From assembly GCA_048882485.1 (NCBI GenBank), contig JBHLRP010000001.1:32001-96000 (forward strand): a DNA stretch of 64,000 bases, in the 5' to 3' direction. Numbering within the stretch: position 1 is the stretch's first letter; each line of letters opens with the position of its first letter. Source of the stretch: Candidatus Thorarchaeota archaeon (GTDB lineage: Archaea > Asgardarchaeota > Thorarchaeia > Thorarchaeales > Thorarchaeaceae). The notes below the pieces were generated by a model. That model was not told where the DNA came from. It worked only from the letters and a program-made list of their open reading frames with translations, and searched no databases. Both the position numbers and the translations under genes were made by a program. Shown piece after piece: positions 1 to 64,000 of this stretch.

Positions 1-1
1 T

Positions 2-1957
2 TTGGGTGGCTCCATTCCAGTGCAAAGTCTAGTAGACTATTATTGGGCCATCGCATCTATGAGCAGAGTCTACAATATGACTGGAAGCACAAACACAACG
101 CTCTCCGAGATTATTTCAAGAGTAGCGTTCACAATGAATGAGCTTTTCTTGGACTCATCTTATCCTGGTTACTTTGTGTATAGGGCTATAGGTTCAGCAC
201 ATCTTTCCCCCGCTGTCATCGACCTATTAGAATCAAAAAGAGCCGGAATACAAGCCTATGCGTATTTCGCTCTTTCAATGGCTGAAGATGTTAACTCGAC
301 TTTGGATTTCACAGCTGAGAAGGCATCCGCTATCAGTGCATTGACGGACATCCTATATGATGAAACATATGGAGGTCTTTCATTCATTGCATATCGGAAT
401 GGCACAATAACTGATGAGGCTATTGAAACATATCCAAATAGCGGCAAACGGCTTGATCATCTTGCACTCGGCGCCTTTGCTCTCTATGATGCAGGTGTGG
501 AATACTCCAACTCAACAATGACAGCCATGGCGGCAAATTCTGTTGACTTCATGATTAGCCATATGAGCCGATACAATGAGAGCATCTATCAGGGCCTCAA
601 GATCGCAACAAACAGCTCTGGAGGCGAGCCAAGTGTTGGTGCGCTTTCCAGACCTCCATCGGTTGTCATAACTGACTTGAATGCAATGGCGATTCGCACT
701 CTCCTAAGAGGCTACCAAATATCGGGCAATAGCACGCTTCTGGAGTGGGCTGAAAAGACGCATGATGCACTGCTTTCCTATAACTGGGATCAGGACTTTG
801 GTGCATGGTATGCAGAAACATTGAACGGAATCCCCTACGCCCCTGCGGATTACGAAGGTACAGAGTATTACAAAACAACTGAGATTCAATTCCAGATGGT
901 TCGTGCAGAGGAAGAGCTATACGAAGCGACCTTGAATACATTCTATATCCAGCTAATCATTGATACATTGGATATCGTGCTTTCAAAACTTTGGGACAAA
1001 ATCTATGAAGGATTCTATTTCAACGGAGATCGAGAGTTCAATGTCTTCGACGAGGAATGGCAATATCACTATACTGGAGTCCAAGCTTTGGGAATGCTTG
1101 CCTTGGAGCGAGTCTGGAGCTATGGTCTCCCGGTCATTTCCTATGTTCGAGTTACTCCCACAAATCCTCGTCCTATAGATGAAATTACATTCTTGGCAAC
1201 AGTGCTAGATGCAGATGGTGTTGACACAGTCATCGCCAATTGTAGTGTGGCCTCTGGAGGAGTGACCAATACTACAATAATTGAGCTAGATCCGAGTCCT
1301 GGTTTCGGCGGAGTATATAACAGCACAATCAATAGCATGCCGGATGGCACTCAGGTCAATTTTGTGATAATAGCCAATGATACCTTAGGCAAGGTCTTTG
1401 TTGCCGGTTCGTACTATTTTGCGGTTCGTGAAGATATCTGGGAGCCTGTTGTTCTGCTAAGAACTGTATATCCATCCAATGAGGTTAGGGTTGGTGACAA
1501 TGTCATCGTGGAATTTGGAACGTATGAGTTCCCGACCCATTGCTTCCTTGAGTCGCTCCAGTTATACTGGAAAGTCAATGACGGATTATATGAGCCGAAG
1601 AATCTCACATTATTTGGTGCTGATGAGCAATATCTGGTCTGGCAGGCGGAGCTTGGAAGGTTTGCCGAGGGAGATGTGGTTTCATACTATTGTGTTGCCG
1701 AGGATGAATCAGGCAACGTTGGGGAGAGCGCTTTCTATCGATTAACAATACTTGGGCCTCCAATATTCGTAACACCTTGGTCTCAATGGCAGACATTTGC
1801 TGCTATTGGTCTAGTTGTAGCTCCTGGTATCGGCTACGGCATCACAAGAATTCGAAGAGAACGGGCACAGTCCACTCAGCGGGAATTGAAAAAAGAAGCT
1901 CGAAAGAAGTCTACCAAGAAAAGACCAAGGCGAAGAAGGTCAACAAGAGGAGGCTAA
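2..1957 (+). CDS. Large membrane-anchored surface protein, 5'-truncated (possible alpha/alpha-toroid-like domain plus two Ig-like domains, C-terminal TM, basic tail)
   Basis: Open from the window edge; repeated 'WDxxxGG/AFY' helical-hairpin-like segments, many N-x-S/T sequons, C-terminal TM (WQTFAAIGLVVAPGIGYGI) followed by a K/R-rich tail. Confidence 0.6.
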   Translation: MGGSIPVQSLVDYYWAIASMSRVYNMTGSTNTTLSEIISRVAFTMNELFLDSSYPGYFVYRAIGSAHLSPAVIDLLESKRAGIQAYAYFALSMAEDVNSTLDFTAEKASAISALTDILYDETYGGLSFIAYRNGTITDEAIETYPNSGKRLDHLALGAFALYDAGVEYSNSTMTAMAANSVDFMISHMSRYNESIYQGLKIATNSSGGEPSVGALSRPPSVVITDLNAMAIRTLLRGYQISGNSTLLEWAEKTHDALLSYNWDQDFGAWYAETLNGIPYAPADYEGTEYYKTTEIQFQMVRAEEELYEATLNTFYIQLIIDTLDIVLSKLWDKIYEGFYFNGDREFNVFDEEWQYHYTGVQALGMLALERVWSYGLPVISYVRVTPTNPRPIDEITFLATVLDADGVDTVIANCSVASGGVTNTTIIELDPSPGFGGVYNSTINSMPDGTQVNFVIIANDTLGKVFVAGSYYFAVREDIWEPVVLLRTVYPSNEVRVGDNVIVEFGTYEFPTHCFLESLQLYWKVNDGLYEPKNLTLFGADEQYLVWQAELGRFAEGDVVSYYCVAEDESGNVGESAFYRLTILGPPIFVTPWSQWQTFAAIGLVVAPGIGYGITRIRRERAQSTQRELKKEARKKSTKKRPRRRRSTRGG

Positions 1958-1975
1958 CAAAGGAGAGATACTAAG

Positions 1976-4045
1976 ATGGAAATTGGAACGATATTACTCA
2001 TTGCAGCAATAGTAGCTGGCGCAGCTGATATAGTAGTCCTACTTCTGGGGCCCAGAATAAGAAACTATGATACAATCTCTATGATGATGGTATCAATAGG
2101 CACTCTATCTGCTCTCGGTGCAGTAATCTATATGCTGAGCCTCATCTTTGGAAATCAGTTTCAGTTCGAGTATGTGTATCTGACAACGGATTCTGCGGCT
2201 GTCTGGTGGTTGAAGATATCATCGCTCTGGGCGGGGCAACAGGGCTCTCTACTATTCTGGACTGCCATTTCATTTCTTTTGGTGATGACTTACCGAGTTG
2301 TAACTCGAGGATATGAAGATGATACAATTGTATACAGAGGAGCAATTCTTGTAGCGTTACAGACTGTTTTAATTGCAGTGAATGCATGGGCATCAGATCC
2401 ATTCAGATTAGTCGAAGGAAGCATTCCTGCCGAAGGCTTGGGACTTAACCCACTTCTAAGCACATTTTGGAATGCAATCCATCCACCAATTGTCTTCATT
2501 GCCTATGCAATTGCTGTCATACCATTCTCTGTCAAGCTCGCAGGCTTTACTGTACGCTCTGAAGAGCGAAATGCAGAGCCTATACCTGTTCTGGAGTCTC
2601 TTACTCGATTCATGACAGTGGCCTCGTGGCTTATACTCTCACTAGGAATTGCCATCGGAGCATTCTGGGCTTACACAGTTCTCGGTTGGGGTGGATATTG
2701 GGCATGGGATCCCGTGGAAACAACTTCACTTGTTCCATGGTTGCTTCTTACTGCATACTACCATGCTAACGCGGTCTTCAAAGAGAATGATGTTTTGCGA
2801 GACTCCTTCTTGGTATTCACTTATGTGACAGTGATATACGCCACTTGGGTGACTAGGAGTGGGGTGCTCAATTCGGTACATGGATTCTCAATCACCTTAG
2901 TCAGCTGGACTATGCTTGCAACCGTTCTATTCAATTTCTTGCTGGCCACCTTACTCACCATCAGAGCAGGTTATGTGGATATGCAGGATGAAGACGATGA
3001 TCAGGGTTGGAGATTCTTCTCACTATCCAACCTTAGGGATTTTTCGCTAAAAGTCGCCTTGATTGGCATCCTAGTGATTCTCACCACATCAGTAGCTGGA
3101 GTTGTATTGCCGGCGGCAATCAATCTTGGCGAAGCCATTATTGATCCTCTTGGGTTTACCGAGAATATGGTTTCGGTGGGATTAGAGTTCTTTAGGGCTG
3201 GGTTCTATCTAGGCTCACTGTTTCTAATTGCCTCAGCATTCTATTGTATGAGAAGCACAATCTTTCGTGCAAGGTTGAAATCGATATTGGTCTTAGCTCT
3301 AATTGGTGTGGGAGCAATACTAGCCATCCTAACGGTCACTACCGAACAAGCTCTACCTACACTTTATTGGCCAGCTAATGCACTGATTCCGTTGGGAATT
3401 GGAGGAGTAGCATATCTTGTCATTGCTTTTGCTCGTACAATGGCTGGGAGAGAAGGTGGCGCTTTCACAATGAGGCGCATGGGTCGACTTATGCTCCATT
3501 TAGGGCTCGTGGTTCTATTACTCGGTGTCTTTCTGAGTGAGAATGTGGTGATTGATCAGCGCAATTCCTACCTAGAGGGTGACTCTGCACAACTTGGTGC
3601 TTCAGGTATTGAAGTGGGAGTATCTGACATCAATCTAATCTATTGGAACAATCAATACGATTTTGAAATGCGTGTTCTGGTGCAGATTTTAGACGGTGGA
3701 TTTGCTTGGCTCGGAATAGTAGTAGTTAAGGGTAATCCAGAATGGCAACAGGTGTCCCAAGAAGTATTTGTGCAATCCACAGCCTTCAGAGACGTGTTCA
3801 TATCAGTCCGCACGTTCAACGACCTAGGTGGTGGCACTTTTACTGTGGACCTTGAAGCAAGGGTTCTTCCTTTGGTTTCATTCGTATGGCTTGGCACTTT
3901 CCTAATGATAATGGCCCTGCTACCTTTGAGTGCCATGGAGTTGTCTAACCTGCGAAGGGCTATTAAAGGGAGACAAGAAGACCTCTATGGTCCCACGGAG
4001 GATGACACCGAAGAGGAACTCCTAATATCTGCTGAAAATGAATGA
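1976..4045 (+). CDS. ccmF: Cytochrome c heme lyase CcmF
   Basis: WGGYWAWDPVET (WWD motif), WAGQQGSLLFW, GLNPLL...IHPP, TRSG..SVHGF; multi-TM. Confidence 0.95.
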   Translation: MEIGTILLIAAIVAGAADIVVLLLGPRIRNYDTISMMMVSIGTLSALGAVIYMLSLIFGNQFQFEYVYLTTDSAAVWWLKISSLWAGQQGSLLFWTAISFLLVMTYRVVTRGYEDDTIVYRGAILVALQTVLIAVNAWASDPFRLVEGSIPAEGLGLNPLLSTFWNAIHPPIVFIAYAIAVIPFSVKLAGFTVRSEERNAEPIPVLESLTRFMTVASWLILSLGIAIGAFWAYTVLGWGGYWAWDPVETTSLVPWLLLTAYYHANAVFKENDVLRDSFLVFTYVTVIYATWVTRSGVLNSVHGFSITLVSWTMLATVLFNFLLATLLTIRAGYVDMQDEDDDQGWRFFSLSNLRDFSLKVALIGILVILTTSVAGVVLPAAINLGEAIIDPLGFTENMVSVGLEFFRAGFYLGSLFLIASAFYCMRSTIFRARLKSILVLALIGVGAILAILTVTTEQALPTLYWPANALIPLGIGGVAYLVIAFARTMAGREGGAFTMRRMGRLMLHLGLVVLLLGVFLSENVVIDQRNSYLEGDSAQLGASGIEVGVSDINLIYWNNQYDFEMRVLVQILDGGFAWLGIVVVKGNPEWQQVSQEVFVQSTAFRDVFISVRTFNDLGGGTFTVDLEARVLPLVSFVWLGTFLMIMALLPLSAMELSNLRRAIKGRQEDLYGPTEDDTEEELLISAENE

Positions 4046-4069
4046 TAAAGGCCATTTTATCTAAGTCTA

Positions 4070-4110
4070 TGCCACTAAAGTGTCTATTTTAGTGGCACAC
4101 ACTTTCTTTT
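4070..4110 (+). terminator. Hairpin plus T-tract downstream of ccmF
   Basis: tgccactaaa (4070-4079) / tttagtggca (4088-4097) perfect 10-bp inverted repeat followed by actttcttttct. Confidence 0.45.
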
Positions 4111-4186
4111 CTATTATAGGGAAATTTATGAACTAGGTTACTAATTGTATCCTACGTCGGCATTCTAGTGCTTTGAAGGTTTCAGA

Positions 4187-4819
4187 ATGGCAAGGGTCCT
4201 AGGCATTTCTGGCAGCAATAGGCAAGGTGGCAACACATCAATTCTTGTTGAAACCGCCCTTGATGCCGCAGAGGAGTATGGTGCTAGTATCGAGTTCATT
4301 GAGCTTGCTGATTTTGACATCAATCCGTGCAAACATTATTTGAAATGCTATGAACTTGGGCGCTGTAGTCAAGATGATGACTTGAATTCTATAATTGAAA
4401 AGATGTACAATGCCCATGGCATCATATTTGGCTCTCCTGTGCATTATGCAAGCGTTACATCTCAAATGAAGAGCTTTCTGGATCGTGTTGGCCGTTTCGC
4501 TCACCTTGAGGGTAAGATTGGCGCGGCATTTGCGGTAGCAAGAAAGTCTGGAGCGGACATTGCCCTTAATCAAATGCTTTTCTTCATGCTTGTAAAGGAG
4601 ATGATTGTTCCTGGGGGGGTTTCTTGGCCAATAGGATTTGCCATGAATGTAGGCGATATCAGAAACGATATGGAAGCCATGCGAATGGCTCGCCAGATGG
4701 GCAGACGCGTGGCAATTCTTTCGGACCTAGTGGCCAAAGTTCCCGTTCCTTGGTATTATGAGCCCCGACCTGTTGATGAGAAGGCGAGGTTTGGGGACGA
4801 ATGGCGGACAGCTAACTAG
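4187..4819 (+). CDS. Flavodoxin-fold iron-sulfur flavoprotein (Isf)/NADPH-dependent FMN reductase family
   Basis: GISGSNRQGGNT, GSPVHY..MKSFLDR; Cys cluster CKHYLKCYELGRC. Confidence 0.85.
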   Translation: MARVLGISGSNRQGGNTSILVETALDAAEEYGASIEFIELADFDINPCKHYLKCYELGRCSQDDDLNSIIEKMYNAHGIIFGSPVHYASVTSQMKSFLDRVGRFAHLEGKIGAAFAVARKSGADIALNQMLFFMLVKEMIVPGGVSWPIGFAMNVGDIRNDMEAMRMARQMGRRVAILSDLVAKVPVPWYYEPRPVDEKARFGDEWRTAN

Positions 4820-4837
4820 ATGCTTGTAGTATCAGTT

Positions 4838-5218
4838 TCATGTTTCATATTTGCTTGGACATTGTGCAAGGATCTGAGAGGCACGTATTACTAGCTCTTC
4901 GCCATCCTCGAGAATTCCTATTGCCACCATGTCTTGACCGTCAGTCAATGTCGGCAGGTCTCCTTCAACAATAATCAATATGCTATTGCTGTCTCCATCC
5001 AGTACCAGCGTTACATTTCCAGGATCAATCGAGATAGAGCCCGGTTGAAGAGTTCCCTTTACTTGAATCAATCGTCCAGTGTATGCATCAGGATTCTCAA
5101 CCACAGCGTCAACACTGATGTAGGGGTCAACAAAGAAGTTTAGCATTCCATATGCGACGACACCTACTACTACAACAAGGACACCTGCAATCAATAGCAT
5201 GCGCGTCTTTTTCTTCAT
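4838..5218 (-). CDS. ccmE: Heme chaperone CcmE (CxxxY variant)
   Basis: N-terminal TM, OB-fold-like body, C-terminal AQCPSKY. Confidence 0.93.
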   Translation of the reverse strand: MKKKTRMLLIAGVLVVVVGVVAYGMLNFFVDPYISVDAVVENPDAYTGRLIQVKGTLQPGSISIDPGNVTLVLDGDSNSILIIVEGDLPTLTDGQDMVAIGILEDGEELVIRASQILAQCPSKYET

Positions 5219-5224
5219 CGATTC

Positions 5225-5620
5225 TCACTCCTGATTTGTATTGCTAACAAGCAATGCCAGGGACTCTTCAATGCCCGCTATCCCATACATCTGCCAGAGG
5301 AGCATAATAAACACTCCCGCCCAGACAACTATCGCCATTGGAAATAGTGGAATTAGTATCCACACAAATAGACCCGCCAGTAGAACTAGCACACCAACCA
5401 ATTCAAGGATGAGAGCGACATAGACAATCAATTTGCTTGGCATCTTAGGCAGTCCCACACTCTGCCCACTTGCGGAGGAAAGTATCGCTATTGTCTTGTT
5501 GAGTCCATTAATTCTGATGAATAGCCAGAAAAGCAAGGAAAAGGTTCCTACCCATAGAAAGACTGCAACTGTGAAGAGTTCATTAGAAAGCACGACTTCT
5601 GGTGATTGCATTTCACTCAC
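5225..5620 (-). CDS. ccmD: CcmD-like membrane protein with two tandem CcmD-like units
   Basis: Lies between ccmC and ccmE; two repeats, 'LWVGTFSLLFWLFIRINGLNKTIAIL' and 'VWAGVFIMLLWQMYGIAGIEESLALL'. Confidence 0.55.
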   Translation of the reverse strand: MSEMQSPEVVLSNELFTVAVFLWVGTFSLLFWLFIRINGLNKTIAILSSASGQSVGLPKMPSKLIVYVALILELVGVLVLLAGLFVWILIPLFPMAIVVWAGVFIMLLWQMYGIAGIEESLALLVSNTNQE

Positions 5621-6284
5621 TCCTCCTCATTCGTTGCTCCATCAGTCTTTCACTGACTGAATCTATTCTGTACGTTATATCAAGGATCAATGCGTAGACT
5701 AGACCGATGGCAATGAGGCTCACCATCAGAGTCATTCCATGTTCTATCCCCATCTGCAGCCCTTCTCCAGTTATAACAATTGGATGCAGAGTTTCCCATA
5801 CTCGAATTGAGATATAGCTAAGGATGACTGCGGGAAAAGCTATGATTCCGAAGATTGAGCCGTATTGTGCTCGTACATCTCGGTCATTGACTGATTCTCG
5901 ATAGGCAATCAAACATGCATAAGCAATCCATAGAATCAATGTAGTCGTTTCCCTTGGATCCCAGTTCCAAAATACGCCCCAAGTCGCATTGGCCCATACC
6001 ATACCACTCAACAAGGTGATGGAAGTGAAGACGAGGCCAATCTTGATTGATGCGGCACCGACCAGGTCGTAGCGTAAGTCTTGCTTCCAGAGATACGTGA
6101 CTCCGCAGATTAGCGTCACGCCAAATGCAAGATAGCCAATAAGTGCAGGAGCCACATGCTGAAAGAAGATTCTAATCTTCTCTCCAAGCTCCACTTCAGG
6201 CGGTGCGAATATCCATACCATGTAGAGGTAAAGGAAGGTGATTGCCAAGGATAGAATATACATCACCATTCGTTTTGTATTCAC
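5613..6284 (-). CDS. ccmC: Heme exporter/CcmE-loading protein CcmC
   Basis: RIFFQHVA, WGVFWNWDPRETT, TLHP. Confidence 0.95.
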   Translation of the reverse strand: MNTKRMVMYILSLAITFLYLYMVWIFAPPEVELGEKIRIFFQHVAPALIGYLAFGVTLICGVTYLWKQDLRYDLVGAASIKIGLVFTSITLLSGMVWANATWGVFWNWDPRETTTLILWIAYACLIAYRESVNDRDVRAQYGSIFGIIAFPAVILSYISIRVWETLHPIVITGEGLQMGIEHGMTLMVSLIAIGLVYALILDITYRIDSVSERLMEQRMRRSE

Positions 6285-6354
6285 TTCTTCACGTCCCTTG
6301 CTCGGCCGGTTCGAAGAAACAACTCAATATGAACATTATGATTGGAGTTCTTTT

Positions 6355-7077
6355 TCAAGCTGTAAGTGTGAATTGAAATACAGCAGCCGATAGCATCACC
6401 ATTGCAAAGGCATGTCCGGATAGCAGGAATAGTAACTCAGCAATTCCAGGACCGACGATTGGAATCCCGATTGCCAGCATTCGTGTAATCTCCACAAGCA
6501 GAATCAGGGCTGTTGTTGCAGTTGGAAAGTAGACTATGGGGTACACGGTTGCTTTCGATTCAGCCGGCATTGTCAGTGCAGAAGCCATAGCTCCAACTGC
6601 GGCCAAGTCCAATGTTCCCAAAATGAATGTGACTAGGACAAAGAGCGGTGACATCCCTGGGGCAAATGAGAAGCCTAGTAGACCCATGGCGATTGGAACC
6701 AAGAATACCTCAACAAGACCCATAAGCACGAACCCGTAGATGACTTTCCCTAGATATACTGACCATCCCGGAATTGGAGCGAGAGATAATCCCTTCAGAG
6801 TTCCAGTCTCTGACTCAGAGATGAATACTGGCGAGAAGCCAAACATTCCAGTGAAGAACACCACAACCCATAGCATTCCACTCCCTATCTCCGTCATTAC
6901 TTGGAGCCTAGCAGAAGGATCTGGTATGATAAATGTTGAAGAACTGAGCACGAGACCCAACACAAAGACGGCGATGATGGCGAACAGAAACATCGAAAAC
7001 GCTTCAAATCGTTTTCTCAATTGAGTGACCAAATCTTTCTTCGCGATTGCCAGTGCATATGATAGACCAGAACTCAT
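6355..7077 (-). CDS. ccmB: Heme exporter permease CcmB
   Basis: AIAKKDL, F.SE.ETGTLKGL.LAP, YLGK; about 6 TM; start set at ATG 7077, just past the ccmA stop. Confidence 0.9.
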   Translation of the reverse strand: MSSGLSYALAIAKKDLVTQLRKRFEAFSMFLFAIIAVFVLGLVLSSSTFIIPDPSARLQVMTEIGSGMLWVVVFFTGMFGFSPVFISESETGTLKGLSLAPIPGWSVYLGKVIYGFVLMGLVEVFLVPIAMGLLGFSFAPGMSPLFVLVTFILGTLDLAAVGAMASALTMPAESKATVYPIVYFPTATTALILLVEITRMLAIGIPIVGPGIAELLFLLSGHAFAMVMLSAAVFQFTLTA

Positions 7078-7087
7078 CTCATTCACC

Positions 7088-7762
7088 TCATATGTTTCCA
7101 TCAAACTCTGAGATAGGCCCGTGACCTATGATCTCTCCTTTTCTCAAGGTGATGAAATCATCACACATGTCTGACCCTAAAGCTAGGTTGTGTGTTGTAA
7201 GAACTGCAGTTCTGTCTTGCCGCTTTGCATCAATGTAGTTTCTGAACACCTCAGTAGAGTCTTTGTCGAGACCTGAGAAGGGTTCATCAAGCAAGAACAA
7301 ATTGGGATCATGCAATAGACTTCTGATTATATCGAATCTCTTTCTCAGTCCAGTTGAAAGAATCTTGGTTGGTTCATCCAACCACTGCCTCACGTCAAAT
7401 TGCTCTGCCAAGTCCTCTATAGCGGCATTAGCTGAGTCATCGTCTAGATCAAAGAGGTCAGCATAGAATCTGAGATTCTCTCTGCCAGTCAACTCACCGT
7501 ATAATAGAGGCTTGTCTCCGACAACACCAATCCGCTTTCTAACCTCGATAGGCTCTTCCTCGGTATCAAATCCGAAGACCTCTACCCTTCCTGCATGTGG
7601 CTGAAGGAGGGTTGAAATGATTCGCATTAGCGTGGTCTTGCCTGCACCATTGCTTCCGAATAGAGCATGAACGCCGCCAATTGGAACTTTGAAAGATATA
7701 TCCTTCAATGCTACTCTATAGCCATAGCGTCGAGTCAGTCCCTCAACTTGTATAGATACCAT
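7088..7762 (-). CDS. ccmA: Heme exporter ABC ATPase CcmA
   Basis: Walker A GSNGAGKTT, signature LSTGLRKR, Walker B LLLDEP, TTH; start at ATG 7762 (the longer ORF overlaps the divergent gene). Confidence 0.92.
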   Translation of the reverse strand: MVSIQVEGLTRRYGYRVALKDISFKVPIGGVHALFGSNGAGKTTLMRIISTLLQPHAGRVEVFGFDTEEEPIEVRKRIGVVGDKPLLYGELTGRENLRFYADLFDLDDDSANAAIEDLAEQFDVRQWLDEPTKILSTGLRKRFDIIRSLLHDPNLFLLDEPFSGLDKDSTEVFRNYIDAKRQDRTAVLTTHNLALGSDMCDDFITLRKGEIIGHGPISEFDGNI

Positions 7763-7834
7763 TTGAAATGCCTCACACAGGTCATTGTGGGAGCACCCAA
7801 CCCTTTTTTTAGTTTGACGGATGCGCCGTAGGGC

Positions 7835-9037
7835 ATGGCTGAGAACTCCTATGATGCAATTGTCGTAGGTGCAGGTCCTGCTGGCTGCACAGCTGCTAGA
7901 GTGATAGCCGCTGCAGGCTTTAAGACTTTGATAGTTGATAGAAGGAGAGAGATAGGAGTTCCAATCCATTGCGGTGAATTCCTACCAAGTCCCAGAGAGA
8001 TGCGTGATCTATTGCGTGATTCTCCTAGAGCATCACGGCTTGTTGACATCCCTAATCATCTCATTACAAATAGGACAAAGAGACTGATGCTCGCTTCCCC
8101 ATTGAGCAACAAGTTCTACTTCAAACTTGATGCCCGAGTGATTGACCGAACAAGATTCGATCAGTACATTGCAGGCAAAGCGCGGGGTGCGGGTGCCGAG
8201 ATCGTTTTGGAGTCGACAGCCATTGAGCGCACAAGAACGAATCGACTCATCATTAGGCAAAAAGGTCAGAATGTTGAGTTGAATGCTCGGGTAATAATAG
8301 GTGCAGATGGACCGAGTTCTCTCATTGCTAAATCCATGGGCAATCACTACCACAATCCTGGAAGAGACCTTTGTCCTTCCCTGAATTATGTTGTCACTGG
8401 TATTGAGTGTGATTCGAAAACCACTGAGATGTACTTCGGAAACAATGTTGCTCCAGGAGGATATTCATGGATTATTCCCAAAGGAGCTGCCATGGCTAAT
8501 GTAGGCTTTGGGATGCGACGACCTTTCGGAGCATCCGAAGTGTCATTAAAGCAGTATCTTCGACGATTCATGACGACTCATCCACTCGTTTCTTCACGCA
8601 CCAAAAACTCCAAGATCGTTTCTAGAGTAGGAGCCATCATTCCTGTCGGAGGACCAGTTGATAGGACGTTCTCTGAAAATGCAGTTCTTGTTGGGGATGC
8701 TGCAGGTCACGTCATGGCGTCAAATGGTGGAGGTATTCCAACTGCTCTAGTAGGCGGTGAGATAGCAGGAGAGTCGGTTGTTAGCTATTTGACAGTTGGT
8801 ACTCCGTTGTCATCCTATGAGAAGCAGTGGCGGAAGGAGATAGGGAATGAGCTCTATACTGCACTGAGAATTCTCCGAATCGCTGACCAAGTGATGCCCT
8901 CTGACAGGATAACCGACCAATGCATGCGTCTTGCTGGTCCCAGATATCTTAAGCATCTGATAAGATGTAGATTGCCATTACCAGTTGATTTTGCATCAAA
9001 GACGCTAGTGAAGCTCCTGAGATACTTGGAGCAGTAA
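7835..9037 (+). CDS. Geranylgeranyl reductase family (DGGGPL reductase-like) FAD oxidoreductase
   Basis: VGAGPAG, PIHCGE, GADG, PGGYSWIIPK, VGDAAG...GGGI. Confidence 0.9.
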   Translation: MAENSYDAIVVGAGPAGCTAARVIAAAGFKTLIVDRRREIGVPIHCGEFLPSPREMRDLLRDSPRASRLVDIPNHLITNRTKRLMLASPLSNKFYFKLDARVIDRTRFDQYIAGKARGAGAEIVLESTAIERTRTNRLIIRQKGQNVELNARVIIGADGPSSLIAKSMGNHYHNPGRDLCPSLNYVVTGIECDSKTTEMYFGNNVAPGGYSWIIPKGAAMANVGFGMRRPFGASEVSLKQYLRRFMTTHPLVSSRTKNSKIVSRVGAIIPVGGPVDRTFSENAVLVGDAAGHVMASNGGGIPTALVGGEIAGESVVSYLTVGTPLSSYEKQWRKEIGNELYTALRILRIADQVMPSDRITDQCMRLAGPRYLKHLIRCRLPLPVDFASKTLVKLLRYLEQ

Positions 9038-9096
9038 CGCCGCATCATAGATATGGATTTCTTATGGATGGCATACCATTCATTCGCACGTTTATC

Positions 9097-10167
9097 TCAA
9101 TGAATTCGTTCAAGGACGAAGTCTGCAATCTCGCTGAGCATATTCTCAGTTTGAAATGCATGCCCTTCAAGAGCGGCTTTTGCTCTTTCAACATATGTCT
9201 TGGTGAGTTCAATGGCATGATGCACAGCTTGTGTTTCTTCGATTAGTTCCAACACAACATCAAGATTATCATTCTCGATTGCCTTAATGCATCGCTCTCG
9301 GTCATCTTCAGAGCATGTTTCCAATGCATGAATCAAGGGAAAATTGCATCTTCTGCCTCTTAAATCTGAATGCGCAGATTTTCCCATCATTTGTTGGGTT
9401 GCTATAACATCCAGAATATCATCTCTGATCTGAAATGCAAAACCGAGCATCTCACCATATCGACTCAATGCATCCCTCTGCTGTATCGAACCCTTGCCCA
9501 CAATTGCGCCGATGCGTGCGGCTTCCTTTATGAATGTGGCTGTCTTATGGGCAATGACACTAAGATACCTCTGTCTATTGTATGAATCAGGCTGGTCAAT
9601 AGCCATCAGGAAATCTTCAGCCTGGCCCTCGCACATTCTAACTCCGCTCCCTCCTAGGAAGACGAGCAGATCTGGAGTCGCAGTGTTGCCTATGAGTCGA
9701 ATGGCTTGAGCAACAAGGAGATCGCCTGCCAAAACCGCCATAGTAACTCCAAACTTCTGATGTGTGGTTTTTACGCCGCGGCGGACATTATCTTCATCAA
9801 TAATGTCATCATGGATGAGGCTTGCTGTTTGTAGAAGTTCAGTTGCAACAGCATACGGCAAAATGTCTTCAATATTACCACCTACAGCTTCACAACAAAG
9901 CAATGTGATTAATGATCGCAATCGTTTCCCGCCGGCAAGGAGAAGGTGATGGGCCGCATCATATAGCGCAGAGGGCGCGCCTCTCTCCGTATCAAGGAAT
10001 TTCTTCATCTCCTCATTGATGATATTCATCCGATGTTGAAGGCCTTCGTTCCCCAAGAGAGTAGAGATGGTTGAGCTCAGATGAGTTTCTTGGTCTTGGA
10101 TTGAAGAGTCTAGCATTTTAGAGGCTTCAGGGCTTGGAGTCGAACGTCGCTTTCGCATTTCACACAA
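9097..10167 (-). CDS. Polyprenyl diphosphate synthase (active-type trans-prenyltransferase)
   Basis: GGKRLR, FARM LIHDDIID..RRG, KTA, SARM FQIRDDILD, GK..HSDL; true start may be ATG 10116. Confidence 0.93.
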   Translation of the reverse strand: MCEMRKRRSTPSPEASKMLDSSIQDQETHLSSTISTLLGNEGLQHRMNIINEEMKKFLDTERGAPSALYDAAHHLLLAGGKRLRSLITLLCCEAVGGNIEDILPYAVATELLQTASLIHDDIIDEDNVRRGVKTTHQKFGVTMAVLAGDLLVAQAIRLIGNTATPDLLVFLGGSGVRMCEGQAEDFLMAIDQPDSYNRQRYLSVIAHKTATFIKEAARIGAIVGKGSIQQRDALSRYGEMLGFAFQIRDDILDVIATQQMMGKSAHSDLRGRRCNFPLIHALETCSEDDRERCIKAIENDNLDVVLELIEETQAVHHAIELTKTYVERAKAALEGHAFQTENMLSEIADFVLERIH

Positions 10168-10333
10168 ATCTCCGGCTGGAGGCGGACAAACTTCAGATAC
10201 GCGATGGGAAAATGCAATCCTTAAACCTTTCGAGATACGCTATTAATACCAGCAAGAAAAGCTTGATGAAGAATGTTGACGTTTCGTCACTTACCATGAA
10301 TAAATCATGCTCAAACTCCTCTTTAGAGAGTGT

Positions 10334-10351
10334 GGTTGCTAATTAGCAACC
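10334..10351. promoter_or_regulatory. Perfect 18-bp palindrome, candidate transcription-factor site
   Basis: GGTTGCTAATTAGCAACC, intergenic between the two prenyl synthase genes. Confidence 0.5.
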
Positions 10352-10434
10352 TAACAGGTCAAAGCGCTTCATGTGGACTTATCTAATATGAAAAGAGAAA
10401 CGGACTCAAAGAGAATCTCTCAGAATGTTGAGAG

Positions 10435-11307
10435 TCACCTCCTGCCATCAATAATATAATCGGCAAACCACATTAACAATTCTGGCTTCGTAAATTCCCC
10501 TTTCACAATCGCTGCTTTTGCGTTGGCGATATGTATCTCCAATTCATTGTGGTTGTCCAAAGAGATTTGATTGCTCAACTGCACGGCAAGATTCAATCGC
10601 TTCACATATTGAATAAGCGGTTTTGCTTGTGCATCAGTTGCACCAGCTAGCTTTGCTCCTATTAATGCAGATTCGTACAATAAGGATGTTGGCTTCGAAT
10701 AATCGCCTGGAGAATCTTCAGATTCACTCTGTGCTCTGGAATTCAGGCTGAGTATTTTCAAGGCTTCGCCTTCACATGTCCGGATTGCACCTATACCAAG
10801 TATCTGCAGCAATTCTGGCTCTCCTAGTTCACCGATGATTCGAATTGCTAATGCAAGTAAAAGGTCTCCCGCCAAGAGTGTGATTTTATCTCCGTAGACT
10901 CTTCGATTCTGGTTAATACACTTTTGCGTGTTGCCAATCATGTTATTATGGATGAGATTTGCGGCATTCATGAATTCAATCGCAGCTGCAATAGGTAGTG
11001 AATATCCTATATCGCCTCCAATAGCTTGGTGACATAATAAGGTCAACACACCCCTAATTGGTGCGCCTTTTGCATTCATTACTTGAAGCGCTGCGTTGTA
11101 TAAGAATTGATTACGATCACTATTTGTTTGAAGTTGCTTTTGTATCTCTTGGATTGTCAAAGAAAAGAGAGAATCCAACTCAATGGCCTGTAGAAAATCT
11201 TCCCCCTGATCACTATCTCCTCCAGAACTGCGAATCCAAGGGCCATTCCCATCAGAATGCTTTCCTCCTTGTATGGAGGAGTAGTCATCCGCCATTAAAT
11301 CCACCAA
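10435..11307 (-). CDS. Catalytically degenerate (aspartate-less) polyprenyl synthase paralog
   Basis: Aligns with the neighbour (LAGDLLLALAIRIIG, CEG), but FARM reads LIHNNMIG and SARM reads VQLSNQISLD. Confidence 0.8.
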   Translation of the reverse strand: MVDLMADDYSSIQGGKHSDGNGPWIRSSGGDSDQGEDFLQAIELDSLFSLTIQEIQKQLQTNSDRNQFLYNAALQVMNAKGAPIRGVLTLLCHQAIGGDIGYSLPIAAAIEFMNAANLIHNNMIGNTQKCINQNRRVYGDKITLLAGDLLLALAIRIIGELGEPELLQILGIGAIRTCEGEALKILSLNSRAQSESEDSPGDYSKPTSLLYESALIGAKLAGATDAQAKPLIQYVKRLNLAVQLSNQISLDNHNELEIHIANAKAAIVKGEFTKPELLMWFADYIIDGRR

Positions 11308-11458
11308 GTTTCAAACAATTGATTCTGATTCCGGATAATTAGACCCTTAAAGCCCTTCCTTTATGAAGATTACAAATTGAAACGAATCTTCTTCCTTTCT
11401 CATTGACAGACATAGGACAAGGTTTTAGAATAGGAGTTGCTCGTCAAGTGGTTGAGCT

Positions 11459-12544
11459 GTGATGGGTGTAGATGCTGACACACCGAGTTCTCCCAAAGTG
11501 GAGATTCCTGAGGGGAAGCTAAGAATCTGGTTGGCCGAATTGCGAGCTCCTTTCTTAACTGGCTCCATAATCCCAGTTGTTGTAGGGGCATCAATTGCAT
11601 GGGGATTATACGGCGTTTTCTATTGGGATTTATTCCTTCTCACACTCGTTGTTGGTGCCTTCATCCATCTTGGAGCCAATGTTTCCAATGACTACTTTGA
11701 CCACAAATCCAGTGCTGATGACATCAATGTAGAGTTCATCCGCCCATTTACAGGAGGCGCTAGAATGATACAGCTTGGCTTGCTCACCCCCAGTGAAGTT
11801 CTCGTGGGTTCCTTTGTGTTCTTTGCGATAGCTGGTGCAATTGGTGTATACTTGGCTTTAACTCGAGGCCTTATTCTGCTAGTAATCGGTGTTATTGGAG
11901 CTGGTTCTGCATTCTTCTATACTGCCCCTCCGTTGAGATTCGTTCATCGAGGGATCGGAGAGATTTTCATTGGGCTCGACTTTGGTGTCCTATTGGTACT
12001 CGCCGCGTATTTTGTTCAAGTTCAATTGTTCGATATTGAATCCCTCATTTCATCCCTACCTATTGCCATCCTCATCTCTGCTATTCTGTACATCAATGAA
12101 TTTCCTGATGCTAAAGCTGATGAGGCGGCCGGGAAGAGAACGATAGTTGTGCGATTGGGAAAATCTCGAGCTGCATTGGGATACGTCGCTCTAATATCAA
12201 GTGTCTATTTTGTGATTCTTATTGGGATTCTACTAGATTGGATAAGATGGACAACTATTCTCGTATTCACAACTCTTCCTCTGAGTATCTATGCTATGCG
12301 CCATACACTGAGAACATATGATCGGGGATTTGAGCTAGCTCCAGCAAATGCATCGACCATTATGATTCATCTTTTTACAGGCGTCTTTCTTATTCTTGCA
12401 TATGTTCTATACGGCCTATCTGCTCATGCGTTTGCGGTAGCTGCAATGAGCCTGATATGTTTGGCCATAGTGTTAGTCGCATACCGTAAAGTCAGCGCGC
12501 CCCCACCGCAGCCAGGCGTCAATGGGAGCTTGCCTGACAAGTGA
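11459..12544 (+). CDS. menA: 1,4-dihydroxy-2-naphthoate polyprenyltransferase (MenA/UBIAD1 family)
   Basis: LRAPFL, ANVSNDYFD, YTAPP...GIGE, INEFPDAKADEAAGKRT; about 9-10 TM. Confidence 0.9.
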   Translation: MMGVDADTPSSPKVEIPEGKLRIWLAELRAPFLTGSIIPVVVGASIAWGLYGVFYWDLFLLTLVVGAFIHLGANVSNDYFDHKSSADDINVEFIRPFTGGARMIQLGLLTPSEVLVGSFVFFAIAGAIGVYLALTRGLILLVIGVIGAGSAFFYTAPPLRFVHRGIGEIFIGLDFGVLLVLAAYFVQVQLFDIESLISSLPIAILISAILYINEFPDAKADEAAGKRTIVVRLGKSRAALGYVALISSVYFVILIGILLDWIRWTTILVFTTLPLSIYAMRHTLRTYDRGFELAPANASTIMIHLFTGVFLILAYVLYGLSAHAFAVAAMSLICLAIVLVAYRKVSAPPPQPGVNGSLPDK

Positions 12545-12548
12545 CAGT

Positions 12549-13766
12549 TTAAGACAACTCCATTAGGTCGATGAACAGGTCTTCTATATTCACGACGTTA
12601 ATATCGACGTCCCTCTTTTTAACAGCATCCAGGAAGTTCAACTTACAGAATACGCATGCTGATACAAGCGTGGTTGCACCTGCATCTAGCGCTTCTCTTC
12701 CGCGTCGAGCCGCCATATTCATTGCCTCTTCACCAAATCCCGCCTTGAATCCGCCTCCTGCACCGCAGCATTTTGAGTTGTTTCCAAAGCGATCCATCTC
12801 GACCAATTTCAATCCGGGAATGCTCCTGAGGATTTCCCTTGGTTCTTCGAAAATACCTACGTGCCTTCCCAAATGGCATGGGTCATGATAGGCAACCGTT
12901 TCATTAAATCCCTTTTTCCACTTCAGTTCTCCTGTCTTGACCTTGCCAGCTAGAAATTGGGTGAGGTGTTGAGTTGTGAATGGAAGAATAGCACCACGCA
13001 CACGATAGAAACTTGGCCAATCAAGCGTAACTGTGCGATAACATCCTGAGCAAGAGAAAATGACATGCTTTATGCCTCTGCTTTCCATCCTCTCGATATT
13101 ATGGCCTACGACTCGTTCAACATCAAGCTCGCCAATATATTGGGTTGTGCCGTCTTCTTCCTCTTCATAGACTTTCCTTCTTACTTGTCCTGTTCTTAGG
13201 AGTGGACTGGTGCAGCAATATTCATCAGCTCCAAGCACCTGCGGCTCAATGGAGAAGTAGTTTAGCATTTTCAATGTTGCTTGGGCAATTTCCGGACGTC
13301 TGTATGAGGCCGTGCACCCAACATAGTATGCCCACTCAGAGTCATCTGAAACACGACCATCCTCAGGAATCCAATCTGCTCGTGTTTCAGGACGTTCGCC
13401 AAAGACATTATTGTATTTGAGGACCATGTCACCCATGTGTGCCTGTCGACCGTAGGGTCCAATACCAAGGTCCACCAGCTTATGTCGAACATCCTCGATG
13501 ATTTGAACATAAGGCAACTTGATGGGGCATCTTTCCACGCACTGTTGACATGTTGTGCAAGCATGAACAACTCTCATGAACTCTTCATCTATCTCCAAAT
13601 TTCTCTCCACATATGAACGGAGAAGTCTAAGCCTACCCCCAGCAAACATGGCTTCAGTCCCAAACTCCTCATAGCTCGTGCAGGTCCATCTGCAAGTGGA
13701 GCAATTGCTGCAAAGCACAATCTTGTCCGGATCGAAATCGAATTCCTTGGTGAATAATCGTCTCAT
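12549..13766 (-). CDS. HdrD/GlpC-like Fe-S protein (2x[4Fe-4S] plus two CCG domains), copy 1
   Basis: CSNCSTCRWTC, CTTCQQCVERCP; GC..CCT..CSGC; HDPC..CCG..CVFC. Confidence 0.9.
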   Translation of the reverse strand: MRRLFTKEFDFDPDKIVLCSNCSTCRWTCTSYEEFGTEAMFAGGRLRLLRSYVERNLEIDEEFMRVVHACTTCQQCVERCPIKLPYVQIIEDVRHKLVDLGIGPYGRQAHMGDMVLKYNNVFGERPETRADWIPEDGRVSDDSEWAYYVGCTASYRRPEIAQATLKMLNYFSIEPQVLGADEYCCTSPLLRTGQVRRKVYEEEEDGTTQYIGELDVERVVGHNIERMESRGIKHVIFSCSGCYRTVTLDWPSFYRVRGAILPFTTQHLTQFLAGKVKTGELKWKKGFNETVAYHDPCHLGRHVGIFEEPREILRSIPGLKLVEMDRFGNNSKCCGAGGGFKAGFGEEAMNMAARRGREALDAGATTLVSACVFCKLNFLDAVKKRDVDINVVNIEDLFIDLMELS

Positions 13767-15256
13767 TGCTTCTTCTCCTCCATCTTTCTGGCTGGTACTT
13801 CCAGTATTCTTCTCGCTATTCGGAATATAGCTTGCAGTCGCCGAAGATATCCATTCAACGTAAACATGATATTCATTCTAAGGTATGTCATGTTGGAGTG
13901 TGTGAGCTTGTCCGGATTCATTATGTCATAAGGATCCCAATGACTCCTGATTTCTTGGAAACTCTGATAAAGCTCCGGTTCGAACTTCTTCAAGTATACA
14001 GTATTTTGGAGACCCAATGTATAGAGCACGCCTCCCTGTTTGTATGACAATTTCGTCAGTCGATGGAGCATCGACTTTCCTGACATGAAGTGCATCCAAT
14101 GCCTATGATCAGAAGGCGCAAAGACACACAGTCGTACCAGATTGTCATGTCCCAGAACTAGATAGAAGCAGGAGTTTATGCGGTATCTCCTGCCGATGTC
14201 ATACATCTTCTCAACTACAGGGACGGCATCATCAACGTCAATCCAATAGTTCTGCATAGAAAGGGTTGGGACCTCCAGCTTCAGCTTCATTTCCACGATA
14301 AATCTGTCTTCCCAGCTTCTGTCATAGAATTTCTTTGGTAGGATTTCACCATTGCCTTCATCCACGATGTTTTGAGCCTCGACAAGCGCATTTTCAACTT
14401 CGGACGTTGAGCCTTCATATGTCACAACAATATAGTATTTGCCCTTGATGTTGGCTGGCAAGCCTCCCTGTATCCGCCACTCATATTCCGGATCTGCAAG
14501 TCGCAAATAGAATGGTTTTGCTTCTGATTCTGCGAGAGTCTTTACAGCAGCAAGAGACTCACTCACACTGTTAAATCCTGCCATCAACCCGTCAGTAGCC
14601 TCGGGAATCAGCCTAATCTTGAGTTTCATCGATGTCACAAGACCGGCAATTCCAGCCGTCCCGAAGAAGATTTTCATATCCTCTCCGCTGATTGTTTCTA
14701 ATTCGCCATTTGGCCTAATGACTGTGAGCTCCACCAAATTATCCAGCATCGATCCATACTTGGGAGTTCCAATACCAGCCTTGCCTCCTATTGCCAGCCA
14801 GCCGGCTAGAGTTGAAGCTATTCCACTCTGAGGCCACACGCGTAATGCATACCCATGCTTGGCCAATTTGCGGTCCGTCACTTCCCAAACTGATCCAGCC
14901 TGCACGTGGACCCACTCCTCTTCAGGATTTACCTCAATGATTTCAGCTAGCCTTTTCGTATCGATTATGATTCCTCCTCTTGTAGGGCTTCCAGAACCAA
15001 AATAGCAAGTGCCGCCACCTCTTGGTACTACGGGAATTCTATGTTTGAAAGCGTATTTGAGAATGGCAGATACCTCCTCCTCAGAAGTAGGCCATGCTAC
15101 ATAATCAGCCAACCACTTTTTCTTCCATCGGTAATGGTAATAGGGAATTCCAGTCGTATCACCGCTAGCAGAGAGTCTCTCCGTCACGCTGGAGCTTATC
15201 CATGAGAGTTCCGAAATGTCCTTTGCTTGTTCCAAATCTTGTACTGCGTTCTCCAT
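13763..15256 (-). CDS. FAD-linked oxidoreductase (VAO/PCMH, GlcD/Dld-like), copy 1
   Basis: VVPRGGGT, STLAGWL, GTPKYG, GTAGIAGLVT, DPYDIMNPDK; start ATG 15256. Confidence 0.88.
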   Translation of the reverse strand: MENAVQDLEQAKDISELSWISSSVTERLSASGDTTGIPYYHYRWKKKWLADYVAWPTSEEEVSAILKYAFKHRIPVVPRGGGTCYFGSGSPTRGGIIIDTKRLAEIIEVNPEEEWVHVQAGSVWEVTDRKLAKHGYALRVWPQSGIASTLAGWLAIGGKAGIGTPKYGSMLDNLVELTVIRPNGELETISGEDMKIFFGTAGIAGLVTSMKLKIRLIPEATDGLMAGFNSVSESLAAVKTLAESEAKPFYLRLADPEYEWRIQGGLPANIKGKYYIVVTYEGSTSEVENALVEAQNIVDEGNGEILPKKFYDRSWEDRFIVEMKLKLEVPTLSMQNYWIDVDDAVPVVEKMYDIGRRYRINSCFYLVLGHDNLVRLCVFAPSDHRHWMHFMSGKSMLHRLTKLSYKQGGVLYTLGLQNTVYLKKFEPELYQSFQEIRSHWDPYDIMNPDKLTHSNMTYLRMNIMFTLNGYLRRLQAIFRIARRILEVPARKMEEKKQ

Positions 15257-15266
15257 CACATTCGCC

Positions 15267-15680
15267 TCACAAAAGGAACTGAATATACCCCATAAGAAAT
15301 ACAGTTGTCCAGCAACCAAGAGCCACTAACCCAGGTATTTTTGTGCGAACACCTGAGATTCCGGTAATGAATGCACCAATGCCAAATGCATATCCTACTG
15401 CACCAATGATGATGTGTAGCAAGTGGAACAGGTCAATTGTGGGCAGGGCAAGAATAACACCTGTTGTCGGGAGTATGGTAACAATATTGATTGTAGTCAA
15501 CAGCAGTGAGAGACCTGCCAAAACTCCATGAGTAAAAGTGTACTTCTCCTTTGATAGTTGATACAATCCTGTTGCCAAAGCCAGAAGTATTATTGCAGGC
15601 AATCCCAGATAAATCGTCATATGCCAATCTGGCATTTCTTGTAGTGGATTAAACCAGTACGCTTTCGATCCCAAGGTCAT
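15267..15680 (-). CDS. 4-TM His-containing membrane protein (putative cytochrome b)
   Basis: DWH, THG and HLLH His residues in or near TMs; homologous to the C-terminus of 31743-32939; RBS agaaggaga. Confidence 0.6.
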   Translation of the reverse strand: MTLGSKAYWFNPLQEMPDWHMTIYLGLPAIILLALATGLYQLSKEKYTFTHGVLAGLSLLLTTINIVTILPTTGVILALPTIDLFHLLHIIIGAVGYAFGIGAFITGISGVRTKIPGLVALGCWTTVFLMGYIQFLL

Positions 15681-15925
15681 ATCTCCTTCTCTTTCTCAGC
15701 TAGCTATGATTCCAAACTCCTCAAGAGTATATGAGCACGTCTTCGTGACGCCGCAGTCCTCCATATAAGGATTATTTCAAGTTGTTATATCCTTCTGAAT
15801 GATAGTTACGAATGTTATCTTGCTATGGCCCTCTCTAAGCGAATGTCGTTTCATAGTTAAGATTCATGAAGCATAGGAGTTAAAACAGGAAGATTCCTTG
15901 CATAGTCAGAGATTGTTCGCCTTGG

Positions 15926-16849
15926 GTGGGGTCCGACGAACGAATTGAGAAGAATCGGACCGCGGTTGAGAAGCTCATGCGAACCCAAGATCTGAAGAAA
16001 ACCATCCTCTATCTATTTGGCCGTCGCAGATTTTATGGATATGAAGCACACAAAGAGCTCGAGGAAAATGGTATCAGGATTGGAATTGGTAGACTCTACG
16101 GCATTCTTGGCGAGATGTTGATTGAAGGACTATTGTTAGACGAATGGAAGCGGAGTCAATCTGGGCCCAGGAAGAGAGTCTACTGGCTATCTGACCGGGG
16201 TCACGAGCTTAGGAAACATATCCTATCGGAAGCAATTGAAATCGTGCATAAGTTCTATATTGAATATCTCAACGATTTGCCCTCGGAAATAAGTCCATTC
16301 ATGGAATTGGCTGACTTAATCATGACTTTCCTTCAGGACAAGGGGATCCTGCTCTTTATCGCTCCTGAGTTTACAGCTGCGGTTATGGAGCTTTCTTCTC
16401 TGCTGGCTGAGCGAATTCAAGATGGTAGGCGTTTTTTGGTTCTTCCGGGCAGGACAGTTGGGGATATGGCTGCTAGCGATTGGCAAGTCATAGAGGGCGC
16501 CTACAATAAGATTCCGCTGAAGGCGAGTTCCGTCAATTTCATTCTAGTTGTTGGATATCGCCCTGAGTATTCAGAAAAACGGACTTTACAGGAATGGGTT
16601 CGACTGCTGAGGAAGGATGGGTCTATCGCAATAGTAGCCCCAAGTGTTCTTATCGAAGACAGGGGCTCTCCTATGACAATTGATGCATTCATTGAGAAGC
16701 ATGAGCATGAAACTATGCATCTAACTGTGGATTGGAACGGCTTCAAATCAATGCTAGAAGACGCATTTAAGAGAGTGAAACAGAGGTCGATAGCCAATCT
16801 AACTACCCTACTTGCATCAGGGATAAGAGATGGCATGAAGAGAGCATAA
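15926..16849 (+). CDS. PadR-family regulator fused to a degenerate SAM-methyltransferase-like domain
   Basis: YGYE...GRLYGIL...GPRKRVYWLSDRG; C-terminal IPLKASSVNFI...EWVRLLRKDG. Confidence 0.8.
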   Translation: MGSDERIEKNRTAVEKLMRTQDLKKTILYLFGRRRFYGYEAHKELEENGIRIGIGRLYGILGEMLIEGLLLDEWKRSQSGPRKRVYWLSDRGHELRKHILSEAIEIVHKFYIEYLNDLPSEISPFMELADLIMTFLQDKGILLFIAPEFTAAVMELSSLLAERIQDGRRFLVLPGRTVGDMAASDWQVIEGAYNKIPLKASSVNFILVVGYRPEYSEKRTLQEWVRLLRKDGSIAIVAPSVLIEDRGSPMTIDAFIEKHEHETMHLTVDWNGFKSMLEDAFKRVKQRSIANLTTLLASGIRDGMKRA

Positions 16850-17006
16850 AACTCCATGCTGCATGCTCTCACTATATACATTTTGAAACTATAGCAAAAT
16901 CATGATAGGTGCTTAATAAGATATAGCGGAGGGTTTGATGCGCAAGTCATTATCCTAGCCGCTTCTGAATTGCGTTCGGAATGTGCTGGGAGGAAGAGGA
17001 TGAGCT

Positions 17007-17921
17007 ATGATGAAAGCTAATGAGATTAGAAAGGCTGGGCTAGCTTTGACAATTGCTTTTGTTATTACAATTGTTCTAGCCCACCCAGTCGCTGCTGATG
17101 TGAATCTCACAGCTCCCAAGTATAGTGGAATCGTTGTGGACGGTTTGGCAGACGACTGGGCTGGAGTAGATGGCATAGACCTGACACTCATTCGACCAAT
17201 GGCAAGCAGCGAACGTCTAGAGGATGGACTCACCCTAAAAGTTGCCTATGATGATGCCAACATCTACGTTCTAGCCATGATTCATGACGATTATGATTTC
17301 AATGAAACTGATCCTCATGATTCAGGGTCTTTGGCTGTATTGTTTCAGATTGATGATGCCGCAAGAGTAGACATGGGTGGTGGTCTGGGAAACGTTGACA
17401 TCTGGCATTGGGAGCTCGAAACTCCACCTGGAGTGCCTGCTGGAGGACCTGATTTTGAGAGTGGGAATGATCCTGAAGGCAACTTTGACGACGAATGGGC
17501 TTTTGATGTTGAAGACCGACATGATGATACAATGGCAAATGAGCTCTATGGTGTCTGGTCACATACTGGCAACTTGTCACTCCGCGGTTCGGATGGGACC
17601 TGGATCTTTGAGATGAGAAGGAGCTTGACAACTAGTGACACTATGGACGAAGATGCCCAGTTTTCCGCCGGAGGCACCTTTGGGATGGCAATTGCCTATT
17701 GGGACGCAGACCAAACAGCTACAGGTTGGGAGCACGATGGGCACTATGCAAGTTGTAGGGACCCAGCTACACTTGACTTCTCGTGGATTCAAGTGAGCCT
17801 CGCGGCAGCAGGTGGCGGTGATGGAGCCCTCCTTCCCGCTTATTCAGGGCTGGGGCTTGGTGGTATTGCTCTAGTCATTGCTTTGGTCTCTCTCCTTCGC
17901 CCAAGAAAAGCTGCAGAGTAG
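17007..17921 (+). CDS. Secreted, C-terminally anchored DOMON/EB_dh-type heme-b binding protein
   Basis: Signal peptide, VDGLADDW, KVAYDDANIY, DMGGG, VDIWHW, WIFEMRRSL, GHY; C-terminal TM. Confidence 0.75.
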   Translation: MMKANEIRKAGLALTIAFVITIVLAHPVAADVNLTAPKYSGIVVDGLADDWAGVDGIDLTLIRPMASSERLEDGLTLKVAYDDANIYVLAMIHDDYDFNETDPHDSGSLAVLFQIDDAARVDMGGGLGNVDIWHWELETPPGVPAGGPDFESGNDPEGNFDDEWAFDVEDRHDDTMANELYGVWSHTGNLSLRGSDGTWIFEMRRSLTTSDTMDEDAQFSAGGTFGMAIAYWDADQTATGWEHDGHYASCRDPATLDFSWIQVSLAAAGGGDGALLPAYSGLGLGGIALVIALVSLLRPRKAAE

Positions 17922-17992
17922 AGGATTAAATCCAATCGCACCTCGTATCGTACTCTCTGTATTGATGCGAGGTGTACATTCTATTTGGAGGC

Positions 17993-19894
17993 ATGTTAAT
18001 GATCCAGAAAGTTTCAAGAATAAACAATTCCAAGAGCACTTTACTTCTCTATGGTTTGATCGCCTTTACCGTTATATTGGTCGCATATCCATTAATTGCA
18101 CGTGCGCAAATGGCCGCTCCAACCGATAGAGAAGTAACAATTGTTGCTCATCAATTCGAATTCAATCCCTCTATCATAAGGGTCAACGTTGGCGATAATG
18201 TTACTATTCACCTAAGAGTCGCAGATGTGCCTCATGGCCTTTACATAGATGGGTATGAGCTAAATGTCCATTTCATTCCCCTCGATGATGGACCTAATGA
18301 GGAAACACTGAATTTCATTGCAGACAAACCTGGCGTGTTCAGGTACCGCTGCTCAGTACCATGTGGCAACTTCCATCCATTCATGGTGGGAAAACTCGTG
18401 GTGGAACCAGCGTACGAATTTCCCATTGCATCAATTCTCGCCATACTCTTCTCCGCTGGGATGGTTGGATTTATGTGGCGAAGCAAGCCATCAACTCCGA
18501 AACCACCAAAAAGAATCAATATCCTCGGCAACTCGCTTGTGAGGCGACTTCTGCGCAGCAGATACTTCCAGTTTACAGCTATGTTCATCAGCTCAATTTT
18601 CTTCCTGCTAGTCATACTCACTGGTTTGTTTGGCACACCAGTGGGCAACGAGAATTTCTCGATTATTGTTGTCTGGATCATTTGGTGGGGTGCACTCATG
18701 CTCTTCCTCGTTCCCTTTGGAGGACGACTCTGGTGTACAATATGCCCGTTGCCATCATATGGAGAGTGGGCTCAGAGAGGAGCTTTGACTCAAAAAAGTG
18801 AGTCAAGACATGGGTTACTTCGCAAATGGCCAAAGAGACTCAATAACATCTGGCTTCAGAATTTCGGCTTTCTAAGTATGTCCATGTTCATTGGTGTTTT
18901 CATTACAATCCCGATGGCAACAGCATGGTTGATGATCTTGCTGATAGCTATGCCATTAGTTTTGTCTTTGGTGTTCAAGGATAGGGTGTTCTGCAGATAC
19001 CTATGCCCGGTTTCTGGATTCATCGGACTCTATTCCATGGCTGGTGCTCTCGAACTGCGGGTGAAGGACAGACAGGTTTGTAGGGAACATATCGAGAATG
19101 ACTGTATAAGAGGAAACGAGCGAGGATATCCCTGTCCATGGTTCGAATTCCCTCAGAACCTTGATAGGAATGCATACTGTGGCCTATGCACCGAGTGCAT
19201 CAAAACATGCCCCAAGGACAACGTTGCGGTGAACATAAGGTTTGGTGGAGAGGATTTGGAGATCGAACCATGGGGTGGCAGAAAGAAGCGCGGCCTCGAC
19301 GAGCCCTGGAAAGCGTTCATTATGCTGACGCTATCCTTCCTCTATGGACTTGTGTTCATGGGACCTTATGGCTGGCTTAAGAACATGGCTGGAATGAAAA
19401 CCGTTGGGGAATGGGTGATCTTCGCTGGCTTGGTATGGGGAACGACTCTCTTGGTAACGCCAGCTATATTCTATGCGTTTGCGGCCATATCGAAGAGAGT
19501 GTCTGGAGCCACAGAAATCTCCAGACGAGATGTGTTCAAGAGCTATTCCTATGCATTGGTTCCTCTTGGACTTCTGGCATGGATTGCGTTCAGTGTGGCC
19601 ATCGTGTTGATTAACGGGTCATACTTCATCTCAGTTCTCTCCGATCCCTTTGGATGGGGATGGGATCTTTTTGGAACAACAAGCTATCCATGGACACCAT
19701 ACTTCTCTCTCTTTGTCCCCTATGCACAGATAGTATTGCTGCTGTTGGGACTTGTTTTAGCAATAAGAACGACGTACAAGATATCTATGAGACTATATCC
19801 CAATAGGCAGAGTGCAAGAAGAGGCTCAATTCCAATCATAATCTTCTTCATTCTGTTCACAATGCTGCTCCTGTGGCTCTGGGTGGGGTGGTAG
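17993..19894 (+). CDS. CuA cupredoxin fused to a NapH/NosR/CcoG-type membrane polyferredoxin
   Basis: DVPHG...CSVPCGNFHPFM (CuA ligand set); WCTICP, FCRYLCP, CGLCTECIKTCP; multiple TMs; start after ggagg at 17993. Confidence 0.85.
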   Translation: MLMIQKVSRINNSKSTLLLYGLIAFTVILVAYPLIARAQMAAPTDREVTIVAHQFEFNPSIIRVNVGDNVTIHLRVADVPHGLYIDGYELNVHFIPLDDGPNEETLNFIADKPGVFRYRCSVPCGNFHPFMVGKLVVEPAYEFPIASILAILFSAGMVGFMWRSKPSTPKPPKRINILGNSLVRRLLRSRYFQFTAMFISSIFFLLVILTGLFGTPVGNENFSIIVVWIIWWGALMLFLVPFGGRLWCTICPLPSYGEWAQRGALTQKSESRHGLLRKWPKRLNNIWLQNFGFLSMSMFIGVFITIPMATAWLMILLIAMPLVLSLVFKDRVFCRYLCPVSGFIGLYSMAGALELRVKDRQVCREHIENDCIRGNERGYPCPWFEFPQNLDRNAYCGLCTECIKTCPKDNVAVNIRFGGEDLEIEPWGGRKKRGLDEPWKAFIMLTLSFLYGLVFMGPYGWLKNMAGMKTVGEWVIFAGLVWGTTLLVTPAIFYAFAAISKRVSGATEISRRDVFKSYSYALVPLGLLAWIAFSVAIVLINGSYFISVLSDPFGWGWDLFGTTSYPWTPYFSLFVPYAQIVLLLLGLVLAIRTTYKISMRLYPNRQSARRGSIPIIIFFILFTMLLLWLWVGW

Positions 19895-19898
19895 CATC

Positions 19899-20273
19899 AT
19901 GAAGAAAATAGAAATTCTAGCGCTACTCTTGGTATTATCTGTACCTGTGGGAATGCCAATGAGCGTATTCTTCTATCAGGAAAATATCTTTCGCCAACCT
20001 GGGGTGATACAAGTTGTTGCGCGGCAGTGGGAATTTGAACCTAGTACTATTACTGTGGAATTGGGCAGCACAGTGAGTTTGTTGCTAACAAGTGCTGATG
20101 TTGTTCATAACTTCGTAATCCTCAATTATAGTATTGATGTAACCCTTTACCCCGGGAAATTCACTGAGTTAGAGTTTCAAGCAGACCTGGAAGGACAATT
20201 CGAGATTGACTGCACAATCTTTTGTGGATCTGGACACTATGAGATGAGCGGGTTGCTCATAGTCACGGCCTAG
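19899..20273 (+). CDS. Small CuA cupredoxin (cytochrome c oxidase subunit II-like domain)
   Basis: N-terminal anchor, ARQWEF, SADVVH, CTIFCGSGHYEM. Confidence 0.88.
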   Translation: MKKIEILALLLVLSVPVGMPMSVFFYQENIFRQPGVIQVVARQWEFEPSTITVELGSTVSLLLTSADVVHNFVILNYSIDVTLYPGKFTELEFQADLEGQFEIDCTIFCGSGHYEMSGLLIVTA

Positions 20274-20290
20274 AATGGTAGGCTATACAC

Positions 20291-20353
20291 GGGACCCTCA
20301 GAGCGAGTCGGACCTCCCCCACTCAAGGAAGCGCGAACTCTCTCTGTGGTCCC
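20291..20353. terminator. Long GC-rich hairpin between convergent operons
   Basis: gggacc/ggtccc, cagag/ctctg and gagtcg/cgaactc nested pairings. Confidence 0.45.
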
Positions 20354-20370
20354 ACCCACGCCCTAATATT

Positions 20371-22095
20371 CTAGGAGAATATTCTTCTGAAGAACCTTAG
20401 AAATGGACGACCTATTGATAGAACAGTCGATATCGGTATCACGTTGACAAACTCAACTAACACCTCTCCTACTACAAGCCCCACGGCGCCAGCAAGAAGT
20501 AGGCTAATCTCATCCGTTATAATTAGCCACGGCACGTAGGCTTCCATCAATGTTGGAACAAGTAACCATGCTAGCCATATGAAAACTGGAAACGCAATAG
20601 CCGCGGCAAGCAATATGAGAAGATTGAACCGAATAGACATCACCAATGGTCCAGGAAAGACCTTGTGGGGATTGAGACTTCCTTTGGGATCAGTTGTCCG
20701 TTTGAGCTTCGCCATTTGTCCTAGATACCGCTTTCTAAAGAATGAACGCGAATGCGCGACATTCCACATTCCAATGGAATATGCCCGTCCTCCAGCATTG
20801 ACTCCGATATCAATGAAATCAAGCGATCTGTACCATCCCATAAGAAATGATATCTTGCGACGCTCATCATCCAAGAACCAAGCAAGGACTGCTACCTCTC
20901 CATTCACACTGACTGCGCCCTCAGCCGCCCATTTTTCACGCTTGAAATGCTTTTCGGCTCTATCAAAAAACTCATCCAGACGTTTGATGGGTACGAAAAC
21001 CTCTGAGGGTGCCAGACTTGGCCCAAGCCTTTTAATTCTCATAGGATAGAAGCGCTCATCCCATTCATGTTGGGCAATCTCATCATCCTCGACGATTCCA
21101 TTATGTCGCTTCACGAAATGCCTGAATTTCTCAGCTTCAGCTTCATTTTCCTGTTCGGTTCCCTCGTATGCGCTCAGGACCACCCATTGGCCACTAGTTG
21201 GAGGCGCTTTTTCTAACTCTTCAAGCATTTGATGGAAGCTGTCAGTAATAAAATGCAAATAATATGGGCGAGTGGCCTGAAGAATCTCATTCAAAGCGTC
21301 CAACATGGTTCTTCTGCTTCTGAATGAGGCAACAAGTGGTTTCAATTCTCTTAGAGGTATTAATTTCAGCACCACTTTCGTGATTATGCCTAATGCACCA
21401 TTGCTATCAACAAAGAGAGGAGTCAAGTTATCGAGATCCATTCTTTCTCCATCTGGTGTGTAGTGATAATCATCTGCCCCGAGGTAGTAAGAGTAATCGC
21501 TCTTTGCAGTCTGACCGAGCATTCGTGGAGGTTTTCTGGTCCGTATGATAGTGCCATCAGCAAGTACAACCTCCAAATCTACAACCTGATTCCGAATCCC
21601 GCCGTACTTTGTGCTTCCTATTCCTGTGCCTCCTGCAGCAACCCAACCGCCTACTGTGCTGGAGGGGGCACTTGATGGGTATGCAGTTAAAGTCAGGCCT
21701 TGCTCCTCAAGCCGTTCCAGTAAATTGCCCCAAATGATACCAGCTCCGACTTCAACTGTCATAAGGTCTCTGTCGATATGAAGAATCTCATTCATCCGGG
21801 TCATTTCAACAACAAGGCCGCCTTTTGTTGGAAGGGCGCCACCATAGCCGCTCGTACCATGCCCTCGAGGAACAACTGGTATACCTTGTTCACCACAATA
21901 CTTGAGGAGGTTGGAAACAACCTGAGTGCTCGTCGGTTGCGCAACTGCATCTGCCTCTGTGTTCAAGATGTCCTTGACAAGACCAGGTAGAGCTGCAATG
22001 TCGTGAGAATATAGCTTCCTCATATACTCCTCCGATGAAAAGAAGTCTTCACCAACAATATCTGCAAGTTCCTGTAGCTGCTTTTTTCTCAGCAT
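20371..22095 (-). CDS. FAD-linked oxidoreductase, copy 2, with C-terminal TM anchor
   Basis: VVPRGHGTSGYGG, YPSSAPSSTVGGWV, SNGALGIITK, WDERFYP, DPKGSLNPHK, 2 C-terminal TMs. Confidence 0.88.
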   Translation of the reverse strand: MLRKKQLQELADIVGEDFFSSEEYMRKLYSHDIAALPGLVKDILNTEADAVAQPTSTQVVSNLLKYCGEQGIPVVPRGHGTSGYGGALPTKGGLVVEMTRMNEILHIDRDLMTVEVGAGIIWGNLLERLEEQGLTLTAYPSSAPSSTVGGWVAAGGTGIGSTKYGGIRNQVVDLEVVLADGTIIRTRKPPRMLGQTAKSDYSYYLGADDYHYTPDGERMDLDNLTPLFVDSNGALGIITKVVLKLIPLRELKPLVASFRSRRTMLDALNEILQATRPYYLHFITDSFHQMLEELEKAPPTSGQWVVLSAYEGTEQENEAEAEKFRHFVKRHNGIVEDDEIAQHEWDERFYPMRIKRLGPSLAPSEVFVPIKRLDEFFDRAEKHFKREKWAAEGAVSVNGEVAVLAWFLDDERRKISFLMGWYRSLDFIDIGVNAGGRAYSIGMWNVAHSRSFFRKRYLGQMAKLKRTTDPKGSLNPHKVFPGPLVMSIRFNLLILLAAAIAFPVFIWLAWLLVPTLMEAYVPWLIITDEISLLLAGAVGLVVGEVLVEFVNVIPISTVLSIGRPFLRFFRRIFS

Positions 22096-22106
22096 AGTAT
22101 CACTCT

Positions 22107-23294
22107 CTATAGTTTCAATGCTTCAGCAACAATCTGTGAAAGATCCTTGAATTTGATATCAGAGGACCTGTGTTCAATTCCGTCATGGAATGACATAGTG
22201 CATGATGGACACTCACTCGAGAGAATTTCTGCACCAGTTGCTTCCGCCATTTCAACGCGTCGTGCGGAGATGCGTACTGACATGAGCGCTTCGGTGCCCT
22301 TCAGCAAGCCACCACCCCCGCAGCACCGGGCCTTATTCTTCGTGTACTTCATTTCTTTGAGTGTCAAGCCAGGTATCGATTTCAAGACCTCTCTAGCTGG
22401 CTCATAGATATTCTGATGACGCCCCAGCTCGCATGGGTCATGCCAGACAACTTCGTGAGGATATGTGTGTGGAAATGTGAGTTTACCTTCCTGTATCATA
22501 CGCAATACAAATTGCGAATAAGTCAGGAATTCCATCCCTGCAGTGGCCTCGCGACCCAAAAGGTGTGGATATTCCTCCGAAAAGGAACGATGGCATCCTG
22601 GACAATTGAAGACGACCGTGCTCACTCCAAGACGCTTCAGCACTGAGAGATTATGTTCAGCTAACCTTCCACCTCTCTCAAAGTCCCCGGCTACAAAGTA
22701 AGGATTTCCGCAGCAGAACTCATCTTCACCCATCAAGGTGTAATTAATTCCGAGGCGCTCGAAGAGCTTGACTGTGTTTTCGCCTATGTGAGCTAGTGTT
22801 CCCTTAAAAGAAATATTGCATCCCGCGAAGTAAGCGACGCTCGCCTCCCTCTGGAATCTATTCTCAACAAGATCATCGACCATGTCCGTCCAGAGTATTC
22901 GGTCGACTTGATCTATGTCCATTATATTGTCACTATTCTGGATTGATTTATCAAGATATTTCACTATTTCAGGCCATTCGCCCAATTCGGATACTTCGCC
23001 TCGTATAAGCTGCCAGAATCGCAACAGCGGAATATTAGTTTGACAAATCTCTTGACAGGCACCACAAAGAGTACACTGAAAGATTCGACTTGCAAAATCA
23101 GGTGGGATTGGCTTCCCTTTCTTGATAAGATCTCTCAATTGGTAGAGTTTTCCTCTCGGGGACAATGAGTCCCAAAGAGTATCAAGGTAAGTTGGGCAAA
23201 CAAACGTGCAAAAGCCGCATCTCGCGCAGATTGTTGGCTCAACATCCAGTTGTTCTGCCTTGAGAGACTCAAACCTCTTTGTTCCCATTATCAA
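22107..23294 (-). CDS. HdrD-like CCG/Fe-S protein, copy 2
   Basis: CARCGFCTFVCP, CTLCGACQEIC; GC, CCG, CPGC; HDPC, CCGGG, CPSC. Confidence 0.9.
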   Translation of the reverse strand: MIMGTKRFESLKAEQLDVEPTICARCGFCTFVCPTYLDTLWDSLSPRGKLYQLRDLIKKGKPIPPDFASRIFQCTLCGACQEICQTNIPLLRFWQLIRGEVSELGEWPEIVKYLDKSIQNSDNIMDIDQVDRILWTDMVDDLVENRFQREASVAYFAGCNISFKGTLAHIGENTVKLFERLGINYTLMGEDEFCCGNPYFVAGDFERGGRLAEHNLSVLKRLGVSTVVFNCPGCHRSFSEEYPHLLGREATAGMEFLTYSQFVLRMIQEGKLTFPHTYPHEVVWHDPCELGRHQNIYEPAREVLKSIPGLTLKEMKYTKNKARCCGGGGLLKGTEALMSVRISARRVEMAEATGAEILSSECPSCTMSFHDGIEHRSSDIKFKDLSQIVAEALKL

Positions 23295-23300
23295 TCACCT

Positions 23301-23798
23301 TTAGGGCCATGGCATTCCTAGCCAATCTAGGAATGGTGACAATATTGATGTGCCGTAAACTGCAATTCCTCCCATCGCTCCGATGAGGACCACAAGAAGG
23401 CCGCCCCAGATTGTGAGAAAACCGTAGCTAATGAAGCTAGACCGAATCAGCCAGACTCTATCGCCAAGTTTCGCCCTCAGCAGAACAAGGAAAGCGAAGA
23501 CTTCCATGGCAACAGTTGACCACAGAATCTTGTACCTCATGTATTTATTCAATACCAGTGCTTCCATGGGCCAATCCATGAAGCCAGTCACAGCACCTGC
23601 ACCTAGTCCCAGAAGTCCAATGATATTGCCCCAATAGATATAGGCGTCGAATTCATGGAACAGTCTAGCAAGTCTAGTACCAGGTGTCTGAATCGAATCT
23701 CTATAAGCAATCCTCAGAAACATGTTCACTATTGACAAGGCCACTGTAGTTGTTAGAATGCCCGTGTGGAAATGAACGAATACAGGATGAATAGCCAT
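23301..23798 (-). CDS. DUF2231-like 4-TM membrane protein
   Basis: N-terminal IHPVFVHF, AVTG, terminal GAMGGIAVYG typical of this family. Confidence 0.6.
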   Translation of the reverse strand: MAIHPVFVHFHTGILTTTVALSIVNMFLRIAYRDSIQTPGTRLARLFHEFDAYIYWGNIIGLLGLGAGAVTGFMDWPMEALVLNKYMRYKILWSTVAMEVFAFLVLLRAKLGDRVWLIRSSFISYGFLTIWGGLLVVLIGAMGGIAVYGTSILSPFLDWLGMPWP

Positions 23799-23805
23799 TT
23801 TTAGA

Positions 23806-24435
23806 TCACCTATTTGGCAAACGCCTCATTACTATCACCCAGATGATTGCCATTCCAATAGCAAAACCTGGCACGATAATGGAGAAGAGATTCCACCAAG
23901 TTTCGATCAGTACCTGTTCAGGGTCTGTGGTTGGAGTGGATGGCGTTGTGGGTATCGTAGTGGTGGTAGAGTTTGTTCCAGTATCCCTTGGATGCACCTC
24001 AACTGGTACATCAAGGCTTGTCGAATAGAGGCCCGTTGATGCAGCCCATATTCGAATCGTAAAGTTCCCGGATCTTCGCCCAGTGAAGTCAACGGCAAAT
24101 GATATCTCTCCAACATTGCCATTCGTATCGGTCCCGTCATCATCTTCTACGAGTTCAATTGCGTATATGAACTGTGTATTATCAGCCCACCCACTTCTAA
24201 TGCTAATTGCACCGACACCATTATCTGCATCCAAAAGCAAAGTAAAGGAATCTCCAACAGTTGTGTTCACTGTTTCTGTGGCATTGGATGTCAATCCTAT
24301 AACGCCAGTGTTTGTATGGCATAGACCGCATTCTTCCGTATTGTTTGGGAACGCGATTGCGCTGGAAGCGGCACCAAACGTAATTGCAATCATAAGCATA
24401 ATAGCAGAAATCTTCAGGAGAGGTTTCTTTTTCAC
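23806..24435 (-). CDS. Secreted, membrane-anchored monoheme c-type cytochrome (no stalk repeats)
   Basis: GTG start with RBS ggagtg; signal peptide; CGLCH (24316-24330); Thr/Pro linker; C-terminal TM. Confidence 0.75.
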   Translation of the reverse strand: MKKKPLLKISAIMLMIAITFGAASSAIAFPNNTEECGLCHTNTGVIGLTSNATETVNTTVGDSFTLLLDADNGVGAISIRSGWADNTQFIYAIELVEDDDGTDTNGNVGEISFAVDFTGRRSGNFTIRIWAASTGLYSTSLDVPVEVHPRDTGTNSTTTTIPTTPSTPTTDPEQVLIETWWNLFSIIVPGFAIGMAIIWVIVMRRLPNR

Positions 24436-24786
24436 AGTGGCACTCCCTTTATTACATTGATATCGGGGATGATTCATTTGTTGCTGAGGGGGTATTCCCT
24501 CTGGTTTCGTTGGGGAACTTATTGACCAGTATTTTAGCGTATCGCTACAAACCACCGTCAACTACCGTCGAAAGTATTACATGGTGTATATAATCCTTCT
24601 TGACGAGTTACATGCCGTTACCTTGGAATTATTAATATTCGCTAGATTCTTTGAATTGGTAATCAAACTGGATTCCTTTTCTTCGGAATGGAATCTTGTT
24701 GAATCTCGTTTCTTTTTTCACGATTCATGCTATAATTGGCATATGTTCTAATTATGGCGGAAGTTTCGATTCGATATGTTTCTCAT

Positions 24787-26493
24787 TTACCTATTCAGAA
24801 GCTTATCGAGGAATCTCAGCAAGGGAATTCCCATTGCTAGTGCTTGGTTCAGGGTCATCATCTTTATGACCAGTAGGCCTGCCACTCCGCCAAGAAGTGA
24901 TAGCATCCAAATCAGCTGAATAGCTAGAAATGACACTGGATATGATGATAATACATCAATAACCCAAGTGAGCCCAAGAAGGCCGGGCCCATAGGAGATT
25001 AAACCGAAAGTGAGAGCAAACCCCAAGACAAAACCAAAGATTTGCGAGTGCCAAGCTGCTCGTGCTCTTCCACCAAAGACCTTCAGAGGGTTTAGCATAC
25101 CTTTTGGATCCACCTCCTTCTTCAGGAGTTTCAGACTTTCCATTTTCTCCTCGCCATAGAATTCCTTTGCATGCCTGGTGTTCCAGAGTGCAACAGCGTA
25201 AGGACGACCCTCATGTCTTCTAGCCAATGCTGCTATGTCAAAAGATTTGTGCCAACCTATCGTATATCTGAGCTTCTTCCTCTCATCGTCCAGTATCCAT
25301 ACTAGATATGAGGCTGCTCCATCAGCTCCAATTGTTCCCTCAACTGCGAATTTGGAGCTGCCTAATCGACTCAATGTATCACGATGAAGGCCAGGGAGAT
25401 TATCCACGGAAGTTGTGACCTCAGCTGGGACGAGACTTGGGCCTTGCCTCTTGAATCGCAAAGGGTACAGACGTTCGTCCCAATAAAACTCTGCACGCTT
25501 CTCATTCAGCATTGAACCACTATTCTCTTCCACAAACTTCTCAATCGCTTCCATTCCCTCGTCATTATCAAAAATCGTCCCATGTAAAGCTCCAGATAAA
25601 ATGAACTTGTTCCATTCCATAGGAAAACCAATCAAGGCTGTCAGTTTGGAAGTATGGTTGCTGTCAAGATATCGAAGATGATATGGCACTGCACTATCAA
25701 TCATCAGCTGGGTTGCTGCGGAGAGGGCTTCCATTGATTCAAAAGAACAAGCAAATGGACGTAATTGTAGTTTGGGCACAGTCCGAAGAGTAACCTTTGT
25801 GATGATTCCAAACGTTCCATAAGTTCCTGAAAGCACTTCATTCAATCTGAGATTGCTAGCCAACTTTCCTTTGAGCCACTCTGTCCCCTCATTTGCTTCT
25901 TCCTTCTGATTATCAATATGTGGACCTAAAATCAAGTTTCCAACCCTTACCAATTTGCCATTAGCTAGGACTGCTTCAATACCCACAACCTGGTCGCCTA
26001 TCTCACCATGTTTTGCTGAACCAATACCAAGGCCACCGCTTGCTACAAAGCCCCCAACTGTCGCGGCAGTTGCACTCGAAGGGTAGATGGGTAGAGTTGT
26101 TCCCATGCGTTCAAGAATCATCAGCAATTCCCGCCATGTTATGCCAGCTTCAACAGTGACAGTGCAGGCATAGTCATCGAGATGAACTATCTGATTCATC
26201 TGGGTCAAACTCACGCAGAGTCCCTTTCTCACTGGAATTGCTCCTCCCCAGCCAGACGTTCCATTCCCTCTTGGGACAATAGGCATGTCATTCTCTTTTG
26301 CATATCTCATGAGATTCTGAAGAGATTCGACGGTAATTGGCTGGGCTACTACGTCGAACTGATTGTCAATTATCTGACTAGCTAATGCTGGAAGGTTGGC
26401 AGCATCCTCAGAGTATATGCGACAAGTTTCCTCGTCTGCAGTAATGTTGTCTGCACCAACAATATCCTCAAGTTCTTGTGGAATTGTTCTCAA
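24787..26493 (-). CDS. FAD-linked oxidoreductase, copy 3, with C-terminal TM anchor
   Basis: IVPRGNGTSGWGG, YPSSATAATVGG, GTYGTFGIITK, WDERLYP, DPKGMLNPLK, 2 C-terminal TMs. Confidence 0.88.
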   Translation of the reverse strand: MRTIPQELEDIVGADNITADEETCRIYSEDAANLPALASQIIDNQFDVVAQPITVESLQNLMRYAKENDMPIVPRGNGTSGWGGAIPVRKGLCVSLTQMNQIVHLDDYACTVTVEAGITWRELLMILERMGTTLPIYPSSATAATVGGFVASGGLGIGSAKHGEIGDQVVGIEAVLANGKLVRVGNLILGPHIDNQKEEANEGTEWLKGKLASNLRLNEVLSGTYGTFGIITKVTLRTVPKLQLRPFACSFESMEALSAATQLMIDSAVPYHLRYLDSNHTSKLTALIGFPMEWNKFILSGALHGTIFDNDEGMEAIEKFVEENSGSMLNEKRAEFYWDERLYPLRFKRQGPSLVPAEVTTSVDNLPGLHRDTLSRLGSSKFAVEGTIGADGAASYLVWILDDERKKLRYTIGWHKSFDIAALARRHEGRPYAVALWNTRHAKEFYGEEKMESLKLLKKEVDPKGMLNPLKVFGGRARAAWHSQIFGFVLGFALTFGLISYGPGLLGLTWVIDVLSSYPVSFLAIQLIWMLSLLGGVAGLLVIKMMTLNQALAMGIPLLRFLDKLLNR

Positions 26494-27692
26494 TCTATTT
26501 TCTCACCCCCCTCACTTTTTGAACTCAGTGAGTTTGCCACAAGCTGCGCTATATCAAGTATCTCAATACTATAGCCTAGAGTTATCGTTGCTAAATCAAA
26601 TGCCATCTCGCAACGAGGACATTCTGTGACCAGCAGTGATGCAGGTGTGACTGATGCATCTCTCAGACGCATTTCAGCAATCTGTGCAGAAAGGTGAGGA
26701 TCAATCATGTTAAGGAGTGCATGTGAACCACAACACCTTGTATCCTCCTCTGAAGAAACCATTTCCACCCTGTAGACACCAGGAATCCTCTCTATTACAT
26801 TGCGGGGTTCTTTGGCCACTCCAAGAACCCTAGCTGATATGCAAGGGTCATGATACGTGGCTGTAATCATTGGCTGTTCCTCAAAGGTCAGGCGCCCTTT
26901 TTGGATAAGCTGGTTGATGAACTGCGAAGCTGTAAGAAGTTCCATCTTCCTTGCAGCTGATGTTCCGGCGCTTTTATGCATTGAACTAATCCATGTGCTG
27001 GCGCAAGACGGACAACTAAACACAACCTTCCTCACTCCAAGGTCAGCTAATGCTTGAGCATTCATCTCGACCATTGTTGGCGTTCCTTCAGGCTCGCCTG
27101 CCCACAATAAAGGAGCTCCACAGCAAGCCTCATCGTTTCCGAGGAGGGTATAGTTAACACTCGCATGTTCCATAATTCTAATCATGGACCTAGCAACACC
27201 ATGCAGTTGATGTTTGAGAGATACATTGCACCCTAGAAAGAAAGCAGTTTCGGCCTTTGCTTTGATTCTTGGCCTAATGATGTCTTCCATGCCCTCCGTC
27301 CAGAGAAGTCGGCTTGAACGACCAATCGAGAAGGGGTCTCCCATTTTCTTGACAGATTCACTTGCAAATTCAACTGGAGCGGGAGTGAGGTTTCTTACCA
27401 TGGCTTCCTCTCGCATTAGCTCCCAAAATCGATCGAGTCTGATGCTAGTTGTGCATACACTCGTACAATGCTCGCAAAGTGTGCATAGATAGAGTTTCCT
27501 TGTAAAATCTCGATTAAATTCCGACTCTCCTTGATAGATAGACTTCGTTATACTAAGTTTACCTCTTGGGCCGTAGGGCTCCCATCTCATCTGCCGGAAG
27601 ACAGGACATACAAGTGTGCAGTTGCCACAGGATGCACAAACATATGGGTCATTCTTCTGACCGCTTTGATCTATCGGTCCTGGTTTAGTCAT
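26490..27692 (-). CDS. HdrD-like CCG/Fe-S protein, copy 3
   Basis: CASCGNCTLVCP, CTLCEHCTSVC; LGC, CCG, CPSC; HDPC, CCG, CPRC; start ATG 27692. Confidence 0.9.
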   Translation of the reverse strand: MTKPGPIDQSGQKNDPYVCASCGNCTLVCPVFRQMRWEPYGPRGKLSITKSIYQGESEFNRDFTRKLYLCTLCEHCTSVCTTSIRLDRFWELMREEAMVRNLTPAPVEFASESVKKMGDPFSIGRSSRLLWTEGMEDIIRPRIKAKAETAFFLGCNVSLKHQLHGVARSMIRIMEHASVNYTLLGNDEACCGAPLLWAGEPEGTPTMVEMNAQALADLGVRKVVFSCPSCASTWISSMHKSAGTSAARKMELLTASQFINQLIQKGRLTFEEQPMITATYHDPCISARVLGVAKEPRNVIERIPGVYRVEMVSSEEDTRCCGSHALLNMIDPHLSAQIAEMRLRDASVTPASLLVTECPRCEMAFDLATITLGYSIEILDIAQLVANSLSSKSEGGEKID

Positions 27693-27797
27693 TCCAAAAG
27701 ACTCTCGATATTTCCGCCTTAAGACTGTTCGGCTAATAGCCAAAAATGAAATGACGCCGGAGTACCAATATAATACTCCGGAATCACTAAGCAATTA

Positions 27798-29129
27798 CTA
27801 GGACAGGTCCTGAATCATCTCCCCCGCACACGCTATGCCCGACCTTGATGCTGCTTCCATACTAGCGTAATACAGTCCGCAGTTGGCAAAAGCGCCTGCA
27901 ACATAGAGTCCATCGATGCCTGTCCTATTTGTCTTTAATCGGTCTTCCATAATGCCAGGCGGTTGTGACAATACTGATCTCCAAATCTTCCAGCTCTTCT
28001 TCCAAGTGACCTTAGCTTCCACACCCGGGATGAGTTCTTTCAACTCGTCTAGAAGGATTTCAGTCGCTTCATCATCACTGACCTTGAGGAGTTCTTTGTC
28101 AATGCTAGTGACAGTGAGCAATGATTCTCCTATCGGAGCTAGCACTCCCGAAACTCGTTTCGCTTCAGCAACGATGTTGATTTTCTTGCCTGGTACAAAT
28201 GCACCTACATTGAAATCAAGGACTCTTGAGGAGAGACCAAAGTAAGCAACTGTCGAAGGGGCATAAGTGAACTTTCCTACTGAGTCACTGAAGTCCTTCG
28301 GAAGTTTATTCATGTTGACGAGATTCGGCAACAGATCAATTGGAGTCGTTACGACAACAGCATCTGCATCTGCATGTTGATCCTTGCCATCTTGTTCATA
28401 ATCTACCCCCTGGACCTTGTTGTCTTCAATGATGATTTGCTTTACAGTGCAGTTCACTTTCGGTTCAACAGCAAAGTTGCGAGCTTGAAGCATCAGTGTA
28501 TATGGTACACTTCCAAGCCCTCCGCGTTCAGGATACATCGCCTTGAACCCATCCTCATATGCAAACCTCTGTTTCTCTGAGTATAGGTACTGTCCTGCTG
28601 ATACTTCATCTGGTGTCATGAAAGTGACGGTTCGAATTAGTGGGTCATAGAAATCTTCCTGGACGGATTCAGGAATTCCTTTCTCCTCTGCATATTGAGC
28701 AAATGTCATTTTATCTAGCTCTATAAACTCGTCATCAGCTCGGCCTATGCTCTCCTGAACAATCATCCCTAGGCGAGCCCTGTCAGCTACGGGCAATAGT
28801 CCAAATTTCGCAAGATCCACAGCAGATTTCCGAACTATGTGTCTGTCCCCGCCCTTGAGCCAGACAGCTCCTTCTCCCACTGTAGTCATTCGTATTCCAC
28901 TTCGTTCTAGAATAGGAATCAGCGATTTGAAACCGCCCACAAAGAAGTGAAGCCCTTGATCGAACACATACCCTGACTCGGTAAACGATCTAGCACGCCC
29001 GCCAACAGTCTTCTCTTTCTCAAGGATTGTACATCGTGCTTTTAGACCTTTGAGTTCTAATGCACAACTGAATCCAGCAATTCCCGCACCCACTACAATG
29101 ACTTTCGTCCCCTTTCTTGGTTCACTCAT
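27798..29129 (-). CDS. FAD-dependent oxidoreductase of the phytoene desaturase/amine oxidase/HpnE/HemY superfamily
   Basis: VVGAGIAG, LEK..VGGRARS, FDQGLH, GLYVAG, SMEAASRSG. Confidence 0.82.
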   Translation of the reverse strand: MSEPRKGTKVIVVGAGIAGFSCALELKGLKARCTILEKEKTVGGRARSFTESGYVFDQGLHFFVGGFKSLIPILERSGIRMTTVGEGAVWLKGGDRHIVRKSAVDLAKFGLLPVADRARLGMIVQESIGRADDEFIELDKMTFAQYAEEKGIPESVQEDFYDPLIRTVTFMTPDEVSAGQYLYSEKQRFAYEDGFKAMYPERGGLGSVPYTLMLQARNFAVEPKVNCTVKQIIIEDNKVQGVDYEQDGKDQHADADAVVVTTPIDLLPNLVNMNKLPKDFSDSVGKFTYAPSTVAYFGLSSRVLDFNVGAFVPGKKINIVAEAKRVSGVLAPIGESLLTVTSIDKELLKVSDDEATEILLDELKELIPGVEAKVTWKKSWKIWRSVLSQPPGIMEDRLKTNRTGIDGLYVAGAFANCGLYYASMEAASRSGIACAGEMIQDLS

Positions 29130-29136
29130 TTCTTTC

Positions 29137-30261
29137 TCACTCCTCCACTAGAGATGACTGCGCAAGATCCAAGATGACCTCGTCAAGTTGAATGACCTCT
29201 AGGTCTGTTTCACGTGCACAGTAGCTCAAGTTCTTGAAACAAGATACACATTCAGTAATCATTCCGTCAACACCAAGCTCAACAGCTTCATTAACTCTTC
29301 TCTTTCCGACGGATTCGGATAAATTCGGGTCTAGAACTGTCAGGAAACCTCCACAGCAATTTGAGTTCTCCTTATTGTTTGGAAGCTCGACGAATTCTAA
29401 ATCTGGAATCGCTCTGATTATTTCTCTTGGTGGCTCATAGATACCCAACGCCCTACCGAGATGGCAGCTATCATGGAATGTGTAGGTGCCTTCTTTCCCC
29501 TTGAAGGTCAGGACACCATTCCGAACCATGTCGGATAGCACATCAACAGTGTGATGGATCTCCACGTCAAATCCTGGAACAAGATGCTCATAATGTTCAG
29601 CCAATGTCCCATAGCACCCGCCGCATCCTGTGACTATGTGCTGAATTCCTGCCTTCTTGAACATCTCATAGTTCTGCTGTGCAATTTTCTTGAAGCCTTC
29701 ATCGTCGCCTGCCCAGTAGGACATCAAGCCACAACAGACCTCGCTGGGAACATATCCTGCGTCGACCTTTAGTTTCTGAAGCATGTCTACAACCATCTCT
29801 GGTTGGTCTGGGAACCAGAAGCTCCCCATGCATCCGCTGAATATAGCAGTGTTCGATCTTTCAGGAAGCTCCAAGTCTTCAGCCCAGATGGTTCGATCAT
29901 CGGATTCGTATCCTATGAACGGCGTTCCTTCCTTATCAAGCCAATCAATGACTTTCATTAGGCTCTCTGACATTTCTCCCCCACTATTGAGGAGAGTCGC
30001 CTTAGCGTCATGCCATATGTGTGTCACAGGCACTCCCGCAGGACAAATCGCTTCGCACCTTCTGCAGTCTGCGCAATAGAGCCTTTCAAGCAGTTCCTGA
30101 GGTGGCTTTCTCATCTTTTCACCGTACGCTCTGAGCGCCCTGATTTTTCCTCCCGGACTGTCAAGTTCAGAACCCAATTCTATATACATTGGGCATGTAT
30201 CGCGACAGTAATTGCAGGAGCCACAATGACGCATTACTTTCTTATCAATGTCAACTCTCAT
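29137..30261 (-). CDS. HdrD-like CCG/Fe-S protein, copy 4
   Basis: CGSCNYCRDTCP, CADCRRCEAICP; SGC, CCG, CGGC; HDSC, CCGG, CVSC. Confidence 0.9.
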   Translation of the reverse strand: MRVDIDKKVMRHCGSCNYCRDTCPMYIELGSELDSPGGKIRALRAYGEKMRKPPQELLERLYCADCRRCEAICPAGVPVTHIWHDAKATLLNSGGEMSESLMKVIDWLDKEGTPFIGYESDDRTIWAEDLELPERSNTAIFSGCMGSFWFPDQPEMVVDMLQKLKVDAGYVPSEVCCGLMSYWAGDDEGFKKIAQQNYEMFKKAGIQHIVTGCGGCYGTLAEHYEHLVPGFDVEIHHTVDVLSDMVRNGVLTFKGKEGTYTFHDSCHLGRALGIYEPPREIIRAIPDLEFVELPNNKENSNCCGGFLTVLDPNLSESVGKRRVNEAVELGVDGMITECVSCFKNLSYCARETDLEVIQLDEVILDLAQSSLVEE

Positions 30262-30273
30262 TGTCTAGTCACC

Positions 30274-31743
30274 TCATCTCCCCACATATCTTGATAGCCG
30301 CCTGATTCCAGCTGCCATCGCAAACAACACATTAATCCTGAAGAATGATGTCATGCACGATGTCACCCGATCTGGATTCATGATGTTGTTCCGGTCCCAT
30401 TTTTCCTTTGCTATCTTCATCATTTCGAATCTCTGTGGATAGGCATACTTCATATAGATTGAATTTTGAAGGCCGATTGTGTAGGGGCCTCCGCCTAGCG
30501 AAATGCCCTTCTTCACCATTTTGTGAAGAATACCCTTGCTGGCAATAAACTTGAGGTATTGGTCCGGACTAAGCATTGCCATAAGTTCAGCCCTAACCCA
30601 TCCAGGATTACCTAGCATTGCAAACCAAATTGCAGGGACTTTGTGAGACTTTTTGTACGCCTCGTATTTCTTGAGCAAGTCGTAGAGCTTGTCAACTTCA
30701 ATCAAGACCTCTTGAAACATTAGTGTGTCACAATGCTCCTTTGGATTGAATTCGCAGTCATAACGAAGAGTCCACTCATGAGCTGCGTATTCAACTCCAA
30801 GTTCCATGCCTCCATTATCAGCAATTGCTCTTTTGAGGTCATCAATTGGTACCTTATCCGGTTGATTTGGATATACGACGGTCAAAACGTAATTGCCCTT
30901 TTCAAGAGGATTGCTATAGCTCTGGAAGTCCTTGTCTGCAATCTTCAAATGGATGGGTTTCCTTTCGATGGAGGCAATATGTCGCATTGCATTGCACAAG
31001 TTCTCCAATAGGTCGAATCCATAGCTGAATGGGATGAAGTCTTCAGGCTTGTCGTGAATCTTCATTTTCACTTCGACTATGACACCAAGTATGCCATACG
31101 AACCAACGAAGAGATCGATGTCATCTCCGCTGACCTCGACCAATTCACCATCTGGATTTACCACATTTATTTCGAGAATGTTGTCTTTCAGGGCTCCATA
31201 ATAGGGAGTCCCTATGCCAGCCGCTCCTCCACAGCCAATCCATCCTCCTATGACAGCTGATTTCGCACTAGTAGGATATATCCCGATGGTCTTGCCAACC
31301 TTTGCTAGTTCAATATCCAGCCTCTCAAAAGGAACACCTGGTTCAATCCTCACGTATCCCTCTTTGGTATTGATTTCCAGTATCGCATCCATGCGTTTCA
31401 TGTCAAGTGATATCCCGCCTCTTGTAGGACTTGAAGAACCTAGGCAGCTTGATGCTCCGCCTCTTGGAATGACAGGAATATTGTGTGCCGCGGCAGTCGC
31501 TAGAACCTCCTTAACCTCGTCAACGTTTTCAACTCTTACAACATAATCGACAAGGTATTTTCCTTTCCATCTATAGTGAAATTGTGGAAGTGCTGCTGGA
31601 TCGCCGCTGTATACAATTCTCTCCAATAGCATGTCCGAGACTCTATCTGGACTCACAGCTGCCGCAAGGTCTCTCATGACTGCGTCTTCTTGATTCTGCG
31701 TTACTGTTTCAACTTGTTCAACTTGTTCTTCAGCCATAGTCAT
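30274..31743 (-). CDS. FAD-linked oxidoreductase, copy 4 (closest to copy 1)
   Basis: HYRWKGKYLVDYV shared with copy 1, IPRGGAS, GSYGILGVI, NIMNPDR; start 31743 or 31737. Confidence 0.88.
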   Translation of the reverse strand: MTMAEEQVEQVETVTQNQEDAVMRDLAAAVSPDRVSDMLLERIVYSGDPAALPQFHYRWKGKYLVDYVVRVENVDEVKEVLATAAAHNIPVIPRGGASSCLGSSSPTRGGISLDMKRMDAILEINTKEGYVRIEPGVPFERLDIELAKVGKTIGIYPTSAKSAVIGGWIGCGGAAGIGTPYYGALKDNILEINVVNPDGELVEVSGDDIDLFVGSYGILGVIVEVKMKIHDKPEDFIPFSYGFDLLENLCNAMRHIASIERKPIHLKIADKDFQSYSNPLEKGNYVLTVVYPNQPDKVPIDDLKRAIADNGGMELGVEYAAHEWTLRYDCEFNPKEHCDTLMFQEVLIEVDKLYDLLKKYEAYKKSHKVPAIWFAMLGNPGWVRAELMAMLSPDQYLKFIASKGILHKMVKKGISLGGGPYTIGLQNSIYMKYAYPQRFEMMKIAKEKWDRNNIMNPDRVTSCMTSFFRINVLFAMAAGIRRLSRYVGR

Positions 31744-32939
31744 CACATCATGAATCCAACTGCGTTGAGGTAAAATCCTGTCAGCCCGAGTATTGTCCAC
31801 ATCAATACTGCTGGTAGGCCGAGATTACATGTTTTCCACCCAGCGACATGGGTGATGAGGGCAAGCGTTCCAAGAATCATACTGATTATTCCGATCCAAA
31901 TATGCCAAGAGTGAATAAAGAGCATTAGCTCTGCGGGATTAATCAGGTAAGATGGATTTAATGCTGTCCAAGCCCCTGGATCCTCCTGAAACAGCCAGAG
32001 TACATTGATCAAAGTCAAAAAGTATGCCAATGTTAACATATAGCCATGTATTCTGGTAAATCTTTCCTCGTCATAGTACTCAAGCGCGGTACCCAGATAC
32101 GCTAGGATCAATGCAGGAGCTCCCAAGTAGAATCCATAGTGCATTTGAATGGGCGGAATAGCCTGCACAGTGTATTGTAATGGTGGATCTGTGACAACCT
32201 CGAAGCCATCTCCGTCTCTAGCGACGATTCGATATTCAATTGTTGTGCCAGGAGGGAAATTGGGAATTGTTGCTTGGTAGAATCCTCCAACTAGCTCCAT
32301 GGTGACATTTGTCCATTCTATTGTCCAGTTGTCTCTGTATTGGAGTATCGCTGAAACAATTCCCGCCTCTGAACTCACATTAGCAGAAACCAAGACGCTC
32401 TGATTGCTTAAGGGTGATGCTGGGGTCTGACTAAAACTAGAGATAGCTGGTCCCTCGCCCACATGAATGACATTGATGGTGATTGACGTAACATCGCCAT
32501 GTCCATTATTGCCCGCGGCCCATATCTCAAGAGTATAGGAGCCTGCCAGACCAGGTGCAGTCAAAGTGTAATTTACTTCGAGTTCAAGAGGATCTGGGTC
32601 CAAGTCTGGTGTTTCTCCATCGCGGACCAATCCATCATTTGGGATATTGAAGAGCGCATTTTGCTCCTCATTTCTTGGAAACTTCAGAACCAGTGTTGTT
32701 GGTCCTGTTGTGGCTGTCGCTCGCACTATGAATGAGAACTCAGCTCCCTCTTCAACATCTACCGATGCATCTGTGCTCACAGTTATTGCAGTTGCTGTAG
32801 TATGACATCCTGCTAATGAATCACAAGCTCTCTGTTCACTAACGAATGCAGTGGTGTACTGAGACGCTATGATGATGGCAAAAGCAACAGCTAACACAAC
32901 TATAATAGCATATCTTGATTTTCGTTTCAATGCTGTCAC
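31743..32939 (-). CDS. Putative c-type cytochrome (CX5CH) + Ig-like domain + 4-TM cytochrome-b-like domain fusion
   Basis: Signal peptide; CDSLAGCH (32802-32825); domain homologous to the N-termini of 23806 and 36256; C-terminal MH, IHG, HSWH TMs homologous to 15267-15680. Confidence 0.7.
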   Translation of the reverse strand: MTALKRKSRYAIIVVLAVAFAIIIASQYTTAFVSEQRACDSLAGCHTTATAITVSTDASVDVEEGAEFSFIVRATATTGPTTLVLKFPRNEEQNALFNIPNDGLVRDGETPDLDPDPLELEVNYTLTAPGLAGSYTLEIWAAGNNGHGDVTSITINVIHVGEGPAISSFSQTPASPLSNQSVLVSANVSSEAGIVSAILQYRDNWTIEWTNVTMELVGGFYQATIPNFPPGTTIEYRIVARDGDGFEVVTDPPLQYTVQAIPPIQMHYGFYLGAPALILAYLGTALEYYDEERFTRIHGYMLTLAYFLTLINVLWLFQEDPGAWTALNPSYLINPAELMLFIHSWHIWIGIISMILGTLALITHVAGWKTCNLGLPAVLMWTILGLTGFYLNAVGFMM

Positions 32940-33085
32940 CAGAGGCTGTGCAGTAATTGCAGTGCGGCATTGGCCCCATTAAAAATCTTACCTGATGTGA
33001 CGCACTGGACAAACGAGCGATCGAGAATCTTAACGAAATGCAACCTCTTCCATTCATCTAGTTTCCTATCGTAACCTTAGGAGCT

Positions 33086-33571
33086 TCAGAATTCTGGATT
33101 TGTCCACTTGTAGAATTCGGGTCCTTTCCAGAATGAAAGTGTTTTGGGGATGACTTTTATTCCAATCCGGTTTCCAATAGGATAGCCAGTGCCTAGAAAT
33201 CTCGCATACTTGGAAAGATAATTCAAAGAAACCTTTTCGTCTACAAGCTCCATTTCAACTAGCATTGCACGACCACGGATCATCACGCCTTGGTTGTATG
33301 CTGGTGAAAGCGCACTCCGCATATCTACTGTTACACAGACCTTAGTGTTTCTTCTGATATTGCTTATCTTTTGACTGCGCTTTGTGGTTATCAGGAATAT
33401 TGTATTCGTAGCTTGATCCCACATATAGAACATCGCTGTCAAGTGGGGCAAGCATCCTGGCTCAGATGTCCCGAAATATGCAAAGAACCCATTCCTGAGA
33501 ATATACAATGCGCGCTCGGGAATCCTTCCAGCATGTATTACTTGGCTTTTTTCGGGCTTGATGAGTATCAT
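33086..33571 (-). CDS. Pyridoxamine 5'-phosphate oxidase-like (FMN/F420 split-barrel) protein
   Basis: PHLTAMFY, KISNIRRNTKVCVTVD, GVMIRGRA. Confidence 0.8.
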   Translation of the reverse strand: MILIKPEKSQVIHAGRIPERALYILRNGFFAYFGTSEPGCLPHLTAMFYMWDQATNTIFLITTKRSQKISNIRRNTKVCVTVDMRSALSPAYNQGVMIRGRAMLVEMELVDEKVSLNYLSKYARFLGTGYPIGNRIGIKVIPKTLSFWKGPEFYKWTNPEF

Positions 33572-33575
33572 TGTA

Positions 33576-34838
33576 TCACACTCTCAGCGAAGTTGGCTTT
33601 GCTTCTCTCCAATATGTCATCCTCACTGGATCTACTCTTACAAGAACTCTAGAGAGGAAGGGCTTGATTTGCCAGACTATTGGCAATTCATCCGACTTTT
33701 TGTCATAGTATCTCATATATCGAGGATATTTCGTTCGGAACCTCAGCCAAACTCTGATCATCCAGAGTCCATTGACGAAGATTTTCAGAATTCCTATCGG
33801 TGTGATTTTTCCCAACACTTCAGCATGTCCCCGAATCAATACCGCACGATTGTTCACAGGGTTGCGTCTGTCTCTCATGTCTACTAATACTGCAACGTTT
33901 CTATTCTTGTGAATTATCCTATATTTCGCTGACGCTATTGAAATCGCAAAATAGAGCGCTTTTCCATCATAGTTGAAAATCACTGGAGTCACGTGAGATT
34001 GGTTCTTCAAACACAGTGCAACATACGCGAAACGTTCATTCAACAGCACGCTTTCGACATCTGGGGGAAGCCATGGCACAGTTTCCATTGCCATCAGGGA
34101 GAGAGCTGATAGCCCAAGGATTGCCCCGAGAAATCCTAGTAGCCCGTAAAAGATCAGTGTATCAGCAGCAGCAATAGGGAGTACAAGTATAGCAGTTGCC
34201 CCCCAGTAGAGATTTACCGAATCAAGGAACTTCAGAGTTCTAACCTCGGAGTATGCCGTGTATTGCAGTCTTCGTCGTCGTCGAGCCGCGAGGCTAAGCC
34301 TTATTGATCGATTTGCTGCGAGCAATGTCGCGACGAACGATAAGCCAAGTCTGTAGCAAACATCCCACGCTAAAACCCCAATCAATATGAATAGTAGCGG
34401 ATTCCCGAAACCTGCCCCCAAAAAATCTTGTAGAATATGTTGATTATAGTAGACGTATGTCACAAAGAATACAAAGAAAGATACTCCACCAATCAGCTCG
34501 TAACCTCGATTCAACAGCAAGCGGCTTCTATACGCCTCAAGCACTTTTAGCTCAGCTTTATTGGTTGGATTCCTTAAGCGGCGAAGCAATGGCGCAATAA
34601 AAAGACATCCAGCAGACCAGACCACTGTATAGAGAATGGCTAAAGAACCGAAGATGGCTGTTTCAATGGGCATCTGCCAATAGAAAAAAGCTAAAATCCC
34701 AAGTCCCTCGACAAGCACTAATTGTGCGACCACGTCGAGGGTTGGTGGGAGCCAACTGAATGGGGGCACATGTTCTACTATTTCTTCGTATATCCACTTT
34801 CTATCCCTGACACGTTTTTTCTGGTATCCCGAAGTCAT
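33576..34838 (-). CDS. Membrane protein (about 6 TM) fused to a PNPOx-like split-barrel domain
   Basis: N-terminal TMs (WIYEEIV..., WDVCYRLG); C-terminal HVTPV, KYRIIHKNRNVAVLVD, VLIRGHA. Confidence 0.7.
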   Translation of the reverse strand: MTSGYQKKRVRDRKWIYEEIVEHVPPFSWLPPTLDVVAQLVLVEGLGILAFFYWQMPIETAIFGSLAILYTVVWSAGCLFIAPLLRRLRNPTNKAELKVLEAYRSRLLLNRGYELIGGVSFFVFFVTYVYYNQHILQDFLGAGFGNPLLFILIGVLAWDVCYRLGLSFVATLLAANRSIRLSLAARRRRRLQYTAYSEVRTLKFLDSVNLYWGATAILVLPIAAADTLIFYGLLGFLGAILGLSALSLMAMETVPWLPPDVESVLLNERFAYVALCLKNQSHVTPVIFNYDGKALYFAISIASAKYRIIHKNRNVAVLVDMRDRRNPVNNRAVLIRGHAEVLGKITPIGILKIFVNGLWMIRVWLRFRTKYPRYMRYYDKKSDELPIVWQIKPFLSRVLVRVDPVRMTYWREAKPTSLRV

Positions 34839-34907
34839 TCGTCACCATCATGCATCAGTACTTATGTTACTATCGAATTTCCCAAAAGCAATCCATGCTA
34901 TTGGTCA

Positions 34908-36131
34908 CTATTCGTATATCTCTTCAAGCCCATCCCAGGTGAATCCTAATGCCTCTGCGACTAGAACTGCTAGGTCCTTGACAATCTTGTTGGACCCAGA
35001 CAGCGGGAGTTGATCTTGCATGAAGTCCACACATGATGGACACGAAGCGGCGACGACTGAAGCACTAGTCTGTTCAATATCCTTCGCTTTCAGTTTGCTT
35101 ATTTGATTAGCAAATTCTGCATCTACTGCTCTGAGTACACCACCTGAACCACAGCAGTAACAGTTATTCTTGTTGTGCGGTAGCTCTTCAAACGTGACGC
35201 CGGGCAGATGTTCAAGAACTTTTCTTGGCTGCTCATAGAATCCCGAATTTCTCCCTGCATCACACCCATCATGGAATGTCACAGTCAGGTCTAGTGGGTT
35301 CGTAAACTCAAGCATGTTCCTATCTATTAGATCCTCAAAATACTCAGGACCGTACATGATCTGAAAAGGCGGATCGATGTCAAGAAACGCGTGGTATTCA
35401 TGTGCCCACATCTTATAGCAGCCCGGGCAATTTGTGATAACTCGTTCCACACCGAGTTCCTTGTACTTCTCAATATTATGCTCAGCAAATTGGCGAGCGG
35501 TTTCGAAGTCGCCTGTCATGATCATAGGCGCTCCACAACAGGCCTCGTCTTCGCCAAGAAAGGTGTACGACTCGCCAGCCTTGTCCATGATTAGCGTGGT
35601 GGCGATTGTCGCCTGAATGGAAACCCCTCGGAACGATGAAGCACATCCAAAGAAGAAGGCAGTCTTGGCCTCTTGACCCATCGTATCTAGAAGAGTGTCT
35701 TCATCTGGATGCCAATATGACCATCCCTCGACTCTATCCATCTGTGATTGTCCTTGAATGTTCTGGCTGTCAAGTAGAGTCTTCTTTGCCATCTCAAGTT
35801 GCTCAGGCCATAGGCCCATCTTCTGAAAGTCTGACCTCATTAATTGGTAGACCTGAACAAAAGGAATGTCCACTTGACATATCTCTTCACATCCTCCGCA
35901 GAGAGTGCATCCAAAGACAGCATCGCGGAGACCTTCCAGACCTTCCGAAGCCCTCAGGCTTCCCTGAGCAAGCGACCGTGCAATGATCATCTTACCCTTT
36001 CCAGAGTAGCTATCTCGACGCTTCACTTTGTAAGTTGGACAAGCGCCGTTACCGACTTGGCAAAAGCTACATTGAGCACACATATACGGCATGTCTTGAA
36101 GACCATACTTCTCCAGACTTTGGAATTTCAT
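34908..36131 (-). CDS. HdrD-like CCG/Fe-S protein, copy 5 (no adjacent FAD gene)
   Basis: CAQCSFC...ACP, CTLCGGCEEIC; FGC, CCG, CPGC; HDGC, CCG, CPSC. Confidence 0.9.
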   Translation of the reverse strand: MKFQSLEKYGLQDMPYMCAQCSFCQVGNGACPTYKVKRRDSYSGKGKMIIARSLAQGSLRASEGLEGLRDAVFGCTLCGGCEEICQVDIPFVQVYQLMRSDFQKMGLWPEQLEMAKKTLLDSQNIQGQSQMDRVEGWSYWHPDEDTLLDTMGQEAKTAFFFGCASSFRGVSIQATIATTLIMDKAGESYTFLGEDEACCGAPMIMTGDFETARQFAEHNIEKYKELGVERVITNCPGCYKMWAHEYHAFLDIDPPFQIMYGPEYFEDLIDRNMLEFTNPLDLTVTFHDGCDAGRNSGFYEQPRKVLEHLPGVTFEELPHNKNNCYCCGSGGVLRAVDAEFANQISKLKAKDIEQTSASVVAASCPSCVDFMQDQLPLSGSNKIVKDLAVLVAEALGFTWDGLEEIYE

Positions 36132-36255
36132 ACGGCAATACCTCTTCTGTGGGTTCCTTTGAACGATGAGGTCCGATGCAAACGGGCACTAATACTTTTG
36201 CTCTTGTGAGTTCTTGGAAGCTATCGATGTTTGACAATGAGATGAGGCGAATCGA

Positions 36256-39200
36256 TTATCTTCTCCTCCTCAACCAAATCTCAGATATTAGCAGAATCAC
36301 CAATACTGTTCCAGTCCATGAGAGAATTATGGTGAGGATTTGAGTTACAGGCAATGGAGGTGGTGGAACAGTGGGTTCTGTTGTAGTATCTGTGGTCGTG
36401 GAGGTCGTTGAGGTTGTGGTGGTAGCCGCCGCCAGCACGGTCACAATGACTTCATCCGAGGCAAAATTGCCTCCAATGTCCCAGACGACTATGGTGCAAT
36501 TGTAATCACCCACGGCCAGGCCATCAGCTGAAATGGAAATTGATTCTGCAGTGTCATTCCAGAGTCCCGTCTTTATCTCGATTTCATCTAGATAGATCTT
36601 GTAGCCTACTGGATGAAGATCTGAGGGGTTCCAAACAATTGCGTTTCCAGTTTCCCCCTCAGTATATGTCACATTGGGTGGTGAGTCTATTGTTGGGGGT
36701 GTTCCATCCACGACAGTGACATACACCGTGTCATTCGCCCAGTTTGCGTCGATGTCAAACACAACTATGGTGAAATTATGAACACCCAGGGCTAGTCCAT
36801 CCAAACTTTGCACAATGGTTTCAGAGGACGAGTTCCAAGTTCCGGACCTAAGAACAAGCTCGTTAAGATAGATGATGTAGCTCGCGGGATTGAGGTCTGT
36901 TGGATCCCAGCTGATTGCCAATCCCGGAGATCCTTCATCTATCAACATATCACTTGGAGCATCGATTACTGGTAGAGTCGCATCCGAAACAAAGACATCC
37001 ACTGAGTCAGAAGCTGAATTCCCGTCAAGATCATAGACCGCAAGAGTGAAGTTGTGTGTTCCTCGAGGTTGACCTGTAACTGAAATGGTGATAGTTTCCA
37101 GACTGGAATTCCACAACCCTGATTTGATAAGTACGTCGTTCAGATAGATCTCATATGATGATGGGTATGAGTCTGTAGGATTCCAGATAATGCTACCACC
37201 TGCATCGCCCTCATTGTAGTTGATATCTGGAGGAGTGTCTATTGTCGGGGGAGTGCCATCACTTACATAGACCATCACAGTGTCACTTCCTCTATTCCCT
37301 CCGATATCAAAGACCACCAATGTGAAGTTGTAGCTTCCTCTCAGCAGATTATCAACATTGATGGTCAATGTTTCCGAAGTTGAATTCCAAACTCCAGATT
37401 GGAGTAGCACTTCGTCCTTGTAGATTACAAAGTTGAACGGGTTCGTGTCGGTGGGATCCCAAGTAATGCTGCTACCGGGGTTTCCTTCATCATAATAGAC
37501 ATCTCCAGGGTTATCCACATTGGGCGGAGTGCCATCATAAACGGTGACCCATAGCATATCAGTCGCAGTATTTACGTCTTGGTCAGTCACGACTATAGTG
37601 AAATTATGTCGACCTAAGGCGAGTCCATCAATTAGTACTTGAATTAGCTCTGCACTTGAATTCCAGGCACCAGACTTGTAGAGTGTTCCGTTCCTGTAGA
37701 CAGCATAGCTCTGGGGGTTAAGGTCGAGGGGGTTCCAAATCAGATAATTGCCTATTGACTCCTGCACGACTTCTGTATCCTGCAAATCATTGATGGTGGG
37801 GACATCGGCGCTAAAGATGGTCACCCACACCTCATCAGATACAGTATTTCCTCCAATGTCAGTTACGACCAGGGTGAAGTTGTGGAGTCCAATAGCCAGA
37901 CCATCAAGGAATACAACAATAGTTTCCCCAGTCGAGTTCCAGATTCCTGACATTATCGGGGTTTCATTCTTGTAGACAACATAGCTGACTGGATGAAGGT
38001 CTGATGGAGTCCATGTGATATTGTGACCTCCTTCTCCTTCAGGGTAGAACGCATCCGCAGGTTCATCGATTGAGGGAAGCGTTCCATCTACCACTGTCAC
38101 ATCAAGCATATCAACTGCGGTGAACCCAGCTGAATCGTAAACGACTATTGTCAGATTATAAACACCAAGGCCTAGACCATCGACGGAGACTGTGATGGAT
38201 TCCGAGCTCGAGTTCCATAATCCGGACTTGAAGAGAACTTCTTCTAGGTAAATTTCATAATGCGAAGGATGCAGATCAAAGGGATTCCACGTAACATTAT
38301 TCCCGGGTGTGCCTTCGGATACCTGAGCATCGCTTGGCTGGTCAATAGTAGGTGCAGTCCCATCATACACCTCTACCCACACCGTGTCGTTCGCAGTGTT
38401 TAATCCAATATCGGCGACTAGTATTGTGAAATTATATAGCCCTAGACCCAATCCGCTTACTGAAATCGAGATTGTTTCGGAGGTATCATTCCACGTCCCT
38501 GATTTGACCTGAACGCTATTTCTGTAGATGATATAGTTCAGAGGATAGCTGTCTGTTGGATCCCAGGTAACTGACTGAAGAGGTGTGCCTTCAGCGTATG
38601 TCACATTCAGGGGACTATCAATATTCGGCGGAGTACCATCGCCTACTGTAACCCGGACCACATCATTTGCTGGGTTCCCTCCTATATCGAAAACCTCCAG
38701 CATATAATCATATACCCCCAGTGATAGCCCTTCGACTGAAACCGCGATTGTTTCCACACTCGAGTTCCAAGTTCCAGATTTGATTGGAACTCCATCTCTA
38801 TAAATGGTGTAATTCAAGGGATGAAGGTCTGTTGGATCCCAAGTTATGCCAATGCCAGTTTCTCCTTCGTTATAGCTGACATCCGTTGGACTATCGATTG
38901 TTGGTGGAGTGCCATCGGAAACAATCACCCAGACCGTGTCCGTGACCGCATTAGAGCCAACATCAGTGACTTCAATTGTATAGTTATACTCCCCAAGGCT
39001 CTCTCCTTCAACCAATATTGAAATCGTTTCAGCTGAGCTATTCCAAGCGCCTGATTTGATTGGTGCGCTCTCCCTATAGATTACGTAGCTAGAGGGATGG
39101 AGATCTGTTGGGTCCCAGACGATTGTGCTTCCGCTTGCCCCTTCATCATATGTGACATTAGCGGGGCTGTCGACCAACGGAGCGGTGCCATCATAGACTG

Positions 39201-39930
39201 TCACTCCAACCTGATCAGAAGCATTATTGCTTGCTGCATCAAAAACTGTAATAGTAAGAGTGTGAGCACCAAGATTGAGGGACCCAAGCATTGCAGTGAT
39301 TGGAGAGCCATCCCATGAACCACTCTGGAATGCGGCGCCATTATCCAGAATCTCATAACTGCTGGGATTCGCATCATTGGGGGTCCAAGTCACACTTGCA
39401 CTGCCATTCCCTTCAGCAATTATCTGGTCAGCTGGACTGTCAATCGTTGGGGGTGTTGAGTCAGACGAGGTCACCGACACTGTAACATCAAGACTAGCAG
39501 AATGCCCTCCTTTGGCTGCTGCCCAAATTCTCAATATCCAGGTTCCTACTGCTATTGGGGTGAACGCAAACGTAACAGTCATCTGGCCAATATTCGAATT
39601 TGTGTCCCCTGGGTCGTTGTCAAGAATTGACTGGTCTGTGAACGAGAACTGATTGTTGTCCGCCCATCCACTCAAAACAGCAGTTGCTGTGTCACCAGCT
39701 TTTGTGGCAGCGCTTGATGATGATACAACAAGCGAGAATGGTGAGCCTAAATCTGCGTCTACTGTACCTGTCGCATTTGATGAAATAGTCACATCGGAGG
39801 GACTAGTAGTGTGGCAGGTTCCGCATTCAGCTGTAGAGTCAGGCTTTCCTAATGCCGTATAGGCGCCGACTAGGCTAATTGCCAGAACGCAGAAAGCAAT
39901 GATTATTGCTGTTTTCTTAATGGACTTCAA
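36256..39930 (-). CDS. Large surface protein: N-terminal monoheme c domain + 11 Ig-like repeats + Thr-rich linker + TM
   Basis: Signal peptide, CGTCH (39811-39825), 11 repeats, C-terminal TM and RRR. Confidence 0.85.
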   Translation of the reverse strand: MKSIKKTAIIIAFCVLAISLVGAYTALGKPDSTAECGTCHTTSPSDVTISSNATGTVDADLGSPFSLVVSSSSAATKAGDTATAVLSGWADNNQFSFTDQSILDNDPGDTNSNIGQMTVTFAFTPIAVGTWILRIWAAAKGGHSASLDVTVSVTSSDSTPPTIDSPADQIIAEGNGSASVTWTPNDANPSSYEILDNGAAFQSGSWDGSPITAMLGSLNLGAHTLTITVFDAASNNASDQVGVTVYDGTAPLVDSPANVTYDEGASGSTIVWDPTDLHPSSYVIYRESAPIKSGAWNSSAETISILVEGESLGEYNYTIEVTDVGSNAVTDTVWVIVSDGTPPTIDSPTDVSYNEGETGIGITWDPTDLHPLNYTIYRDGVPIKSGTWNSSVETIAVSVEGLSLGVYDYMLEVFDIGGNPANDVVRVTVGDGTPPNIDSPLNVTYAEGTPLQSVTWDPTDSYPLNYIIYRNSVQVKSGTWNDTSETISISVSGLGLGLYNFTILVADIGLNTANDTVWVEVYDGTAPTIDQPSDAQVSEGTPGNNVTWNPFDLHPSHYEIYLEEVLFKSGLWNSSSESITVSVDGLGLGVYNLTIVVYDSAGFTAVDMLDVTVVDGTLPSIDEPADAFYPEGEGGHNITWTPSDLHPVSYVVYKNETPIMSGIWNSTGETIVVFLDGLAIGLHNFTLVVTDIGGNTVSDEVWVTIFSADVPTINDLQDTEVVQESIGNYLIWNPLDLNPQSYAVYRNGTLYKSGAWNSSAELIQVLIDGLALGRHNFTIVVTDQDVNTATDMLWVTVYDGTPPNVDNPGDVYYDEGNPGSSITWDPTDTNPFNFVIYKDEVLLQSGVWNSTSETLTINVDNLLRGSYNFTLVVFDIGGNRGSDTVMVYVSDGTPPTIDTPPDINYNEGDAGGSIIWNPTDSYPSSYEIYLNDVLIKSGLWNSSLETITISVTGQPRGTHNFTLAVYDLDGNSASDSVDVFVSDATLPVIDAPSDMLIDEGSPGLAISWDPTDLNPASYIIYLNELVLRSGTWNSSSETIVQSLDGLALGVHNFTIVVFDIDANWANDTVYVTVVDGTPPTIDSPPNVTYTEGETGNAIVWNPSDLHPVGYKIYLDEIEIKTGLWNDTAESISISADGLAVGDYNCTIVVWDIGGNFASDEVIVTVLAAATTTTSTTSTTTDTTTEPTVPPPPLPVTQILTIILSWTGTVLVILLISEIWLRRRR
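36435..39462 (-). repeat. 11 tandem ~92-aa (~276-bp) coding repeats
   Basis: Each begins D(G/S/A)TxPxIDxP and contains WxPxD.xP..Y.IY, SG.WNSS.ETI, G.YNxT..V.D..GN. Confidence 0.9.
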
Positions 39931-40200
39931 TGGAATGCCGCCTGCGTGTCTTCTTTGTTGAAGCTTCTAAGCACGCTGCCCCTCCAATGATTCATTTATA
40001 TTACAATTGGTAATTTATATCCACCTTTTTGTTTCTTTTATTATTTTTGTGAAATTATCGAATTCATGGTGCTATGAGCTAGATAATTGGCAACCCGATA
40101 AAGCATGGAATTGATAGCTAAGCCTTCTCGCTAGGTTTTTATGGAGCATGATTCCACGACCGTGACCTGAGAGCAGCTTCGTCTCTTGGAGAGAGTCCAC

Positions 40201-42141
40201 ATGACACTGAAGCCAAAGCTAGTGACGGAACTCGCTGAGGTCTATGAAGACCGCGTGATCACAGAGAAGCATGAGCTCGTAATCCATGGCATGGATGTTG
40301 GTTCTTTGCCCAAACAAGTGGGCTGGTTGATGAACGTCAAGCCTGACGCGATTGTGCAACCCACAACCCCTGAAGAGATTAAGTACCTGTACGAGTTTGC
40401 AAACAAGTACAAGGTGCCTCTTGTGCCCCGGGGCGCCGGAACCTCAGGCTATGGTGGTGCTATTCCTCGTAAGGGTGGCATCATTGTCGATATGCGCATC
40501 ATGAATAAGATCGTGGAAATTGACGAGGAGAATATGACCGTCACCGTTGAACCCGGACTCTCTTGGGCGAACCTGCAATTCGAGCTAAACCGCAAGAACT
40601 TCGATTTGCGCTGCTATCCCTCCTCTGGACTCTCAGCAACCATCGGTGGATGGGTTGCACAGGGCGGCGATGGAATTGGCTCTCTCAAATATGGAAACAT
40701 CAACAAGAACGTTGTCGCTTTTGAGGTAGTCTTGCCTAATGGCAAGGTCGTCAAGAGCAAGGACTGTGACCTGTTCTGCGACACCGAGGGCATACTCGGA
40801 ATAATCACAAAGGTCACCCTGAAGATTAAGCCTCTCACACCGATTAAGGTAATTGTGTCAAGTTTCCCTGAGAATTATCTGATGGTCCATGCCATTGAGA
40901 AGATACTCGAAGATGGCCCTCTTCCATTCACGATTAAGTTTGAAGAGTCCAAATACACTGACTTGAAGAAGAAGATCTGGGACAGTGAAGAGAGGTTCCC
41001 ATTCCCTGTTCATCACGGCAGCATTATGGTTGCATACGATGGAGATGAAGAGGAGATTGCAGAAGGCTTCAGAGTTGTTGAAGAAGTCACGGAGATGTAC
41101 AAGGGAACTGTCTACGATGAGCATGTCGCTGCTCACGAGTGGCATGACCGCTTCTATCCAATGCGAGTCAAGAAGGCTGGTCCCACCCTCGTCGTTGGCC
41201 AAGCATTTGCTCCCCTCGAGAACCTCACAGCAATACTGGATGATTGGCAATTTGAACAGGGATCTGCGCAAGCTGGCATTGACGGCTATGTTAACTCACC
41301 AAATGCCGTCACTATGATGGGCTATTTCCTCGAAGATGAGCGCCGTAGGTTCTTCATGTTATCATGGGCTCAGAGCTTTGTTGTTTTCAAGATTGCACAA
41401 AGGCACGGCGGCCACGCACACTCAACGGGAATCTGGTTTGCTAACCAAGCTAGTCAATACTTTGGAAAACAGCGATTGGCAAAGATTCGTGCAGCCAAGC
41501 TCAAGTACGACAAAAAGGAGATATCAAACCCTGGGAAAGTGTTCGCCTACTGGCTACCCCTCATTCTCAAGTTTGGTAAGTATTTCCTATGGATATTCTA
41601 TGACCTATTCAGGAATGGATTTGGCAGAATCGCTCCAATACTTCTAAAGTGGCTCCAGAACCTCCCACCACTCAAGTGGATGCTGCGGTGGGGCCGAGCG
41701 CATAGTCCCTGGCCAGTGCAATATGGATTAGGATGTTGCATGGTCGATGGTGCAGCTGGAATCGCGTCACGATGGGACTTTGAACGATTCGGGATGCTCC
41801 CGCTCTTTGGGCCGAGACAGTGTGATGTGCTATGGATATCTGGGTCTCTAACAAAGAAGATGGCTCCGCGACTGCGAAGAGTCTATGAGATGATGCCAGA
41901 CCCCAAGTTCGTCATCGCCTTCGGACAGTGTGCAGCCAGTGGGGGAGTCTTTTGGGACGGATACTCCTTGCAGGTACCACCTGAGTCTGTAGTCCCTGTC
42001 GACGTTTACCTGCCCGGCTGTCCTCCGAAGCCATCTGACTTCATCAGGGCTCATCTGATACTTCAGAACAAGATTCGTGCAGGCACGACACACTGGCAGC
42101 TGAAGTATGAGAACCAGGACGCAATGGGGATGATCCAATGA
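40201..42141 (+). CDS. nuoB: Fusion of FAD-linked oxidoreductase (copy 5) and complex I subunit NuoB
   Basis: N-terminal LVPRGAGTSGYGG, YPSSGLSATIGGWV, WHDRFYP, NPGK; C-terminal SPWPVQYGLGCC, PRQCD, FGQCAASGG, VDVYLPGCPP; no internal stop. Confidence 0.92.
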   Translation: MTLKPKLVTELAEVYEDRVITEKHELVIHGMDVGSLPKQVGWLMNVKPDAIVQPTTPEEIKYLYEFANKYKVPLVPRGAGTSGYGGAIPRKGGIIVDMRIMNKIVEIDEENMTVTVEPGLSWANLQFELNRKNFDLRCYPSSGLSATIGGWVAQGGDGIGSLKYGNINKNVVAFEVVLPNGKVVKSKDCDLFCDTEGILGIITKVTLKIKPLTPIKVIVSSFPENYLMVHAIEKILEDGPLPFTIKFEESKYTDLKKKIWDSEERFPFPVHHGSIMVAYDGDEEEIAEGFRVVEEVTEMYKGTVYDEHVAAHEWHDRFYPMRVKKAGPTLVVGQAFAPLENLTAILDDWQFEQGSAQAGIDGYVNSPNAVTMMGYFLEDERRRFFMLSWAQSFVVFKIAQRHGGHAHSTGIWFANQASQYFGKQRLAKIRAAKLKYDKKEISNPGKVFAYWLPLILKFGKYFLWIFYDLFRNGFGRIAPILLKWLQNLPPLKWMLRWGRAHSPWPVQYGLGCCMVDGAAGIASRWDFERFGMLPLFGPRQCDVLWISGSLTKKMAPRLRRVYEMMPDPKFVIAFGQCAASGGVFWDGYSLQVPPESVVPVDVYLPGCPPKPSDFIRAHLILQNKIRAGTTHWQLKYENQDAMGMIQ

Positions 42142-42671
42142 AATTGCGTGAAGACAGTGACCAGTACTGCATGCTGCTGATTGGCACAATTATTCTGAGT
42201 GCTTATGTCTTCGACCTCCTGCTAGCTTCCATTGCAGATACTGCAATGGCGCTGCACTTCCCATTCATGGCTGGCGGTCCGCTGATAATGGTGTTCTTTC
42301 TCGTTGGATACTTCAGGCCGAAGCGAGGCAGGATAAAGGTCAACATGCTCTCGATGGCAATTGTCATTGGAGTTCTCTACACAATCTACGCCTTGGTCTA
42401 CTTTGGCAGTGACATCATCTATGCATCCTGGGGAATGGGCGGCGCAATCCTTCTCGCAGGTGGCTTCTCAATGCTGGATCCAATGGAGGTAAGCGTGACT
42501 CCAGGAATTATGGAAGTCAGCGACTACAAATACAAGCCGCTACCAGAGCCTGAGCCCGTGGGAGAAGAAGCCAGCGAAGGTGAAGCTGAGTCAGAAGCGG
42601 CACCTGAACCAGAATCTAGTGACGCAGCTGAGGAATCAACTGAATCACCCGAGGAAGCTCCAACTGAATAG
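42138..42671 (+). CDS. Hypothetical 4-TM membrane protein with Glu/Pro-rich tail
   Basis: ATGA overlap with the nuoB fusion; hydrophobic segments; acidic tail. Confidence 0.7.
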   Translation: MKLREDSDQYCMLLIGTIILSAYVFDLLLASIADTAMALHFPFMAGGPLIMVFFLVGYFRPKRGRIKVNMLSMAIVIGVLYTIYALVYFGSDIIYASWGMGGAILLAGGFSMLDPMEVSVTPGIMEVSDYKYKPLPEPEPVGEEASEGEAESEAAPEPESSDAAEESTESPEEAPTE

Positions 42672-42760
42672 GGGATCAACTCAGCGTCTACAATTCTCAA
42701 ATGTCTAGTTATGTCTAGTTCATTCTAAAATGGGAAGGCTTGCGATGAGAGCATGGGCTC

Positions 42761-43120
42761 TCATTCACGAAGCCAAGCAAACGCAGCAAAGGCTAGAAGC
42801 AGACCAAAGGCAACCCATGCAAAGAGGAGAATACCTGCTAGGTCCGTGTACTGAGTTATATCCAAATAGGCATGTACGCCACCGAAGATACCGGAAGCCA
42901 TCGTGGCACCTATTCGTCCATTGCGTGTTGCTGCATATGCAATACTAAGAGTCGCTACTACGAAGAACAGCCCACTCAAGAAGATGAAGTATTGGAAGTT
43001 GAGATCTATCGGTGCCACAGTCAAGATGATCCAGAAGTATGCTCCAATGAATCCCATTCCGATTAGAAGCGCGAGGTAATAGAAGAATGTACCCTCTTCT
43101 TTGTATGACAATTGTATCAC
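42761..43120 (-). CDS. Hypothetical 4-TM membrane protein
   Basis: Four hydrophobic segments; upstream TATA-like tttaa. Confidence 0.65.
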   Translation of the reverse strand: MIQLSYKEEGTFFYYLALLIGMGFIGAYFWIILTVAPIDLNFQYFIFLSGLFFVVATLSIAYAATRNGRIGATMASGIFGGVHAYLDITQYTDLAGILLFAWVAFGLLLAFAAFAWLRE

Positions 43121-43454
43121 CTGTACCTTGTCGGTAAACTGTTTCCATCTGGAATATGTGCTCTATTTAAGCCCTTTGAGGGAAACTGGTCGAAGCCTTT
43201 TTATCATGCTACTTTGTACGCCGACCTCCGCAGCACAAGGTAGTCCACACCCTAAGGCAACCAGCCTTAATGGTTTTGGACATTATCTTGGCTGTCGTGT
43301 ACACGATTGGACCTGGAATACGTCACCTAAGAAGGGTTGGAGCTTGACTGCTATGGACAAAGGATTCCGGAAGAATGTGTTTGGAATGGTTCCATTCATT
43401 CTAGGTGGCTCGAAGGTTTTTCATTCTAGAACGGACCTAGGAGGGTCTTGAGGA

Positions 43455-43913
43455 TTGCAGACAGATAGGCTGTTTCTCCAATTCATCCCAGTCTTAGTGT
43501 GGGCCATTCTTGTAATTGTCCTAATTGTGATCATGCTGTTGGCATCATGGGTTCTGCGGCCCCATATACTGCAGAACTCTGAGAAGACATCTACATATGA
43601 ATGTGGAGAGGAGCCAATAGGGCCAGCAAGAATGTCATTTCCCTATAGTTACATCATCTACACAGTTCTCTTCGTCATCATAGATGTAATGGGCGCATTT
43701 CTCTGGCTGCTTTCTGTATCCCCGCTACGGTTGAACCCAGTAGTCGCTTGGCAGACATTCATCTTTGTAGTGATTATCATGGGTGCAATTGGATACGCAA
43801 TGAGATATCTGCCTCAAGCCTCACTTGATGGTAAGGAAACTCTGGAGGCATATCGCGCTGCGAAAGCGAGACATCTTGAGAAACCACGCCACCCAGGGAG
43901 GGAGCATAACTAA
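43455..43913 (+). CDS. nuoA: Complex I-like subunit A
   Basis: KTSTYECGEEP, LFVIIDV; RBS ggagg; TTG start. Confidence 0.92.
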   Translation: MQTDRLFLQFIPVLVWAILVIVLIVIMLLASWVLRPHILQNSEKTSTYECGEEPIGPARMSFPYSYIIYTVLFVIIDVMGAFLWLLSVSPLRLNPVVAWQTFIFVVIIMGAIGYAMRYLPQASLDGKETLEAYRAAKARHLEKPRHPGREHN

Positions 43914-44587
43914 TGCAAGGATTTGAGTCCACTTTCGAGTCAGTGGAGTTTCTGTTGATTGCAGGAATTGTAATTGTTCTAGCTTACCTCGCTCTGGAAC
44001 ATAGAGAGATCGTCTATGCTGCATTCTTCTTTGGATTCATGGCGTCGTTTGTAGCAGGATTCTTCCTTTTGTTGGAAGCGCCTTTTGTTGCTGGTATGCA
44101 GATTGCGGTGTATACTGGAGGCATAAGTGCGTTGATCATATTTGGTGTGCTCCTACTACCAAGAGCACAAGACTCCACACTCGAGTCAATTGAGTCGCCC
44201 CGTGCAAAGAAGGTTGGCATCCTTGTATCTAGCTCCATAATGTTTCTCTCTGCAATTCTAGCTCTGACCTTCCCATGGAGTGAAACAATTCCAGAAGGCA
44301 CAATAGACGCTTCAAACAACGTTGCTCTTCTCGCTGAGTGGCTCTGGGGTGATCACGGAATCTACGTTCAGATCATTGCACTCATCATTGTGACATCTCT
44401 CGTGGGTGTCATCGTACTCATGAAGATGGATAAGGCAGAACTGATGAAGGGTATAGTTGCTGAGTTTGGCATCGAAGCAGCACCAGAACCTAAAGAGCCT
44501 GAGCCTGAGCCAGAAGAGTCTCCGGAGCCTGAGGAGACCCCGGAAGTAACTCCTGAGGCGGAAGTCAGTGAGGAGGTGACTGACTAA
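43913..44587 (+). CDS. nuoJ: Complex I-like subunit J
   Basis: LLEAPFVAGMQIAVYTGGISALIIFGV; acidic tail. Confidence 0.9.
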   Translation: MQGFESTFESVEFLLIAGIVIVLAYLALEHREIVYAAFFFGFMASFVAGFFLLLEAPFVAGMQIAVYTGGISALIIFGVLLLPRAQDSTLESIESPRAKKVGILVSSSIMFLSAILALTFPWSETIPEGTIDASNNVALLAEWLWGDHGIYVQIIALIIVTSLVGVIVLMKMDKAELMKGIVAEFGIEAAPEPKEPEPEPEESPEPEETPEVTPEAEVSEEVTD

Positions 44588-44907
44588 TGGTCCCGCTTTC
44601 TTGGTATCTTGCTGTTGCATTCATCCTAATTGGCCTAGGAGCCTATGGAATGATGGTGAAGAGGAACCTCATTAGAATCCTGATCGGGGCGGAAATTATG
44701 GGGAACGGAGTTAGCATCGCTATAGCTGCTTTTGCGGTCTACAGCCCTACCTTTACGCTGACAGGACAGGCTCTCATCATTCTCATGATATCAGTTGCCG
44801 CAGCTCACACTGCTTTAGCCTTGGTTTTGATGCTTGCTTACAATAGGCGGCATGGAACAGTGGACCTGGGAAGACCAATCTCACAGGAGGATAAGATCGA
44901 TGTCTGA
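44587..44907 (+). CDS. nuoK: Complex I-like subunit K
   Basis: KRNLIRILIGAEIMGNG, GQ....VAAAH. Confidence 0.92.
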   Translation: MVPLSWYLAVAFILIGLGAYGMMVKRNLIRILIGAEIMGNGVSIAIAAFAVYSPTFTLTGQALIILMISVAAAHTALALVLMLAYNRRHGTVDLGRPISQEDKIDV

Positions 44908-45421
44908 AGGTGCTCCGATGTCTGGTGCCACATTTGGTAGGCAGATTGTCAGCAAGTTTCCTGGTGTTGAATGTACTCCAAAGGAAGATGGTATCCTTGA
45001 GTGCATGGTACCAGCGGACAAAATCAGAGATGTTGTTGGGATGATTGACGAGCAGATTGATGATGCATTTCCAGAGAGCGTTTTTGGAGTTGACCTTCAA
45101 GAAGACAAGTATGAGGTCATCTACATTTTCTGGTCGCGAGCCAATAGAACTCAATATCACCTTCGAGTTTCACTTGAGGGTACCAATCCCGAGGTGGATA
45201 CAATCTGTGATATTTTCCCAGGCATGGAGTGGCATGAGAGAGAAACCTGGGAGATGTTTGGAATCACCTTCAAAGGACATCCTGACCTCCGGCTTTTGTT
45301 GCTTCCTGAGGAGCTCGAAGGGAAATATCCTCTGAGGAAGAGCTTCGTGACAGATAGGGCACGGCTCGAGGAGGCCGACAGAACGCCTCCAAAGACGCCA
45401 GAAGGAGGTGCGACTGAATGA
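44900..45421 (+). CDS. nuoC: Complex I-like subunit C
   Basis: WHERETWEMFGITFKGHPDLRLLLLP...PLRK; start 44900 after ggagg. Confidence 0.93.
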   Translation: MSEGAPMSGATFGRQIVSKFPGVECTPKEDGILECMVPADKIRDVVGMIDEQIDDAFPESVFGVDLQEDKYEVIYIFWSRANRTQYHLRVSLEGTNPEVDTICDIFPGMEWHERETWEMFGITFKGHPDLRLLLLPEELEGKYPLRKSFVTDRARLEEADRTPPKTPEGGATE

Positions 45422-46554
45422 GCCCTGACATTCTAGACGAAACAACCGAGGTCTGGTTCGGACCTCAGCACGTATCCGCACACGGATGGGCAGCTAGGCT
45501 TACACTCGTTGGAGACTTTGTAGTAGAATGCGATCCTAACGCAGGATATTTCCATCGATCAGCTGAGAAGTGCTTGGAGTTCAGGAACTTTAGGCAAGGG
45601 TCTCTCATCATGGAACGGCTCTGCATGCTTGAGGCATTTCTGGCTGAGTATCCTTACATCATGGCGGTTGAGAAGATTGCAGGACTAGAGGTACCTGAAC
45701 GAGCTAAGGTCATGCGAACCATCATGATGGAGGCTAGCCGAATACATTCATTGCAGTTCTGGTGGGGTCAGTTCTCAGCTGAACTTGGGCTTTTTGCGAT
45801 GTTGCTATGGCCCTGGGTCGACCGAGAGTTCTTCCTCGATACTTTCGAGGAACTCAGCGGGTCCCGTCATGCTGTCTCCTATAGTACACCCGGCGGTGTG
45901 AAGTACGACTTCACAGACAAGGTGCTCAAGAAGCTCGACATTGCCTTGGAGCGGTTTGAAGACCGAATGCCTACAATGCGTGATATGCTCATGGGCAGTC
46001 CCACTTTCCGAGCAAGGACAGAGAGCATTGGTCAATACACCTTGAAGCAAGGTCTGAAGTTTGGTCTAAGCGGTCCGCCAATCAAGGCATGTGGTCTGCC
46101 AATGGATCTACGAAAAGATGCCCCTGACCCGAATCTTGCCTACGATATGATTGATTGGGAAGTTCCAATTACTGAGAGCGAAGAACACCCCGGAGAGAGT
46201 GATGCCTACGACAGAATGGTCCAGCGATTCAAGGAGATGGAGACCTCAGTAGAGATAATTCGGAAATTGCTACCTTTAGTTCCTGACGGCCCCATTGTTG
46301 ATCCTAAGGCTCGAGCCAAGGCCAATAGGCTTCCAGAGGGTGAAGCCTACGGCCGTGTTGAGGGGACAAGAGGAATCTCAACCCTCTGGCTTAAGACTAC
46401 TGAAAAGGCGCAGACTCCTTACAGGGCCAAGATACGTGGTCCCTGTTTCAATTCTTACTACTCACTGAAGCATTTGGTTCCGGGTGCGAAGTTTGCAGAC
46501 TTCATTGTCGTTTTCGGATCGCTTGATCCGTATCCAGGGTGGTGGGATCGCTGA
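45418..46554 (+). CDS. nuoD: Complex I-like subunit D (no [NiFe] ligand set)
   Basis: FGPQHVSAHG, GYFHRSAEK, ERLCMLE, VEGTRG, PYRAKIR, SLDPYPGWWDR. Confidence 0.92.
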   Translation: MSPDILDETTEVWFGPQHVSAHGWAARLTLVGDFVVECDPNAGYFHRSAEKCLEFRNFRQGSLIMERLCMLEAFLAEYPYIMAVEKIAGLEVPERAKVMRTIMMEASRIHSLQFWWGQFSAELGLFAMLLWPWVDREFFLDTFEELSGSRHAVSYSTPGGVKYDFTDKVLKKLDIALERFEDRMPTMRDMLMGSPTFRARTESIGQYTLKQGLKFGLSGPPIKACGLPMDLRKDAPDPNLAYDMIDWEVPITESEEHPGESDAYDRMVQRFKEMETSVEIIRKLLPLVPDGPIVDPKARAKANRLPEGEAYGRVEGTRGISTLWLKTTEKAQTPYRAKIRGPCFNSYYSLKHLVPGAKFADFIVVFGSLDPYPGWWDR

Positions 46555-46565
46555 TGGGAGGTGTC

Positions 46566-47699
46566 ATGTTGCAGATAGATTTCTTTGCATGGCTTCAAGG
46601 AATCCCTCAATGGCTATATGGAGTCATTCAGTGGTTGTTCGACATTGTCAGTGGAATCTTCTACTGGATATGGGGCATCTTCACATGGATTTGGGCAGCT
46701 CTATTCGATGTAGCCAACTTCTTCTTCCTAATTCGAGCAGTGCTATTCCCAGGTCTTGTCTTCATTCTCATGACAATCATCTTTGCTGTTTGGTATACGC
46801 GCAAGCTCTGGGGCAGAATTCAAGACAGGCGTGGTCCATTTCACTTGGGTAAGTACGGAGGACTTCAACTCTTCGCTGATGCGATTAAGCTCGTAGGAAA
46901 GGAAACCATAATCCCTGACAAGGCGAAACGCTGGATGTATCGGTTCCTTCCATCACTATTGCTGTTGGTTGTCTTAATCCCATTTGCGTTCATCCCATGG
47001 GATCCAATTTGGTACATTGCTGATTTATCGGTCGGTCTAGTGCTAGTCTTCGCATTTCTAACTGCAGTGCCCATAGTAGCATTGCTATCTGGTTGGATAA
47101 GTGGGTCCAAGTATACACTCATAGGTGGTTTCAGAGCAGCTAATAATCAGTTTGCTTGTGAGATTCCATTAATCATCTCATCAGTAGGCCCGGCGATGCT
47201 GGCTGGTTCTTTGAGTGTGATGGGAATCGCAATGGCTCAAACAAATGTCTGGTTCATATTCCTTCTACCAATCAATGTAGCCACATTCCTTGTGGCCGCG
47301 ATAGGCTCTGTGGGAACCTTTCCATTTGATGCTCCTGTGGCTGACTCGGAGGTTATCTTTGGCTGGAGGACAGAGTTCAGTGGCATCTACTTCACACTAA
47401 CCTATTTCGCAGAGTTTGCTGAGCAGGCTCTCTATTCAGCACTCATTGTTGCACTGTTCCTTGGTGGGTTCCATGGACCGGCTTTCTTGCCAGGAAGCGT
47501 GATATTCATCATCAAGTTCCTGATAGTATTCTTCTTCTTCGTCGTTGTGACGTCATCGTTCCATCGGCTAAGACAAGACCAGATTGTGTACTTCTGCTGG
47601 AAGTATCTACTTCCATTGTCAATACTGAATGTTGTGCTTGTGATGTTGGGAATAGCCAACATCCCCTTGCTACAAGCAGTTCTTGGAATAGGAGGGTAG
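46566..47699 (+). CDS. nuoH: Complex I-like subunit H
   Basis: RKLWGRIQDRRGP, GGLQLFADAIKL.GKE, SKYTLIGGFR, PFDAPVADSE, EFSG; start after ggaggtg. Confidence 0.93.
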   Translation: MLQIDFFAWLQGIPQWLYGVIQWLFDIVSGIFYWIWGIFTWIWAALFDVANFFFLIRAVLFPGLVFILMTIIFAVWYTRKLWGRIQDRRGPFHLGKYGGLQLFADAIKLVGKETIIPDKAKRWMYRFLPSLLLLVVLIPFAFIPWDPIWYIADLSVGLVLVFAFLTAVPIVALLSGWISGSKYTLIGGFRAANNQFACEIPLIISSVGPAMLAGSLSVMGIAMAQTNVWFIFLLPINVATFLVAAIGSVGTFPFDAPVADSEVIFGWRTEFSGIYFTLTYFAEFAEQALYSALIVALFLGGFHGPAFLPGSVIFIIKFLIVFFFFVVVTSSFHRLRQDQIVYFCWKYLLPLSILNVVLVMLGIANIPLLQAVLGIGG

Positions 47700-47705
47700 A
47701 GCAAG

Positions 47706-48137
47706 ATGGGATTCTTCAGAAATCTAGGTGACATATTCCAGATATTGAGACACGTATTCCGTCAGGTGATGTCCCGTCCATTCACGTACTTCTATCCATT
47801 TGAGGACAGGGAATATCCAGAGAGGACTCGTGGAAGGCATATCTTTGTGCGTGAGAATTGCACATCATGCATGCAGTGTGTGCGGGCTTGTCCTGTTGTC
47901 GCTATTAGCATCGATAAGAGTGACAAGCATTTCGAGAAAGACGCCGCTCTATACTTTGACTATACGCGGTGCATATTCTGTGGACTATGCGTTCAAGCCT
48001 GCAGGTTTGATGCTTTGTTTCACACTCAGGTTGTTGATATCAGCGAAGGAGAGAGGGAGGACTTGCTCTATGGTCCTGACAAGATAGAAACTCTCGATCG
48101 AGACCCGCTTGAGTGGCGTGGAAGGAGGTTCCGTTGA
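47706..48137 (+). CDS. nuoI: Complex I-like subunit I (2x[4Fe-4S])
   Basis: YPFE..RGRH, CTSCMQCVRACP, CIFCGLCVQAC. Confidence 0.95.
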   Translation: MGFFRNLGDIFQILRHVFRQVMSRPFTYFYPFEDREYPERTRGRHIFVRENCTSCMQCVRACPVVAISIDKSDKHFEKDAALYFDYTRCIFCGLCVQACRFDALFHTQVVDISEGEREDLLYGPDKIETLDRDPLEWRGRRFR

Positions 48138-49654
48138 TGCAACTAGCCTTCGAGTTCCCATTCATGACCTTGTCCTTGCTAGTCCTCTTCATTGGAGGGC
48201 TCTTGATCTACCTCCTTCGCGGTCGACTCGAAAAGACATCAGGGAAAATTGCTGTTGGCTTCTCGGCGGTAAGCGCATTGCTAATGGTGCCTCCCTTCTA
48301 TCGTATCATGGTTGAAGGTGGTCGGGCTGCTGAGAAGGTCAGCTGGTCAGTTGTACTTGGAGAGTTTGGTCTCTACCTAGATGAGATTGCTTTTCCAATT
48401 ACATTCGCAGTTGTTGTCCTAGGATTCCTTTCGGTTATCTATGCTGTAGGCTATACTGAGCATACTGAGAATAAGCCCACTTTCTTTGCAAACACATTGT
48501 TCTTCATCATGGGCATGCAAGGCGTGACGCTTGCAACCAATTTGCTGGAATTCTTCATCTTTTGGGAGATCATGCTTGTCCCATCGTACTTCCTAATTCT
48601 GTTTTGGGGCTTGCCTGAAACCCGAAAACGAACTGCCATCAAGTTTTGGCTCTATACACAGGCTGGAGCGGTCTGTATTTTGATCGCCCTAGGTCTCTTG
48701 TACTTCTTCACAGGCACCTTTGAGCTCTACACAATTCTGGCAATGGCTCCTGCCATCTGGTCAGACCTCCGACTGCTGCAGATTATTTTCATCTTGTTCG
48801 CTGCTGGCTTCCTAGTCAAAATGGCGGCCTTCCCTCTGCATTGGTGGTTACCTCCAGTCCACGCCGAAGCTCCGACTCCTATATCGGTTCTGCTATCCGG
48901 AGCCATGATTGAAACCGGTGCTTATGCTCTCGTCCGTTTCGGAATCGTTACGCTTGGACCTGCAGCTGCCTCGCTCTCATTCTGGATTGGAGTACTTGGT
49001 GTTGCCACAATGTTCTACGGAGGAGCTATGGCGCTTGTACAGAAAGACATCAAGAGACTGCTGGCTTACTCATCAGTTTCCCAGATGGGCTATGTCCTCT
49101 TTGCCCTGGGCATGATTACCACATTCGGTGTAGCTGGCGGTCTGTTTCATCTCATCAATCATGCCTTCAGCAAGGGTGTCTTATTTATGACTGCTGGAGC
49201 CGTGATTCATCAGACTCATCTGAGGGATGTTGACAAGATGGGCGGTCTCTCAAACAAGATGCCCATCACTGCATTCGCTGCAGCTATCGGTGCAATGAGC
49301 ATTGCAGGGAGTCCTCCCCTCTCTGGATTCGCTAGTGAATGGATGATGTTTCTAGGGGGCTTTGATGCTGTTCTGATGGGACCAGGAGGTCTCGCCCGAC
49401 CTGAGTTCTTTTTCCTATCCATTTTGGCTGTATCAAGCTCCATTGTGAGTGCGGGCTACATGCTTCGGTATCTTTGGAAAGTCTTCCTTGGACCAAATCC
49501 AACAGAACTGGAGGATGTGAAAGAGAGTTCCAACTGGATGACTGCCCCAATGGTTGTCCTTGGTTTTCTCATAGTGTTGTTTGGAGTATTCCCAGGTTTG
49601 GCACTGGATGTCATTTTACCTGGTGTACAAGAAATAGCTACTCTGCTTCCATGA
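48137..49654 (+). CDS. nuoM: Antiporter-like subunit M, copy 1 (extra)
   Basis: FFIFWEIMLVPSYFLI..WG, KMAAFPLHWWLP.VHAEAPTP.SVLLSG, KRLLAYSSVSQMG. Confidence 0.85.
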   Translation: MQLAFEFPFMTLSLLVLFIGGLLIYLLRGRLEKTSGKIAVGFSAVSALLMVPPFYRIMVEGGRAAEKVSWSVVLGEFGLYLDEIAFPITFAVVVLGFLSVIYAVGYTEHTENKPTFFANTLFFIMGMQGVTLATNLLEFFIFWEIMLVPSYFLILFWGLPETRKRTAIKFWLYTQAGAVCILIALGLLYFFTGTFELYTILAMAPAIWSDLRLLQIIFILFAAGFLVKMAAFPLHWWLPPVHAEAPTPISVLLSGAMIETGAYALVRFGIVTLGPAAASLSFWIGVLGVATMFYGGAMALVQKDIKRLLAYSSVSQMGYVLFALGMITTFGVAGGLFHLINHAFSKGVLFMTAGAVIHQTHLRDVDKMGGLSNKMPITAFAAAIGAMSIAGSPPLSGFASEWMMFLGGFDAVLMGPGGLARPEFFFLSILAVSSSIVSAGYMLRYLWKVFLGPNPTELEDVKESSNWMTAPMVVLGFLIVLFGVFPGLALDVILPGVQEIATLLP

Positions 49655-49665
49655 GGTGATCGACA

Positions 49666-51984
49666 ATGTTGCTTGGACTACCCTATTGGCTTATCCTCGT
49701 CATTCCGCTGCTTGGCTCTCTCCTCGTTCCACTTGTTGGAAAATTCAGTGAGCGCGCGAGAGACTGGACCCCTGCAATCCTCATGGGAGCCTCTATGGTT
49801 CTATGCTGGTCGCTTCTACCTGAGATTGGAAACCCGACCCAGACCACGCACTGGATGTGGATTGAGGTCTTAGGACTCGAGTTCGAGGTTCTCCTGGACC
49901 CGCTCTCAGTTGTTATGGGGGTTCTAGCCAGCACTCTGTGTTTTCTCATCTATGTCTACTCTACAGAGTACATGGCTCATGAGGGCGATCGTGACCGCTT
50001 CTTCTTCCTCATGCTGGCATTCGGCGGTGGTATGCTGACGCTAGTGCTCAGCAACAACCTTCTGATTGCATTTATCGGATGGGAGATCATGGGATTTTGC
50101 TCCTATGGTTTGATAGGATTCTGGAATGACAAGAGGAACCCTCCCGAAACCGACCCATCAGACATTCACTCCACAAACCCGCTTCTTCAATTCAAGACCG
50201 AGGGACAGTACAACACCCACTGCGGGACCAAGGCATTCGTCGTCACGAGAATCGGTGATGCATTCATGTTGGGCGGTATCCTGATTCTGTTCGTCTTCAC
50301 TGGCACCTTTTCCTTCACTGAGATGGCGGCTGATGCCCAATCATGGTGGAGCACTATGGCAGGTATCGGGATGCTTGTGCCGACATTCCTACTCATCTTC
50401 ATGGGTGCAATCGGCAAGTCCGGACAGGCTCCACTGCAGGTCTGGTTGCCGGAAGCAATGGCTGGCCCGACAAGCGTTTCGGCTCTCATTCACGCTGCGA
50501 CGATGGTCAAGGCGGGTGTCTATATCACCGCTCGATTCCTGGTCACAATGGTGTCAGCAGCCGGTGGTGAGGGCAATGGTGGTGAACATATCGCTGGACT
50601 TCAGGCAATTGGTTTTGAAGCAGCGTTGACCTTTTTCATCTTTGTAGCAATCATCGGCGGTATTACTGCTCTCATGACAGCGACCATGGGAATGGTCTCA
50701 AACGAGCTCAAGCAGATACTGGCATTCTCAACACTCAGCCAGCTTGGATACATGATGCTCTCACTAGGTGTGGGCGGCGTCCTTCAGGCTGAGGGACTTC
50801 ACTTCACTGATGCATACTTGAGCGGTGTGATGCATGTGATATCGCATGGTGCATTCAAGGCCCTTCTATTCCTTGCATCAGGAGGTGTTATACACGCCGT
50901 CCATACCAAGTTCATCACCAAGATGGGCGGTCTGAAGCAATACATGCGGAAGACCTTCATCGTGATGTGGATTGGTGTGCTTGCCCTCGCAGGTATCCCA
51001 CCGTTCTCAGGGTTCTGGTCAAAGGACTCTATCATCGAGTATGCCTATGAATTGGCGGTTGAATGGCCAAATCCGATAGGTTGGATGCTATTCTTCTTTG
51101 CTGTCTTAGCCGCAGCCTGCACGATATTCTATAGCATTCGACTCATGGGCATCACTTTCTATGGACCTTCCAAGGAGAGTCATGACCATCACGAGTCACA
51201 CAGCTCACACGAGAATGAGGATTCAGAAGAGCCTGAAGACCTACATTATGATGGCTTAGAGGAAAATGAAGAATCTCATGATAGTGACTCAGAGAAGCAA
51301 GAAGAACCACATGACAACCACTCCGAAGAGCAGCATCACTCAACTCCTCAAGATCCGGGTCCGGCAATGATGGTGCCATTATATCTACTAGCGGCCTTTA
51401 CTGTCATTGCATTCCTTGTCTTCCCGTTTGTTCAGAACATTGTACTTGAAGAGAGTCACTCTTGGGCTGAGAACTTAGCGCACATGATAGAGGTCAAGCT
51501 GACCTACCCAGGAATTGTGCCTTTCATGATAACGCTAGGCGCGCTCGCCCTCGGCGGAGTTCCTGGATACATGATGTACATCAGGGGTGCTGACTCTCCC
51601 AATACTTGGGTGCCGGAGAAGGGCTTCCGAAGGAGATTTCACAATTTCCTAAAGCATCGCTGGTACATCAATGAATTCTACTATTGGATATTGAACAAAT
51701 TCCTGAGTGCGGCAGAGCGTTATCGAGTGAATGTTGACAACAAAATCATTGATGGCATCGACTTCAAGTCTGCTGACGCAGGGAAAGGTCTAGCAACGAA
51801 GCTGAAATGGTTTGATGATAATGTGGTTGATGGCTTTGCTGAGGGGGTTTCTACTTACAGTGTTGCAGCTTCAGAGTCCAGTCAGTCTGCACAGACTGGT
51901 CGAGTCAATGACTATGTGGGAGTGATAATGTTCGGGATTGGAATTCTGGTCATAATCGTTCTATTATCTCTGGGGGTGCTCTAG
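49666..51984 (+). CDS. nuoL: Antiporter-like subunit L with extended lateral helix and His/acidic loop
   Basis: GWEIMGFCSY.LIGFW, KSGQAPLQVWLPEAMAGPTSVSALIHAATMV, GFWSKD, QTGRVNDY. Confidence 0.95.
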   Translation: MLLGLPYWLILVIPLLGSLLVPLVGKFSERARDWTPAILMGASMVLCWSLLPEIGNPTQTTHWMWIEVLGLEFEVLLDPLSVVMGVLASTLCFLIYVYSTEYMAHEGDRDRFFFLMLAFGGGMLTLVLSNNLLIAFIGWEIMGFCSYGLIGFWNDKRNPPETDPSDIHSTNPLLQFKTEGQYNTHCGTKAFVVTRIGDAFMLGGILILFVFTGTFSFTEMAADAQSWWSTMAGIGMLVPTFLLIFMGAIGKSGQAPLQVWLPEAMAGPTSVSALIHAATMVKAGVYITARFLVTMVSAAGGEGNGGEHIAGLQAIGFEAALTFFIFVAIIGGITALMTATMGMVSNELKQILAFSTLSQLGYMMLSLGVGGVLQAEGLHFTDAYLSGVMHVISHGAFKALLFLASGGVIHAVHTKFITKMGGLKQYMRKTFIVMWIGVLALAGIPPFSGFWSKDSIIEYAYELAVEWPNPIGWMLFFFAVLAAACTIFYSIRLMGITFYGPSKESHDHHESHSSHENEDSEEPEDLHYDGLEENEESHDSDSEKQEEPHDNHSEEQHHSTPQDPGPAMMVPLYLLAAFTVIAFLVFPFVQNIVLEESHSWAENLAHMIEVKLTYPGIVPFMITLGALALGGVPGYMMYIRGADSPNTWVPEKGFRRRFHNFLKHRWYINEFYYWILNKFLSAAERYRVNVDNKIIDGIDFKSADAGKGLATKLKWFDDNVVDGFAEGVSTYSVAASESSQSAQTGRVNDYVGVIMFGIGILVIIVLLSLGVL

Positions 51985-51985
51985 A

Positions 51986-53530
51986 GTGCAGCTCGGATTC
52001 ATCCAAGACCTCATCGCAATGTTGCCAATGGACAATATACTACCACTGATGCTATTTGCTCCATTAGTCGCAGCATTCTTTGCCTACATACTCGGTGCAA
52101 GAGGGGGTAGGGCTCTCACGCTCATTGTCACATTCGTTGAACTCCTGCTTTCGCTTGTCCTCATTGTAGCAATTCTGCCGAATCCAGGAGCTATGTGGTT
52201 TGAATGGTCGTTCACACTTAGCGATGTGCAATTCGGGAGCTGGAATGCTCTCCTCCAGATATACCTAGGTGTTGACGGAATATCCGTTGCCATGGTGTTT
52301 CTTTCAAACCTCGTGGTCTTCATTGCAGCACTCAGTTCAAACCATATCAAGAAATCACAGCATCTGTACTACATGTTCTTCCTGATGCTCCAGACAGGTC
52401 TGCTTGGCGTATTCATGTCATTTGATCTGATCAGCTTCTTCATCTTCTGGGAATTGGTCTTGATACCGATGTTCTTCATAATAGGAAGATGGGGCGAAGA
52501 GGGATGTGAACACGCAGCTGTCAAGTTCTTCATCTACACACATCTCGGCTCAGCTGTGATGTTGGTCTCATTCATGGCACTGTTCTTCCTAGGACCCGGT
52601 ACATTCAACATGATTGCGATCAAGGCTGCACCAATTGCAATCAACATTCAGATTGGCTTTGCACTGGCTGTCTTTCTGGGGGCTGGCGTCAAGCTTCCTG
52701 TCTTTCCATTGCACAACTGGCTTCCGTGGGCCCACGTCAAGGCGCCAACTCCTGGTTCAGTGATACTCGCTGGAATACTCTTGAAGATGGGTGGATACGG
52801 GTTCATTAGACTGGGTCTTTGGATGGTTCCGCAAGGATTTGCTCGACTCAGTATCCCATTCGCTGTCCTCGCGGTCTTCACATGCATCTATGCAGCCTTT
52901 GTGGCAATGGGTCAGACTGACGTTAAGTCAATGGTAGCCTATACATCAATCAACCACATGGCATGGGTGTTGCTTGGAGTTGCCATCGGAGGATTTGCCA
53001 TCGGAGGTGGAGCCACAGAGGGCCAACTCTTCTCAGCCAGCCTTGCAGTTCAAGGCGCAGTATTCATGATGGTATCCCATGGGATGATATCCTCTGTCAT
53101 GTTCATTCTTGCCGGCCAGCTGAAGTACTCGGCTGGAAGCAGACTGATTCCTGATGTCATGGGTCTTATGACGAAAGCTCCTAGAATGTCCGCTGTCTTT
53201 ATCCTCGCGGTCTTTGCAGCCTTTGGGTTGCCCGGAATGAGCGGATTCATTGCAGAGGCCCTTGTACTGTTTGGGTCAGTGAACATCTACATATGGTCTG
53301 GCTTCATTGCATTTGGAATCTTTGTCACGGTAGGATATCTCCTTTGGACCCTGAACCGAATTGTGTTTAGTGATCCAGACCCTGAGAAGGAGGTCACTGA
53401 AGCACCATGGAGTGATCTCATTGCACCAATCTTGATGATGATACCAGTAATCATCCTCGGGCTTTGGCCAGATCTTGTGCTCAATCTAGTGATACCGATA
53501 GTCAACGATATGATAGGGGTGATTCCATAA
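51986..53530 (+). CDS. nuoM: Antiporter-like subunit M, copy 2
   Basis: LGVDGIS, FFIFWELVLIPMFFIIGRWG, KLPVFPLHNWLPWAHVKAPTPGSVILAGILLKMGGYG. Confidence 0.93.
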   Translation: MQLGFIQDLIAMLPMDNILPLMLFAPLVAAFFAYILGARGGRALTLIVTFVELLLSLVLIVAILPNPGAMWFEWSFTLSDVQFGSWNALLQIYLGVDGISVAMVFLSNLVVFIAALSSNHIKKSQHLYYMFFLMLQTGLLGVFMSFDLISFFIFWELVLIPMFFIIGRWGEEGCEHAAVKFFIYTHLGSAVMLVSFMALFFLGPGTFNMIAIKAAPIAINIQIGFALAVFLGAGVKLPVFPLHNWLPWAHVKAPTPGSVILAGILLKMGGYGFIRLGLWMVPQGFARLSIPFAVLAVFTCIYAAFVAMGQTDVKSMVAYTSINHMAWVLLGVAIGGFAIGGGATEGQLFSASLAVQGAVFMMVSHGMISSVMFILAGQLKYSAGSRLIPDVMGLMTKAPRMSAVFILAVFAAFGLPGMSGFIAEALVLFGSVNIYIWSGFIAFGIFVTVGYLLWTLNRIVFSDPDPEKEVTEAPWSDLIAPILMMIPVIILGLWPDLVLNLVIPIVNDMIGVIP

Positions 53531-55005
53531 TGCTACAGGTTTCCACAATAATCGATGCTATCAGCGACATCTTGAGTCCCTTCTTTGCACTAGTCCCAGC
53601 GGATTGGCTAGTATCATTACCAGCTTTGACGCTCATCCTATTCGGAATCTTGGCACTCATTGTAGGAATGAGAAGAAGTCCTTTGGCAGTCAGTTTCATT
53701 GGCATTGCCCTTGCAGGCTTTGAGATGATTCTCATTGACCCGGGTTCTTCCTTTGGAGGACTATTTGTAAGAGACATGTTTGGTGATTTCTTCATCTGGA
53801 TCATTCTGGTTGTCGCATTCATAATACTGCTTTCGTCGACGACATACGGTGGAAATAAGGGTACATACAACTTTCTCCTCATGATGTCATTTGCTGGCGC
53901 AATTTGGGTCGTTATGGCAACCGATCTTGTGGCGCTGTTTTTGGCATGGGAACTCATGAGTACGCCGACATATGTGCTTGTTGCGCTAGGGCCCCACAGA
54001 GGAGCTATTGATGGAGCTACCAAGTACTTCGTCATGGGACTCCTATCGTCAACTCTCATCCTATTTGGAATCGCGATTGTTTATGGTACAACAGGTGCCA
54101 CAAGCTTTGCCGCTGTTGCTGCATTTGTTAGTGTCGTCTGGAGCGCCGCTTCTCCGTCTGCCTACGCAATGCTTCTGTCCATGGTGCTGTTCCTGATCGG
54201 TTTTGGATTCAAGGTCGGTGTGTTCCCAGGATGGATGTGGGTCCCCGACGCATATGCAACTGCTGACGGAAGCGTCACAGGATATCTGGCCGGTGCAACC
54301 AAGAAGACAGGTGTAAGTGCCCTCCTTCGGATACTACTCGTTGCATTTGTTGCAGCACAAATGGAATGGATGCCTGTCGTAGTCACTATCTCGATTCTTT
54401 CCATGATCATTGGGAATATTCTTGCACTCGCTCAGCGCAACATCATGAGAATGTTAGCCTTCTCATCCATCATGATGATGGGTCTACTCTTCGTGGGGAT
54501 TGCAGCCGGAACGGCCTTTGGAGCAGCAGCTGCGATGTTTACCGCGTTTGCCCATGCACTCATCAAGACGGGCGCGTTTATCCTGGTTTGGGCATTGGCT
54601 GTTTCCATTGGAAAAGAGGTCACATATGATGATTTGAAAGGACTCAGTACTCGTGCTCCGATTGTTGCTCTATTGATGGCAATAATGGTCTTTGCTCTAG
54701 CAGGCGCACCATTCACAGCAGGATTCTGGTTCAAGTGGTTTCTATTGCCTGGAGCTGCAGTCGATGCTGGGCTTTGGTGGTTGGCGATAATTGCTGTGCT
54801 GAACTCAGTATTTGCACTTGGCTATTACTTGAGAATCCTAAGGTATTGCTACTTCATGGAACCAACAGAAGGTACAACATTACGCATACCGACGATTCCT
54901 CTTGTTGCGGTGCTACTTGCAGTTGTGGGTACAATAATGATTGGCGTCTTTCCGGGTCTAATCCTGGACTATGCATCGTTGGCAGCTGGAGTCCTCGTCC
55001 CATAG
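53530..55005 (+). CDS. nuoN: Antiporter-like subunit N
   Basis: LAWELMS..YVL, ATKYFVMG, GFKVGVFP.WMWVPDAY, GNILALAQ.N..RMLAFSS, YYLRI. Confidence 0.92.
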   Translation: MLQVSTIIDAISDILSPFFALVPADWLVSLPALTLILFGILALIVGMRRSPLAVSFIGIALAGFEMILIDPGSSFGGLFVRDMFGDFFIWIILVVAFIILLSSTTYGGNKGTYNFLLMMSFAGAIWVVMATDLVALFLAWELMSTPTYVLVALGPHRGAIDGATKYFVMGLLSSTLILFGIAIVYGTTGATSFAAVAAFVSVVWSAASPSAYAMLLSMVLFLIGFGFKVGVFPGWMWVPDAYATADGSVTGYLAGATKKTGVSALLRILLVAFVAAQMEWMPVVVTISILSMIIGNILALAQRNIMRMLAFSSIMMMGLLFVGIAAGTAFGAAAAMFTAFAHALIKTGAFILVWALAVSIGKEVTYDDLKGLSTRAPIVALLMAIMVFALAGAPFTAGFWFKWFLLPGAAVDAGLWWLAIIAVLNSVFALGYYLRILRYCYFMEPTEGTTLRIPTIPLVAVLLAVVGTIMIGVFPGLILDYASLAAGVLVP

Positions 55006-55035
55006 TTTGGCTAGAATCTGCATCGGTTACCGTGA

Positions 55036-55204
55036 GGCAAGTGACTTTCCAAGTGGAAACTTGATGAGTTAAGTACCTTGGATGACTTTGCCATACACCC
55101 TAGTGTTCGTTACTAATCCCTGACATCTCAGATCAATTGTTGGGCGCGAGTCGCCATTGATCTAACTGGGCGAGAGATCCGGGGCCAGCCTGCTCTTTCG
55201 CCCA
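55036..55204. ncRNA. Candidate structured RNA element or bidirectional terminator region (3-4 hairpins)
   Basis: Inverted repeats at 55036-55092, 55101-55115, 55130-55163 and 55167-55204. Confidence 0.3.
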
Positions 55205-55211
55205 CCATTTC

Positions 55212-55763
55212 TCATTCAATTGGTCTGTCACTGTATTTTCTCACTGCCGAGCCAATGAGGTCAGTGAATAGGGCTTCAATATTCTCCCCTGTTTTTGCAC
55301 TGGTTTCAACATGAGTGACATCAAGCCAATCACTTAGCATTTGTCCTGCTTCAGGGGGTACCCGTCTATCCTTCAAGTCAATTTTGTTGGCCACTATTGT
55401 CACTGTAGCATTGGGATTCACTGACATGAAATTCGAATACCAATCATATACATGAAGAAACGACCTGGGATTTGTCACATCATAGACAATGAAGGCAATA
55501 CTGGCTCCAGCCATATATCGCAGCCTAAGCTCCTTGAAATCTGGTTGCCCGCCAAGGTCCCATAGAACAATCTGTACAGGCACAGTCATCTCTTCTGTCA
55601 GGGCAACTTGAAGATTCTTGACCGCTATGTTTGTCCCCATAGTTGCCTGGTACGACTCACCAAAGCTATTCTCAGTATATCGGATTATACAGCTTGTCTT
55701 ACCTGAAGCCGCGTCACCTAGGCTAACCATTTTGAACATATAACGCGGTATGCTTCTTGACAA
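55212..55763 (-). CDS. Rab/Ras-like small GTPase (Asgard-type eukaryotic signature protein)
   Basis: G1 GDAASGKT, G2 ATMG, G3 WDLGGQ, G4 NKID, G5 ETSAK; no CAAX; TTG start after ggaaggag. Confidence 0.92.
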   Translation of the reverse strand: MSRSIPRYMFKMVSLGDAASGKTSCIIRYTENSFGESYQATMGTNIAVKNLQVALTEEMTVPVQIVLWDLGGQPDFKELRLRYMAGASIAFIVYDVTNPRSFLHVYDWYSNFMSVNPNATVTIVANKIDLKDRRVPPEAGQMLSDWLDVTHVETSAKTGENIEALFTDLIGSAVRKYSDRPIE

Positions 55764-55897
55764 GCTAAACTCCTTCCCGGAATATCTCTCATTGATGACT
55801 AAGTCCAACATATAATCGCATTTCAGATATACAGATTGAAGTGACAACAAATCCGATAATCATGGTGGATCAAGAGTGCTTCTATCCCCAACAGACT

Positions 55898-57292
55898 CTA
55901 GGCACTACGAGGCAAGCTGAGAACATTGGACAATGCTTGAGCTGCTCTTTCAGGACTTGAAAAAACAGGGACACGTCCGCGTTCTAATCTGTCCTTGCCT
56001 ATAGGTGGTGTGCAGACAGGCGAATTCAGGATTGCGATGACTGTCTTTTCAGAAGTTGAGGTCTTCTTTAGAATCGAGTCAATAGGCACTCCTCCGCCAA
56101 TGTCTTCCTGATAGTTTGGTTGGAAAACTATCACCACGGCATCATATTGTGGGTCTTCCATTATCAGATTGAAAGCTCCCGCGAAAATCTCAGGGTTGGC
56201 CCAGCCCTGAGCGAGTAAGTCTACAGGATTGGTGATTCCTATTTCGACTGGCATTGCTAGCATTTGTTGAATCGTCAATGAGGTTTCTTGTGAGGGAGGA
56301 GGAAGTGATGATCCTGCGTTTTCGAGTATCTGCGCTGCTATGAGCGAGGGGCCGAGCGTATGAGTTACAATGGCCACATTTCGCCCTGTGGGACGAGTCC
56401 CGCATATTGAGAGGATTTTTGCTGTGTCTATCATTTCAGTGACAGTGTTCGCTTCAATTGCACCACTCTGTCGTGCAGCCGCGGAATATAGCTCATGCCG
56501 ACCAGCTAAACTGCCCGTGTGACTCAAAGCTGCCTTTCTTGATGTTGGAGTTTTGCCAACCTTGTACATGATGATAGGCTTGTCCATTGTCACTTGTGCC
56601 ATCTCATCGTACATTGATCTAGCGTTCTCAGTACCTTCCACAAACAAGCAGATGACCTCTGTTTCATCATCCTGCCCAAGATATCTCACCGTATCGTGGA
56701 AGTCTATGTTGACTCTATTTCCGATGCTGGCAAATTTCGATACTCCAACGCCGGTGTCAGCGGCCTCGTAGAGCATGAGGCCTGCCACGCCTCCACTTTG
56801 ACTAACAAGGGCGACACTGCCTCCCTGAACTGGTACAGGATGAGGAAAGAAAGTGGCATTCAGTGCCATACGCGGATTTCCTGCACCAAGGCAGTTCGGA
56901 CCAATGACTGCAATATGGGCTGCGTCTGCAACCTCTTTCACTTGTACCTGATGTTCTTCGCCGAGCGGACCCAGCTCCTTGAATCCAGCAGAAAAGATGA
57001 TTGCCCCTCCAACATTTGCCTCAGCACAGTCTTTGAGGGCTGGGAGCACATTCAAGGGCCCCAGAGCTATAACTGCTAAATCAATGTCCTCTCCAATATC
57101 AGTCAAACTGAAGTAGCACCTGAGCCCATTAATCTCAGAATGGCGTGGGTTTACTGGGTACTTTCTTGCGTTTGATTCTTTGAGAGCGCGAAGTGTTAGT
57201 GATCCGAGCTTGTTAGGTTGATTCGAAGCGCCGATAATTGCTATGGACTCTGGATTGAAGAGTCGGTTAAGAGAATCCACTTTCCAGCTCAA
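55898..57292 (-). CDS. acdA: Acyl-CoA synthetase (ADP-forming) alpha subunit
   Basis: LFNPESIAIIGAS, IGPNCLG, VSQSGG, SHTGSLAG (phospho-His), NPVDL. Confidence 0.9.
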   Translation of the reverse strand: MSWKVDSLNRLFNPESIAIIGASNQPNKLGSLTLRALKESNARKYPVNPRHSEINGLRCYFSLTDIGEDIDLAVIALGPLNVLPALKDCAEANVGGAIIFSAGFKELGPLGEEHQVQVKEVADAAHIAVIGPNCLGAGNPRMALNATFFPHPVPVQGGSVALVSQSGGVAGLMLYEAADTGVGVSKFASIGNRVNIDFHDTVRYLGQDDETEVICLFVEGTENARSMYDEMAQVTMDKPIIMYKVGKTPTSRKAALSHTGSLAGRHELYSAAARQSGAIEANTVTEMIDTAKILSICGTRPTGRNVAIVTHTLGPSLIAAQILENAGSSLPPPSQETSLTIQQMLAMPVEIGITNPVDLLAQGWANPEIFAGAFNLIMEDPQYDAVVIVFQPNYQEDIGGGVPIDSILKKTSTSEKTVIAILNSPVCTPPIGKDRLERGRVPVFSSPERAAQALSNVLSLPRSA

Positions 57293-58197
57293 GGCGCTTT
57301 TCCTCCGCTCTGGTCCTCTACCAGTTCGCGAATCTTGTCAAGTAAAATGAACCGTATCTCCTCTGAAGCTTGCTCATAGTCTGATAGTATCACTTTCACA
57401 ATCCCGCGTTCTTTGGCAAGCCGAGCCATATATTCTTGAATTTGGCGAGTTGCAAGAAATTCATTTTCCCTTACTTCTGCATCGGATGATACAGTCTTGA
57501 GTCCAGAAGTACTATGCTTGGCAAGGAACATAGCACGATGAGACTGTTCTTCAGGATGGACTAGAATCTCCAAGACGCCAGGGCTAATGTCTTGAAGACT
57601 GCCGGGAAGAATGTGGACGCCCTCAACCAACCCCTCAGCTCCCTCCTGCACCATTCTATCCACAGAATCACGGATAGTGGGTATAATCAATTCACATTGA
57701 GCCAAATATCCTCTGATCATTGGATCGAGTTCCTCAGGCTCCACTTTCCGATATTCATGGGCTTGGTAGGTATGACAGTGCAACTCCGGGTGTTCTTCCT
57801 TGGAATAAATGCATCTGAGTACCTGCCTGACTGTATCAGAACTAATGATTCGTGTAATTGAGAGAAAGACTATGAAGTCCAATGCTAGCATAGACTTACC
57901 AGTAGCTGATGCTCCCTCTAGTACTAATACGAGCGGAGGAATATCTCTTGTAGTTCTCCTTAATGTCTCGTATTTTGAGATCAGGTCATAATCCGCTAGA
58001 TATGATTCAGGTACATATTCTCGTGCAATTGATGCCACTGTTTCCATAGAGATGCCTGATTCAGATGCCGCAATTCTACTAGCCAGCTTCAATAGAATAT
58101 CATCTGTGTCACCATATGATAGACCAGCAGTCAAGAGCTTCCCACGTAATGGAGCCAATGGAAACGGTAGAGAATCACCGTGATAGTCAATCTTCAT
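57289..58197 (-). CDS. 2-phosphoglycerate kinase-like P-loop kinase
   Basis: VLEGASATGKS, ISSDTVRQVLR, LVEGVHILPG. Confidence 0.8.
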   Translation of the reverse strand: MKIDYHGDSLPFPLAPLRGKLLTAGLSYGDTDDILLKLASRIAASESGISMETVASIAREYVPESYLADYDLISKYETLRRTTRDIPPLVLVLEGASATGKSMLALDFIVFLSITRIISSDTVRQVLRCIYSKEEHPELHCHTYQAHEYRKVEPEELDPMIRGYLAQCELIIPTIRDSVDRMVQEGAEGLVEGVHILPGSLQDISPGVLEILVHPEEQSHRAMFLAKHSTSGLKTVSSDAEVRENEFLATRQIQEYMARLAKERGIVKVILSDYEQASEEIRFILLDKIRELVEDQSGGKAP

Positions 58198-58224
58198 GCA
58201 GACTTCTATGTGCAGATAACCGAC

Positions 58225-58728
58225 TCAAAAGCCCTTCCATGAGCAGTATCCCTTTTCCTCTCTTCCTGGAGTTCCCCTGAATGACCTACCCGTCCTCGTT
58301 CGAGGGCTTCTTCGTTGCGGCTTTTGTCCTGCGAAAGGCCTGCTCATATCAACTGATTCATTCACATTCTCAATGTGTCTTTCAGACTCCTTAAACTCAC
58401 CATCTCGACTCCGAAGAAGGCACATGCACTCGTCATATTCCCTCACGTACCCTTTTGTCAAAAGATAGGTCTGGCCCTCCTGTAGAGAATCGGTGTCCTC
58501 ATTCCAAAGTGTCATGTTGATTCTTGCGGTTGAATCGCCGGCAACGATGTCTTGAACTAGGAGCCTTCTACCCGTTTTGCTTGAGCTTATATGTCGAGTT
58601 TGACTCGTTGAAACTACTTTGAGAAGTATCGCCACCGATTTGGTGAATGGAGTTAGGTCAGCAACCGAGGTTAGTTCTAGGCTTGATTCTTCTCCACCTG
58701 AGGATTCTATCAGTGATACCATGTTCAT
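58225..58728 (-). CDS. Single OB-fold ssDNA-binding (SSB/RPA-like) protein with basic tail
   Basis: LLKVVS, VAGDSTARINMTLWNE, R/G-rich C-terminus. Confidence 0.8.
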   Translation of the reverse strand: MNMVSLIESSGGEESSLELTSVADLTPFTKSVAILLKVVSTSQTRHISSSKTGRRLLVQDIVAGDSTARINMTLWNEDTDSLQEGQTYLLTKGYVREYDECMCLLRSRDGEFKESERHIENVNESVDMSRPFAGQKPQRRSPRTRTGRSFRGTPGREEKGYCSWKGF

Positions 58729-58846
58729 TCTCCTTCCTGTATGTTGATACTCCTAAAGAACTACTACAGGAGCGGAAAATGATTCCAGAATGTCGCTACT
58801 CAACCGCAAATCCTAACCATTCATAAGTCGGTTTCGCCAAGATTAC

Positions 58847-59278
58847 ATGTTTCATTGCGAAGAGTGCAAGGATGAGATGTCAGTGACAACTACTATTCTC
58901 ATAGTTGACGATGAGCCAGGAATAGTTGACATAATGACTGAGTATCTGAGCAGATACATAGATGATTTAGAAGTCATTCCTGCACTCGATGGAGAAGCAG
59001 CTCTAAAGAAGATATCTGAACTCAAGGGCGAAGGCAGGCTTCCTCAAATGACATTGATGGATCTCAAAATGCCAGTAATGGATGGAATAAGCTGCACCAA
59101 GAAACTGACAGAACAAGGCGTTGAGAATGTGCACATCCTCACTGCTTATGTTGATCGTGAACTCATTAGCAAAGCTGTTTCCGCTGGAGCAAAGGGACTG
59201 TTGATGAAAAGCGAAGGCCTCCGCACAATTGCCATGAAAGTGGCTGAGATGATTCGAGTGATGCGCCCGTCGATATGA
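58847..59278 (+). CDS. Single-domain response regulator (receiver)
   Basis: ILIVDDE, DGEAAL, LMDLKMPVMDG, ILTA, GAKGLLMK; true start may be slightly downstream (MSVTTT). Confidence 0.92.
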   Translation: MFHCEECKDEMSVTTTILIVDDEPGIVDIMTEYLSRYIDDLEVIPALDGEAALKKISELKGEGRLPQMTLMDLKMPVMDGISCTKKLTEQGVENVHILTAYVDRELISKAVSAGAKGLLMKSEGLRTIAMKVAEMIRVMRPSI

Positions 59279-59371
59279 GGAGCTTCTTTTTTGACGATTA
59301 AGTATCCACAATCCTTTTCTGTTCTAAATCGAGTGGAAGCAAACCGCGACAGATTATGTGAGGATATCAAT

Positions 59372-60937
59372 ATGCCCCGCTTCCGCCGAAGAAGACTTCT
59401 GATAGGCTTTCTAGCTGTATGTGGCGTAGTGATTCTCGCGAGCACAATACTTGCTTCAGCTCAAGCACCACCTGCAGGGTGGTTCGGAGACGAAGAGCAT
59501 CTGCATGCGAGAATTCTAGTCAATGATGTCAGCATTACCGCAACAGACCAAGCGCATCCAATTCCAATCGATGTCGAAGGCGATACAACAATCTACATCG
59601 AAATCGATGTAATTGGAACCCAGGCTATACATCACCTAAGGGGCGCCATTGGCTTTTGGTACCAGAGCATCAAAGTCTTTGAAATCACAGTAGCTCAAAA
59701 TGAGTCATCAGCATTGATGCAGCCGGATGACACTATACCTCCAGTGGGAGCGACCCTACCTATGGGAGATATTGTGACTACACAACTTGCTGGAATCTCA
59801 ATCGATGTTATCACAGGAATGTTCGAAGCCTCAGTTAGTCTATATTACCTTGTTGAAGGAGAGGTTGATGGTGTTGACACACCGCATGCAATTGAGCAAG
59901 TCTTCTTTCTCACACTCCCTCCCTCATCAGCGATAGACGCGATTACATCGATTGCTGGAATTGCTACCACGGTGGCCACCGGTGGTGCAATATTGGGTGT
60001 AGGCGCCAGTTTCAAGTCATTATTGGAAGGTGTTCAGACCGCCCACAAAGTACGCTCTATCCAAAAGAAGGCTGGGGAGATAAGATCTCTTCCAAATCTC
60101 ACGGTGCTGGGGGCACTACCTGCTCTATTTTCACTACTTTCAATGCAAGTGAGGATTCGAAAGAGGAAAGCCACAGATCAGGAGATTCAATCATACGAGA
60201 GAGGAGAAGGCGGAGTCAGTGAGTATCGAATTCGCCAGCGTGTGAGAGAGATTGCTCCTGAAGCATGGGCCAAAGACAAGTGTCCAAACTGCAGGACCAA
60301 GTGGCGAACCGATTCCGCGGAATGCAAGAAGTGTCATATCGATATCGAAGAAGCTCAGGAGAAATATGCTGACCTAATTGCCAGTAAAGTGCCCAAGGCA
60401 TTACAGGTGATGGGAAAGAAGAAATCACTATCAATTAGGAGACTTGCAAAGAGGACTAAGTCAAATGAGTACAATGCTGGAGTCCTTGGGGCAGCGCTTG
60501 TCGATTCAGAAGTAACAGAGATACAGAAGATCGAAACTCCAGTTCGGAGCTTTGTGATGAACATTGGTGGGCTGGCTTTTCTCGTTCTCACTTGGCAGAC
60601 ACTGCTAGGAGGCGCAGCTAGCACATTCCAAACGACTCTTACGGTTGTGGGAGGTGCTCTATCCCTTGCTGTAATCGTAGCGCTTTACTTCTCAAGGAGG
60701 TCTCAGATTCAAAAGCTGAGAGTTACCCTTGATGATCAAGAGATCTCTGTGGCTGAGGAAGTCGAAGTTGAACCTGAGGTTGAACCTCCAGGAGAGGATG
60801 CTGAGGCTGAGCCAGAGGAAGAGGATTTTGCTGCGGAGGAATCTTCTGACATTGGTGAAGAAGAATCTGAAACTCAGACTGATGAGGAATCGATGGACAT
60901 CGATGATGAGAACTATTCAGAATGGGATGAGGAGTGA
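59372..60937 (+). CDS. Hypothetical membrane protein with extracellular domain, Zn-ribbon and acidic tail
   Basis: Signal anchor after MPRFRRRR, TM pairs, CPNC..CKKC, D/E-rich C-terminus. Confidence 0.7.
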   Translation: MPRFRRRRLLIGFLAVCGVVILASTILASAQAPPAGWFGDEEHLHARILVNDVSITATDQAHPIPIDVEGDTTIYIEIDVIGTQAIHHLRGAIGFWYQSIKVFEITVAQNESSALMQPDDTIPPVGATLPMGDIVTTQLAGISIDVITGMFEASVSLYYLVEGEVDGVDTPHAIEQVFFLTLPPSSAIDAITSIAGIATTVATGGAILGVGASFKSLLEGVQTAHKVRSIQKKAGEIRSLPNLTVLGALPALFSLLSMQVRIRKRKATDQEIQSYERGEGGVSEYRIRQRVREIAPEAWAKDKCPNCRTKWRTDSAECKKCHIDIEEAQEKYADLIASKVPKALQVMGKKKSLSIRRLAKRTKSNEYNAGVLGAALVDSEVTEIQKIETPVRSFVMNIGGLAFLVLTWQTLLGGAASTFQTTLTVVGGALSLAVIVALYFSRRSQIQKLRVTLDDQEISVAEEVEVEPEVEPPGEDAEAEPEEEDFAAEESSDIGEEESETQTDEESMDIDDENYSEWDEE

Positions 60938-60977
60938 TGGCTCTTTTGCCATCACCCTCTTGCCATTTCTCTCAGCA

Positions 60978-63900
60978 CTATTCAGTAGGTACTGAACTCC
61001 TTTTGGCGACCGCACCTGTGACCTTGCCTAGGACTTGAATTATCTTCGAAGCAATGAATGGAATTACCACTAGGAAGAGAACTGGCATCAACACTATAAT
61101 GGCGAGCTGGAAGCTCTGCAGGAATTCCATTGACATCACTGTAGTGGCGCCCACCACAACCAGGAACATCAGGAATTTGAGGCGGATTGAAGAACTGAAC
61201 CTGTTGATCATTGATATCTTCTCATCTTCAACAATTCTGCGAGGTGTTCCTGCTTCTTCCATTCTCATTACTTTCTTGATTCCCTTGCTTACTTCCCTGT
61301 ACAGATTCACAACCACAACGATGATTGATGACACATATGCCGCGAAGATCGTAGTCATTATCGTTGGGATGGTCAAATCACCGAAGGAGGTTGAGACCTC
61401 AATGATGTATGCCCTGAACCAATCTATTCCCGTGCCATATAGCAGCATCATCACAATGACCACTGGCACAAACACGAGATGCCAGAGACCCAAGACAATC
61501 CTGCCCCTGTTCAGAGCCCCTTTGATGAGGACGGCAGAAACAGCATCTCGGTAAAGCCAGAGGCCATACATGAGAACCGACATTCCGAGCAGGGCTACAG
61601 TAAGCACCAATGCAAGACCAAGTTCTGCTTGTAGGAAGTACCAATATGATGCCATCAAGCCTGCACCGCTACCAAGTGCCATCAGCAGGTATATTCTATC
61701 CATCCGCCTAACCGACCTTCGAAGACCTTCAACAGATTCGTCATCTATTCTTGTAGAAGCTGAGATTCTGAAGTATACAAACATGCCAATGAGGCTTAGT
61801 AGGAATGATAATCCAGCTCCTATACTGACTGATTGAGTTGACAATGTGAAATCCGGCGTGGCGGGGCTTATCGTTATGGTTTCTGTTGTATCGGTAGCCT
61901 GCACAAACTGGCCTTGAGCAGTAATGCTCACGGTAAATTCACCATATCCCTCGGTTGCTGGAATCTGTATTATACTGGCTTCATAGGTCCCTATCGCATA
62001 AGTTTCAGTTGCCTGAACTGGAGGCAAATCCATCAAAGATACTGTTACATCCAAGTCCGGAATTGGATTTCCGTAGATGTCTTGGATCGCTATGGCAACT
62101 AGTAATGATTGGCCTTGAGTGCCCGATTCTGGGAAGAATGTAACATCAAAGACGATTTGGCCTGTAACGACCAAGACACCTTCCAGAGCGTCACCAGTCT
62201 CAATGTCGTCATGTTGGACAGATACAGAATAGTTGTATTCGCCAGGTGACCATCCAACGGTCGTTACTTGAGCAGTATACACACCGGGAGTGCTCTCTTG
62301 CATAGGATAGGATAGCGCTTTCACAAAGAACGTCACAGTTGCACCAGAGACTGGACGGTCGAGCCAATCGACAAGAGTCAGTTCCATTGTTGTCTGGCCT
62401 CCTTGTGCAACTGTATCGCCTCCAAGGGACCTGATGGATGAATATGCACTTGCATCTGCAAATGCACGAATAGTGTATTCCTTTGACCATGGATTTGCGT
62501 AGGTTGCATTCACATAGACCATGAAGGTGTTCTCACCAACTAGAAAGTCGGCCAAGACCATGAACATAAAATCAGGCTCTCCAGTCACCCCTGTTTGGGT
62601 GTACCTTGTGCCATTGATTTCGATGATTACGGATGTACCTTGGAAGACTGGGCCAAATGTGTCTTTGACGAACACATTCACCTCAAAGGTGGCACCCGCC
62701 TCAACCCTTGGTGTGAAGAACACATTTGGTATTAGATCACCGAATACTTCAAACTCGATCTGCTGAGCAGGATTCTCCCTTATTCGGTCCTTAATGACAT
62801 GTAATTCAAATGTGTAATTTCCAATCCCCAAATCTATACTTCTATTGAACAGATAGATTCCAGGCGTTGCAGTAGGATCGAGATTGAAAATTGTGGGTCC
62901 ACTCCTAAGAAATGCATTTGCACCATTCACAGGTCGACCATAGGCATCGAAAATCTCAAACGCAGCCTCAATTCTGTCATTCTGCTGCACAATTGCAGGG
63001 AAATCTGATACTATACTGAGAGTTGATGCTAAGGTAAGAACTTCGATGTTGCGCTCTCCAAATCCTGGACCAATTCCGTAGGGATGAGTTGCCGTTGCAC
63101 CTATGGGATGAAGGCCTGCAGGCAGCTGCACCTCAGCAACCTCCAAGAAATAGGAGTCATTAATCGGAACTGCAGGGTAATCCGAACCGCCAATATGAAC
63201 CATGACCGAAGAGTCATTCACTCTCCCTTCCAAATTGTCGTGAACCAGAACCTCAATAGTCATATTGCCTCCCTGATAGACCAGTTCAGGCGCAAAGACT
63301 AGCACATGAAGATTGCTTCTTACTGTGACTGCATCAGGCCATGAAGCGTATCTGAAATGATAGAAATTATGATTGACAAGCACACTAAGGTTAACAGGTC
63401 CAATTGGCCAAGAAGCGTCTGTCCATGATTCGTAATGTGACTCATCTGGATTGTAATATGAATTGAATGAGGGCGTCTGCAAACCTTCAGGCGTTATGAA
63501 ACTGGCTTGTACATAGACCGCTGCATCATCCACAGATTCGCCGTAGATATTGAGGACGGTAACATTTGCCTTGAATTCATTTCCCTGGTCAACGATAGTT
63601 GGTGCATACTCAATACCCACAGATAACCTGTAGAACAAATCCAAATCCCGAATTGCCCCTATTACCGCCTTTCCCACATCCGTCACGATGGGATATGCGG
63701 CAATCTCCATCCCATTACCGGGATCAATATCCCCGATAGGTATTGGGACATAGACCTCTCCGACTACAGCAGTTCTGATGTCACCATCATTCGATATTAT
63801 CGTGAGAAGGCCATCCTCCTTGGTGAACAAGAGAAACTCATTGACCGGCCAACCATTGAAATCTGTTTCAATGGCACTAAGAGGCGTCGATCCTGTCACC

Positions 63901-64000
63901 TGAATGGTCCACTCAATCTCGAGAGTCGTACCGATTTTTGTCAGCATCAGCTCCCCGCTGTCATGAAGAACAACGAGTTCGTCTATGCCGTCGAGATTTG
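60978..64000 (-). CDS. Large surface membrane protein, 5'-truncated (FG-GAP-like repeats + Ig-like domains + about 7 C-terminal TMs)
   Basis: Frame stays open to the window edge (NLDGIDELVV upstream of the listed ATG); DFNG, GDIDPGNGMEI; D.YG.PV..A.V...PG.Y Ig-like units; TM bundle. Confidence 0.75.
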   Translation of the reverse strand, partial: NLDGIDELVVLHDSGELMLTKIGTTLEIEWTIQVTGSTPLSAIETDFNGWPVNEFLLFTKEDGLLTIISNDGDIRTAVVGEVYVPIPIGDIDPGNGMEIAAYPIVTDVGKAVIGAIRDLDLFYRLSVGIEYAPTIVDQGNEFKANVTVLNIYGESVDDAAVYVQASFITPEGLQTPSFNSYYNPDESHYESWTDASWPIGPVNLSVLVNHNFYHFRYASWPDAVTVRSNLHVLVFAPELVYQGGNMTIEVLVHDNLEGRVNDSSVMVHIGGSDYPAVPINDSYFLEVAEVQLPAGLHPIGATATHPYGIGPGFGERNIEVLTLASTLSIVSDFPAIVQQNDRIEAAFEIFDAYGRPVNGANAFLRSGPTIFNLDPTATPGIYLFNRSIDLGIGNYTFELHVIKDRIRENPAQQIEFEVFGDLIPNVFFTPRVEAGATFEVNVFVKDTFGPVFQGTSVIIEINGTRYTQTGVTGEPDFMFMVLADFLVGENTFMVYVNATYANPWSKEYTIRAFADASAYSSIRSLGGDTVAQGGQTTMELTLVDWLDRPVSGATVTFFVKALSYPMQESTPGVYTAQVTTVGWSPGEYNYSVSVQHDDIETGDALEGVLVVTGQIVFDVTFFPESGTQGQSLLVAIAIQDIYGNPIPDLDVTVSLMDLPPVQATETYAIGTYEASIIQIPATEGYGEFTVSITAQGQFVQATDTTETITISPATPDFTLSTQSVSIGAGLSFLLSLIGMFVYFRISASTRIDDESVEGLRRSVRRMDRIYLLMALGSGAGLMASYWYFLQAELGLALVLTVALLGMSVLMYGLWLYRDAVSAVLIKGALNRGRIVLGLWHLVFVPVVIVMMLLYGTGIDWFRAYIIEVSTSFGDLTIPTIMTTIFAAYVSSIIVVVVNLYREVSKGIKKVMRMEEAGTPRRIVEDEKISMINRFSSSIRLKFLMFLVVVGATTVMSMEFLQSFQLAIIVLMPVLFLVVIPFIASKIIQVLGKVTGAVAKRSSVPTE

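What the first reader, a model, noticed from the sequence alone, without database searches (positions are those of the whole stretch)
1976..55005. A self-contained ~53-kb respiratory island (quinone + heme c + CuA + flavin/HdrD modules + 2M complex I) in a probable Asgard archaeon
Seen: nearly every gene from ccmF to nuoN is redox-related. The island holds cofactor machinery (ccm, polyprenyl synthases, menA, GGR), five FAD/CCG module pairs, three surface cytochromes, putative b-cytochromes, a CuA operon and a proton-pumping complex. Established: Thor/Loki-type Asgards are usually modelled as fermenters or acetogens. Inference: this is a branched menaquinone-linked electron transport chain in which one recurring flavin-HdrD unit is plugged into different membrane partners (cytochrome b, TM anchor, complex I). 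I know no named system with this architecture.
Basis: partly seen in the sequence, partly recalled or inferred. Interest (0 to 1): 0.9.

Follow-up and report, generated by a model that had tools for sequence, protein, structure and literature searches.

The report
Thorarchaeal electron-transport gene supercluster
An uncultured Asgard (Thorarchaeota) archaeon, a group usually described as fermenters, keeps a conserved block of genes for a four-pump complex I-like machine fused to a flavin enzyme, five flavin/iron-sulfur cassettes, lipid-carrier genes and cell-surface haem and copper proteins. It lacks known routes to make haem or a quinone head group, so any respiration would need scavenged cofactors.

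Summary
Window 1976-55005 carries ccmABCEF, GGR/IdsA/MenA-like genes and five GlcD-like flavoprotein + HdrD-like pairs. It also carries three paralogous surface haem proteins, a CuA/NapH-like operon and an 11-subunit complex I-like operon with four antiporter-like subunits. The block starts about 2 kb upstream of the window, at a multihaem cytochrome.

Relatives are titled Thorarchaeota. The modules recur, shuffled but clustered, in five other genomes.
- The pump occurs in 12 of 17 genera.
- CcmF occurs in 16 of 40 good genomes.
- The MenA-like gene occurs in 37 of 40.

The "self-contained menaquinone chain" reading is only partly supported.
- No men/mqn head-group genes (MqnA/D 0/40).
- No HemB (0/40).
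- No terminal oxidase in this genome.
- NuoD lacks the quinone-binding Tyr.
- The flavoproteins lack the 2-hydroxyacid-dehydrogenase catalytic motifs.
- One conserved gene is a sugar-enzyme-like surface protein.

NuoB is fused to one flavoprotein. A sister family keeps NuoB unfused.

Best reading (0.42): a ferredoxin-driven pump and flavin/CCG cassettes exchange electrons through a prenylated carrier, with an optional route to the cell surface. I found no paper describing this. The scan has already reported the same fusion and island on other Thor genomes.

The parts
1..1957 (+). 3' part of a 754-aa conserved surface protein: N-terminal TM, (alpha/alpha)6 barrel, two Ig-like domains and a C-terminal TM. 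It follows a multihaem cytochrome that lies just upstream of the window (G000:C1:30087-31553).
   Evidence: No Pfam family. AF2 model has mean pLDDT 60. Foldseek matches GH76 and sugar 2-epimerase barrels with TMt 0.6-0.75. The MHC-754aa-CcmF triple is conserved in 5 of 5 relatives.
1976..4045 (+). CcmF (haem lyase of cytochrome c maturation system I)
   Evidence: PF01578 at 7e-26 and 13 predicted TM segments. Single copy. Found in 16 of 40 good family genomes.
4187..4819 (+). FMN_red / WrbA-like flavoprotein
   Evidence: PF03358 at 1e-32. Weak match to NAD(P)H:quinone oxidoreductase. Conserved beside ccm genes in G001 and G002.
4838..7969 (-). ccmE, a 131-aa 3-TM ORF (possible CcmD-like), ccmC, ccmB and ccmA
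   Evidence: Pfam CcmE, Cytochrom_C_asm, CcmB and ABC_tran. CcmE carries the Cys variant motif CPSKY and has no His.
7835..9037 (+). Geranylgeranyl-reductase family flavoprotein
   Evidence: TIGR02032 at 235.8 bits, above cut-off.
9097..11307 (-). IdsA/GGPP-synthase-like polyprenyl synthase (9097-10167) and a divergent 290-aa paralog (10435-11307)
   Evidence: PF00348 at 1e-62 and 1e-15. Best NCBIfam hits are IdsA and GGPP synthase, below cut-offs.
11459..12544 (+). MenA-like UbiA prenyltransferase
   Evidence: All best NCBIfam hits are MenA equivalogs; TIGR00751 scores 101.6 against a cut-off of 102.15. It is one of four UbiA genes in the genome. Found in 37 of 40 family genomes.
12549..15680 (-). 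Cassette 1: HdrD-like CCG protein, GlcD-like flavoprotein and a 137-aa 4-TM protein
   Evidence: Order conserved in G005.
15926..16849 (+). PadR-family regulator
   Evidence: PF03551 at 3e-11.
17007..20273 (+). Copper operon: a surface EB_dh (haem b-type) protein, a 640-aa CuA cupredoxin fused to a NapH-like polyferredoxin membrane protein, and a 124-aa CuA protein
   Evidence: Pfam and NCBIfam hits. CuA motifs CSVPCGNFHPFM and CTIFCGSGHYEM. Found in only 1 of 5 relatives searched.
20371..24561 (-). Cassette 2: GlcD-like flavoprotein with a C-terminal TM tail, HdrD-like protein, a 165-aa membrane protein (faint DUF2231 match) and a 251-aa surface monohaem protein
   Evidence: Conserved in G002 and G005.
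24787..27794 (-). Cassette 3: GlcD-like flavoprotein with a TM tail, plus HdrD-like protein
   Evidence: Conserved in G003 and G005.
27798..29129 (-). HpnE/CrtI-family flavin desaturase (an isoprenoid-chain enzyme family)
   Evidence: PF01593 at 4e-37. Best NCBIfam hit is HpnE at 120 bits, below cut-off.
29137..32939 (-). Cassette 4: HdrD-like protein, GlcD-like flavoprotein and a 398-aa fusion of a surface monohaem domain with a 4-TM domain that has five invariant His (candidate b-haem conduit)
   Evidence: Relatives carry a canonical CxxCH in the fusion protein. Conserved in G001, G003 and G005.
33086..34838 (-). PNPOx-like protein and a DUF7530 membrane domain fused to a PNPOx-like domain
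   Evidence: Weak matches to the F420-dependent PPOX class. Conserved next to HdrD 5 in distant relatives.
34908..36131 (-). HdrD-like CCG protein 5, divergent partner of the fused flavoprotein
   Evidence: PF02754 at 1e-31 with two CCG motifs. Lies within about 0.3-4.5 kb upstream of the fusion gene, on the opposite strand, in 10 of the 12 relatives tabulated.
36256..39930 (-). 1224-aa surface monohaem protein with PKD/Ig repeats and a C-terminal anchor
   Evidence: CxxCH at residue 36 and PKD domains. Present in L008, L015 and L031.
40186..42141 (+). GlcD-like flavoprotein fused through an amphipathic linker to a complete NuoB
   Evidence: PF01565 at 2e-40 plus PF01058 at 5e-24. NuoB N2 ligands are GLGCC, GQC and PGCPP. 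The fusion is full length in about 33 species genomes.
42138..43120 (.). Two small conserved 3-TM proteins (177 aa on + strand, 119 aa on - strand) between the fusion gene and nuoA
   Evidence: No Pfam family. Conserved at 32-93% identity in all relatives tabulated.
43455..48137 (+). nuoA, J, K, C, D, H, I (there is no nuoB between K and C)
   Evidence: Pfam hits. NuoD motif ERLCMLEAF replaces DRLDY.
48113..55005 (+). Four antiporter-like subunits: M' (513 aa), L (772 aa), M (514 aa) and N (513 aa)
   Evidence: PF00361 in all four. NCBIfam assigns NuoM, NuoM and NuoN to M', M and N; NuoL is assigned from Pfam PF00361 plus PF00662 and its PDB matches. Key charged residues are kept. NuoL lateral-helix insertion of 29 aa.

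Best explanation
This is a conserved Thorarchaeial gene supercluster for membrane electron transport, built from exchangeable modules.

1. A head-less, four-pump ('2M') complex I-like enzyme most likely takes electrons from reduced ferredoxin at NuoI. It passes them through the NuoI and NuoB iron-sulfur clusters to a lipid-soluble prenylated carrier and pumps ions.
2. Five paralogous cassettes each pair a membrane-surface VAO/PCMH-type flavoprotein with an HdrD/GlcF-like CCG iron-sulfur protein. They exchange electrons between cytoplasmic substrates, still unknown, and the same carrier or a dedicated membrane partner. One cassette is tethered to the pump by fusing its flavoprotein to NuoB.
3. 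MenA-like, IdsA-like, GGR-like and HpnE/CrtI-like genes make or tailor the carrier's prenyl tail.
4. Where present, the Ccm system, a multihaem cytochrome, three monohaem surface proteins, a c/b-type cytochrome fusion and a CuA/NapH-like conduit carry electrons to the cell surface.

Shown here: the parts, their motifs, their conservation and their distribution. Inferred: ferredoxin as donor, the carrier, the direction of flow, and an extracellular sink. Haem and the carrier's head group would have to be scavenged or made by unknown routes.
For: - Parts and motifs.
- Pump: 11 core subunits; no NuoEFG in the operon; complex-I-type tandem-Cys N2 site. NuoB is closest to Nqo6/NdhK at 1e-40. There is a fourth NuoM-type subunit with the TM5 Glu, TM7 Lys and TM12 Glu, and a 29-aa lateral-helix insertion in NuoL.
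- Fusion: conserved full length at 73-98% identity in about 33 species genomes. In the 5.8-billion-protein set the fusion appears only with Asgard labels, almost all Thorarchaeota (one mislabelled Hodarchaeota).
- Sister family genome G006 has the same operon order with an unfused 152-aa NuoB between K and C. The fusion is therefore a derived rewiring of an existing pump.
- Flavoprotein and CCG protein are one polypeptide (900-1030 aa) in the nearest non-Thor homologs, which argues that the pairs work together.
- All five flavoproteins end in amphipathic or transmembrane tails.
- Clustering is conserved though shuffled in G001-G005.
- The MenA-like gene lies about 1-3 kb upstream of HdrD 5 (about 2.5-4.5 kb from the fusion gene) in most distant relatives.
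- Cassette 4 sits next to a fusion of a monohaem domain and a 4-TM domain with five invariant His.
- From established knowledge: ferredoxin is the usual donor of head-less complex I relatives (NDH-1, Fpo-like), and a fifth pumped proton needs a large redox span.
Against: - NuoD has Cys-Met in place of the Asp-Tyr that binds the quinone head. This is invariant in 25 Thor loci, and G006 has Cys-Phe. Its best solved match is the sulfur-reducing MBS subunit MbsL.
- No futalosine or classical menaquinone head-group genes.
- No HemB or HemC.
- No haem-copper oxidase, cytochrome bd or NarI/HdrE in this genome.
- CcmF is present in only 16 of 40 good genomes, so most pump-bearing genomes lack the cytochrome branch.
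- The MenA-like gene also occurs in genera that lack the pump.
- The flavoproteins lack the catalytic metal motifs of characterised relatives, so no substrate can be named.
- The copper operon was found in 1 of 5 relatives.
Confidence: 0.42

Rival explanations
1. The pump plus the fused flavoprotein and HdrD 5 form a self-contained ferredoxin:acceptor oxidoreductase. Electrons from ferredoxin end on a cytoplasmic acceptor (a disulfide, a 2-oxoacid, fumarate or similar) reduced at the flavin/CCG module. This follows what is proposed for the Fpo-like complex with HdrD in Methanomassiliicoccales. A free quinone pool is not needed; at most there is a bound shuttle.
For: - NuoD lacks the quinone-binding Tyr in all Thor loci.
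- No head-group pathway is found.
- HdrD 5's best family matches are thiol:fumarate reductase TfrB, LdhH and GlpC.
- The fusion ties the flavoprotein physically to the N2 subunit.
- The pump occurs in many genomes without ccm genes.
- From established knowledge: a span from ferredoxin to an acceptor near -150 mV fits a high-stoichiometry pump.
Against: - The NuoB N-terminus lies at the membrane surface, far from the NuoI entry site (general complex I structure, from knowledge).
- The N2 site is of the complex I type, with tandem Cys and not the three-Cys catalytic cluster of MBS.
- MenA-like, IdsA-like and GGR-like genes are tightly linked to this module.
- The unfused sister operon in G006 has no flavin/CCG genes within its 20 kb.
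Confidence: 0.2
2. Reverse electron transport. The flavin/CCG cassettes oxidise mid-potential organic donors and reduce the lipid carrier. The four-pump enzyme then uses the ion gradient to drive those electrons uphill to ferredoxin for the Wood-Ljungdahl pathway and biosynthesis.
For: - Four intact pump modules. From knowledge: an extra pump gives more driving force per electron pair in the reverse direction, as argued for 2M enzymes of nitrite oxidisers (Chadwick et al. 2018, recalled from memory; the paper is not held here).
- There are many flavin/CCG cassettes, as expected for multiple donors.
- No terminal oxidase is found.
Against: - No substrate can be assigned, and the catalytic motifs are absent.
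- It needs another source of ion gradient.
- It does not explain the surface cytochromes and CuA proteins.
- It has the same NuoD Tyr and head-group problems as the main reading.
Confidence: 0.15
3. Co-location without a common chain. The isoprenoid genes serve membrane lipids, the flavin/CCG pairs are independent catabolic enzymes, and the cytochromes and copper proteins serve detoxification or metal handling. The clustering reflects shared regulation or shared history only.
For: - The modules have different phyletic distributions: pump 12 of 17 genera, CcmF 5 of 16, MenA-like 15 of 16.
- Gene order is shuffled between genomes.
- A non-redox sugar-enzyme-like protein is conserved inside the block.
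- The genome has other GGR, UbiA and polyprenyl-synthase paralogs.
Against: - The modules stay adjacent after repeated rearrangement in five genomes.
- The MenA-like protein's best matches are all MenA and not lipid synthases.
- Cassettes are physically fused or adjacent to membrane and surface redox partners.
- One flavoprotein is covalently fused to NuoB.
Confidence: 0.1

Closest known systems
'2M' complex I (extra NuoM plus elongated NuoL; Chadwick, Hemp, Fischer & Orphan 2018, ISME J; cited from memory, the paper is not held in the library)
   Same: Four antiporter-like subunits. The extra one is NuoM-type and keeps the key Glu and Lys residues. NuoL's lateral helix is lengthened by 29 residues, roughly one subunit width.
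   Different: No NuoEFG in the operon. NuoB is removed from the operon and fused to a flavoprotein. NuoD lacks the Asp-Tyr of the quinone site. The gene order A-J-K-C-D-H-I-M'-L-M-N is unusual.
Head-less 11-subunit complex I relatives: cyanobacterial NDH-1, archaeal Fpo/Fqo and the Fpo-like/HdrD system proposed for Methanomassiliicoccales
   Same: Core subunits A-D and H-N without an NADH module. The NuoB part is 44-47% identical to Methanoperedens Fpo and planctomycete NuoB. An HdrD-like protein is genetically associated.
   Different: No FpoF or FpoO. Methanoperedens FpoD keeps DRLDY whereas the Thor NuoD has ERLCM. The flavoprotein is covalently fused, and there is a fourth pump.
MBS, the membrane-bound sulfane-sulfur reductase of Pyrococcus furiosus (PDB 6U8Y; PMC7684303)
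   Same: It is the best solved match of the Thor NuoD (1e-57, full length). The quinone Tyr is absent, and the Cys equivalent to MbsL C85 is kept.
   Different: The Thor enzyme has a complex I membrane arm (NuoA/J/K/L with a lateral helix) and not an Mrp-type module. It keeps the His38 equivalent that MBS lacks. Its N2 site has tandem Cys, and NuoB matches Nqo6 far better than MbsJ (1e-40 against 5e-29).
GlcDEF / GlpABC / LdhAB-type flavoprotein + CCG iron-sulfur dehydrogenases, and the hypothesised HdrD-GlcD modules of Bathyarchaeia and Methanomethylicia
   Same: An FAD_binding_4 flavoprotein is paired, or in other lineages fused, with a 2x[4Fe-4S] plus 2xCCG protein.
   Different: All five Thor flavoproteins and their 120 nearest homologs lack the HxGDGNxH and EHG motifs of LDHD, D2HGDH and GlcD. 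They carry membrane tails, and one is fused to NuoB.
NrfA / octahaem nitrite reductase / OcwA-type multihaem cytochromes
   Same: The upstream 488-aa cytochrome matches the C-terminal part of NrfA and octahaem reductases (Pfam 1.4e-15; PDB 8.5e-9). It has N- and C-terminal anchors, as expected for a surface protein.
   Different: It has six CxxCH motifs plus CX5CH-type variants and no CxxCK catalytic motif. The match covers only about 150 residues.
NapH / NosR-type membrane polyferredoxins and CuA domains of NosZ / CoxB
   Same: The 640-aa protein has two CxxCP-type motifs, 4Fe-4S motifs and a NapH/MauN match. Both copper proteins have the full CuA ligand set.
   Different: The CuA domain is fused directly to the NapH-like protein, and neither NosZ nor CoxA is present in the genome.

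Membership tests
Complex I superfamily, 11-subunit head-less type | Subunits NuoA, B, C, D, H, I, J, K, L, M and N encoded together | tested here: met
   Pfam hits for all of them. NuoB is present only as the C-terminal part of the 651-aa fusion.
Complex I superfamily, 11-subunit head-less type | No NuoEFG/FpoF input module belonging to the complex | tested here: met
   There is none in the operon. A NuoE/F/G-like cluster on contig C7 sits beside NfnAB-like genes. It occurs in only 10 of 40 family genomes, including a pump-less genus, so it is not correlated with the pump.
Complex I (quinone-reducing) | NuoB N2 cluster with tandem Cys ligands | tested here: met
   GLGCCMVDG, GQCAASGG and LPGCPP.
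Complex I (quinone-reducing) | NuoD His38 and Tyr87 (T. thermophilus numbering) that bind the quinone head | tested here: not met
   The His equivalent is kept (GPQHVSAHG). Asp86-Tyr87 are replaced by Cys-Met in all 25 Thor loci. G006 has Cys-Phe.
2M complex I | A second NuoM-type antiporter-like subunit with intact charged residues | tested here: met
   TIGR01972 at 315.8 bits, above cut-off. The TM5 Glu, TM7 Lys and TM12 Glu are present.
2M complex I | NuoL lateral helix lengthened by about one subunit width | tested here: met
   A 29-residue insertion relative to three Methanoperedens FpoL sequences, shared with G006.
MBS/MBX | Mrp-type membrane module and a three-Cys catalytic proximal cluster | tested here: not met
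   The membrane arm is NuoA/J/K/H/L/M/N. The proximal cluster motif is the complex I tandem Cys (against PMC7684303).
Group 4 [NiFe] hydrogenase | Four Ni-Fe cysteine ligands in the large subunit | tested here: not met
   Only the first N-terminal Cys remains. The C-terminus reads SLDPYPGWWDR, without Cys.
GlcD / LDHD / D2HGDH 2-hydroxyacid dehydrogenases | FAD_binding_4 and FAD-oxidase_C domains | tested here: met
   PF01565 at 1e-34 to 1e-41 in all five. PF02913 is weak, from 4e-11 to 8e-4.
GlcD / LDHD / D2HGDH 2-hydroxyacid dehydrogenases | Catalytic metal ligands (HxGDGNxH and EHG motifs) | tested here: not met
   The alignment to LDHD 8JDB shows Tyr, Val and Ala at these positions. The motifs are absent from all five paralogs and from the 120 nearest homologs.
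HdrD / GlcF / GlpC CCG iron-sulfur proteins | Two ferredoxin-type 4Fe-4S motifs plus two CCG domains | tested here: met
   PF02754 with two stretches in all five (1e-25 to 1e-35). Two CCG motifs are found in four of the five and one in copy 1.
MenA (DHNA polyprenyltransferase) | Sequence membership | tested here: inconclusive
   All best hits are MenA equivalogs but below cut-offs. TIGR00751 scores 101.6 against 102.15.
Menaquinone biosynthesis | A head-group pathway (Men or futalosine) | tested here: not met
   PF02621 gives no hit. MqnC scores 22 bits. MenB gives only crotonase paralogs at 140 bits or less against a cut-off of 343. PF02621 is absent from 40 of 40 good family genomes. MenD, MenF and UbiE were not searched.
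Cytochrome c maturation system I | CcmA, B, C, E and F | tested here: met
   Pfam hits. CcmE has the Cys-type CxxxY motif. CcmD, CcmG and CcmH were not identified.
Haem-dependent respiration | A tetrapyrrole pathway in the same genome | tested here: not met
   HemB and HemC are absent from the own genome, which is 90.5% complete. HemB is absent from 40 of 40 family genomes.
CuA cupredoxin | H...Cx3Cx3Hx2M ligand set | tested here: met
   Both the 124-aa protein and the 640-aa protein have it.

The most novel reading that the evidence does not exclude
Most Thorarchaeia are not pure fermenters. They run a cofactor-scavenging anaerobic respiration. A ferredoxin-driven five-proton pump carries a covalently attached flavin/HdrD-like module and feeds a prenylated carrier. 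In about 40% of lineages the carrier passes electrons to surface haem and copper proteins that hand them to minerals, humics or a partner cell. Haem and the carrier's head group are obtained from neighbours. That would be an obligately community-dependent respiratory chain in close relatives of the eukaryotic host lineage.
Probability: 0.2. Interest if true: 0.85.

Novelty: new variant of a known kind. Interest (0 to 1): 0.68.

Why it matters
Thorarchaeota are modelled as fermenters or acetogens without an electron transport chain (10.1101/385732; 10.1101/2024.07.04.601786). A lineage-wide high-stoichiometry pump with a flavoenzyme wired onto its last iron-sulfur subunit, plus optional surface cytochromes, would change energy budgets assumed for Asgard archaea in sediments.

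It also bears on syntrophy models of eukaryogenesis, because the chain appears to depend on haem and a quinone head group from other organisms.

The NuoD site (His kept, Tyr lost, one hydrogenase-type Cys kept) and the unfused sister operon give a natural series for studying how complex I relatives change substrate.

Tried and rejected
The genomic context of the nearest non-Thor NuoD homologs (P0182 at 49%, P0184) could not be read.
- Complex prediction of HdrD 5 with NuoI gave no verdict (score 0.00, controls not run). It is not evidence either way.
- The look-up of sequencing runs listed no RNA holder, so expression could not be examined.
- The ESM Atlas gave no usable hit for the 754-aa protein.
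- The two primary Thorarchaeota papers (PMC4918440, PMC5864231) and Chadwick et al. 2018 are not held. 'Not described' therefore means not found in the searchable library.
- A regex for the NuoL helix motif failed on other loci and was replaced by an alignment.
- Hydrogenase reading of NuoD: rejected, because the Ni-Fe cysteines are missing.
- D-lactate or glycolate dehydrogenase as the identity of the flavoproteins: rejected, because the catalytic motifs are absent.
- MenA-like as the organism's only UbiA/lipid prenyltransferase: rejected, because the genome has four UbiA genes.
- Mobile genomic island: no integrase, tRNA boundary or composition shift was seen. 'Island' here means a conserved gene cluster.
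- The distal NuoEFG-like cluster as the missing head of the pump: judged unlikely, because its distribution does not follow the pump.

Full report
**Observation.** I translated the 55 large ORFs of the window and scanned them against Pfam and NCBIfam.

- CcmF (1976-4045) and CcmE/C/B/A (4838-7969).
- An FMN_red flavoprotein.
- A geranylgeranyl-reductase family gene, two polyprenyl synthases and a MenA-like UbiA gene (7835-12544).
- Five pairs of an FAD_binding_4/FAD-oxidase_C ('GlcD-like') flavoprotein with a Fer4+CCG ('HdrD-like') protein.
- A copper operon (17007-20273).
- nuoA-J-K-C-D-H-I followed by four antiporter-like genes (43455-55005).

The fifth flavoprotein (40186-42141) is fused in frame to a complete NuoB.

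Five of the genome's 11 GlcD-like loci and five of its 17 HdrD-like loci lie in this block. The nuo, ccm, MenA-like and copper genes are single copy.

**Boundaries.** The right edge is nuoN. Downstream lie a Ras-family GTPase, an ADP-forming CoA ligase subunit and unrelated genes.

The left edge is outside the window. G000:C1:30087-31553 encodes a 488-aa anchored cytochrome with six CxxCH motifs, two CX5CH-type motifs and a CLHCM. It is NrfA/c554/MtrC-like by Pfam and matches the C-terminal part of NrfA and octahaem reductases at 8.5e-9. A 754-aa gene follows, of which the window holds the last 651 codons. MutS lies beyond.

**Organism and contig integrity.** The fusion protein is found full length at 73-98% identity in about 33 species-representative genomes, nearly all titled Thorarchaeota, including SMTZ1-45 and AB_25.
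- The genome (3.96 Mb, 90.5% complete, 5.8% contamination) has about a dozen Ras-family GTPase paralogs.
- Composition is flat at 45-50% GC.
- Contigs assembled from other samples bridge 8867-13954 and 16539-24000 with a handful of differences.
- One 110-kb contig of a relative carries the same block.

The contig is Asgard and not chimeric.

**Conservation.** I ran tblastn of the window's proteins against flanks of the fusion gene, and against further stretches fetched from five relatives. The same modules appear in shuffled order but always clustered.
- G003: cassettes 3 and 4, the HpnE-like gene and the 398-aa cytochrome fusion, then MHC, the 754-aa gene, CcmF, GGR, IdsA, MenA, the two PNPOx genes, HdrD 5, the fusion gene and nuo.
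- G002: nuoLMN, then MHC, the 754-aa gene, CcmF, FMN_red, ccmECBA and cassette 2 with its membrane and monohaem genes.
- G005: cassettes 1-3 and the copper operon on the fusion contig, with the ccm block on another contig.

Across the class (87 genomes, 17 genera), the orthologous NuoD at 74% identity or more is present in genera g1-g12. It is replaced by only a 32% paralog in g13-g16.

Among 40 genomes at least 90% complete, CcmF is in 16 (5 of 16 genera) and the MenA-like gene in 37 (15 of 16 genera), including genera without the pump. The copper operon was found in one of five relatives.

The block is therefore a modular toolkit with a stable core: MenA-like, HdrD 5, the fusion gene and nuo.

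**The pump.** NuoB's N2 ligands are of the complex I type (GLGCC, GQC, PGCPP). The NuoB part matches Nqo6/NdhK at 1e-40 against MbsJ at 5e-29.

NuoD is unusual.
- Its best solved match is MbsL of the Pyrococcus sulfur reductase MBS (1e-57, full length), ahead of complex I 49-kDa subunits.
- The His38 equivalent is kept.
- Asp86-Tyr87, the quinone-head ligands, are Cys-Met in all 25 Thor loci. Methanoperedens FpoD keeps DRLDY.
- The Ni-Fe cysteines of hydrogenases are otherwise gone.
- Outside Thor, identity falls to 49% for one metagenomic protein that also lacks Asp-Tyr, then to 38% or less for canonical sequences.

The extra antiporter-like subunit is NuoM-type (TIGR01972 at 315.8 bits). All four subunits keep the TM5 Glu, TM7 Lys and TM12 Lys/Glu. 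NuoL has a 29-residue insertion in the lateral helix relative to three-pump Fpo enzymes. These are the two features that define '2M' complex I; that definition is recalled from memory.

Genome G006, from a sister family, has the same operon order with an unfused 152-aa NuoB between nuoK and nuoC, the extra M' and the long NuoL, and Cys-Phe in NuoD. Housekeeping genes flank it. The four-pump enzyme with the altered NuoD site therefore predates the fusion. The main Thor family later moved NuoB onto a flavoprotein.

A NuoE/F/G-like cluster exists on contig C7 beside NfnAB-like genes. It occurs in only 10 of 40 genomes and does not track the pump.

**The cassettes.** The flavin domain is clear (PF01565 down to 1e-41). 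Aligned to mouse LDHD, however, the metal ligands His, His and Glu are Tyr, Val and Ala. The HxGDGNxH and EHG motifs are absent from all five paralogs and from the 120 nearest database homologs. No substrate can be named.

The nearest non-Thor homologs (38-40% identity) are single 900-1030-aa proteins that fuse this flavoprotein to the Fer4+CCG part. This argues that each pair works as a unit.

Every flavoprotein ends in an amphipathic or transmembrane tail. In copy 5 the tail runs on into NuoB.

Partners differ between cassettes:
- A 137-aa 4-TM protein (cassette 1).
- A 165-aa membrane protein plus a 251-aa surface monohaem protein (cassette 2).
- A transmembrane tail only (cassette 3).
- A 398-aa protein that joins a surface monohaem domain to a 4-TM domain with five invariant His (cassette 4). 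The monohaem motif is CxxCH in relatives and CX5CH here.
- NuoB (cassette 5).

**Carrier and cofactors.** All best matches of the UbiA gene are MenA, just under cut-off. The genome has three other UbiA genes.

IdsA-like, GGR-family and HpnE/CrtI-like genes fit the tailoring of a prenyl tail.

The cofactor and terminal-acceptor findings are:
- The genome has no MqnA/D, no MqnC and no MenB above cut-off. MqnA/D is absent from 40 of 40 good family genomes.
- HemB and HemC are also absent, and HemB is absent from 40 of 40, although 16 of those genomes encode CcmF.
- No haem-copper oxidase, cytochrome bd or NarI/HdrE-type cytochrome was found in this genome.
- One Fdh/Nas/Phs-like molybdoenzyme sits on C5.

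The chain is therefore not self-contained. A menaquinone assignment is unproven.

**Mechanism.** I commit to a modular electron-transport system.
- Ferredoxin feeds the pump at NuoI.
- The pump reduces a prenylated carrier.
- The flavin/CCG cassettes exchange electrons with that carrier or with their own membrane partner.
- In some lineages electrons reach surface haem and copper proteins.

Confidence is 0.42. The parts and their conservation are shown. The donor, the carrier, the direction of flow and the sink are inferred.

The altered NuoD site and the missing head-group pathway keep two other readings alive. One is a closed ferredoxin:acceptor oxidoreductase that ends on the flavin/CCG module (0.2). 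The other is reverse electron transport (0.15). Simple co-location is less likely (0.1), because the modules stay together after repeated rearrangement and are physically fused to membrane partners.

**Literature and earlier notes.** Ten full-text searches and seven readable papers turned up no description of the fusion, the cassettes or Thor cytochromes. The papers that mention Thor bioenergetics call the electron transport chain missing or incomplete. The primary Thor papers and the 2M paper are not held.

The scan itself has already reported the same fusion and island on other Thor genomes. Its lead about haem and head-group auxotrophy was tested here and holds. Its figure of 'about four in ten relatives' with the cytochrome branch matches my 16 of 40.

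**Verdict.** This is a new variant of known kinds of modules, of real interest for Asgard physiology, and it rests on genomic inference only.

Noticed in passing
G000:C1:30087-31553 (about 0.45-1.9 kb upstream of window base 1; locus L080:16087-17553): A 488-aa membrane-anchored multihaem cytochrome with six CxxCH motifs, two CX5CH-type motifs and a CLHCM. It is NrfA/c554/MtrC-like. It is conserved with the 754-aa gene and CcmF in all five relatives examined.
   Followed up: partly
window 1-1957 (full gene is L080:17693-19957): The 754-aa protein conserved between the multihaem cytochrome and CcmF models as an anchored (alpha/alpha)6 barrel like GH76 or sugar 2-epimerases, plus two Ig-like domains. 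It is a non-redox surface protein inside the redox block. The model has only medium confidence (mean pLDDT 60).
   Followed up: partly
window about 51150-51320 (NuoL residues about 497-550): A loop of about 50 residues rich in His, Asp and Glu. It is absent from the G006 NuoL and from Methanoperedens FpoL. Its function is unknown; metal binding is possible.
   Followed up: no
G000:C7:41195-48105 (locus L093:2195-9105): A NuoE-like, NuoF-like and NuoG-like (molybdopterin-fold) operon next to NfnAB/glutamate-synthase-small-subunit-like genes. It is probably a soluble bifurcating module. It occurs in 10 of 40 family genomes and is not correlated with the pump.
   Followed up: partly
G000:C5:7449-13408 (locus L092:3449-9408): An 833-aa Fdh/NasC/PhsA-like molybdoenzyme lies two ORFs upstream (about 1.9 kb) of a NosD-like parallel beta-helix protein. 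It is the only candidate molybdopterin reductase besides the NuoG-like protein.
   Followed up: no
locus L087 (G006:C23:3700-15100): A sister family has the same four-pump operon with an unfused 152-aa NuoB between nuoK and nuoC and the NuoD motif ERACF. Housekeeping genes flank it. It represents the pre-fusion state.
   Followed up: yes
window 43101-43451: This 116-aa ORF between the small membrane gene and nuoA is only partly matched, in one close relative, and is absent elsewhere. It is probably not a gene.
   Followed up: partly
window 10435-11307: The second polyprenyl-synthase gene is a divergent 290-aa paralog (PF00348 at 57.7 bits) that is not separately conserved in distant relatives. 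It may be a regulatory or degenerate subunit.
   Followed up: no
window 55212-55850 and elsewhere in G000: A Ras/Roc-family small GTPase lies directly after nuoN. About a dozen paralogs are spread across the genome, a eukaryote-like signature typical of Asgard archaea.
   Followed up: no
L084:8359-10497 (G001), G013:C20:43758-44819, G036:C276:254-2077: In-frame stops in orthologs: one in the 754-aa gene, one TAG in a MenA-like gene and one TGA in a NuoF-like gene. Each could be a sequencing error, a pseudogene or recoding.
   Followed up: no

Follow-up and report, generated by a model that had tools for sequence, protein, structure and literature searches.

Textbooks present the copper site CuA as the place where electrons enter just two enzymes; in oxidases it is the point at which electrons enter from haem proteins, and in the known proteins its potential is about +0.24 V. 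A further use is already in print for the nar operon of Methanoperedens, which encodes, in order, a b-type cytochrome (Orf7), an HCO II-like protein, a NapH-like protein with five extra helices and a second HCO II-like protein (MPEBLZ_02038-02041; Arshad et al. 2015, PMC4683180). The accessory genes of this operon are all highly transcribed (PMC4683180). Transfer of electrons from a cupredoxin to a polyferredoxin has also been described, from FtrB to FtrD in the iron uptake system FtrABCD (PMC11966278).

We analyzed a 64,000-nucleotide stretch (the window) from the genome of a Thor-type Asgard archaeon, a metagenome assembly of 3.96 Mb that is 90.5% complete with 5.8% contamination (G000). Between positions 17007 and 20273 it contains a co-oriented trio of genes, whose open reading frames lie exactly where the initial annotation placed them and encode an anchored EB_dh/DOMON-like protein, a CuA-polyferredoxin fusion and a CuA protein. 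Contigs from three public sequencing runs span positions 16539-21500 unbroken. The features of the locus are as follows.

15926..16849, + strand: PadR-type regulator P0004 (PF03551, 3e-11), with a C-terminal domain of about 200 residues that matched no family
17007..17921, + strand: P0001, exported EB_dh/DOMON-like protein (PF09459), anchored in the membrane at its C-terminus and probably carrying haem b
17937..17976, + strand: short inverted repeat, read from the sequence, in the region of the 77 nt that precede the probable start codon of the fusion gene
17972..19894, + strand: P0002, CuA cupredoxin-polyferredoxin fusion, with its likely true start at ATG 17999
18107..18415, + strand: CuA cupredoxin domain of P0002 (residues 46-148), predicted to face outward, assigned from PDB profile matches and ligands
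18416..19891, + strand: membrane polyferredoxin part of P0002 (residues 149-640), a linker helix and 9 helices
18974..19306, + strand: predicted cytoplasmic ferredoxin-like loop of P0002 (residues 335-445), with two 4Fe-4S-type motifs assigned from the Cys pattern
19899..20273, + strand: P0003, single-helix-anchored CuA protein (PF00116)

The inverted repeat is not followed by a T-run in the sequence. The parts found are of the same types as those of the Methanoperedens set (b-type cytochrome, one-helix CuA protein, nine-helix NapH-like polyferredoxin, one-helix CuA protein), and all four stand in the same order and are co-oriented, the likeness being one of architecture alone and not of sequence (PMC4683180). 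Archaeal nitrate reductases have a subunit, Orf7, of the same type as P0001. In the window, however, the polyferredoxin and the first CuA protein form a single fused protein, both split and fused forms occurring within the family, and the upstream gene is that of the PadR-type regulator rather than narG-narH-narJ, which are absent from the genome. The initial annotation correctly listed the parts as two complete CuA sets, one fused to a NapH/NosR-like Fe-S protein, and an anchored DOMON-type protein. Its premise that CuA serves just oxidases and N2O reductase is outdated in view of the Methanoperedens nar set (PMC4683180) and of the large family described below.

P0002 has 640 residues when read from GTG 17972, the codon from which residues are numbered here. 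The likelier start is ATG 17999, with GGAGG 7 nt upstream, and yields a 631-residue form, found as P0005. The CuA ligand set is complete, H88...C127-x3-C131-G-x2-H135-x2-M138 (H88 at 18233-18235, the C127-M138 loop at 18350-18385), and is invariant or nearly so across 19 homologues; among the family loci the motif is retained in all 21 fused cupredoxins and in 44 of the 48 separate upstream ones. The closest solved relatives of the cupredoxins of both P0002 and P0003 are subunit II of the Thermus ba3 oxidase and the CuA domain of NosZ. A profile of the P0002 cupredoxin matched these in the PDB with E values of 7e-20 and 7e-15, respectively, and the P0002 model gave a Z of 13 to haem-copper oxidase subunit II by VIA. 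On the COX2 model PF00116, P0002 scores 13.2 bits, against a gathering score of 22.

The Fe-S motifs of P0002 are C255xxC258P, C341xxxC345P, C370xxH373x4C378...C388P and C403xxC406xxC409xxxC413P, and their Cys pattern is invariant in the 19-homologue alignment. The membrane part matches Fer4_5 (PF12801, 6.9e-8), with a weak match to NapH. With the whole 640-residue model as query, Foldseek and VIA listed cupredoxin matches alone and no relative of the membrane part. In the AlphaFold2 model (pLDDT 81, pTM 0.84), one linker helix is followed by 9 further helices, and the counts of Lys plus Arg per loop are 7, 7 and 17 on the inner side and 0-2 on the outer. The model and the charge count together place all of the predicted Fe-S motifs on the cytoplasmic side and the CuA domain outside, in keeping with the outward position proposed at first for the copper and haem parts. 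Judged from its conserved ligands, P0002 would carry both copper and Fe-S clusters. Its membrane core has no haem or metal cofactor ligands conserved in the homologue alignment, and no direct electron path linking the Fe-S clusters with CuA is therefore evident.

In its general plan P0002 resembles NosR and RdhC/PceC, with an outward redox head, membrane helices bearing CxxCP/CxxxCP motifs and, on the cytoplasmic side, a ferredoxin loop for two clusters. It differs in having a CuA cupredoxin as its head, whereas that of NosR (of clade I nos clusters) and RdhC is FMN; P0002 has no FMN_bind match and scores 16 bits on the NosR model NF046105, which has a cut-off of 1000. It also has five C-terminal helices more than NosR and RdhC, with an invariant outer loop, SDPFGWGW, at residues 558-564. 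With NapH, its best named membrane match (TIGR02163, 6e-8), P0002 shares Fer4_5 and the cytoplasmic 4Fe-4S motifs, but it falls below the NapH cut-offs (32.4 against 213 for TIGR02163, 25.9 against 234 for NF007013), has 9-10 helices rather than 4, is not accompanied by NapAB and has a periplasmic partner based on copper instead of Fe-S. FtrB and FtrD likewise pair a periplasmic cupredoxin with a membrane polyferredoxin, and FtrB (8vuk) gave a Z of 12.0 to the cupredoxin domain. The FtrB site, unlike that of P0002, is mononuclear and not of the CuA type, and the window neighbors include no FTR1 permease or P19 protein, and no copper gene or Cyc2.

P0003 (124 residues) also has a complete ligand set, H70...C105-x3-C109-G-x2-H113-x2-M116 (H70 at 20106-20108, the loop at 20211-20246), and scores 36.1 bits on PF00116 against the gathering score of 22. 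It has a one-helix anchor like that of ba3 subunit II, although neither a subunit I nor a CuZ propeller is present in the genome. CuA proteins of this type are the conserved downstream partner in most family loci. For a complex of P0002 and P0003 the predicted ipSAE was 0.69, a level that 58 of the 80 solved complexes and 2 of the 110 mismatched pairs attain, versus 0.00 for the best of three controls; the runs shared at least 90% of contacts, with a partner pLDDT of at least 84. In the predicted complex the helix of P0003 packs on TM2 of P0002, and the CuA sites of the two proteins lie face to face. This predicted pair of CuA sites is new.

The remaining protein of the trio, P0001 (304 residues), matches EB_dh (PF09459) with an E value of 1.3e-12 and 48.7 bits, above the cut-off of 33.3. 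It scores 23 against a cut-off of 170 on the curated subfamily model TIGR03477. The best solved folds for its AlphaFold2 model (pLDDT 86) are those of EbdC (2ivf_C; E 4e-10, TM 0.74) and NxrC. A C-terminal helix at residues 279-297 followed by a basic tail indicates that the protein is anchored. Among its homologues M123, H134, H186 and H246 are invariant, M123 being aligned to the Met of the "RMG" motif of NxrC. The axial haem ligands of EbdC are Met and Lys; no Lys is invariant among the P0001 homologues, and H246 or H186, both invariant, may replace it. P0001 is a probable haem b protein. A role for P0001 as a molybdoenzyme gamma subunit was considered and ruled out because the genome encodes no alpha subunit of the NarG or type II kind; no alpha or beta molybdoenzyme genes that could partner it are found in the window or the genome.

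When its members at E <= 1e-30 are grouped at 50% identity, the polyferredoxin family to which P0002 belongs comprises 299 clusters, spread over Chloroflexota, several archaeal phyla and others. In the 80 loci surveyed, the common core is a cupredoxin (fused or separate), a polyferredoxin and a second cupredoxin. NosZ adjoins family genes in Caldarchaeum and Pyrohabitans. A bona fide clade II NosZ (732 bits) with NosD/NosL stands beside L005, L010 and L078, NosZ also stands beside L007, and it occurs in the genomes of L008, L032 and L073. A bona fide reductive dehalogenase (255 bits) adjoins L021, L024, L028 and L036, and such enzymes accompany the module in some Anaerolineales and in a Bacillota genome. 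Relatives of P0002 thus hold the place of NosR or RdhC beside nosZ (L005, L010, L007) and rdhA (the same four loci). Most Chloroflexota loci lie among copper-handling genes, not reductases; the neighbors, chiefly at these loci, are PCYCGC/CYCXC proteins (30 loci), DUF1573 (22), copper P-type ATPases (15) and multicopper oxidases (8). FTR1 permease adjoins 4 of the 80 loci.

Six cluster representatives (P0007, P0250, P0264, P0265, P0281 and P0386) have a GltD-like NAD(P)H flavoprotein inserted at residues 376/377, and a GltD-like flavoprotein is encoded by a neighboring gene at L009, L058, L080 and L083. The subfamily with an NAD(P)H flavoprotein inside the cytoplasmic Fe-S loop is new. In Cyanobacteriota and Thermodesulfobacteriota the same membrane module, about 470 residues long, occurs in fusions with sigma-54 activators and cNMP-binding domains, and Planctomycetota have this membrane fold joined to Caa3_CtaG.

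In a phylogenetic tree of the family, the window copy formed a clade with L004 (SH-aLRT 99), sister (99) to an archaeal clade with NosZ-linked members. A sample of 401 genomes from the phylum of Ferroglobus (G401) contained 16 carriers, of which 6 have NarG; NarG was never adjacent to the family gene in these genomes, from which Methanoperedens is probably absent, the published nar linkage of that genus thus not being reproduced, and no Methanoperedens names occur among the listed members of the family clusters. G218 was not counted among the carriers; its locus resembles those of Chloroflexota and is on a 5-kb contig in a genome with 7% contamination. Literature searches on cupredoxin-polyferredoxin proteins, on CuA with NosR or NapH and on nosZ contexts, and on the Methanoperedens NapH-like and subunit II set after 2016, found no description of the family. 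The module itself is already in print; new is a fused copy in Thorarchaeota that has no accompanying reductase and groups as sister to the archaeal clade with NosZ links.

The absence of oxidase subunit I, nosZ and nirK, first noted for the window, extends in profile searches to the whole of the 90.5%-complete genome. COX1 (PF00115) had no matches, with positive controls in nine genomes. TIGR04246, the model used in the NosZ search, and NF052460 matched the two CuA genes over approximately model positions 480-578 alone, the CuA domain, and no CuZ propeller was found. P0003 is the sole COX2 match and the genome has just two open reading frames with a CuA motif; cytochrome bd and NirK are absent from it. 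Its two molybdoenzymes are Fdh/NuoG-like (at most 83 bits on narG, against a cut-off of 1084), and its one multicopper protein is CueO/PhsA-like, on a 5.5-kb contig. A six-haem NrfA-like cytochrome upstream of the window was rejected as a true NrfA (30 bits against a cut-off of 595). The initial annotation named no terminal acceptor, and these searches brought up no oxidase, nitrate reductase or N2O reductase for that role. The search for a cognate subunit I or nosZ elsewhere was also negative for COX1 and NosZ in G371 (92% complete), a carrier of the same genus, and in the Asgard G397 (91%). Since 40 of 49 other carrier genomes do have a COX1-family gene, the lack of an oxidase belongs to these Asgards and not to the family. 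In both Thor genomes the locus has the same chromosomal setting, flanked by FAD/CCG genes with no reductase nearby.

On balance, the evidence slightly favors a self-contained membrane electron-transfer module, composed of the trio and the upstream PadR, that serves as an outward conduit. Menaquinol, or a cytoplasmic Fe-S or flavin donor, would supply electrons at the inner side, the FAD/CCG dehydrogenase pairs flanking the operon being candidates, and the electrons would leave through the two CuA sites in turn and haem b to a high-potential acceptor beyond the membrane. The parts, the absences and the outward placement in the original interpretation are thus retained. The assignment of quinol as the donor is not, the Fe-S motifs all being on the predicted cytoplasmic side; because a GltD-like flavoprotein is inserted in the cytoplasmic loop of six representatives, a donor in the cytoplasm is no less likely than quinol. 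In the relatives the acceptor would be the neighboring reductase, whether NosZ, NarGH (in Methanoperedens) or reductive dehalogenase. The Thorarchaeote would have gained the module without such a partner enzyme. A potential in the CuA range would also suit electron uptake and does not fix the direction of flow, and the sigma-54 and CtaG fusions of the same membrane fold allow other roles, in sensing or copper handling.

Beyond the two textbook enzymes, the family employs CuA in a membrane Fe-S protein resembling NosR, where it forms the outward head. The Thor-type copy indicates that the module can persist without the enzymes that accompany it elsewhere and offers a clean case for its own function and direction. 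With this copy, the respiratory island of an Asgard that would otherwise be taken for an anaerobe gains a high-potential component, which bears on the variety of Asgard energy metabolism, and the predicted CuA pair and the flavoprotein-containing subfamily are concrete constructs for biochemistry.

A bolder proposal, possible though unlikely, is that the module is a complete terminal branch, running from the FAD/CCG dehydrogenases or menaquinol through the CuA pair and a surface b haem to an extracellular high-potential acceptor. If true, this would be copper-based extracellular electron transfer in archaeal relatives of eukaryotes. That the paired CuA sites would themselves be a catalytic center is a very improbable form of it.

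It is rather improbable that the module is an ordinary donor for a nitrate or N2O reductase or an oxidase that the organism has and the assembly lacks. In its favor are the NosZ links of the nearest clade, the service of the same set to NarGH in Methanoperedens (PMC4683180), the COX1-family gene of most other carriers and the missing tenth or so of the genome; against this, COX1, NosZ, NarG and cytochrome bd are all absent from the genome, COX1 and NosZ are absent from G371 and G397 as well, and both Thor loci share a setting from which a reductase is absent.

Slightly less probable again is an inward flow, in which an extracellular donor (Fe(II), Cu(I), reduced humics or a partner cell) would reduce haem b and, through the two CuA sites, a membrane or cytoplasmic Fe-S pool. 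This would match the role of CuA as an entry point in oxidases, and in the Asgard G071 (L133) a coxBAC operon is found 2 kb away from EB_dh genes of the P0001 type. Transfer from FtrB to FtrD is a printed precedent (PMC11966278), and FTR1 permease adjoins the few loci mentioned above. Reduction of 4Fe-4S clusters or menaquinone by a carrier with a CuA-range potential would, however, be uphill unless energy-coupled; neither Cyc2 nor FTR1 is near the window, and the NosZ- and reductive dehalogenase-linked relatives require outward flow.

We consider a copper-handling device (a cupric reductase, a cuprous oxidase or a CcoG-like metallation factor) a poor candidate. The copper genes at the mostly Chloroflexota loci, the NosL/NosD copper-assembly genes beside archaeal copies and the fusion to Caa3_CtaG in Planctomycetota point to it, but those genes are equally explicable as supply for two CuA sites, and both cupredoxins have the full buried-type CuA set typical of pure electron carriers. 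The window locus has no copper gene nearby, and no CcoG model was among the NCBIfam matches at E <= 0.1. A redox sensor relaying the outer redox state to PadR is scarcely credible despite the sigma-54 and cNMP-binding fusions and a linked PadR gene in two Asgard lineages, as the window protein has no output domain, two CuA sites and a haem are excessive for sensing, and PadR linkage is ordinary in regulated operons.

The recurring linkage of PadR and EB_dh genes in Asgards is new. In G397 the operon consists of the fusion gene, cupB, an EB_dh gene and a gene for a four-haem cytochrome, with a PadR gene divergent to it (L130:9701-10573), and at L004 an EB_dh gene lies 3.8 kb upstream. A phmmer search of the 80 loci with P0001 found no EB_dh, a result limited by sensitivity, as other EB_dh queries found the one at L004. 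The window genome has a second pair of PadR and EB_dh genes (C43:15423-17893), in which the PadR paralogue, 39% identical, precedes the EB_dh gene. This pair stands alone, and the adjacency of P0001 to the module could be partly incidental.

The feature described in the initial annotation as a DOMON-haem, CuA-polyferredoxin and CuA operon is real, and its parts were correctly named. Each part is an open reading frame, the CuA patterns are complete, and the EB_dh score of the first protein exceeds the threshold. The genes are arranged as follows.

15926-16849, upstream of the other three: PadR-type regulator (P0004)
17007-17921, co-oriented with the next two: EB_dh/DOMON-like haem protein (P0001)
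17972-19894, co-oriented with P0001 and P0003: CuA-polyferredoxin fusion (P0002)
19899-20273, co-oriented with P0001 and P0002: one-helix CuA protein (P0003)

The successive gaps are 157, 50 (77 from the likelier P0002 start) and 4 nt. The true start of the P0002 gene is most likely the ATG at 17999: GGAGG lies 7 nt on its 5' side, a short inverted repeat with no T-run precedes it, and translation from it yields a 631-aa protein identical to the gene-caller form; residue numbers here count from the GTG at 17972. Contigs from three public sediment runs extend without interruption over 16539-21500, which shows that the arrangement of P0001 to P0003 is not an assembly join; these runs possibly stem from the samples behind the genome. 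At position 19834, the third base of P0002 codon 621, the window has A and four of four public runs have C. The operon sits amid repeated pairs of FAD-oxidase (GlcD-like) and CCG/HdrD-like genes (12549-15680 and 20371-27794), an embedding also found in a Thorarchaeota relative (L004).

Cupredoxins with the complete CuA ligand pattern occupy P0002 residues 46-148 and P0003 residues 35-124, and these two are the only CuA-motif open reading frames in the genome. A profile built from 19 P0002 homologues matches the CuA domains of Thermus ba3 oxidase (7e-20) and of NosZ (about 1e-14), and structure searches agree. Across the P0002 family the CuA ligands vary little or not at all. In 80 loci from other genomes, C-x3-C-G-x2-H-P-F-M is kept in 21 of 21 fused heads and in 44 of 48 separate upstream cupredoxins; the downstream partner cupredoxin has C-x3-C-x3-H-x2-M in 37 of 55 cases, with loop variants in others.

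A predicted complex of P0002 and P0003, each supplied as an alignment, supports binding of P0003 to P0002. The ipSAE was 0.69 (0.69-0.70 in three runs), with 0.00 for the best of three controls; of solved complexes 58 of 80 attain this mark, and of mismatched pairs 2 of 110. The runs share at least 90% of contacts, with a partner pLDDT of at least 84. In the model the P0003 helix packs against P0002 residues 198-227, and P0003 segments 64-69, 82-88 and 106-111 contact P0002 83-87, 102-106 and 129-132. The contacting segments flank the ligands (H70 and C105-C109 in P0003, H88 and C127-C131 in P0002), and an invariant outer loop of P0002 (560-563) also touches P0003. If the predicted complex is true, the two copper centers would be in direct electron-transfer contact.

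The remainder of P0002 is modeled as a linker helix (149-170) followed by nine helices, and is matched only weakly by the NapH (32 bits versus 213) and NosR (16 bits versus 1000) models. Lys and Arg total 7, 7 and 17 on the assigned inner loops and 0-2 on the outer loops. By this count C255xxC258P, C341xxxC345P and a ferredoxin-like loop at 335-445, which has a classic CxxCxxCxxxCP motif and a C-x2-H-x4-C...CP motif, are cytoplasmic; the cupredoxin and the invariant SDPFGWGW loop are on the outer side. The homologue alignment has no conserved His pairs or other metal ligands within the membrane part; a bound quinone is one candidate for carrying electrons between the inner Fe-S clusters and the outer copper. 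Among ESM Atlas rows, the approximately 470-aa membrane fold (P0002 170-640) also occurs fused to Caa3_CtaG in Planctomycetota, and to sigma-54 activator and cNMP-binding domains in other phyla.

In four loci a gene for a GltD-like NAD(P)H Fe-S flavoprotein adjoins the polyferredoxin gene, and in six distinct 50%-identity representatives (P0007, P0250, P0264, P0265, P0281 and P0386) such a flavoprotein of about 470 aa is inserted in-frame in the ferredoxin loop itself. The insertion site corresponds to P0002 376/377 in all six, and the inserts are mutually 42-49% identical. The inserts fix the ferredoxin loop in the cytoplasm and argue for electron exchange between it and soluble donors.

P0002 has at least 1970 relatives among 90% clusters, and 299, 1768 and 5209 representatives in the 50% library at E <= 1e-30, 1e-10 and 1e-3, respectively. 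A genome scan gave 533 confirmed loci, mostly in Chloroflexota; other hosts include Caldarchaeales, Geothermarchaeota, Geoarchaeota, Ferroglobus, Thermoplasmata, Thor- and Promethearchaeota, Bacillota and Acidobacteriota. When all open reading frames of 80 loci were clustered, the constant core was a cupredoxin (fused or as a separate upstream gene), the polyferredoxin, and a second cupredoxin, which in archaea is a protein by itself and in most Chloroflexota is joined to a cytochrome c domain. The neighbors vary. Caldarchaeum-type genomes have clade II NosZ (732 bits), NosL and NosD genes in divergent orientation, and NosZ also adjoins the locus in Pyrohabitans. A true reductive dehalogenase (255 bits) and a NapC/NirT cytochrome are found beside loci in Anaerolineales and one Bacillota genome; in four loci (L021, L024, L028 and L036) the CuA-polyferredoxin gene directly follows the dehalogenase gene and is accompanied by another cupredoxin, and in L036 this set occurs twice in tandem.

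A quick maximum-likelihood tree of 72 rows, built on the polyferredoxin part, grouped the window and L004 sequences (60% identity) in one clade (SH-aLRT 99), sister (SH-aLRT 99) to an archaeal clade containing the NosZ-adjacent copies. Ferroglobus, Geoarchaeota and Scotarchaeum members have NosZ elsewhere in their genomes. The family is present in 15 of 400 Asgard genomes, in only 1 of 16 others of the window's genus and in 1 of 85 of its taxonomic family. From this placement and sparse occurrence, the module looks to have been acquired without its reductase.

Whole-genome searches bear out the annotation's statement that no oxidase subunit I or NosZ accompanies the CuA set. The genome (3.96 Mb, 157 contigs, 90.5% complete, 5.8% contamination) yielded no COX1, no cytochrome bd, no NosZ of clade I, II or III (matches were confined to CuA domains) and no NarG (best narG score 83 bits versus 1084). 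Its two molybdoenzymes resemble the Fdh-alpha and NuoG/FdhA types, and the former has no export signal by eye. COX1 and NosZ are likewise absent from a genome of the same genus (G371, 92% complete) and a distant Asgard genome (G397, 91%). That a cognate reductase exists in the organism and is missing from the assembled genome is unlikely. The orphan state is real, as far as incomplete genomes allow, and is particular to these Asgards, given that a COX1-family gene is present in 40 of 49 carriers belonging to other phyla. Two candidate acceptors are weakly indicated.

G000:C1:30087-31553 (L135:8088-9554), about 0.5-2 kb before the window start: six-CxxCH cytochrome c, 488 aa
G000:C111:1585-3519 (L138), minus strand: multicopper oxidase, 644 aa

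The cytochrome has a c552/NrfA-like C-terminal part (PF02335, 1e-15; NrfA model 30 bits versus 595); its gene adjoins ccm genes, and no other open reading frame of the genome has more than two CxxCH motifs. The oxidase scores 74 bits on Cu-oxidase_2, and among named models PhsA and CueO fit it best; it is encoded on a contig of 5.5 kb, and its membership in this genome is uncertain.

The best-supported reading is that of a NosR/RdhC-type modular electron conduit in which copper takes the place of flavin in the head, here without a reductase. The surrounding gene island includes menaquinone genes, and menaquinone and the neighboring FAD/CCG dehydrogenase modules would be the natural electron sources, with flow outward through the copper head to an acceptor beyond the membrane. 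This direction is favored by the NosZ-, Nar- and reductive dehalogenase-linked relatives, which need it, and by the NAD(P)H-flavoprotein inserts; inward operation is quite improbable. Most Chloroflexota loci neighbor a PCYCGC/CYCXC protein, DUF1573, two-component regulators, a Cu-ATPase, a multicopper oxidase and sometimes FTR1. We think it very unlikely that the module handles copper, and a role as a sensor can be given hardly any credence.

In the nar operon of two Methanoperedens genomes, NarG, NarH and NarJ are encoded with Orf7 (a pseudoperiplasmic b-type cytochrome), two HCO II-like proteins, the first of one helix, and between them a NapH-like protein of nine helices ("five additional"). 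All were highly transcribed, and an unusual membrane complex for nitrate reduction was proposed (Arshad et al. 2015, PMC4683180). By architecture, the window has the same parts list minus NarGHJ. Since this gene set is already in print, the feature is not categorically new, and our literature search found no paper characterizing any P0002-family member. What is new is the fused, reductase-less variant in Thorarchaeota, which offers some leads for biochemistry.

The P0001 model (pLDDT 86) most resembles NxrC and the haem-b gamma subunit of ethylbenzene dehydrogenase, followed by CBM9 modules. Invariant M123 falls on the Met of the NxrC "RMG" motif in a profile alignment; H134, H186 and H246 are also invariant and no Lys is. 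P0001 could plausibly bind haem b with Met/His ligation. It ends in a helix and basic tail, and homologues have collagen-like stalks ahead of the same anchor. P0001-type proteins occur in 12 of 400 Asgard genomes and in 0 of 85 of the window's taxonomic family. In L004, where the fusion and small CuA genes lie between FAD-oxidase/CCG pairs as in the window, an EB_dh gene of a different subtype is 3.8 kb upstream. The G397 operon encodes, in order, a 116-aa protein, the fusion, the CuA protein, an EB_dh protein (PF09459, 1e-25) and a four-haem cytochrome c, with a divergent PadR gene. Contig 43 of the window's own genome (G000:C43:15423-17893, outside the window and partly in L089) encodes another PadR-like regulator (311 aa, 39% identity to P0004) and then a divergent 374-aa EB_dh surface protein with a Thr/Pro-rich stalk and C-terminal anchor, so the PadR and EB_dh pair also occurs on its own. 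Another Asgard genome, G071, has two P0001-type genes 2 kb from coxBAC. EB_dh haem proteins thus accompany CuA centers in several Asgard lineages, which is support, short of proof, for P0001 as redox partner of the two copper proteins; the cytochrome c domain fused to the second cupredoxin may take this role in Chloroflexota. In the G071 stretch (L133, G071:C17:42000-60000), from another Asgard family, positions 1548-10623 comprise coxB-coxA-coxC and, 2-5 kb further on, the two EB_dh genes, with a LanC-like/GH76-like gene between the latter.

Follow-up and report, generated by a model that had tools for sequence, protein, structure and literature searches.

Genes for a four-pump, NuoEFG-less complex I with a lengthened NuoL lateral helix in a Thorarchaeota genome

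The hallmark of 2M complex I is an insertion of ~26 amino acids in the lateral helix of NuoL (PMC9040806). As far as the accounts given in PMC9040806 and PMC7300363 relate it, this enzyme, known from bacteria such as Nitrospira (Chadwick, Hemp, Fischer and Orphan, 2018, ISME J 12:2668), is proposed to translocate an extra, fifth, proton. Archaeal versions have been described as well, heterotrophic marine Thaumarchaeota possessing an archaeal 2M complex I termed "clade 2" (PMC7300363) and Ca. Angelarchaeales a complex I with an additional M (PMC9038741), and the archaeal 2M enzyme is thus not new. The Complex_I_3 of Ca. Manganitrophaceae (PMC9040806) is similar in that its helix is lengthened by a 26-aa unit for additional pumps, but it contains five pumps and two MrpD-like subunits replace its NuoL, whereas the enzyme described here has four pumps and one NuoL.

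The locus was found in the window, the whole stretch of 64,000 nucleotides that was analysed, which belongs to a Thorarchaeota MAG (Asgard) of 3.96 Mb and 90.5% completeness. Within the limits of the accounts available for the bacterial 2M enzyme, the two share a fourth M-type gene in the nuo cassette and the ~26-aa insertion in the NuoL helix. They differ in the host, here an Asgard archaeon, in the lack of NuoEFG, in a NuoB fused to a flavoenzyme, in a NuoD without the quinone Tyr and in M copies that appear to be distant paralogs of differing ancestry, one archaeal M-type and the other canonical NuoM-type. With the archaeal 2M complexes the locus shares the absence of NuoEFG and the second M, while the A-J-K-C-D-H-I gene order, the FAD-NuoB fusion, a long acidic/His loop in NuoL and the TM8 Glu of M1 are seen in Asgard versions. 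The canonical three-pump enzymes (E. coli 3rko and 7p61; T. thermophilus 4hea) have the same subunit families, charged residues in TM5, TM7, TM8 and TM12 and NuoL TM15-HL-TM16 topology; in contrast, the Thorarchaeota enzyme has one more pump, lacks the NADH module and has a helix exceeding that of E. coli by 29 residues.

Gene content and charged residues of the cassette

The core subunits A, B, C, D, H, I, J, K, L, M and N are encoded together, with Pfam and NCBIfam matches for all, in a "headless" cassette without NuoEFG that runs nuoA-J-K-C-D-H-I and ends with four antiporter-like genes. The genes upstream of the pumps are the following.

40186–42141, forward strand: FAD-linked oxidase-NuoB fusion gene (Pfam FAD_binding_4, FAD-oxidase_C and Oxidored_q6, the last at aa 531–622)
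43455–43913, forward strand: nuoA (Pfam Oxidored_q4)
43913–44587, forward strand: nuoJ (Pfam Oxidored_q3)
44587–44907, forward strand: nuoK (Pfam Oxidored_q2)
44834–45421, forward strand: nuoC (Pfam and NCBIfam)
45418–46554, forward strand: nuoD (Pfam and NCBIfam)
46539–47699, forward strand: nuoH (Pfam and NCBIfam)
47706–48137, forward strand: nuoI (Pfam and NCBIfam)

The fusion gene lies 1.3 kb upstream of nuoA, and no other NuoB gene adjoins the cassette; the NuoB part of the fusion keeps the N2-cluster cysteines (GCC...GQCA...PGCPP), and the fusion together with the downstream orf177 is syntenic in other Thorarchaeota loci. In NuoD the quinone-binding His is kept (His22, the equivalent of H224 in E. 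coli NuoCD), whereas Met70 aligns with E. coli NuoCD Tyr273 and the quinone-binding Tyr is absent. The residues of a canonical quinone-reducing Q-module are thus present at the NuoD His and the NuoB N2 cysteines but replaced at Tyr273, and because of this missing Tyr the enzyme is possibly something other than a standard quinone reductase. The RxCGxC and DPCxxC nickel-iron ligands of group 4 [NiFe] hydrogenases are likewise absent from NuoD, which reads ERLCMLE at the first site and ends in DPYPGWWDR; the ER(L/M)CMLE motif is conserved across all Thorarchaeota loci, whereas ERxCGICS is present in neighbouring Asgard three-pump clusters. In NuoK the counterpart of E. coli E36 is kept, and a His occupies the E72 position.

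Four antiporter-like genes follow nuoI.

48137–49654, forward strand: M1, an archaeal-type M-like subunit (PF00361, 241 bits; TIGR01972 NuoM, 316 bits)
49666–51984, forward strand: nuoL, 772 aa (PF00662 and PF00361; TIGR01974, 455 bits)
51986–53530, forward strand: M2, canonical NuoM-type (TIGR01972, 412 bits)
53530–55005, forward strand: nuoN (TIGR01770, 281 bits)

The order nuoM-nuoL-nuoM-nuoN at 48137–55005, as originally read, is borne out by Pfam and NCBIfam matches for all four genes. No PF00361 genes other than these four (48113–55005) were found in the 90.5%-complete genome, and two of the four exceed the TIGR01972 cut-off. The M1 reading frame is open from GTG 48113, although its likely start is ATG 48137, which is preceded by GGAGG and overlaps the nuoI stop codon TGA by 1 nt; similarly, the nuoN frame is open from TTG 53464, with the likely start at ATG 53530 in a 1-nt overlap with the M2 stop codon TAA. 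The junctions between the pump genes are 1-nt overlaps or gaps of 1–11 nt with Shine-Dalgarno-like sequences before the starts, and the genes are predicted to be translationally coupled. The window contains no tRNAs, and no Rfam, tRNA or repeat feature in it bears on the finding.

The TM5 Glu and TM7 Lys are kept in all four pump subunits, each of which also has a charged TM12 residue. Residues E140, K251, H276 and K453-D454 of NuoL align with E. coli E144, K229, H254 and K399-D400, the TM5 E, TM7 K, TM8 K and TM12 E of M2 match E. coli NuoM, and NuoN presents TM5 E, TM7 K, TM8 K and TM12 K. M1 has the TM5 Glu, TM7 Lys and TM12 Glu, all strictly conserved, while a Glu replaces the central Lys of TM8 (MIETGAY) in the M1 of every Asgard four-pump cluster examined. 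Owing to this TM8 Glu and to the His at the E72 position of NuoK, coupling or ion specificity may differ from the canonical enzyme.

The NuoL lateral helix and the number of pumps

The C-terminal region of NuoL contains the following features.

51163–51360, forward strand: His/Asp/Glu-rich loop, ~aa 500–565 (seen in the sequence; AlphaFold pLDDT <50 for 506–557)
51661–51900, forward strand: lateral helix HL, from W666 to the Q743-T744-G745 anchor (77 residues, three modules of ~26 aa)
51733–51810, forward strand: extra HL module V690–W715, starting with VDNKIIDG (motif invariant in 52 Thorarchaeota homologs; interval absent in three-pump relatives)
51811–51888, forward strand: last HL module F716–S741, starting with FDDNVVDG and equivalent to the single canonical D-x-x-V-I-D-G module (alignment to 'VDDKAVDGTAGGL' of M. 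smegmatis NuoL)
51898–51978, forward strand: TM16 anchor helix, aa 745–771 (AlphaFold helix 745–771)

The acidic/His loop varies in length among Thorarchaeota NuoL proteins of 725–844 aa. AlphaFold2 draws a single continuous helix at 666–735, followed by TM16, with a confidence in HL of only 50–70, falling below 50 for 698–703 and 727–748. The exact 26-aa duplication claimed for this helix in the preliminary description holds for the spacing, VDNKIIDG starting at 51733 (V690) and FDDNVVDG at 51811 (F716), 78 nt or 26 aa apart, but not for the sequence, as the two 26-aa units have only 3/26 identical residues (D, D, G) besides I/V exchanges. So small a share of common residues indicates that the repeat stems from an old duplication or from the insertion of a module and is not a copy recent in sequence. 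The pair of motifs is not a matter of chance, since all 52 aligned Thorarchaeota NuoL proteins share D691, I695, D696, G697, D717 and D722. In PDB searches both motifs align to the same single canonical site, VDNKIIDG to 'VDYNVVDG' of NdhF (6hum_F) and FDDNVVDG to 'VDDKAVDG' of M. smegmatis NuoL (8e9g_L).

Measured from RWY to QTG, the HL interval comprises 77 residues, compared with 48 in E. coli. A comparison of helix lengths had been proposed at the outset as a check, and the 77 residues are unequal to the 49–53 found in 47 complete three-pump archaeal clusters. The interval spans 76–78 residues in 19/19 complete four-pump clusters sampled, none of them short, where pumps were counted as contiguous genes, a count that misses pumps at contig ends or genes of <400 aa, and L068, L078, L080, L125 and L144 were not counted as exceptions. 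One five-pump cluster with a single NuoL, from another Asgard family (L050), has an HL of 105 residues, about +52. Across these clusters about 26 residues appear to be added per pump. A long helix alone is not proof of a pump beneath it, and two genomes of one Asgard genus (G015 and G054) combine a helix of 78–79 residues with only three PF00361 genes genome-wide. The ~1.1-kb L-M gaps of the exceptional loci L048 and L049 were considered as the site of a hidden non-PF00361 membrane subunit and rejected, as they hold unrelated, non-conserved genes, one on the opposite strand. Similarly, the TM5-TM6 loop of Thorarchaeota NuoL, which is 25 residues longer and touches M1 in the predicted complex, was discarded as a second four-pump signature because it tracks lineage and not pump number.

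The proposed membrane arm and its alternatives

NuoL residues 1–485 folded with M1 gave an ipSAE of 0.64 against 0.00 for the best control, a mark attained by 58/80 solved complexes and 2/110 mismatched pairs, although this pass may only reflect likeness to the L/M complexes already solved. The L-M1 runs agree in at least 94% of contacts, with a partner pLDDT of at least 79. In the predicted interface TM12–14 of M1 pack against TM5–6 of L, as M does against L in the canonical interface of solved enzymes, and this puts M1 beneath the helix, proximal to L.

The gene content, the helix length, the co-occurrence of the two across archaea and the retained charged residues are observed, while subunit order, stoichiometry, donor and acceptor are deduced. 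It is very probable that the cassette encodes the membrane arm of a NuoEFG-less complex I with four antiporter-like pumps and a lengthened helix spanning the extra pump. The initial proposal that a single elongated arm contains both M-type subunits is well supported by the +26 helix, the 19/19 clusters, the coupled genes, the failure to find Mrp partners in the 90.5%-complete genome and the L-M1 fold. NuoL would occupy the far end of this arm, and its amphipathic HL, anchored by TM16, would run back over the other pumps. Three ~26-residue modules instead of two would provide ~39 Å more, roughly one pump width, making the helix long enough to reach over M1, M2 and N. Counted outward from the electron-transfer arm, the subunits would most likely follow the order N, M2, M1, L, with the archaeal-type M1 pairing with L and the canonical NuoM-type M2 with N, an order that rests on trees with few bacterial references. 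By analogy with the published 2M enzymes, 5 instead of 4 ions might be moved per two electrons. The extra ion would be affordable with a low-potential donor, which could be ferredoxin or the NuoB-fused flavoenzyme; a higher ion/electron ratio would be sensible only with such a donor or where reverse electron flow is to be driven.

The helix extension and M1 could instead be unrelated, the helix being a trait of the lineage that secures another component or none, with M1 placed elsewhere (e.g. distal to L) or substoichiometric. Genomes G015 and G054, with long helices and three PF00361 genes, agree with this, as do NuoL insertions in complexes without extra pumps (PMC9040806); yet the +26 helix accompanies every complete four-pump cluster sampled, the five-pump cluster follows at ~+52 and the predicted interface sets M1 under the helix, on the proximal side of L, which leaves the explanation unlikely. 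Still harder to credit is that M1 forms part of a separate Mrp- or Mbh-like module outside complex I. It is true that M1 scores almost equally on MrpA, HyfB and NuoL models as on NuoM, and that M-type subunits of Asgard group-4 [NiFe]-hydrogenase clusters are among its nearest relatives. However, the M1 gene is enclosed by nuoI and nuoL within the cassette and overlaps the nuoI stop codon, and this position is conserved in every Thorarchaeota locus examined; the NuoD of the cassette is without NiFe cysteines; and the MnhB, MnhE and MnhG families of an Mrp antiporter (PF04039, PF01899 and PF03334; MrpB, MrpE and MrpG) were not found in the 90.5%-complete genome, nor were further PF00361 genes.

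Somewhat less improbable than either is that M1 resides in the arm without being a normal proton pump, acting as a spacer or as a channel for another ion (e.g. Na+), with a stoichiometry other than 5 H+. The change from Lys to Glu in TM8, common to every Asgard four-pump cluster examined, and the replacement of NuoK E72 by His speak for it. Against it, the TM5 Glu, TM7 Lys and TM12 Glu of M1 are kept and strictly conserved, and the TM8 Glu, itself conserved and charged, points to function and not decay.

Distribution, ancestry and significance

The cassette and both HL motifs are conserved family-wide, with matches in 59/76 family genomes, and almost all of the 120 homologs retrieved are named Thorarchaeota. 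The M1-L-M2-N order and the long helix also occur in other Asgard lineages, in Bathyarchaeia and in non-ammonia-oxidising Nitrososphaerota, the Nitrososphaerota loci L116 and L146 and the Bathyarchaeia loci L078 and L080 having this order and a helix of 78 residues. The 2018 study of Chadwick and colleagues reportedly used archaeal fosmids. In the trees the Thorarchaeota L and M1 genes group with Asgard and not with TACK sequences, while the M2 copies of Thorarchaeota, other Asgard, Bathyarchaeia and Nitrososphaerota form one clade. The arrangement is thus not a convergent invention specific to Thorarchaeota.

A phylogeny of the two M copies, called for in the preliminary description, was obtained with FastTree and few bacterial references; M2 falls in a clade with E. 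coli NuoM and M1 clusters with archaeal M-type subunits. With 27% identity between them, a recent nuoM duplication is not indicated, and M1 and M2 appear to be old paralogs. It is conceivable, although doubtful at present, that the archaeal M1-L-M2-N enzyme arose once as a mosaic, an archaeal-lineage distal pair of M1 and L, related to Asgard/TACK membrane-hydrogenase pumps, joining a canonical NuoM/NuoN-type proximal pair. The enzyme of ammonia-oxidising archaea, which has three pumps (K-M1-L-N) and a helix of 53 residues, would then have arisen from it when M2 and a single helix module were lost. Seen more generally, the lateral helix would act as a modular ruler that lengthens by tandem duplication and allots ~26 residues to each pump it spans (52, 78, 104). 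This mosaic and ruler reading draws on a Thermoprotei NuoL with two exact 26-aa copies (L114), on near-exact copies in L039 and on the five-pump, single-NuoL enzyme of L050.

To judge from its genes, the window holds a real four-pump, NuoEFG-less complex I, and the Thorarchaeota enzyme is an ordinary member of a design already known from bacteria and other archaea. The design principle being already published, the gain lies in distribution and evolutionary detail. The length of the helix offers a simple sequence read-out (~26 residues per pump) of pump number in uncultured archaea, albeit an imperfect one, as long helices unaccompanied by additional pump genes occur in some lineages. No known group is closer to eukaryotes than the Asgard archaea, whose energy metabolism is a matter of debate. 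That Thorarchaeota, like several further lineages of Asgard archaea, encode a four-pump complex I without the NADH module, and not only hydrogenase-like complexes, provides a concrete, testable feature of Asgard bioenergetics.

Gene content of the complex I cassette

Judged from sequence, the enzyme encoded in the window appears in every testable respect to be a 2M complex I, the kind with an extra NuoM and an insertion of ~26 aa in the lateral helix of NuoL. Archaeal fosmids are reportedly among the 2M examples described by Chadwick in 2018. Archaeal 2M complex I has already been published (PMC7300363, PMC9038741), and a literature search found no account of it from Thorarchaeota or any other Asgard lineage; in an Asgard preprint citing Chadwick, the Heimdallarchaeia complexes are described as having a smaller rather than a larger number of pumps. 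The cassette occupies ~40.2-55.0 kb of the window, where M1, L, M2 and N designate the antiporter-like pump subunits, M1 and M2 both being of M type.

40186-42141, + strand: fusion of an FAD-linked oxidase with NuoB; FAD_binding_4 and FAD-oxidase_C domains N-terminal
Downstream of the fusion gene and two small ORFs, + strand: nuoA, nuoJ, nuoK, nuoC, nuoD, nuoH, nuoI
44587-44907, + strand: nuoK
45418-46554, + strand: nuoD
48113/48137-49654, + strand: M1 (PF00361)
49666-51984, + strand: nuoL (L), 772 aa (PF00361)
51986-53530, + strand: M2 (PF00361)
53464/53530-55005, + strand: nuoN (N) (PF00361)

NuoE, F and G are absent from the cassette. The 651-aa fusion protein displays a GlcD-like FAD-linked oxidase at its N-terminus and NuoB in its C-terminal part, and in many Thorarchaeota loci its gene and, next to it, the 177-aa ORF occupy syntenic positions ahead of nuoA; the two small ORFs between fusion gene and nuoA gave no family match. 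The likely M1 start (ATG 48137) shares the nuoI stop (TGATG), with GGAGG just ahead, 11 nt separate the M1 stop from the nuoL start, which is preceded by GAGGTGAT, 1 nt separates the nuoL stop from the M2 start, and the likely nuoN start (ATG 53530) shares the M2 stop (TAATG). Such overlapping or nearly abutting junctions suggest that the genes are translationally coupled as a single unit. The assembly (3.96 Mb, 157 contigs, 90.5% complete) contains no PF00361 gene beyond these four, and searches of it for the Mrp small-subunit families MnhB, MnhE and MnhG were negative. The next gene after nuoN, read in the other direction (55212-55850, -), encodes a Ras-family small GTPase, a family typical of Asgard genomes.

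Lateral helix length and pump number

The lateral helix, the long C-terminal NuoL helix between TM15 and TM16 built of ~26-residue modules, carries the motifs VDNKIIDG (from 51733, V690) and FDDNVVDG (from 51811, F716), in which D691, I695, D696, G697, D717 and D722 do not vary across 52 aligned homologs. These positions confirm the distance of 78 nt, or 26 aa, given in the preliminary description, where the pair was taken for an exact 26-aa duplication; the spacing is indeed exact but the sequence is not, only 3 residues being identical between the two 26-residue units. In a search against solved structures the first motif matches VDYNVVDG of cyanobacterial NdhF (6hum_F) and the second VDDKAVDG of M. 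smegmatis NuoL (8e9g_L); thus both copies correspond to the same single canonical site. Among the best 120 homologs of the NuoL C-terminus (55-89% identity, 725-783 aa), those with names are almost always 'Candidatus Thorarchaeota'. The AlphaFold2 model of the window NuoL (mean pLDDT 72.5, 52 sequences) displays a short helix at 654-663, one continuous helix at 666-735 and TM16 at 745-771, with confidence of just 50-70 for the lateral helix. A His/Asp/Glu-rich loop of ~65 residues between TM14 and TM15 (51163-51360, +) is predicted to be disordered; its length differs among Thorarchaeota homologs (NuoL of 725-844 aa), and cyanobacterial NdhF (6hum_F) has a shorter His-rich stretch at the same place.

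Helix length was measured as the residues between two anchors common to nearly all NuoL, R-W-Y-x-N/D after TM15 (WGFD in E. coli) and Q-T-G before TM16, in 34 loci from 301 Asgard genomes and a further 80 named loci from species genomes scanned with an M1 profile, genes in the sampled loci being called by similarity to the window's proteins. The interval is 48 in E. coli NuoL, 49-53 in 47 complete three-pump archaeal clusters (including Odin, Baldr, Heimdall and Jord hydrogenase-type clusters and the Nitrosopumilaceae K-M-L-N cluster), 76-78 in 19/19 complete four-pump clusters and 105 in L050, a single cluster in which five full-length PF00361 genes (Pfam) stand side by side. The window NuoL measures 77, so that the longer helix proposed for it relative to three-antiporter archaeal relatives is borne out. 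The lengths therefore form a series of ~52, 78 and 104, about 26 residues (~39 Å of helix) being added per spanned pump. A conserved 26-residue insertion at this site is named as the 2M hallmark in the literature (PMC9040806). Two members of a single Asgard genus, the genomes G015 and G054 (89% and 93% complete; loci L048 = G015:C47 and L049 = G054:C4), combine a helix of 78-79 residues and a duplicated D-x-x-I-I-D-G motif with a genome-wide total of just three PF00361 genes; what lies between L and M, considered as a source of extra subunits, are unrelated genes. Helix modules also outnumber pump genes in some Manganitrophaceae complexes (PMC9040806). A long helix is needed for an extra pump, yet, since some long-helix lineages are without matching pump genes, it is no proof of one. 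The window has both, and they agree.

The five-pump locus L050 (G122:C1, 5157-13289), from another Asgard family, reads nuoA-B-C-D-H-I-J-K then M, M, L, M, N, and the 105-residue lateral helix of its NuoL equals four modules. Five-pump complex I is to our knowledge on record for Ca. Manganitrophaceae only, where two MrpD-like subunits replace NuoL, whereas L050 has a single NuoL. The NuoL of L114 (Thermoprotei archaeon B15_G2; helix of 103 residues, cluster ending at the contig end) contains the 26-aa unit TTAWYVEKALNLVQIGGSIALAKVLS twice with identical sequence, and the NuoL C-terminus of L039 (G084) two near-identical 26-aa units, DNVIVDGVYRGLAWLAVKFSDFMYWF and DNTVVDGVYRGLAWLGVHLSNLFRRP; in both, the helix module has undergone recent tandem duplication.

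Position and ancestry of the M subunits

Folding NuoL 1-485 together with M1, each supplied as an alignment, gave an ipSAE of 0.64 against 0.00 for the best control, a mark reached by 58/80 solved complexes and 2/110 mismatched pairs, with at least 94% of contacts shared between runs and partner pLDDT of at least 79. The predicted interface sets M1 TM12-14, including the E409 region, against L TM5-6, which is how M and L pack in solved enzymes, and the model puts M1 proximal to L, under the lateral helix. Because L/M complexes have already been solved, the pass may reflect mere likeness to those pairs. From M1 lying next to L in the fold, together with the trees described below, we infer the subunit order N-M2-M1-L.

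Alignment with E. coli NuoL, M and N at TM5, TM7, TM8 and TM12 gives E, K, H, K-D for L, E, K, K, E for M2 and E, K, K, K for N, each the same as its counterpart, and E, K, E, E for M1, whose central TM8 Lys is replaced by Glu (GAMIETGAY, 48861-48935, +). All Asgard four-pump clusters examined have this Glu in M1, and it recurs in some of the M subunits from hydrogenase-type clusters of Asgard archaea. NuoK keeps the equivalent of E. coli E36, while His replaces E72 (AAAH). Both substitutions are conserved changes as opposed to decay, and ion specificity and coupling may differ.

M1 and M2 are 27% identical. In FastTree trees of all antiporter-like proteins of the fetched loci with E. coli NuoL/M/N and HyfB/D/F, M2 groups with E. 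coli NuoM, and a single clade (local support 98) unites the M2 copies of all M1-L-M2-N clusters, spanning Thorarchaeota, three other Asgard families, Bathyarchaeia (L078, L080, L098), Nitrososphaerota (L116, L146) and five-pump L050; within the limits of this thin bacterial reference sampling, a single entry of M2 is likely. M1 is placed among archaeal M-type subunits, together with the only M that Nitrosopumilaceae have and with the M from [NiFe]-hydrogenase clusters of Asgard archaea, in which the NuoD homologs contain ERxCGICS. By a whole-library search, M1 has its nearest non-Thorarchaeota relatives in other Asgard archaea and Bathyarchaeia. The long-helix state changes at least 8 times on the NuoL tree (IQ-TREE, helix columns removed). 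Together, these placements and changes argue that the Thorarchaeota enzyme is a member of a widespread archaeal M1-L-M2-N family in which helix modules were gained or lost repeatedly. The sampled ammonia-oxidising archaea (L079-L112 and similar; Nitrosopumilaceae, Nitrososphaeraceae) display K-M-L-N, a helix of 52-53 and a sole M of the M1 (archaeal) type; in the trees, the L, M and N of three-pump Nitrosopumilaceae clusters fall within groups of relatives that have four pumps (L116, L146, Bathyarchaeia), suggesting that ammonia oxidisers lost M2 and one module. Their single M1-type M is hard to square with the duplicated M stated for Nitrososphaerales in PMC9038741.

Electron transfer and energetics

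No nickel-iron cysteine motifs are found in the window NuoD, so the enzyme is not a hydrogenase, and NuoB has the N2-cluster cysteines. NuoD keeps the quinone-contacting His (H22), carries Met70 at the position of Tyr273 in E. coli NuoCD, retains one leftover Cys in ERLCMLE and ends in DPYPGWWDR, all conserved in every Thorarchaeota locus examined. Because of the conserved Met70, ERLCMLE and DPYPGWWDR, something other than a standard quinone may accept the electrons. By analogy with headless Fpo/NDH-type complexes, and since NuoEFG is absent, the donor is probably ferredoxin, or electrons arrive via the flavoenzyme fused to NuoB, and the acceptor would be some lipophilic carrier. A span of NADH-to-ubiquinone type is usually credited with four ions. 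From ferredoxin to menaquinone the span is roughly 0.4 V at standard potentials, or ~80 kJ/mol for two electrons, and each ion costs ~17 kJ/mol at ~180 mV, so by this rough estimate such a span could pay for five ions.
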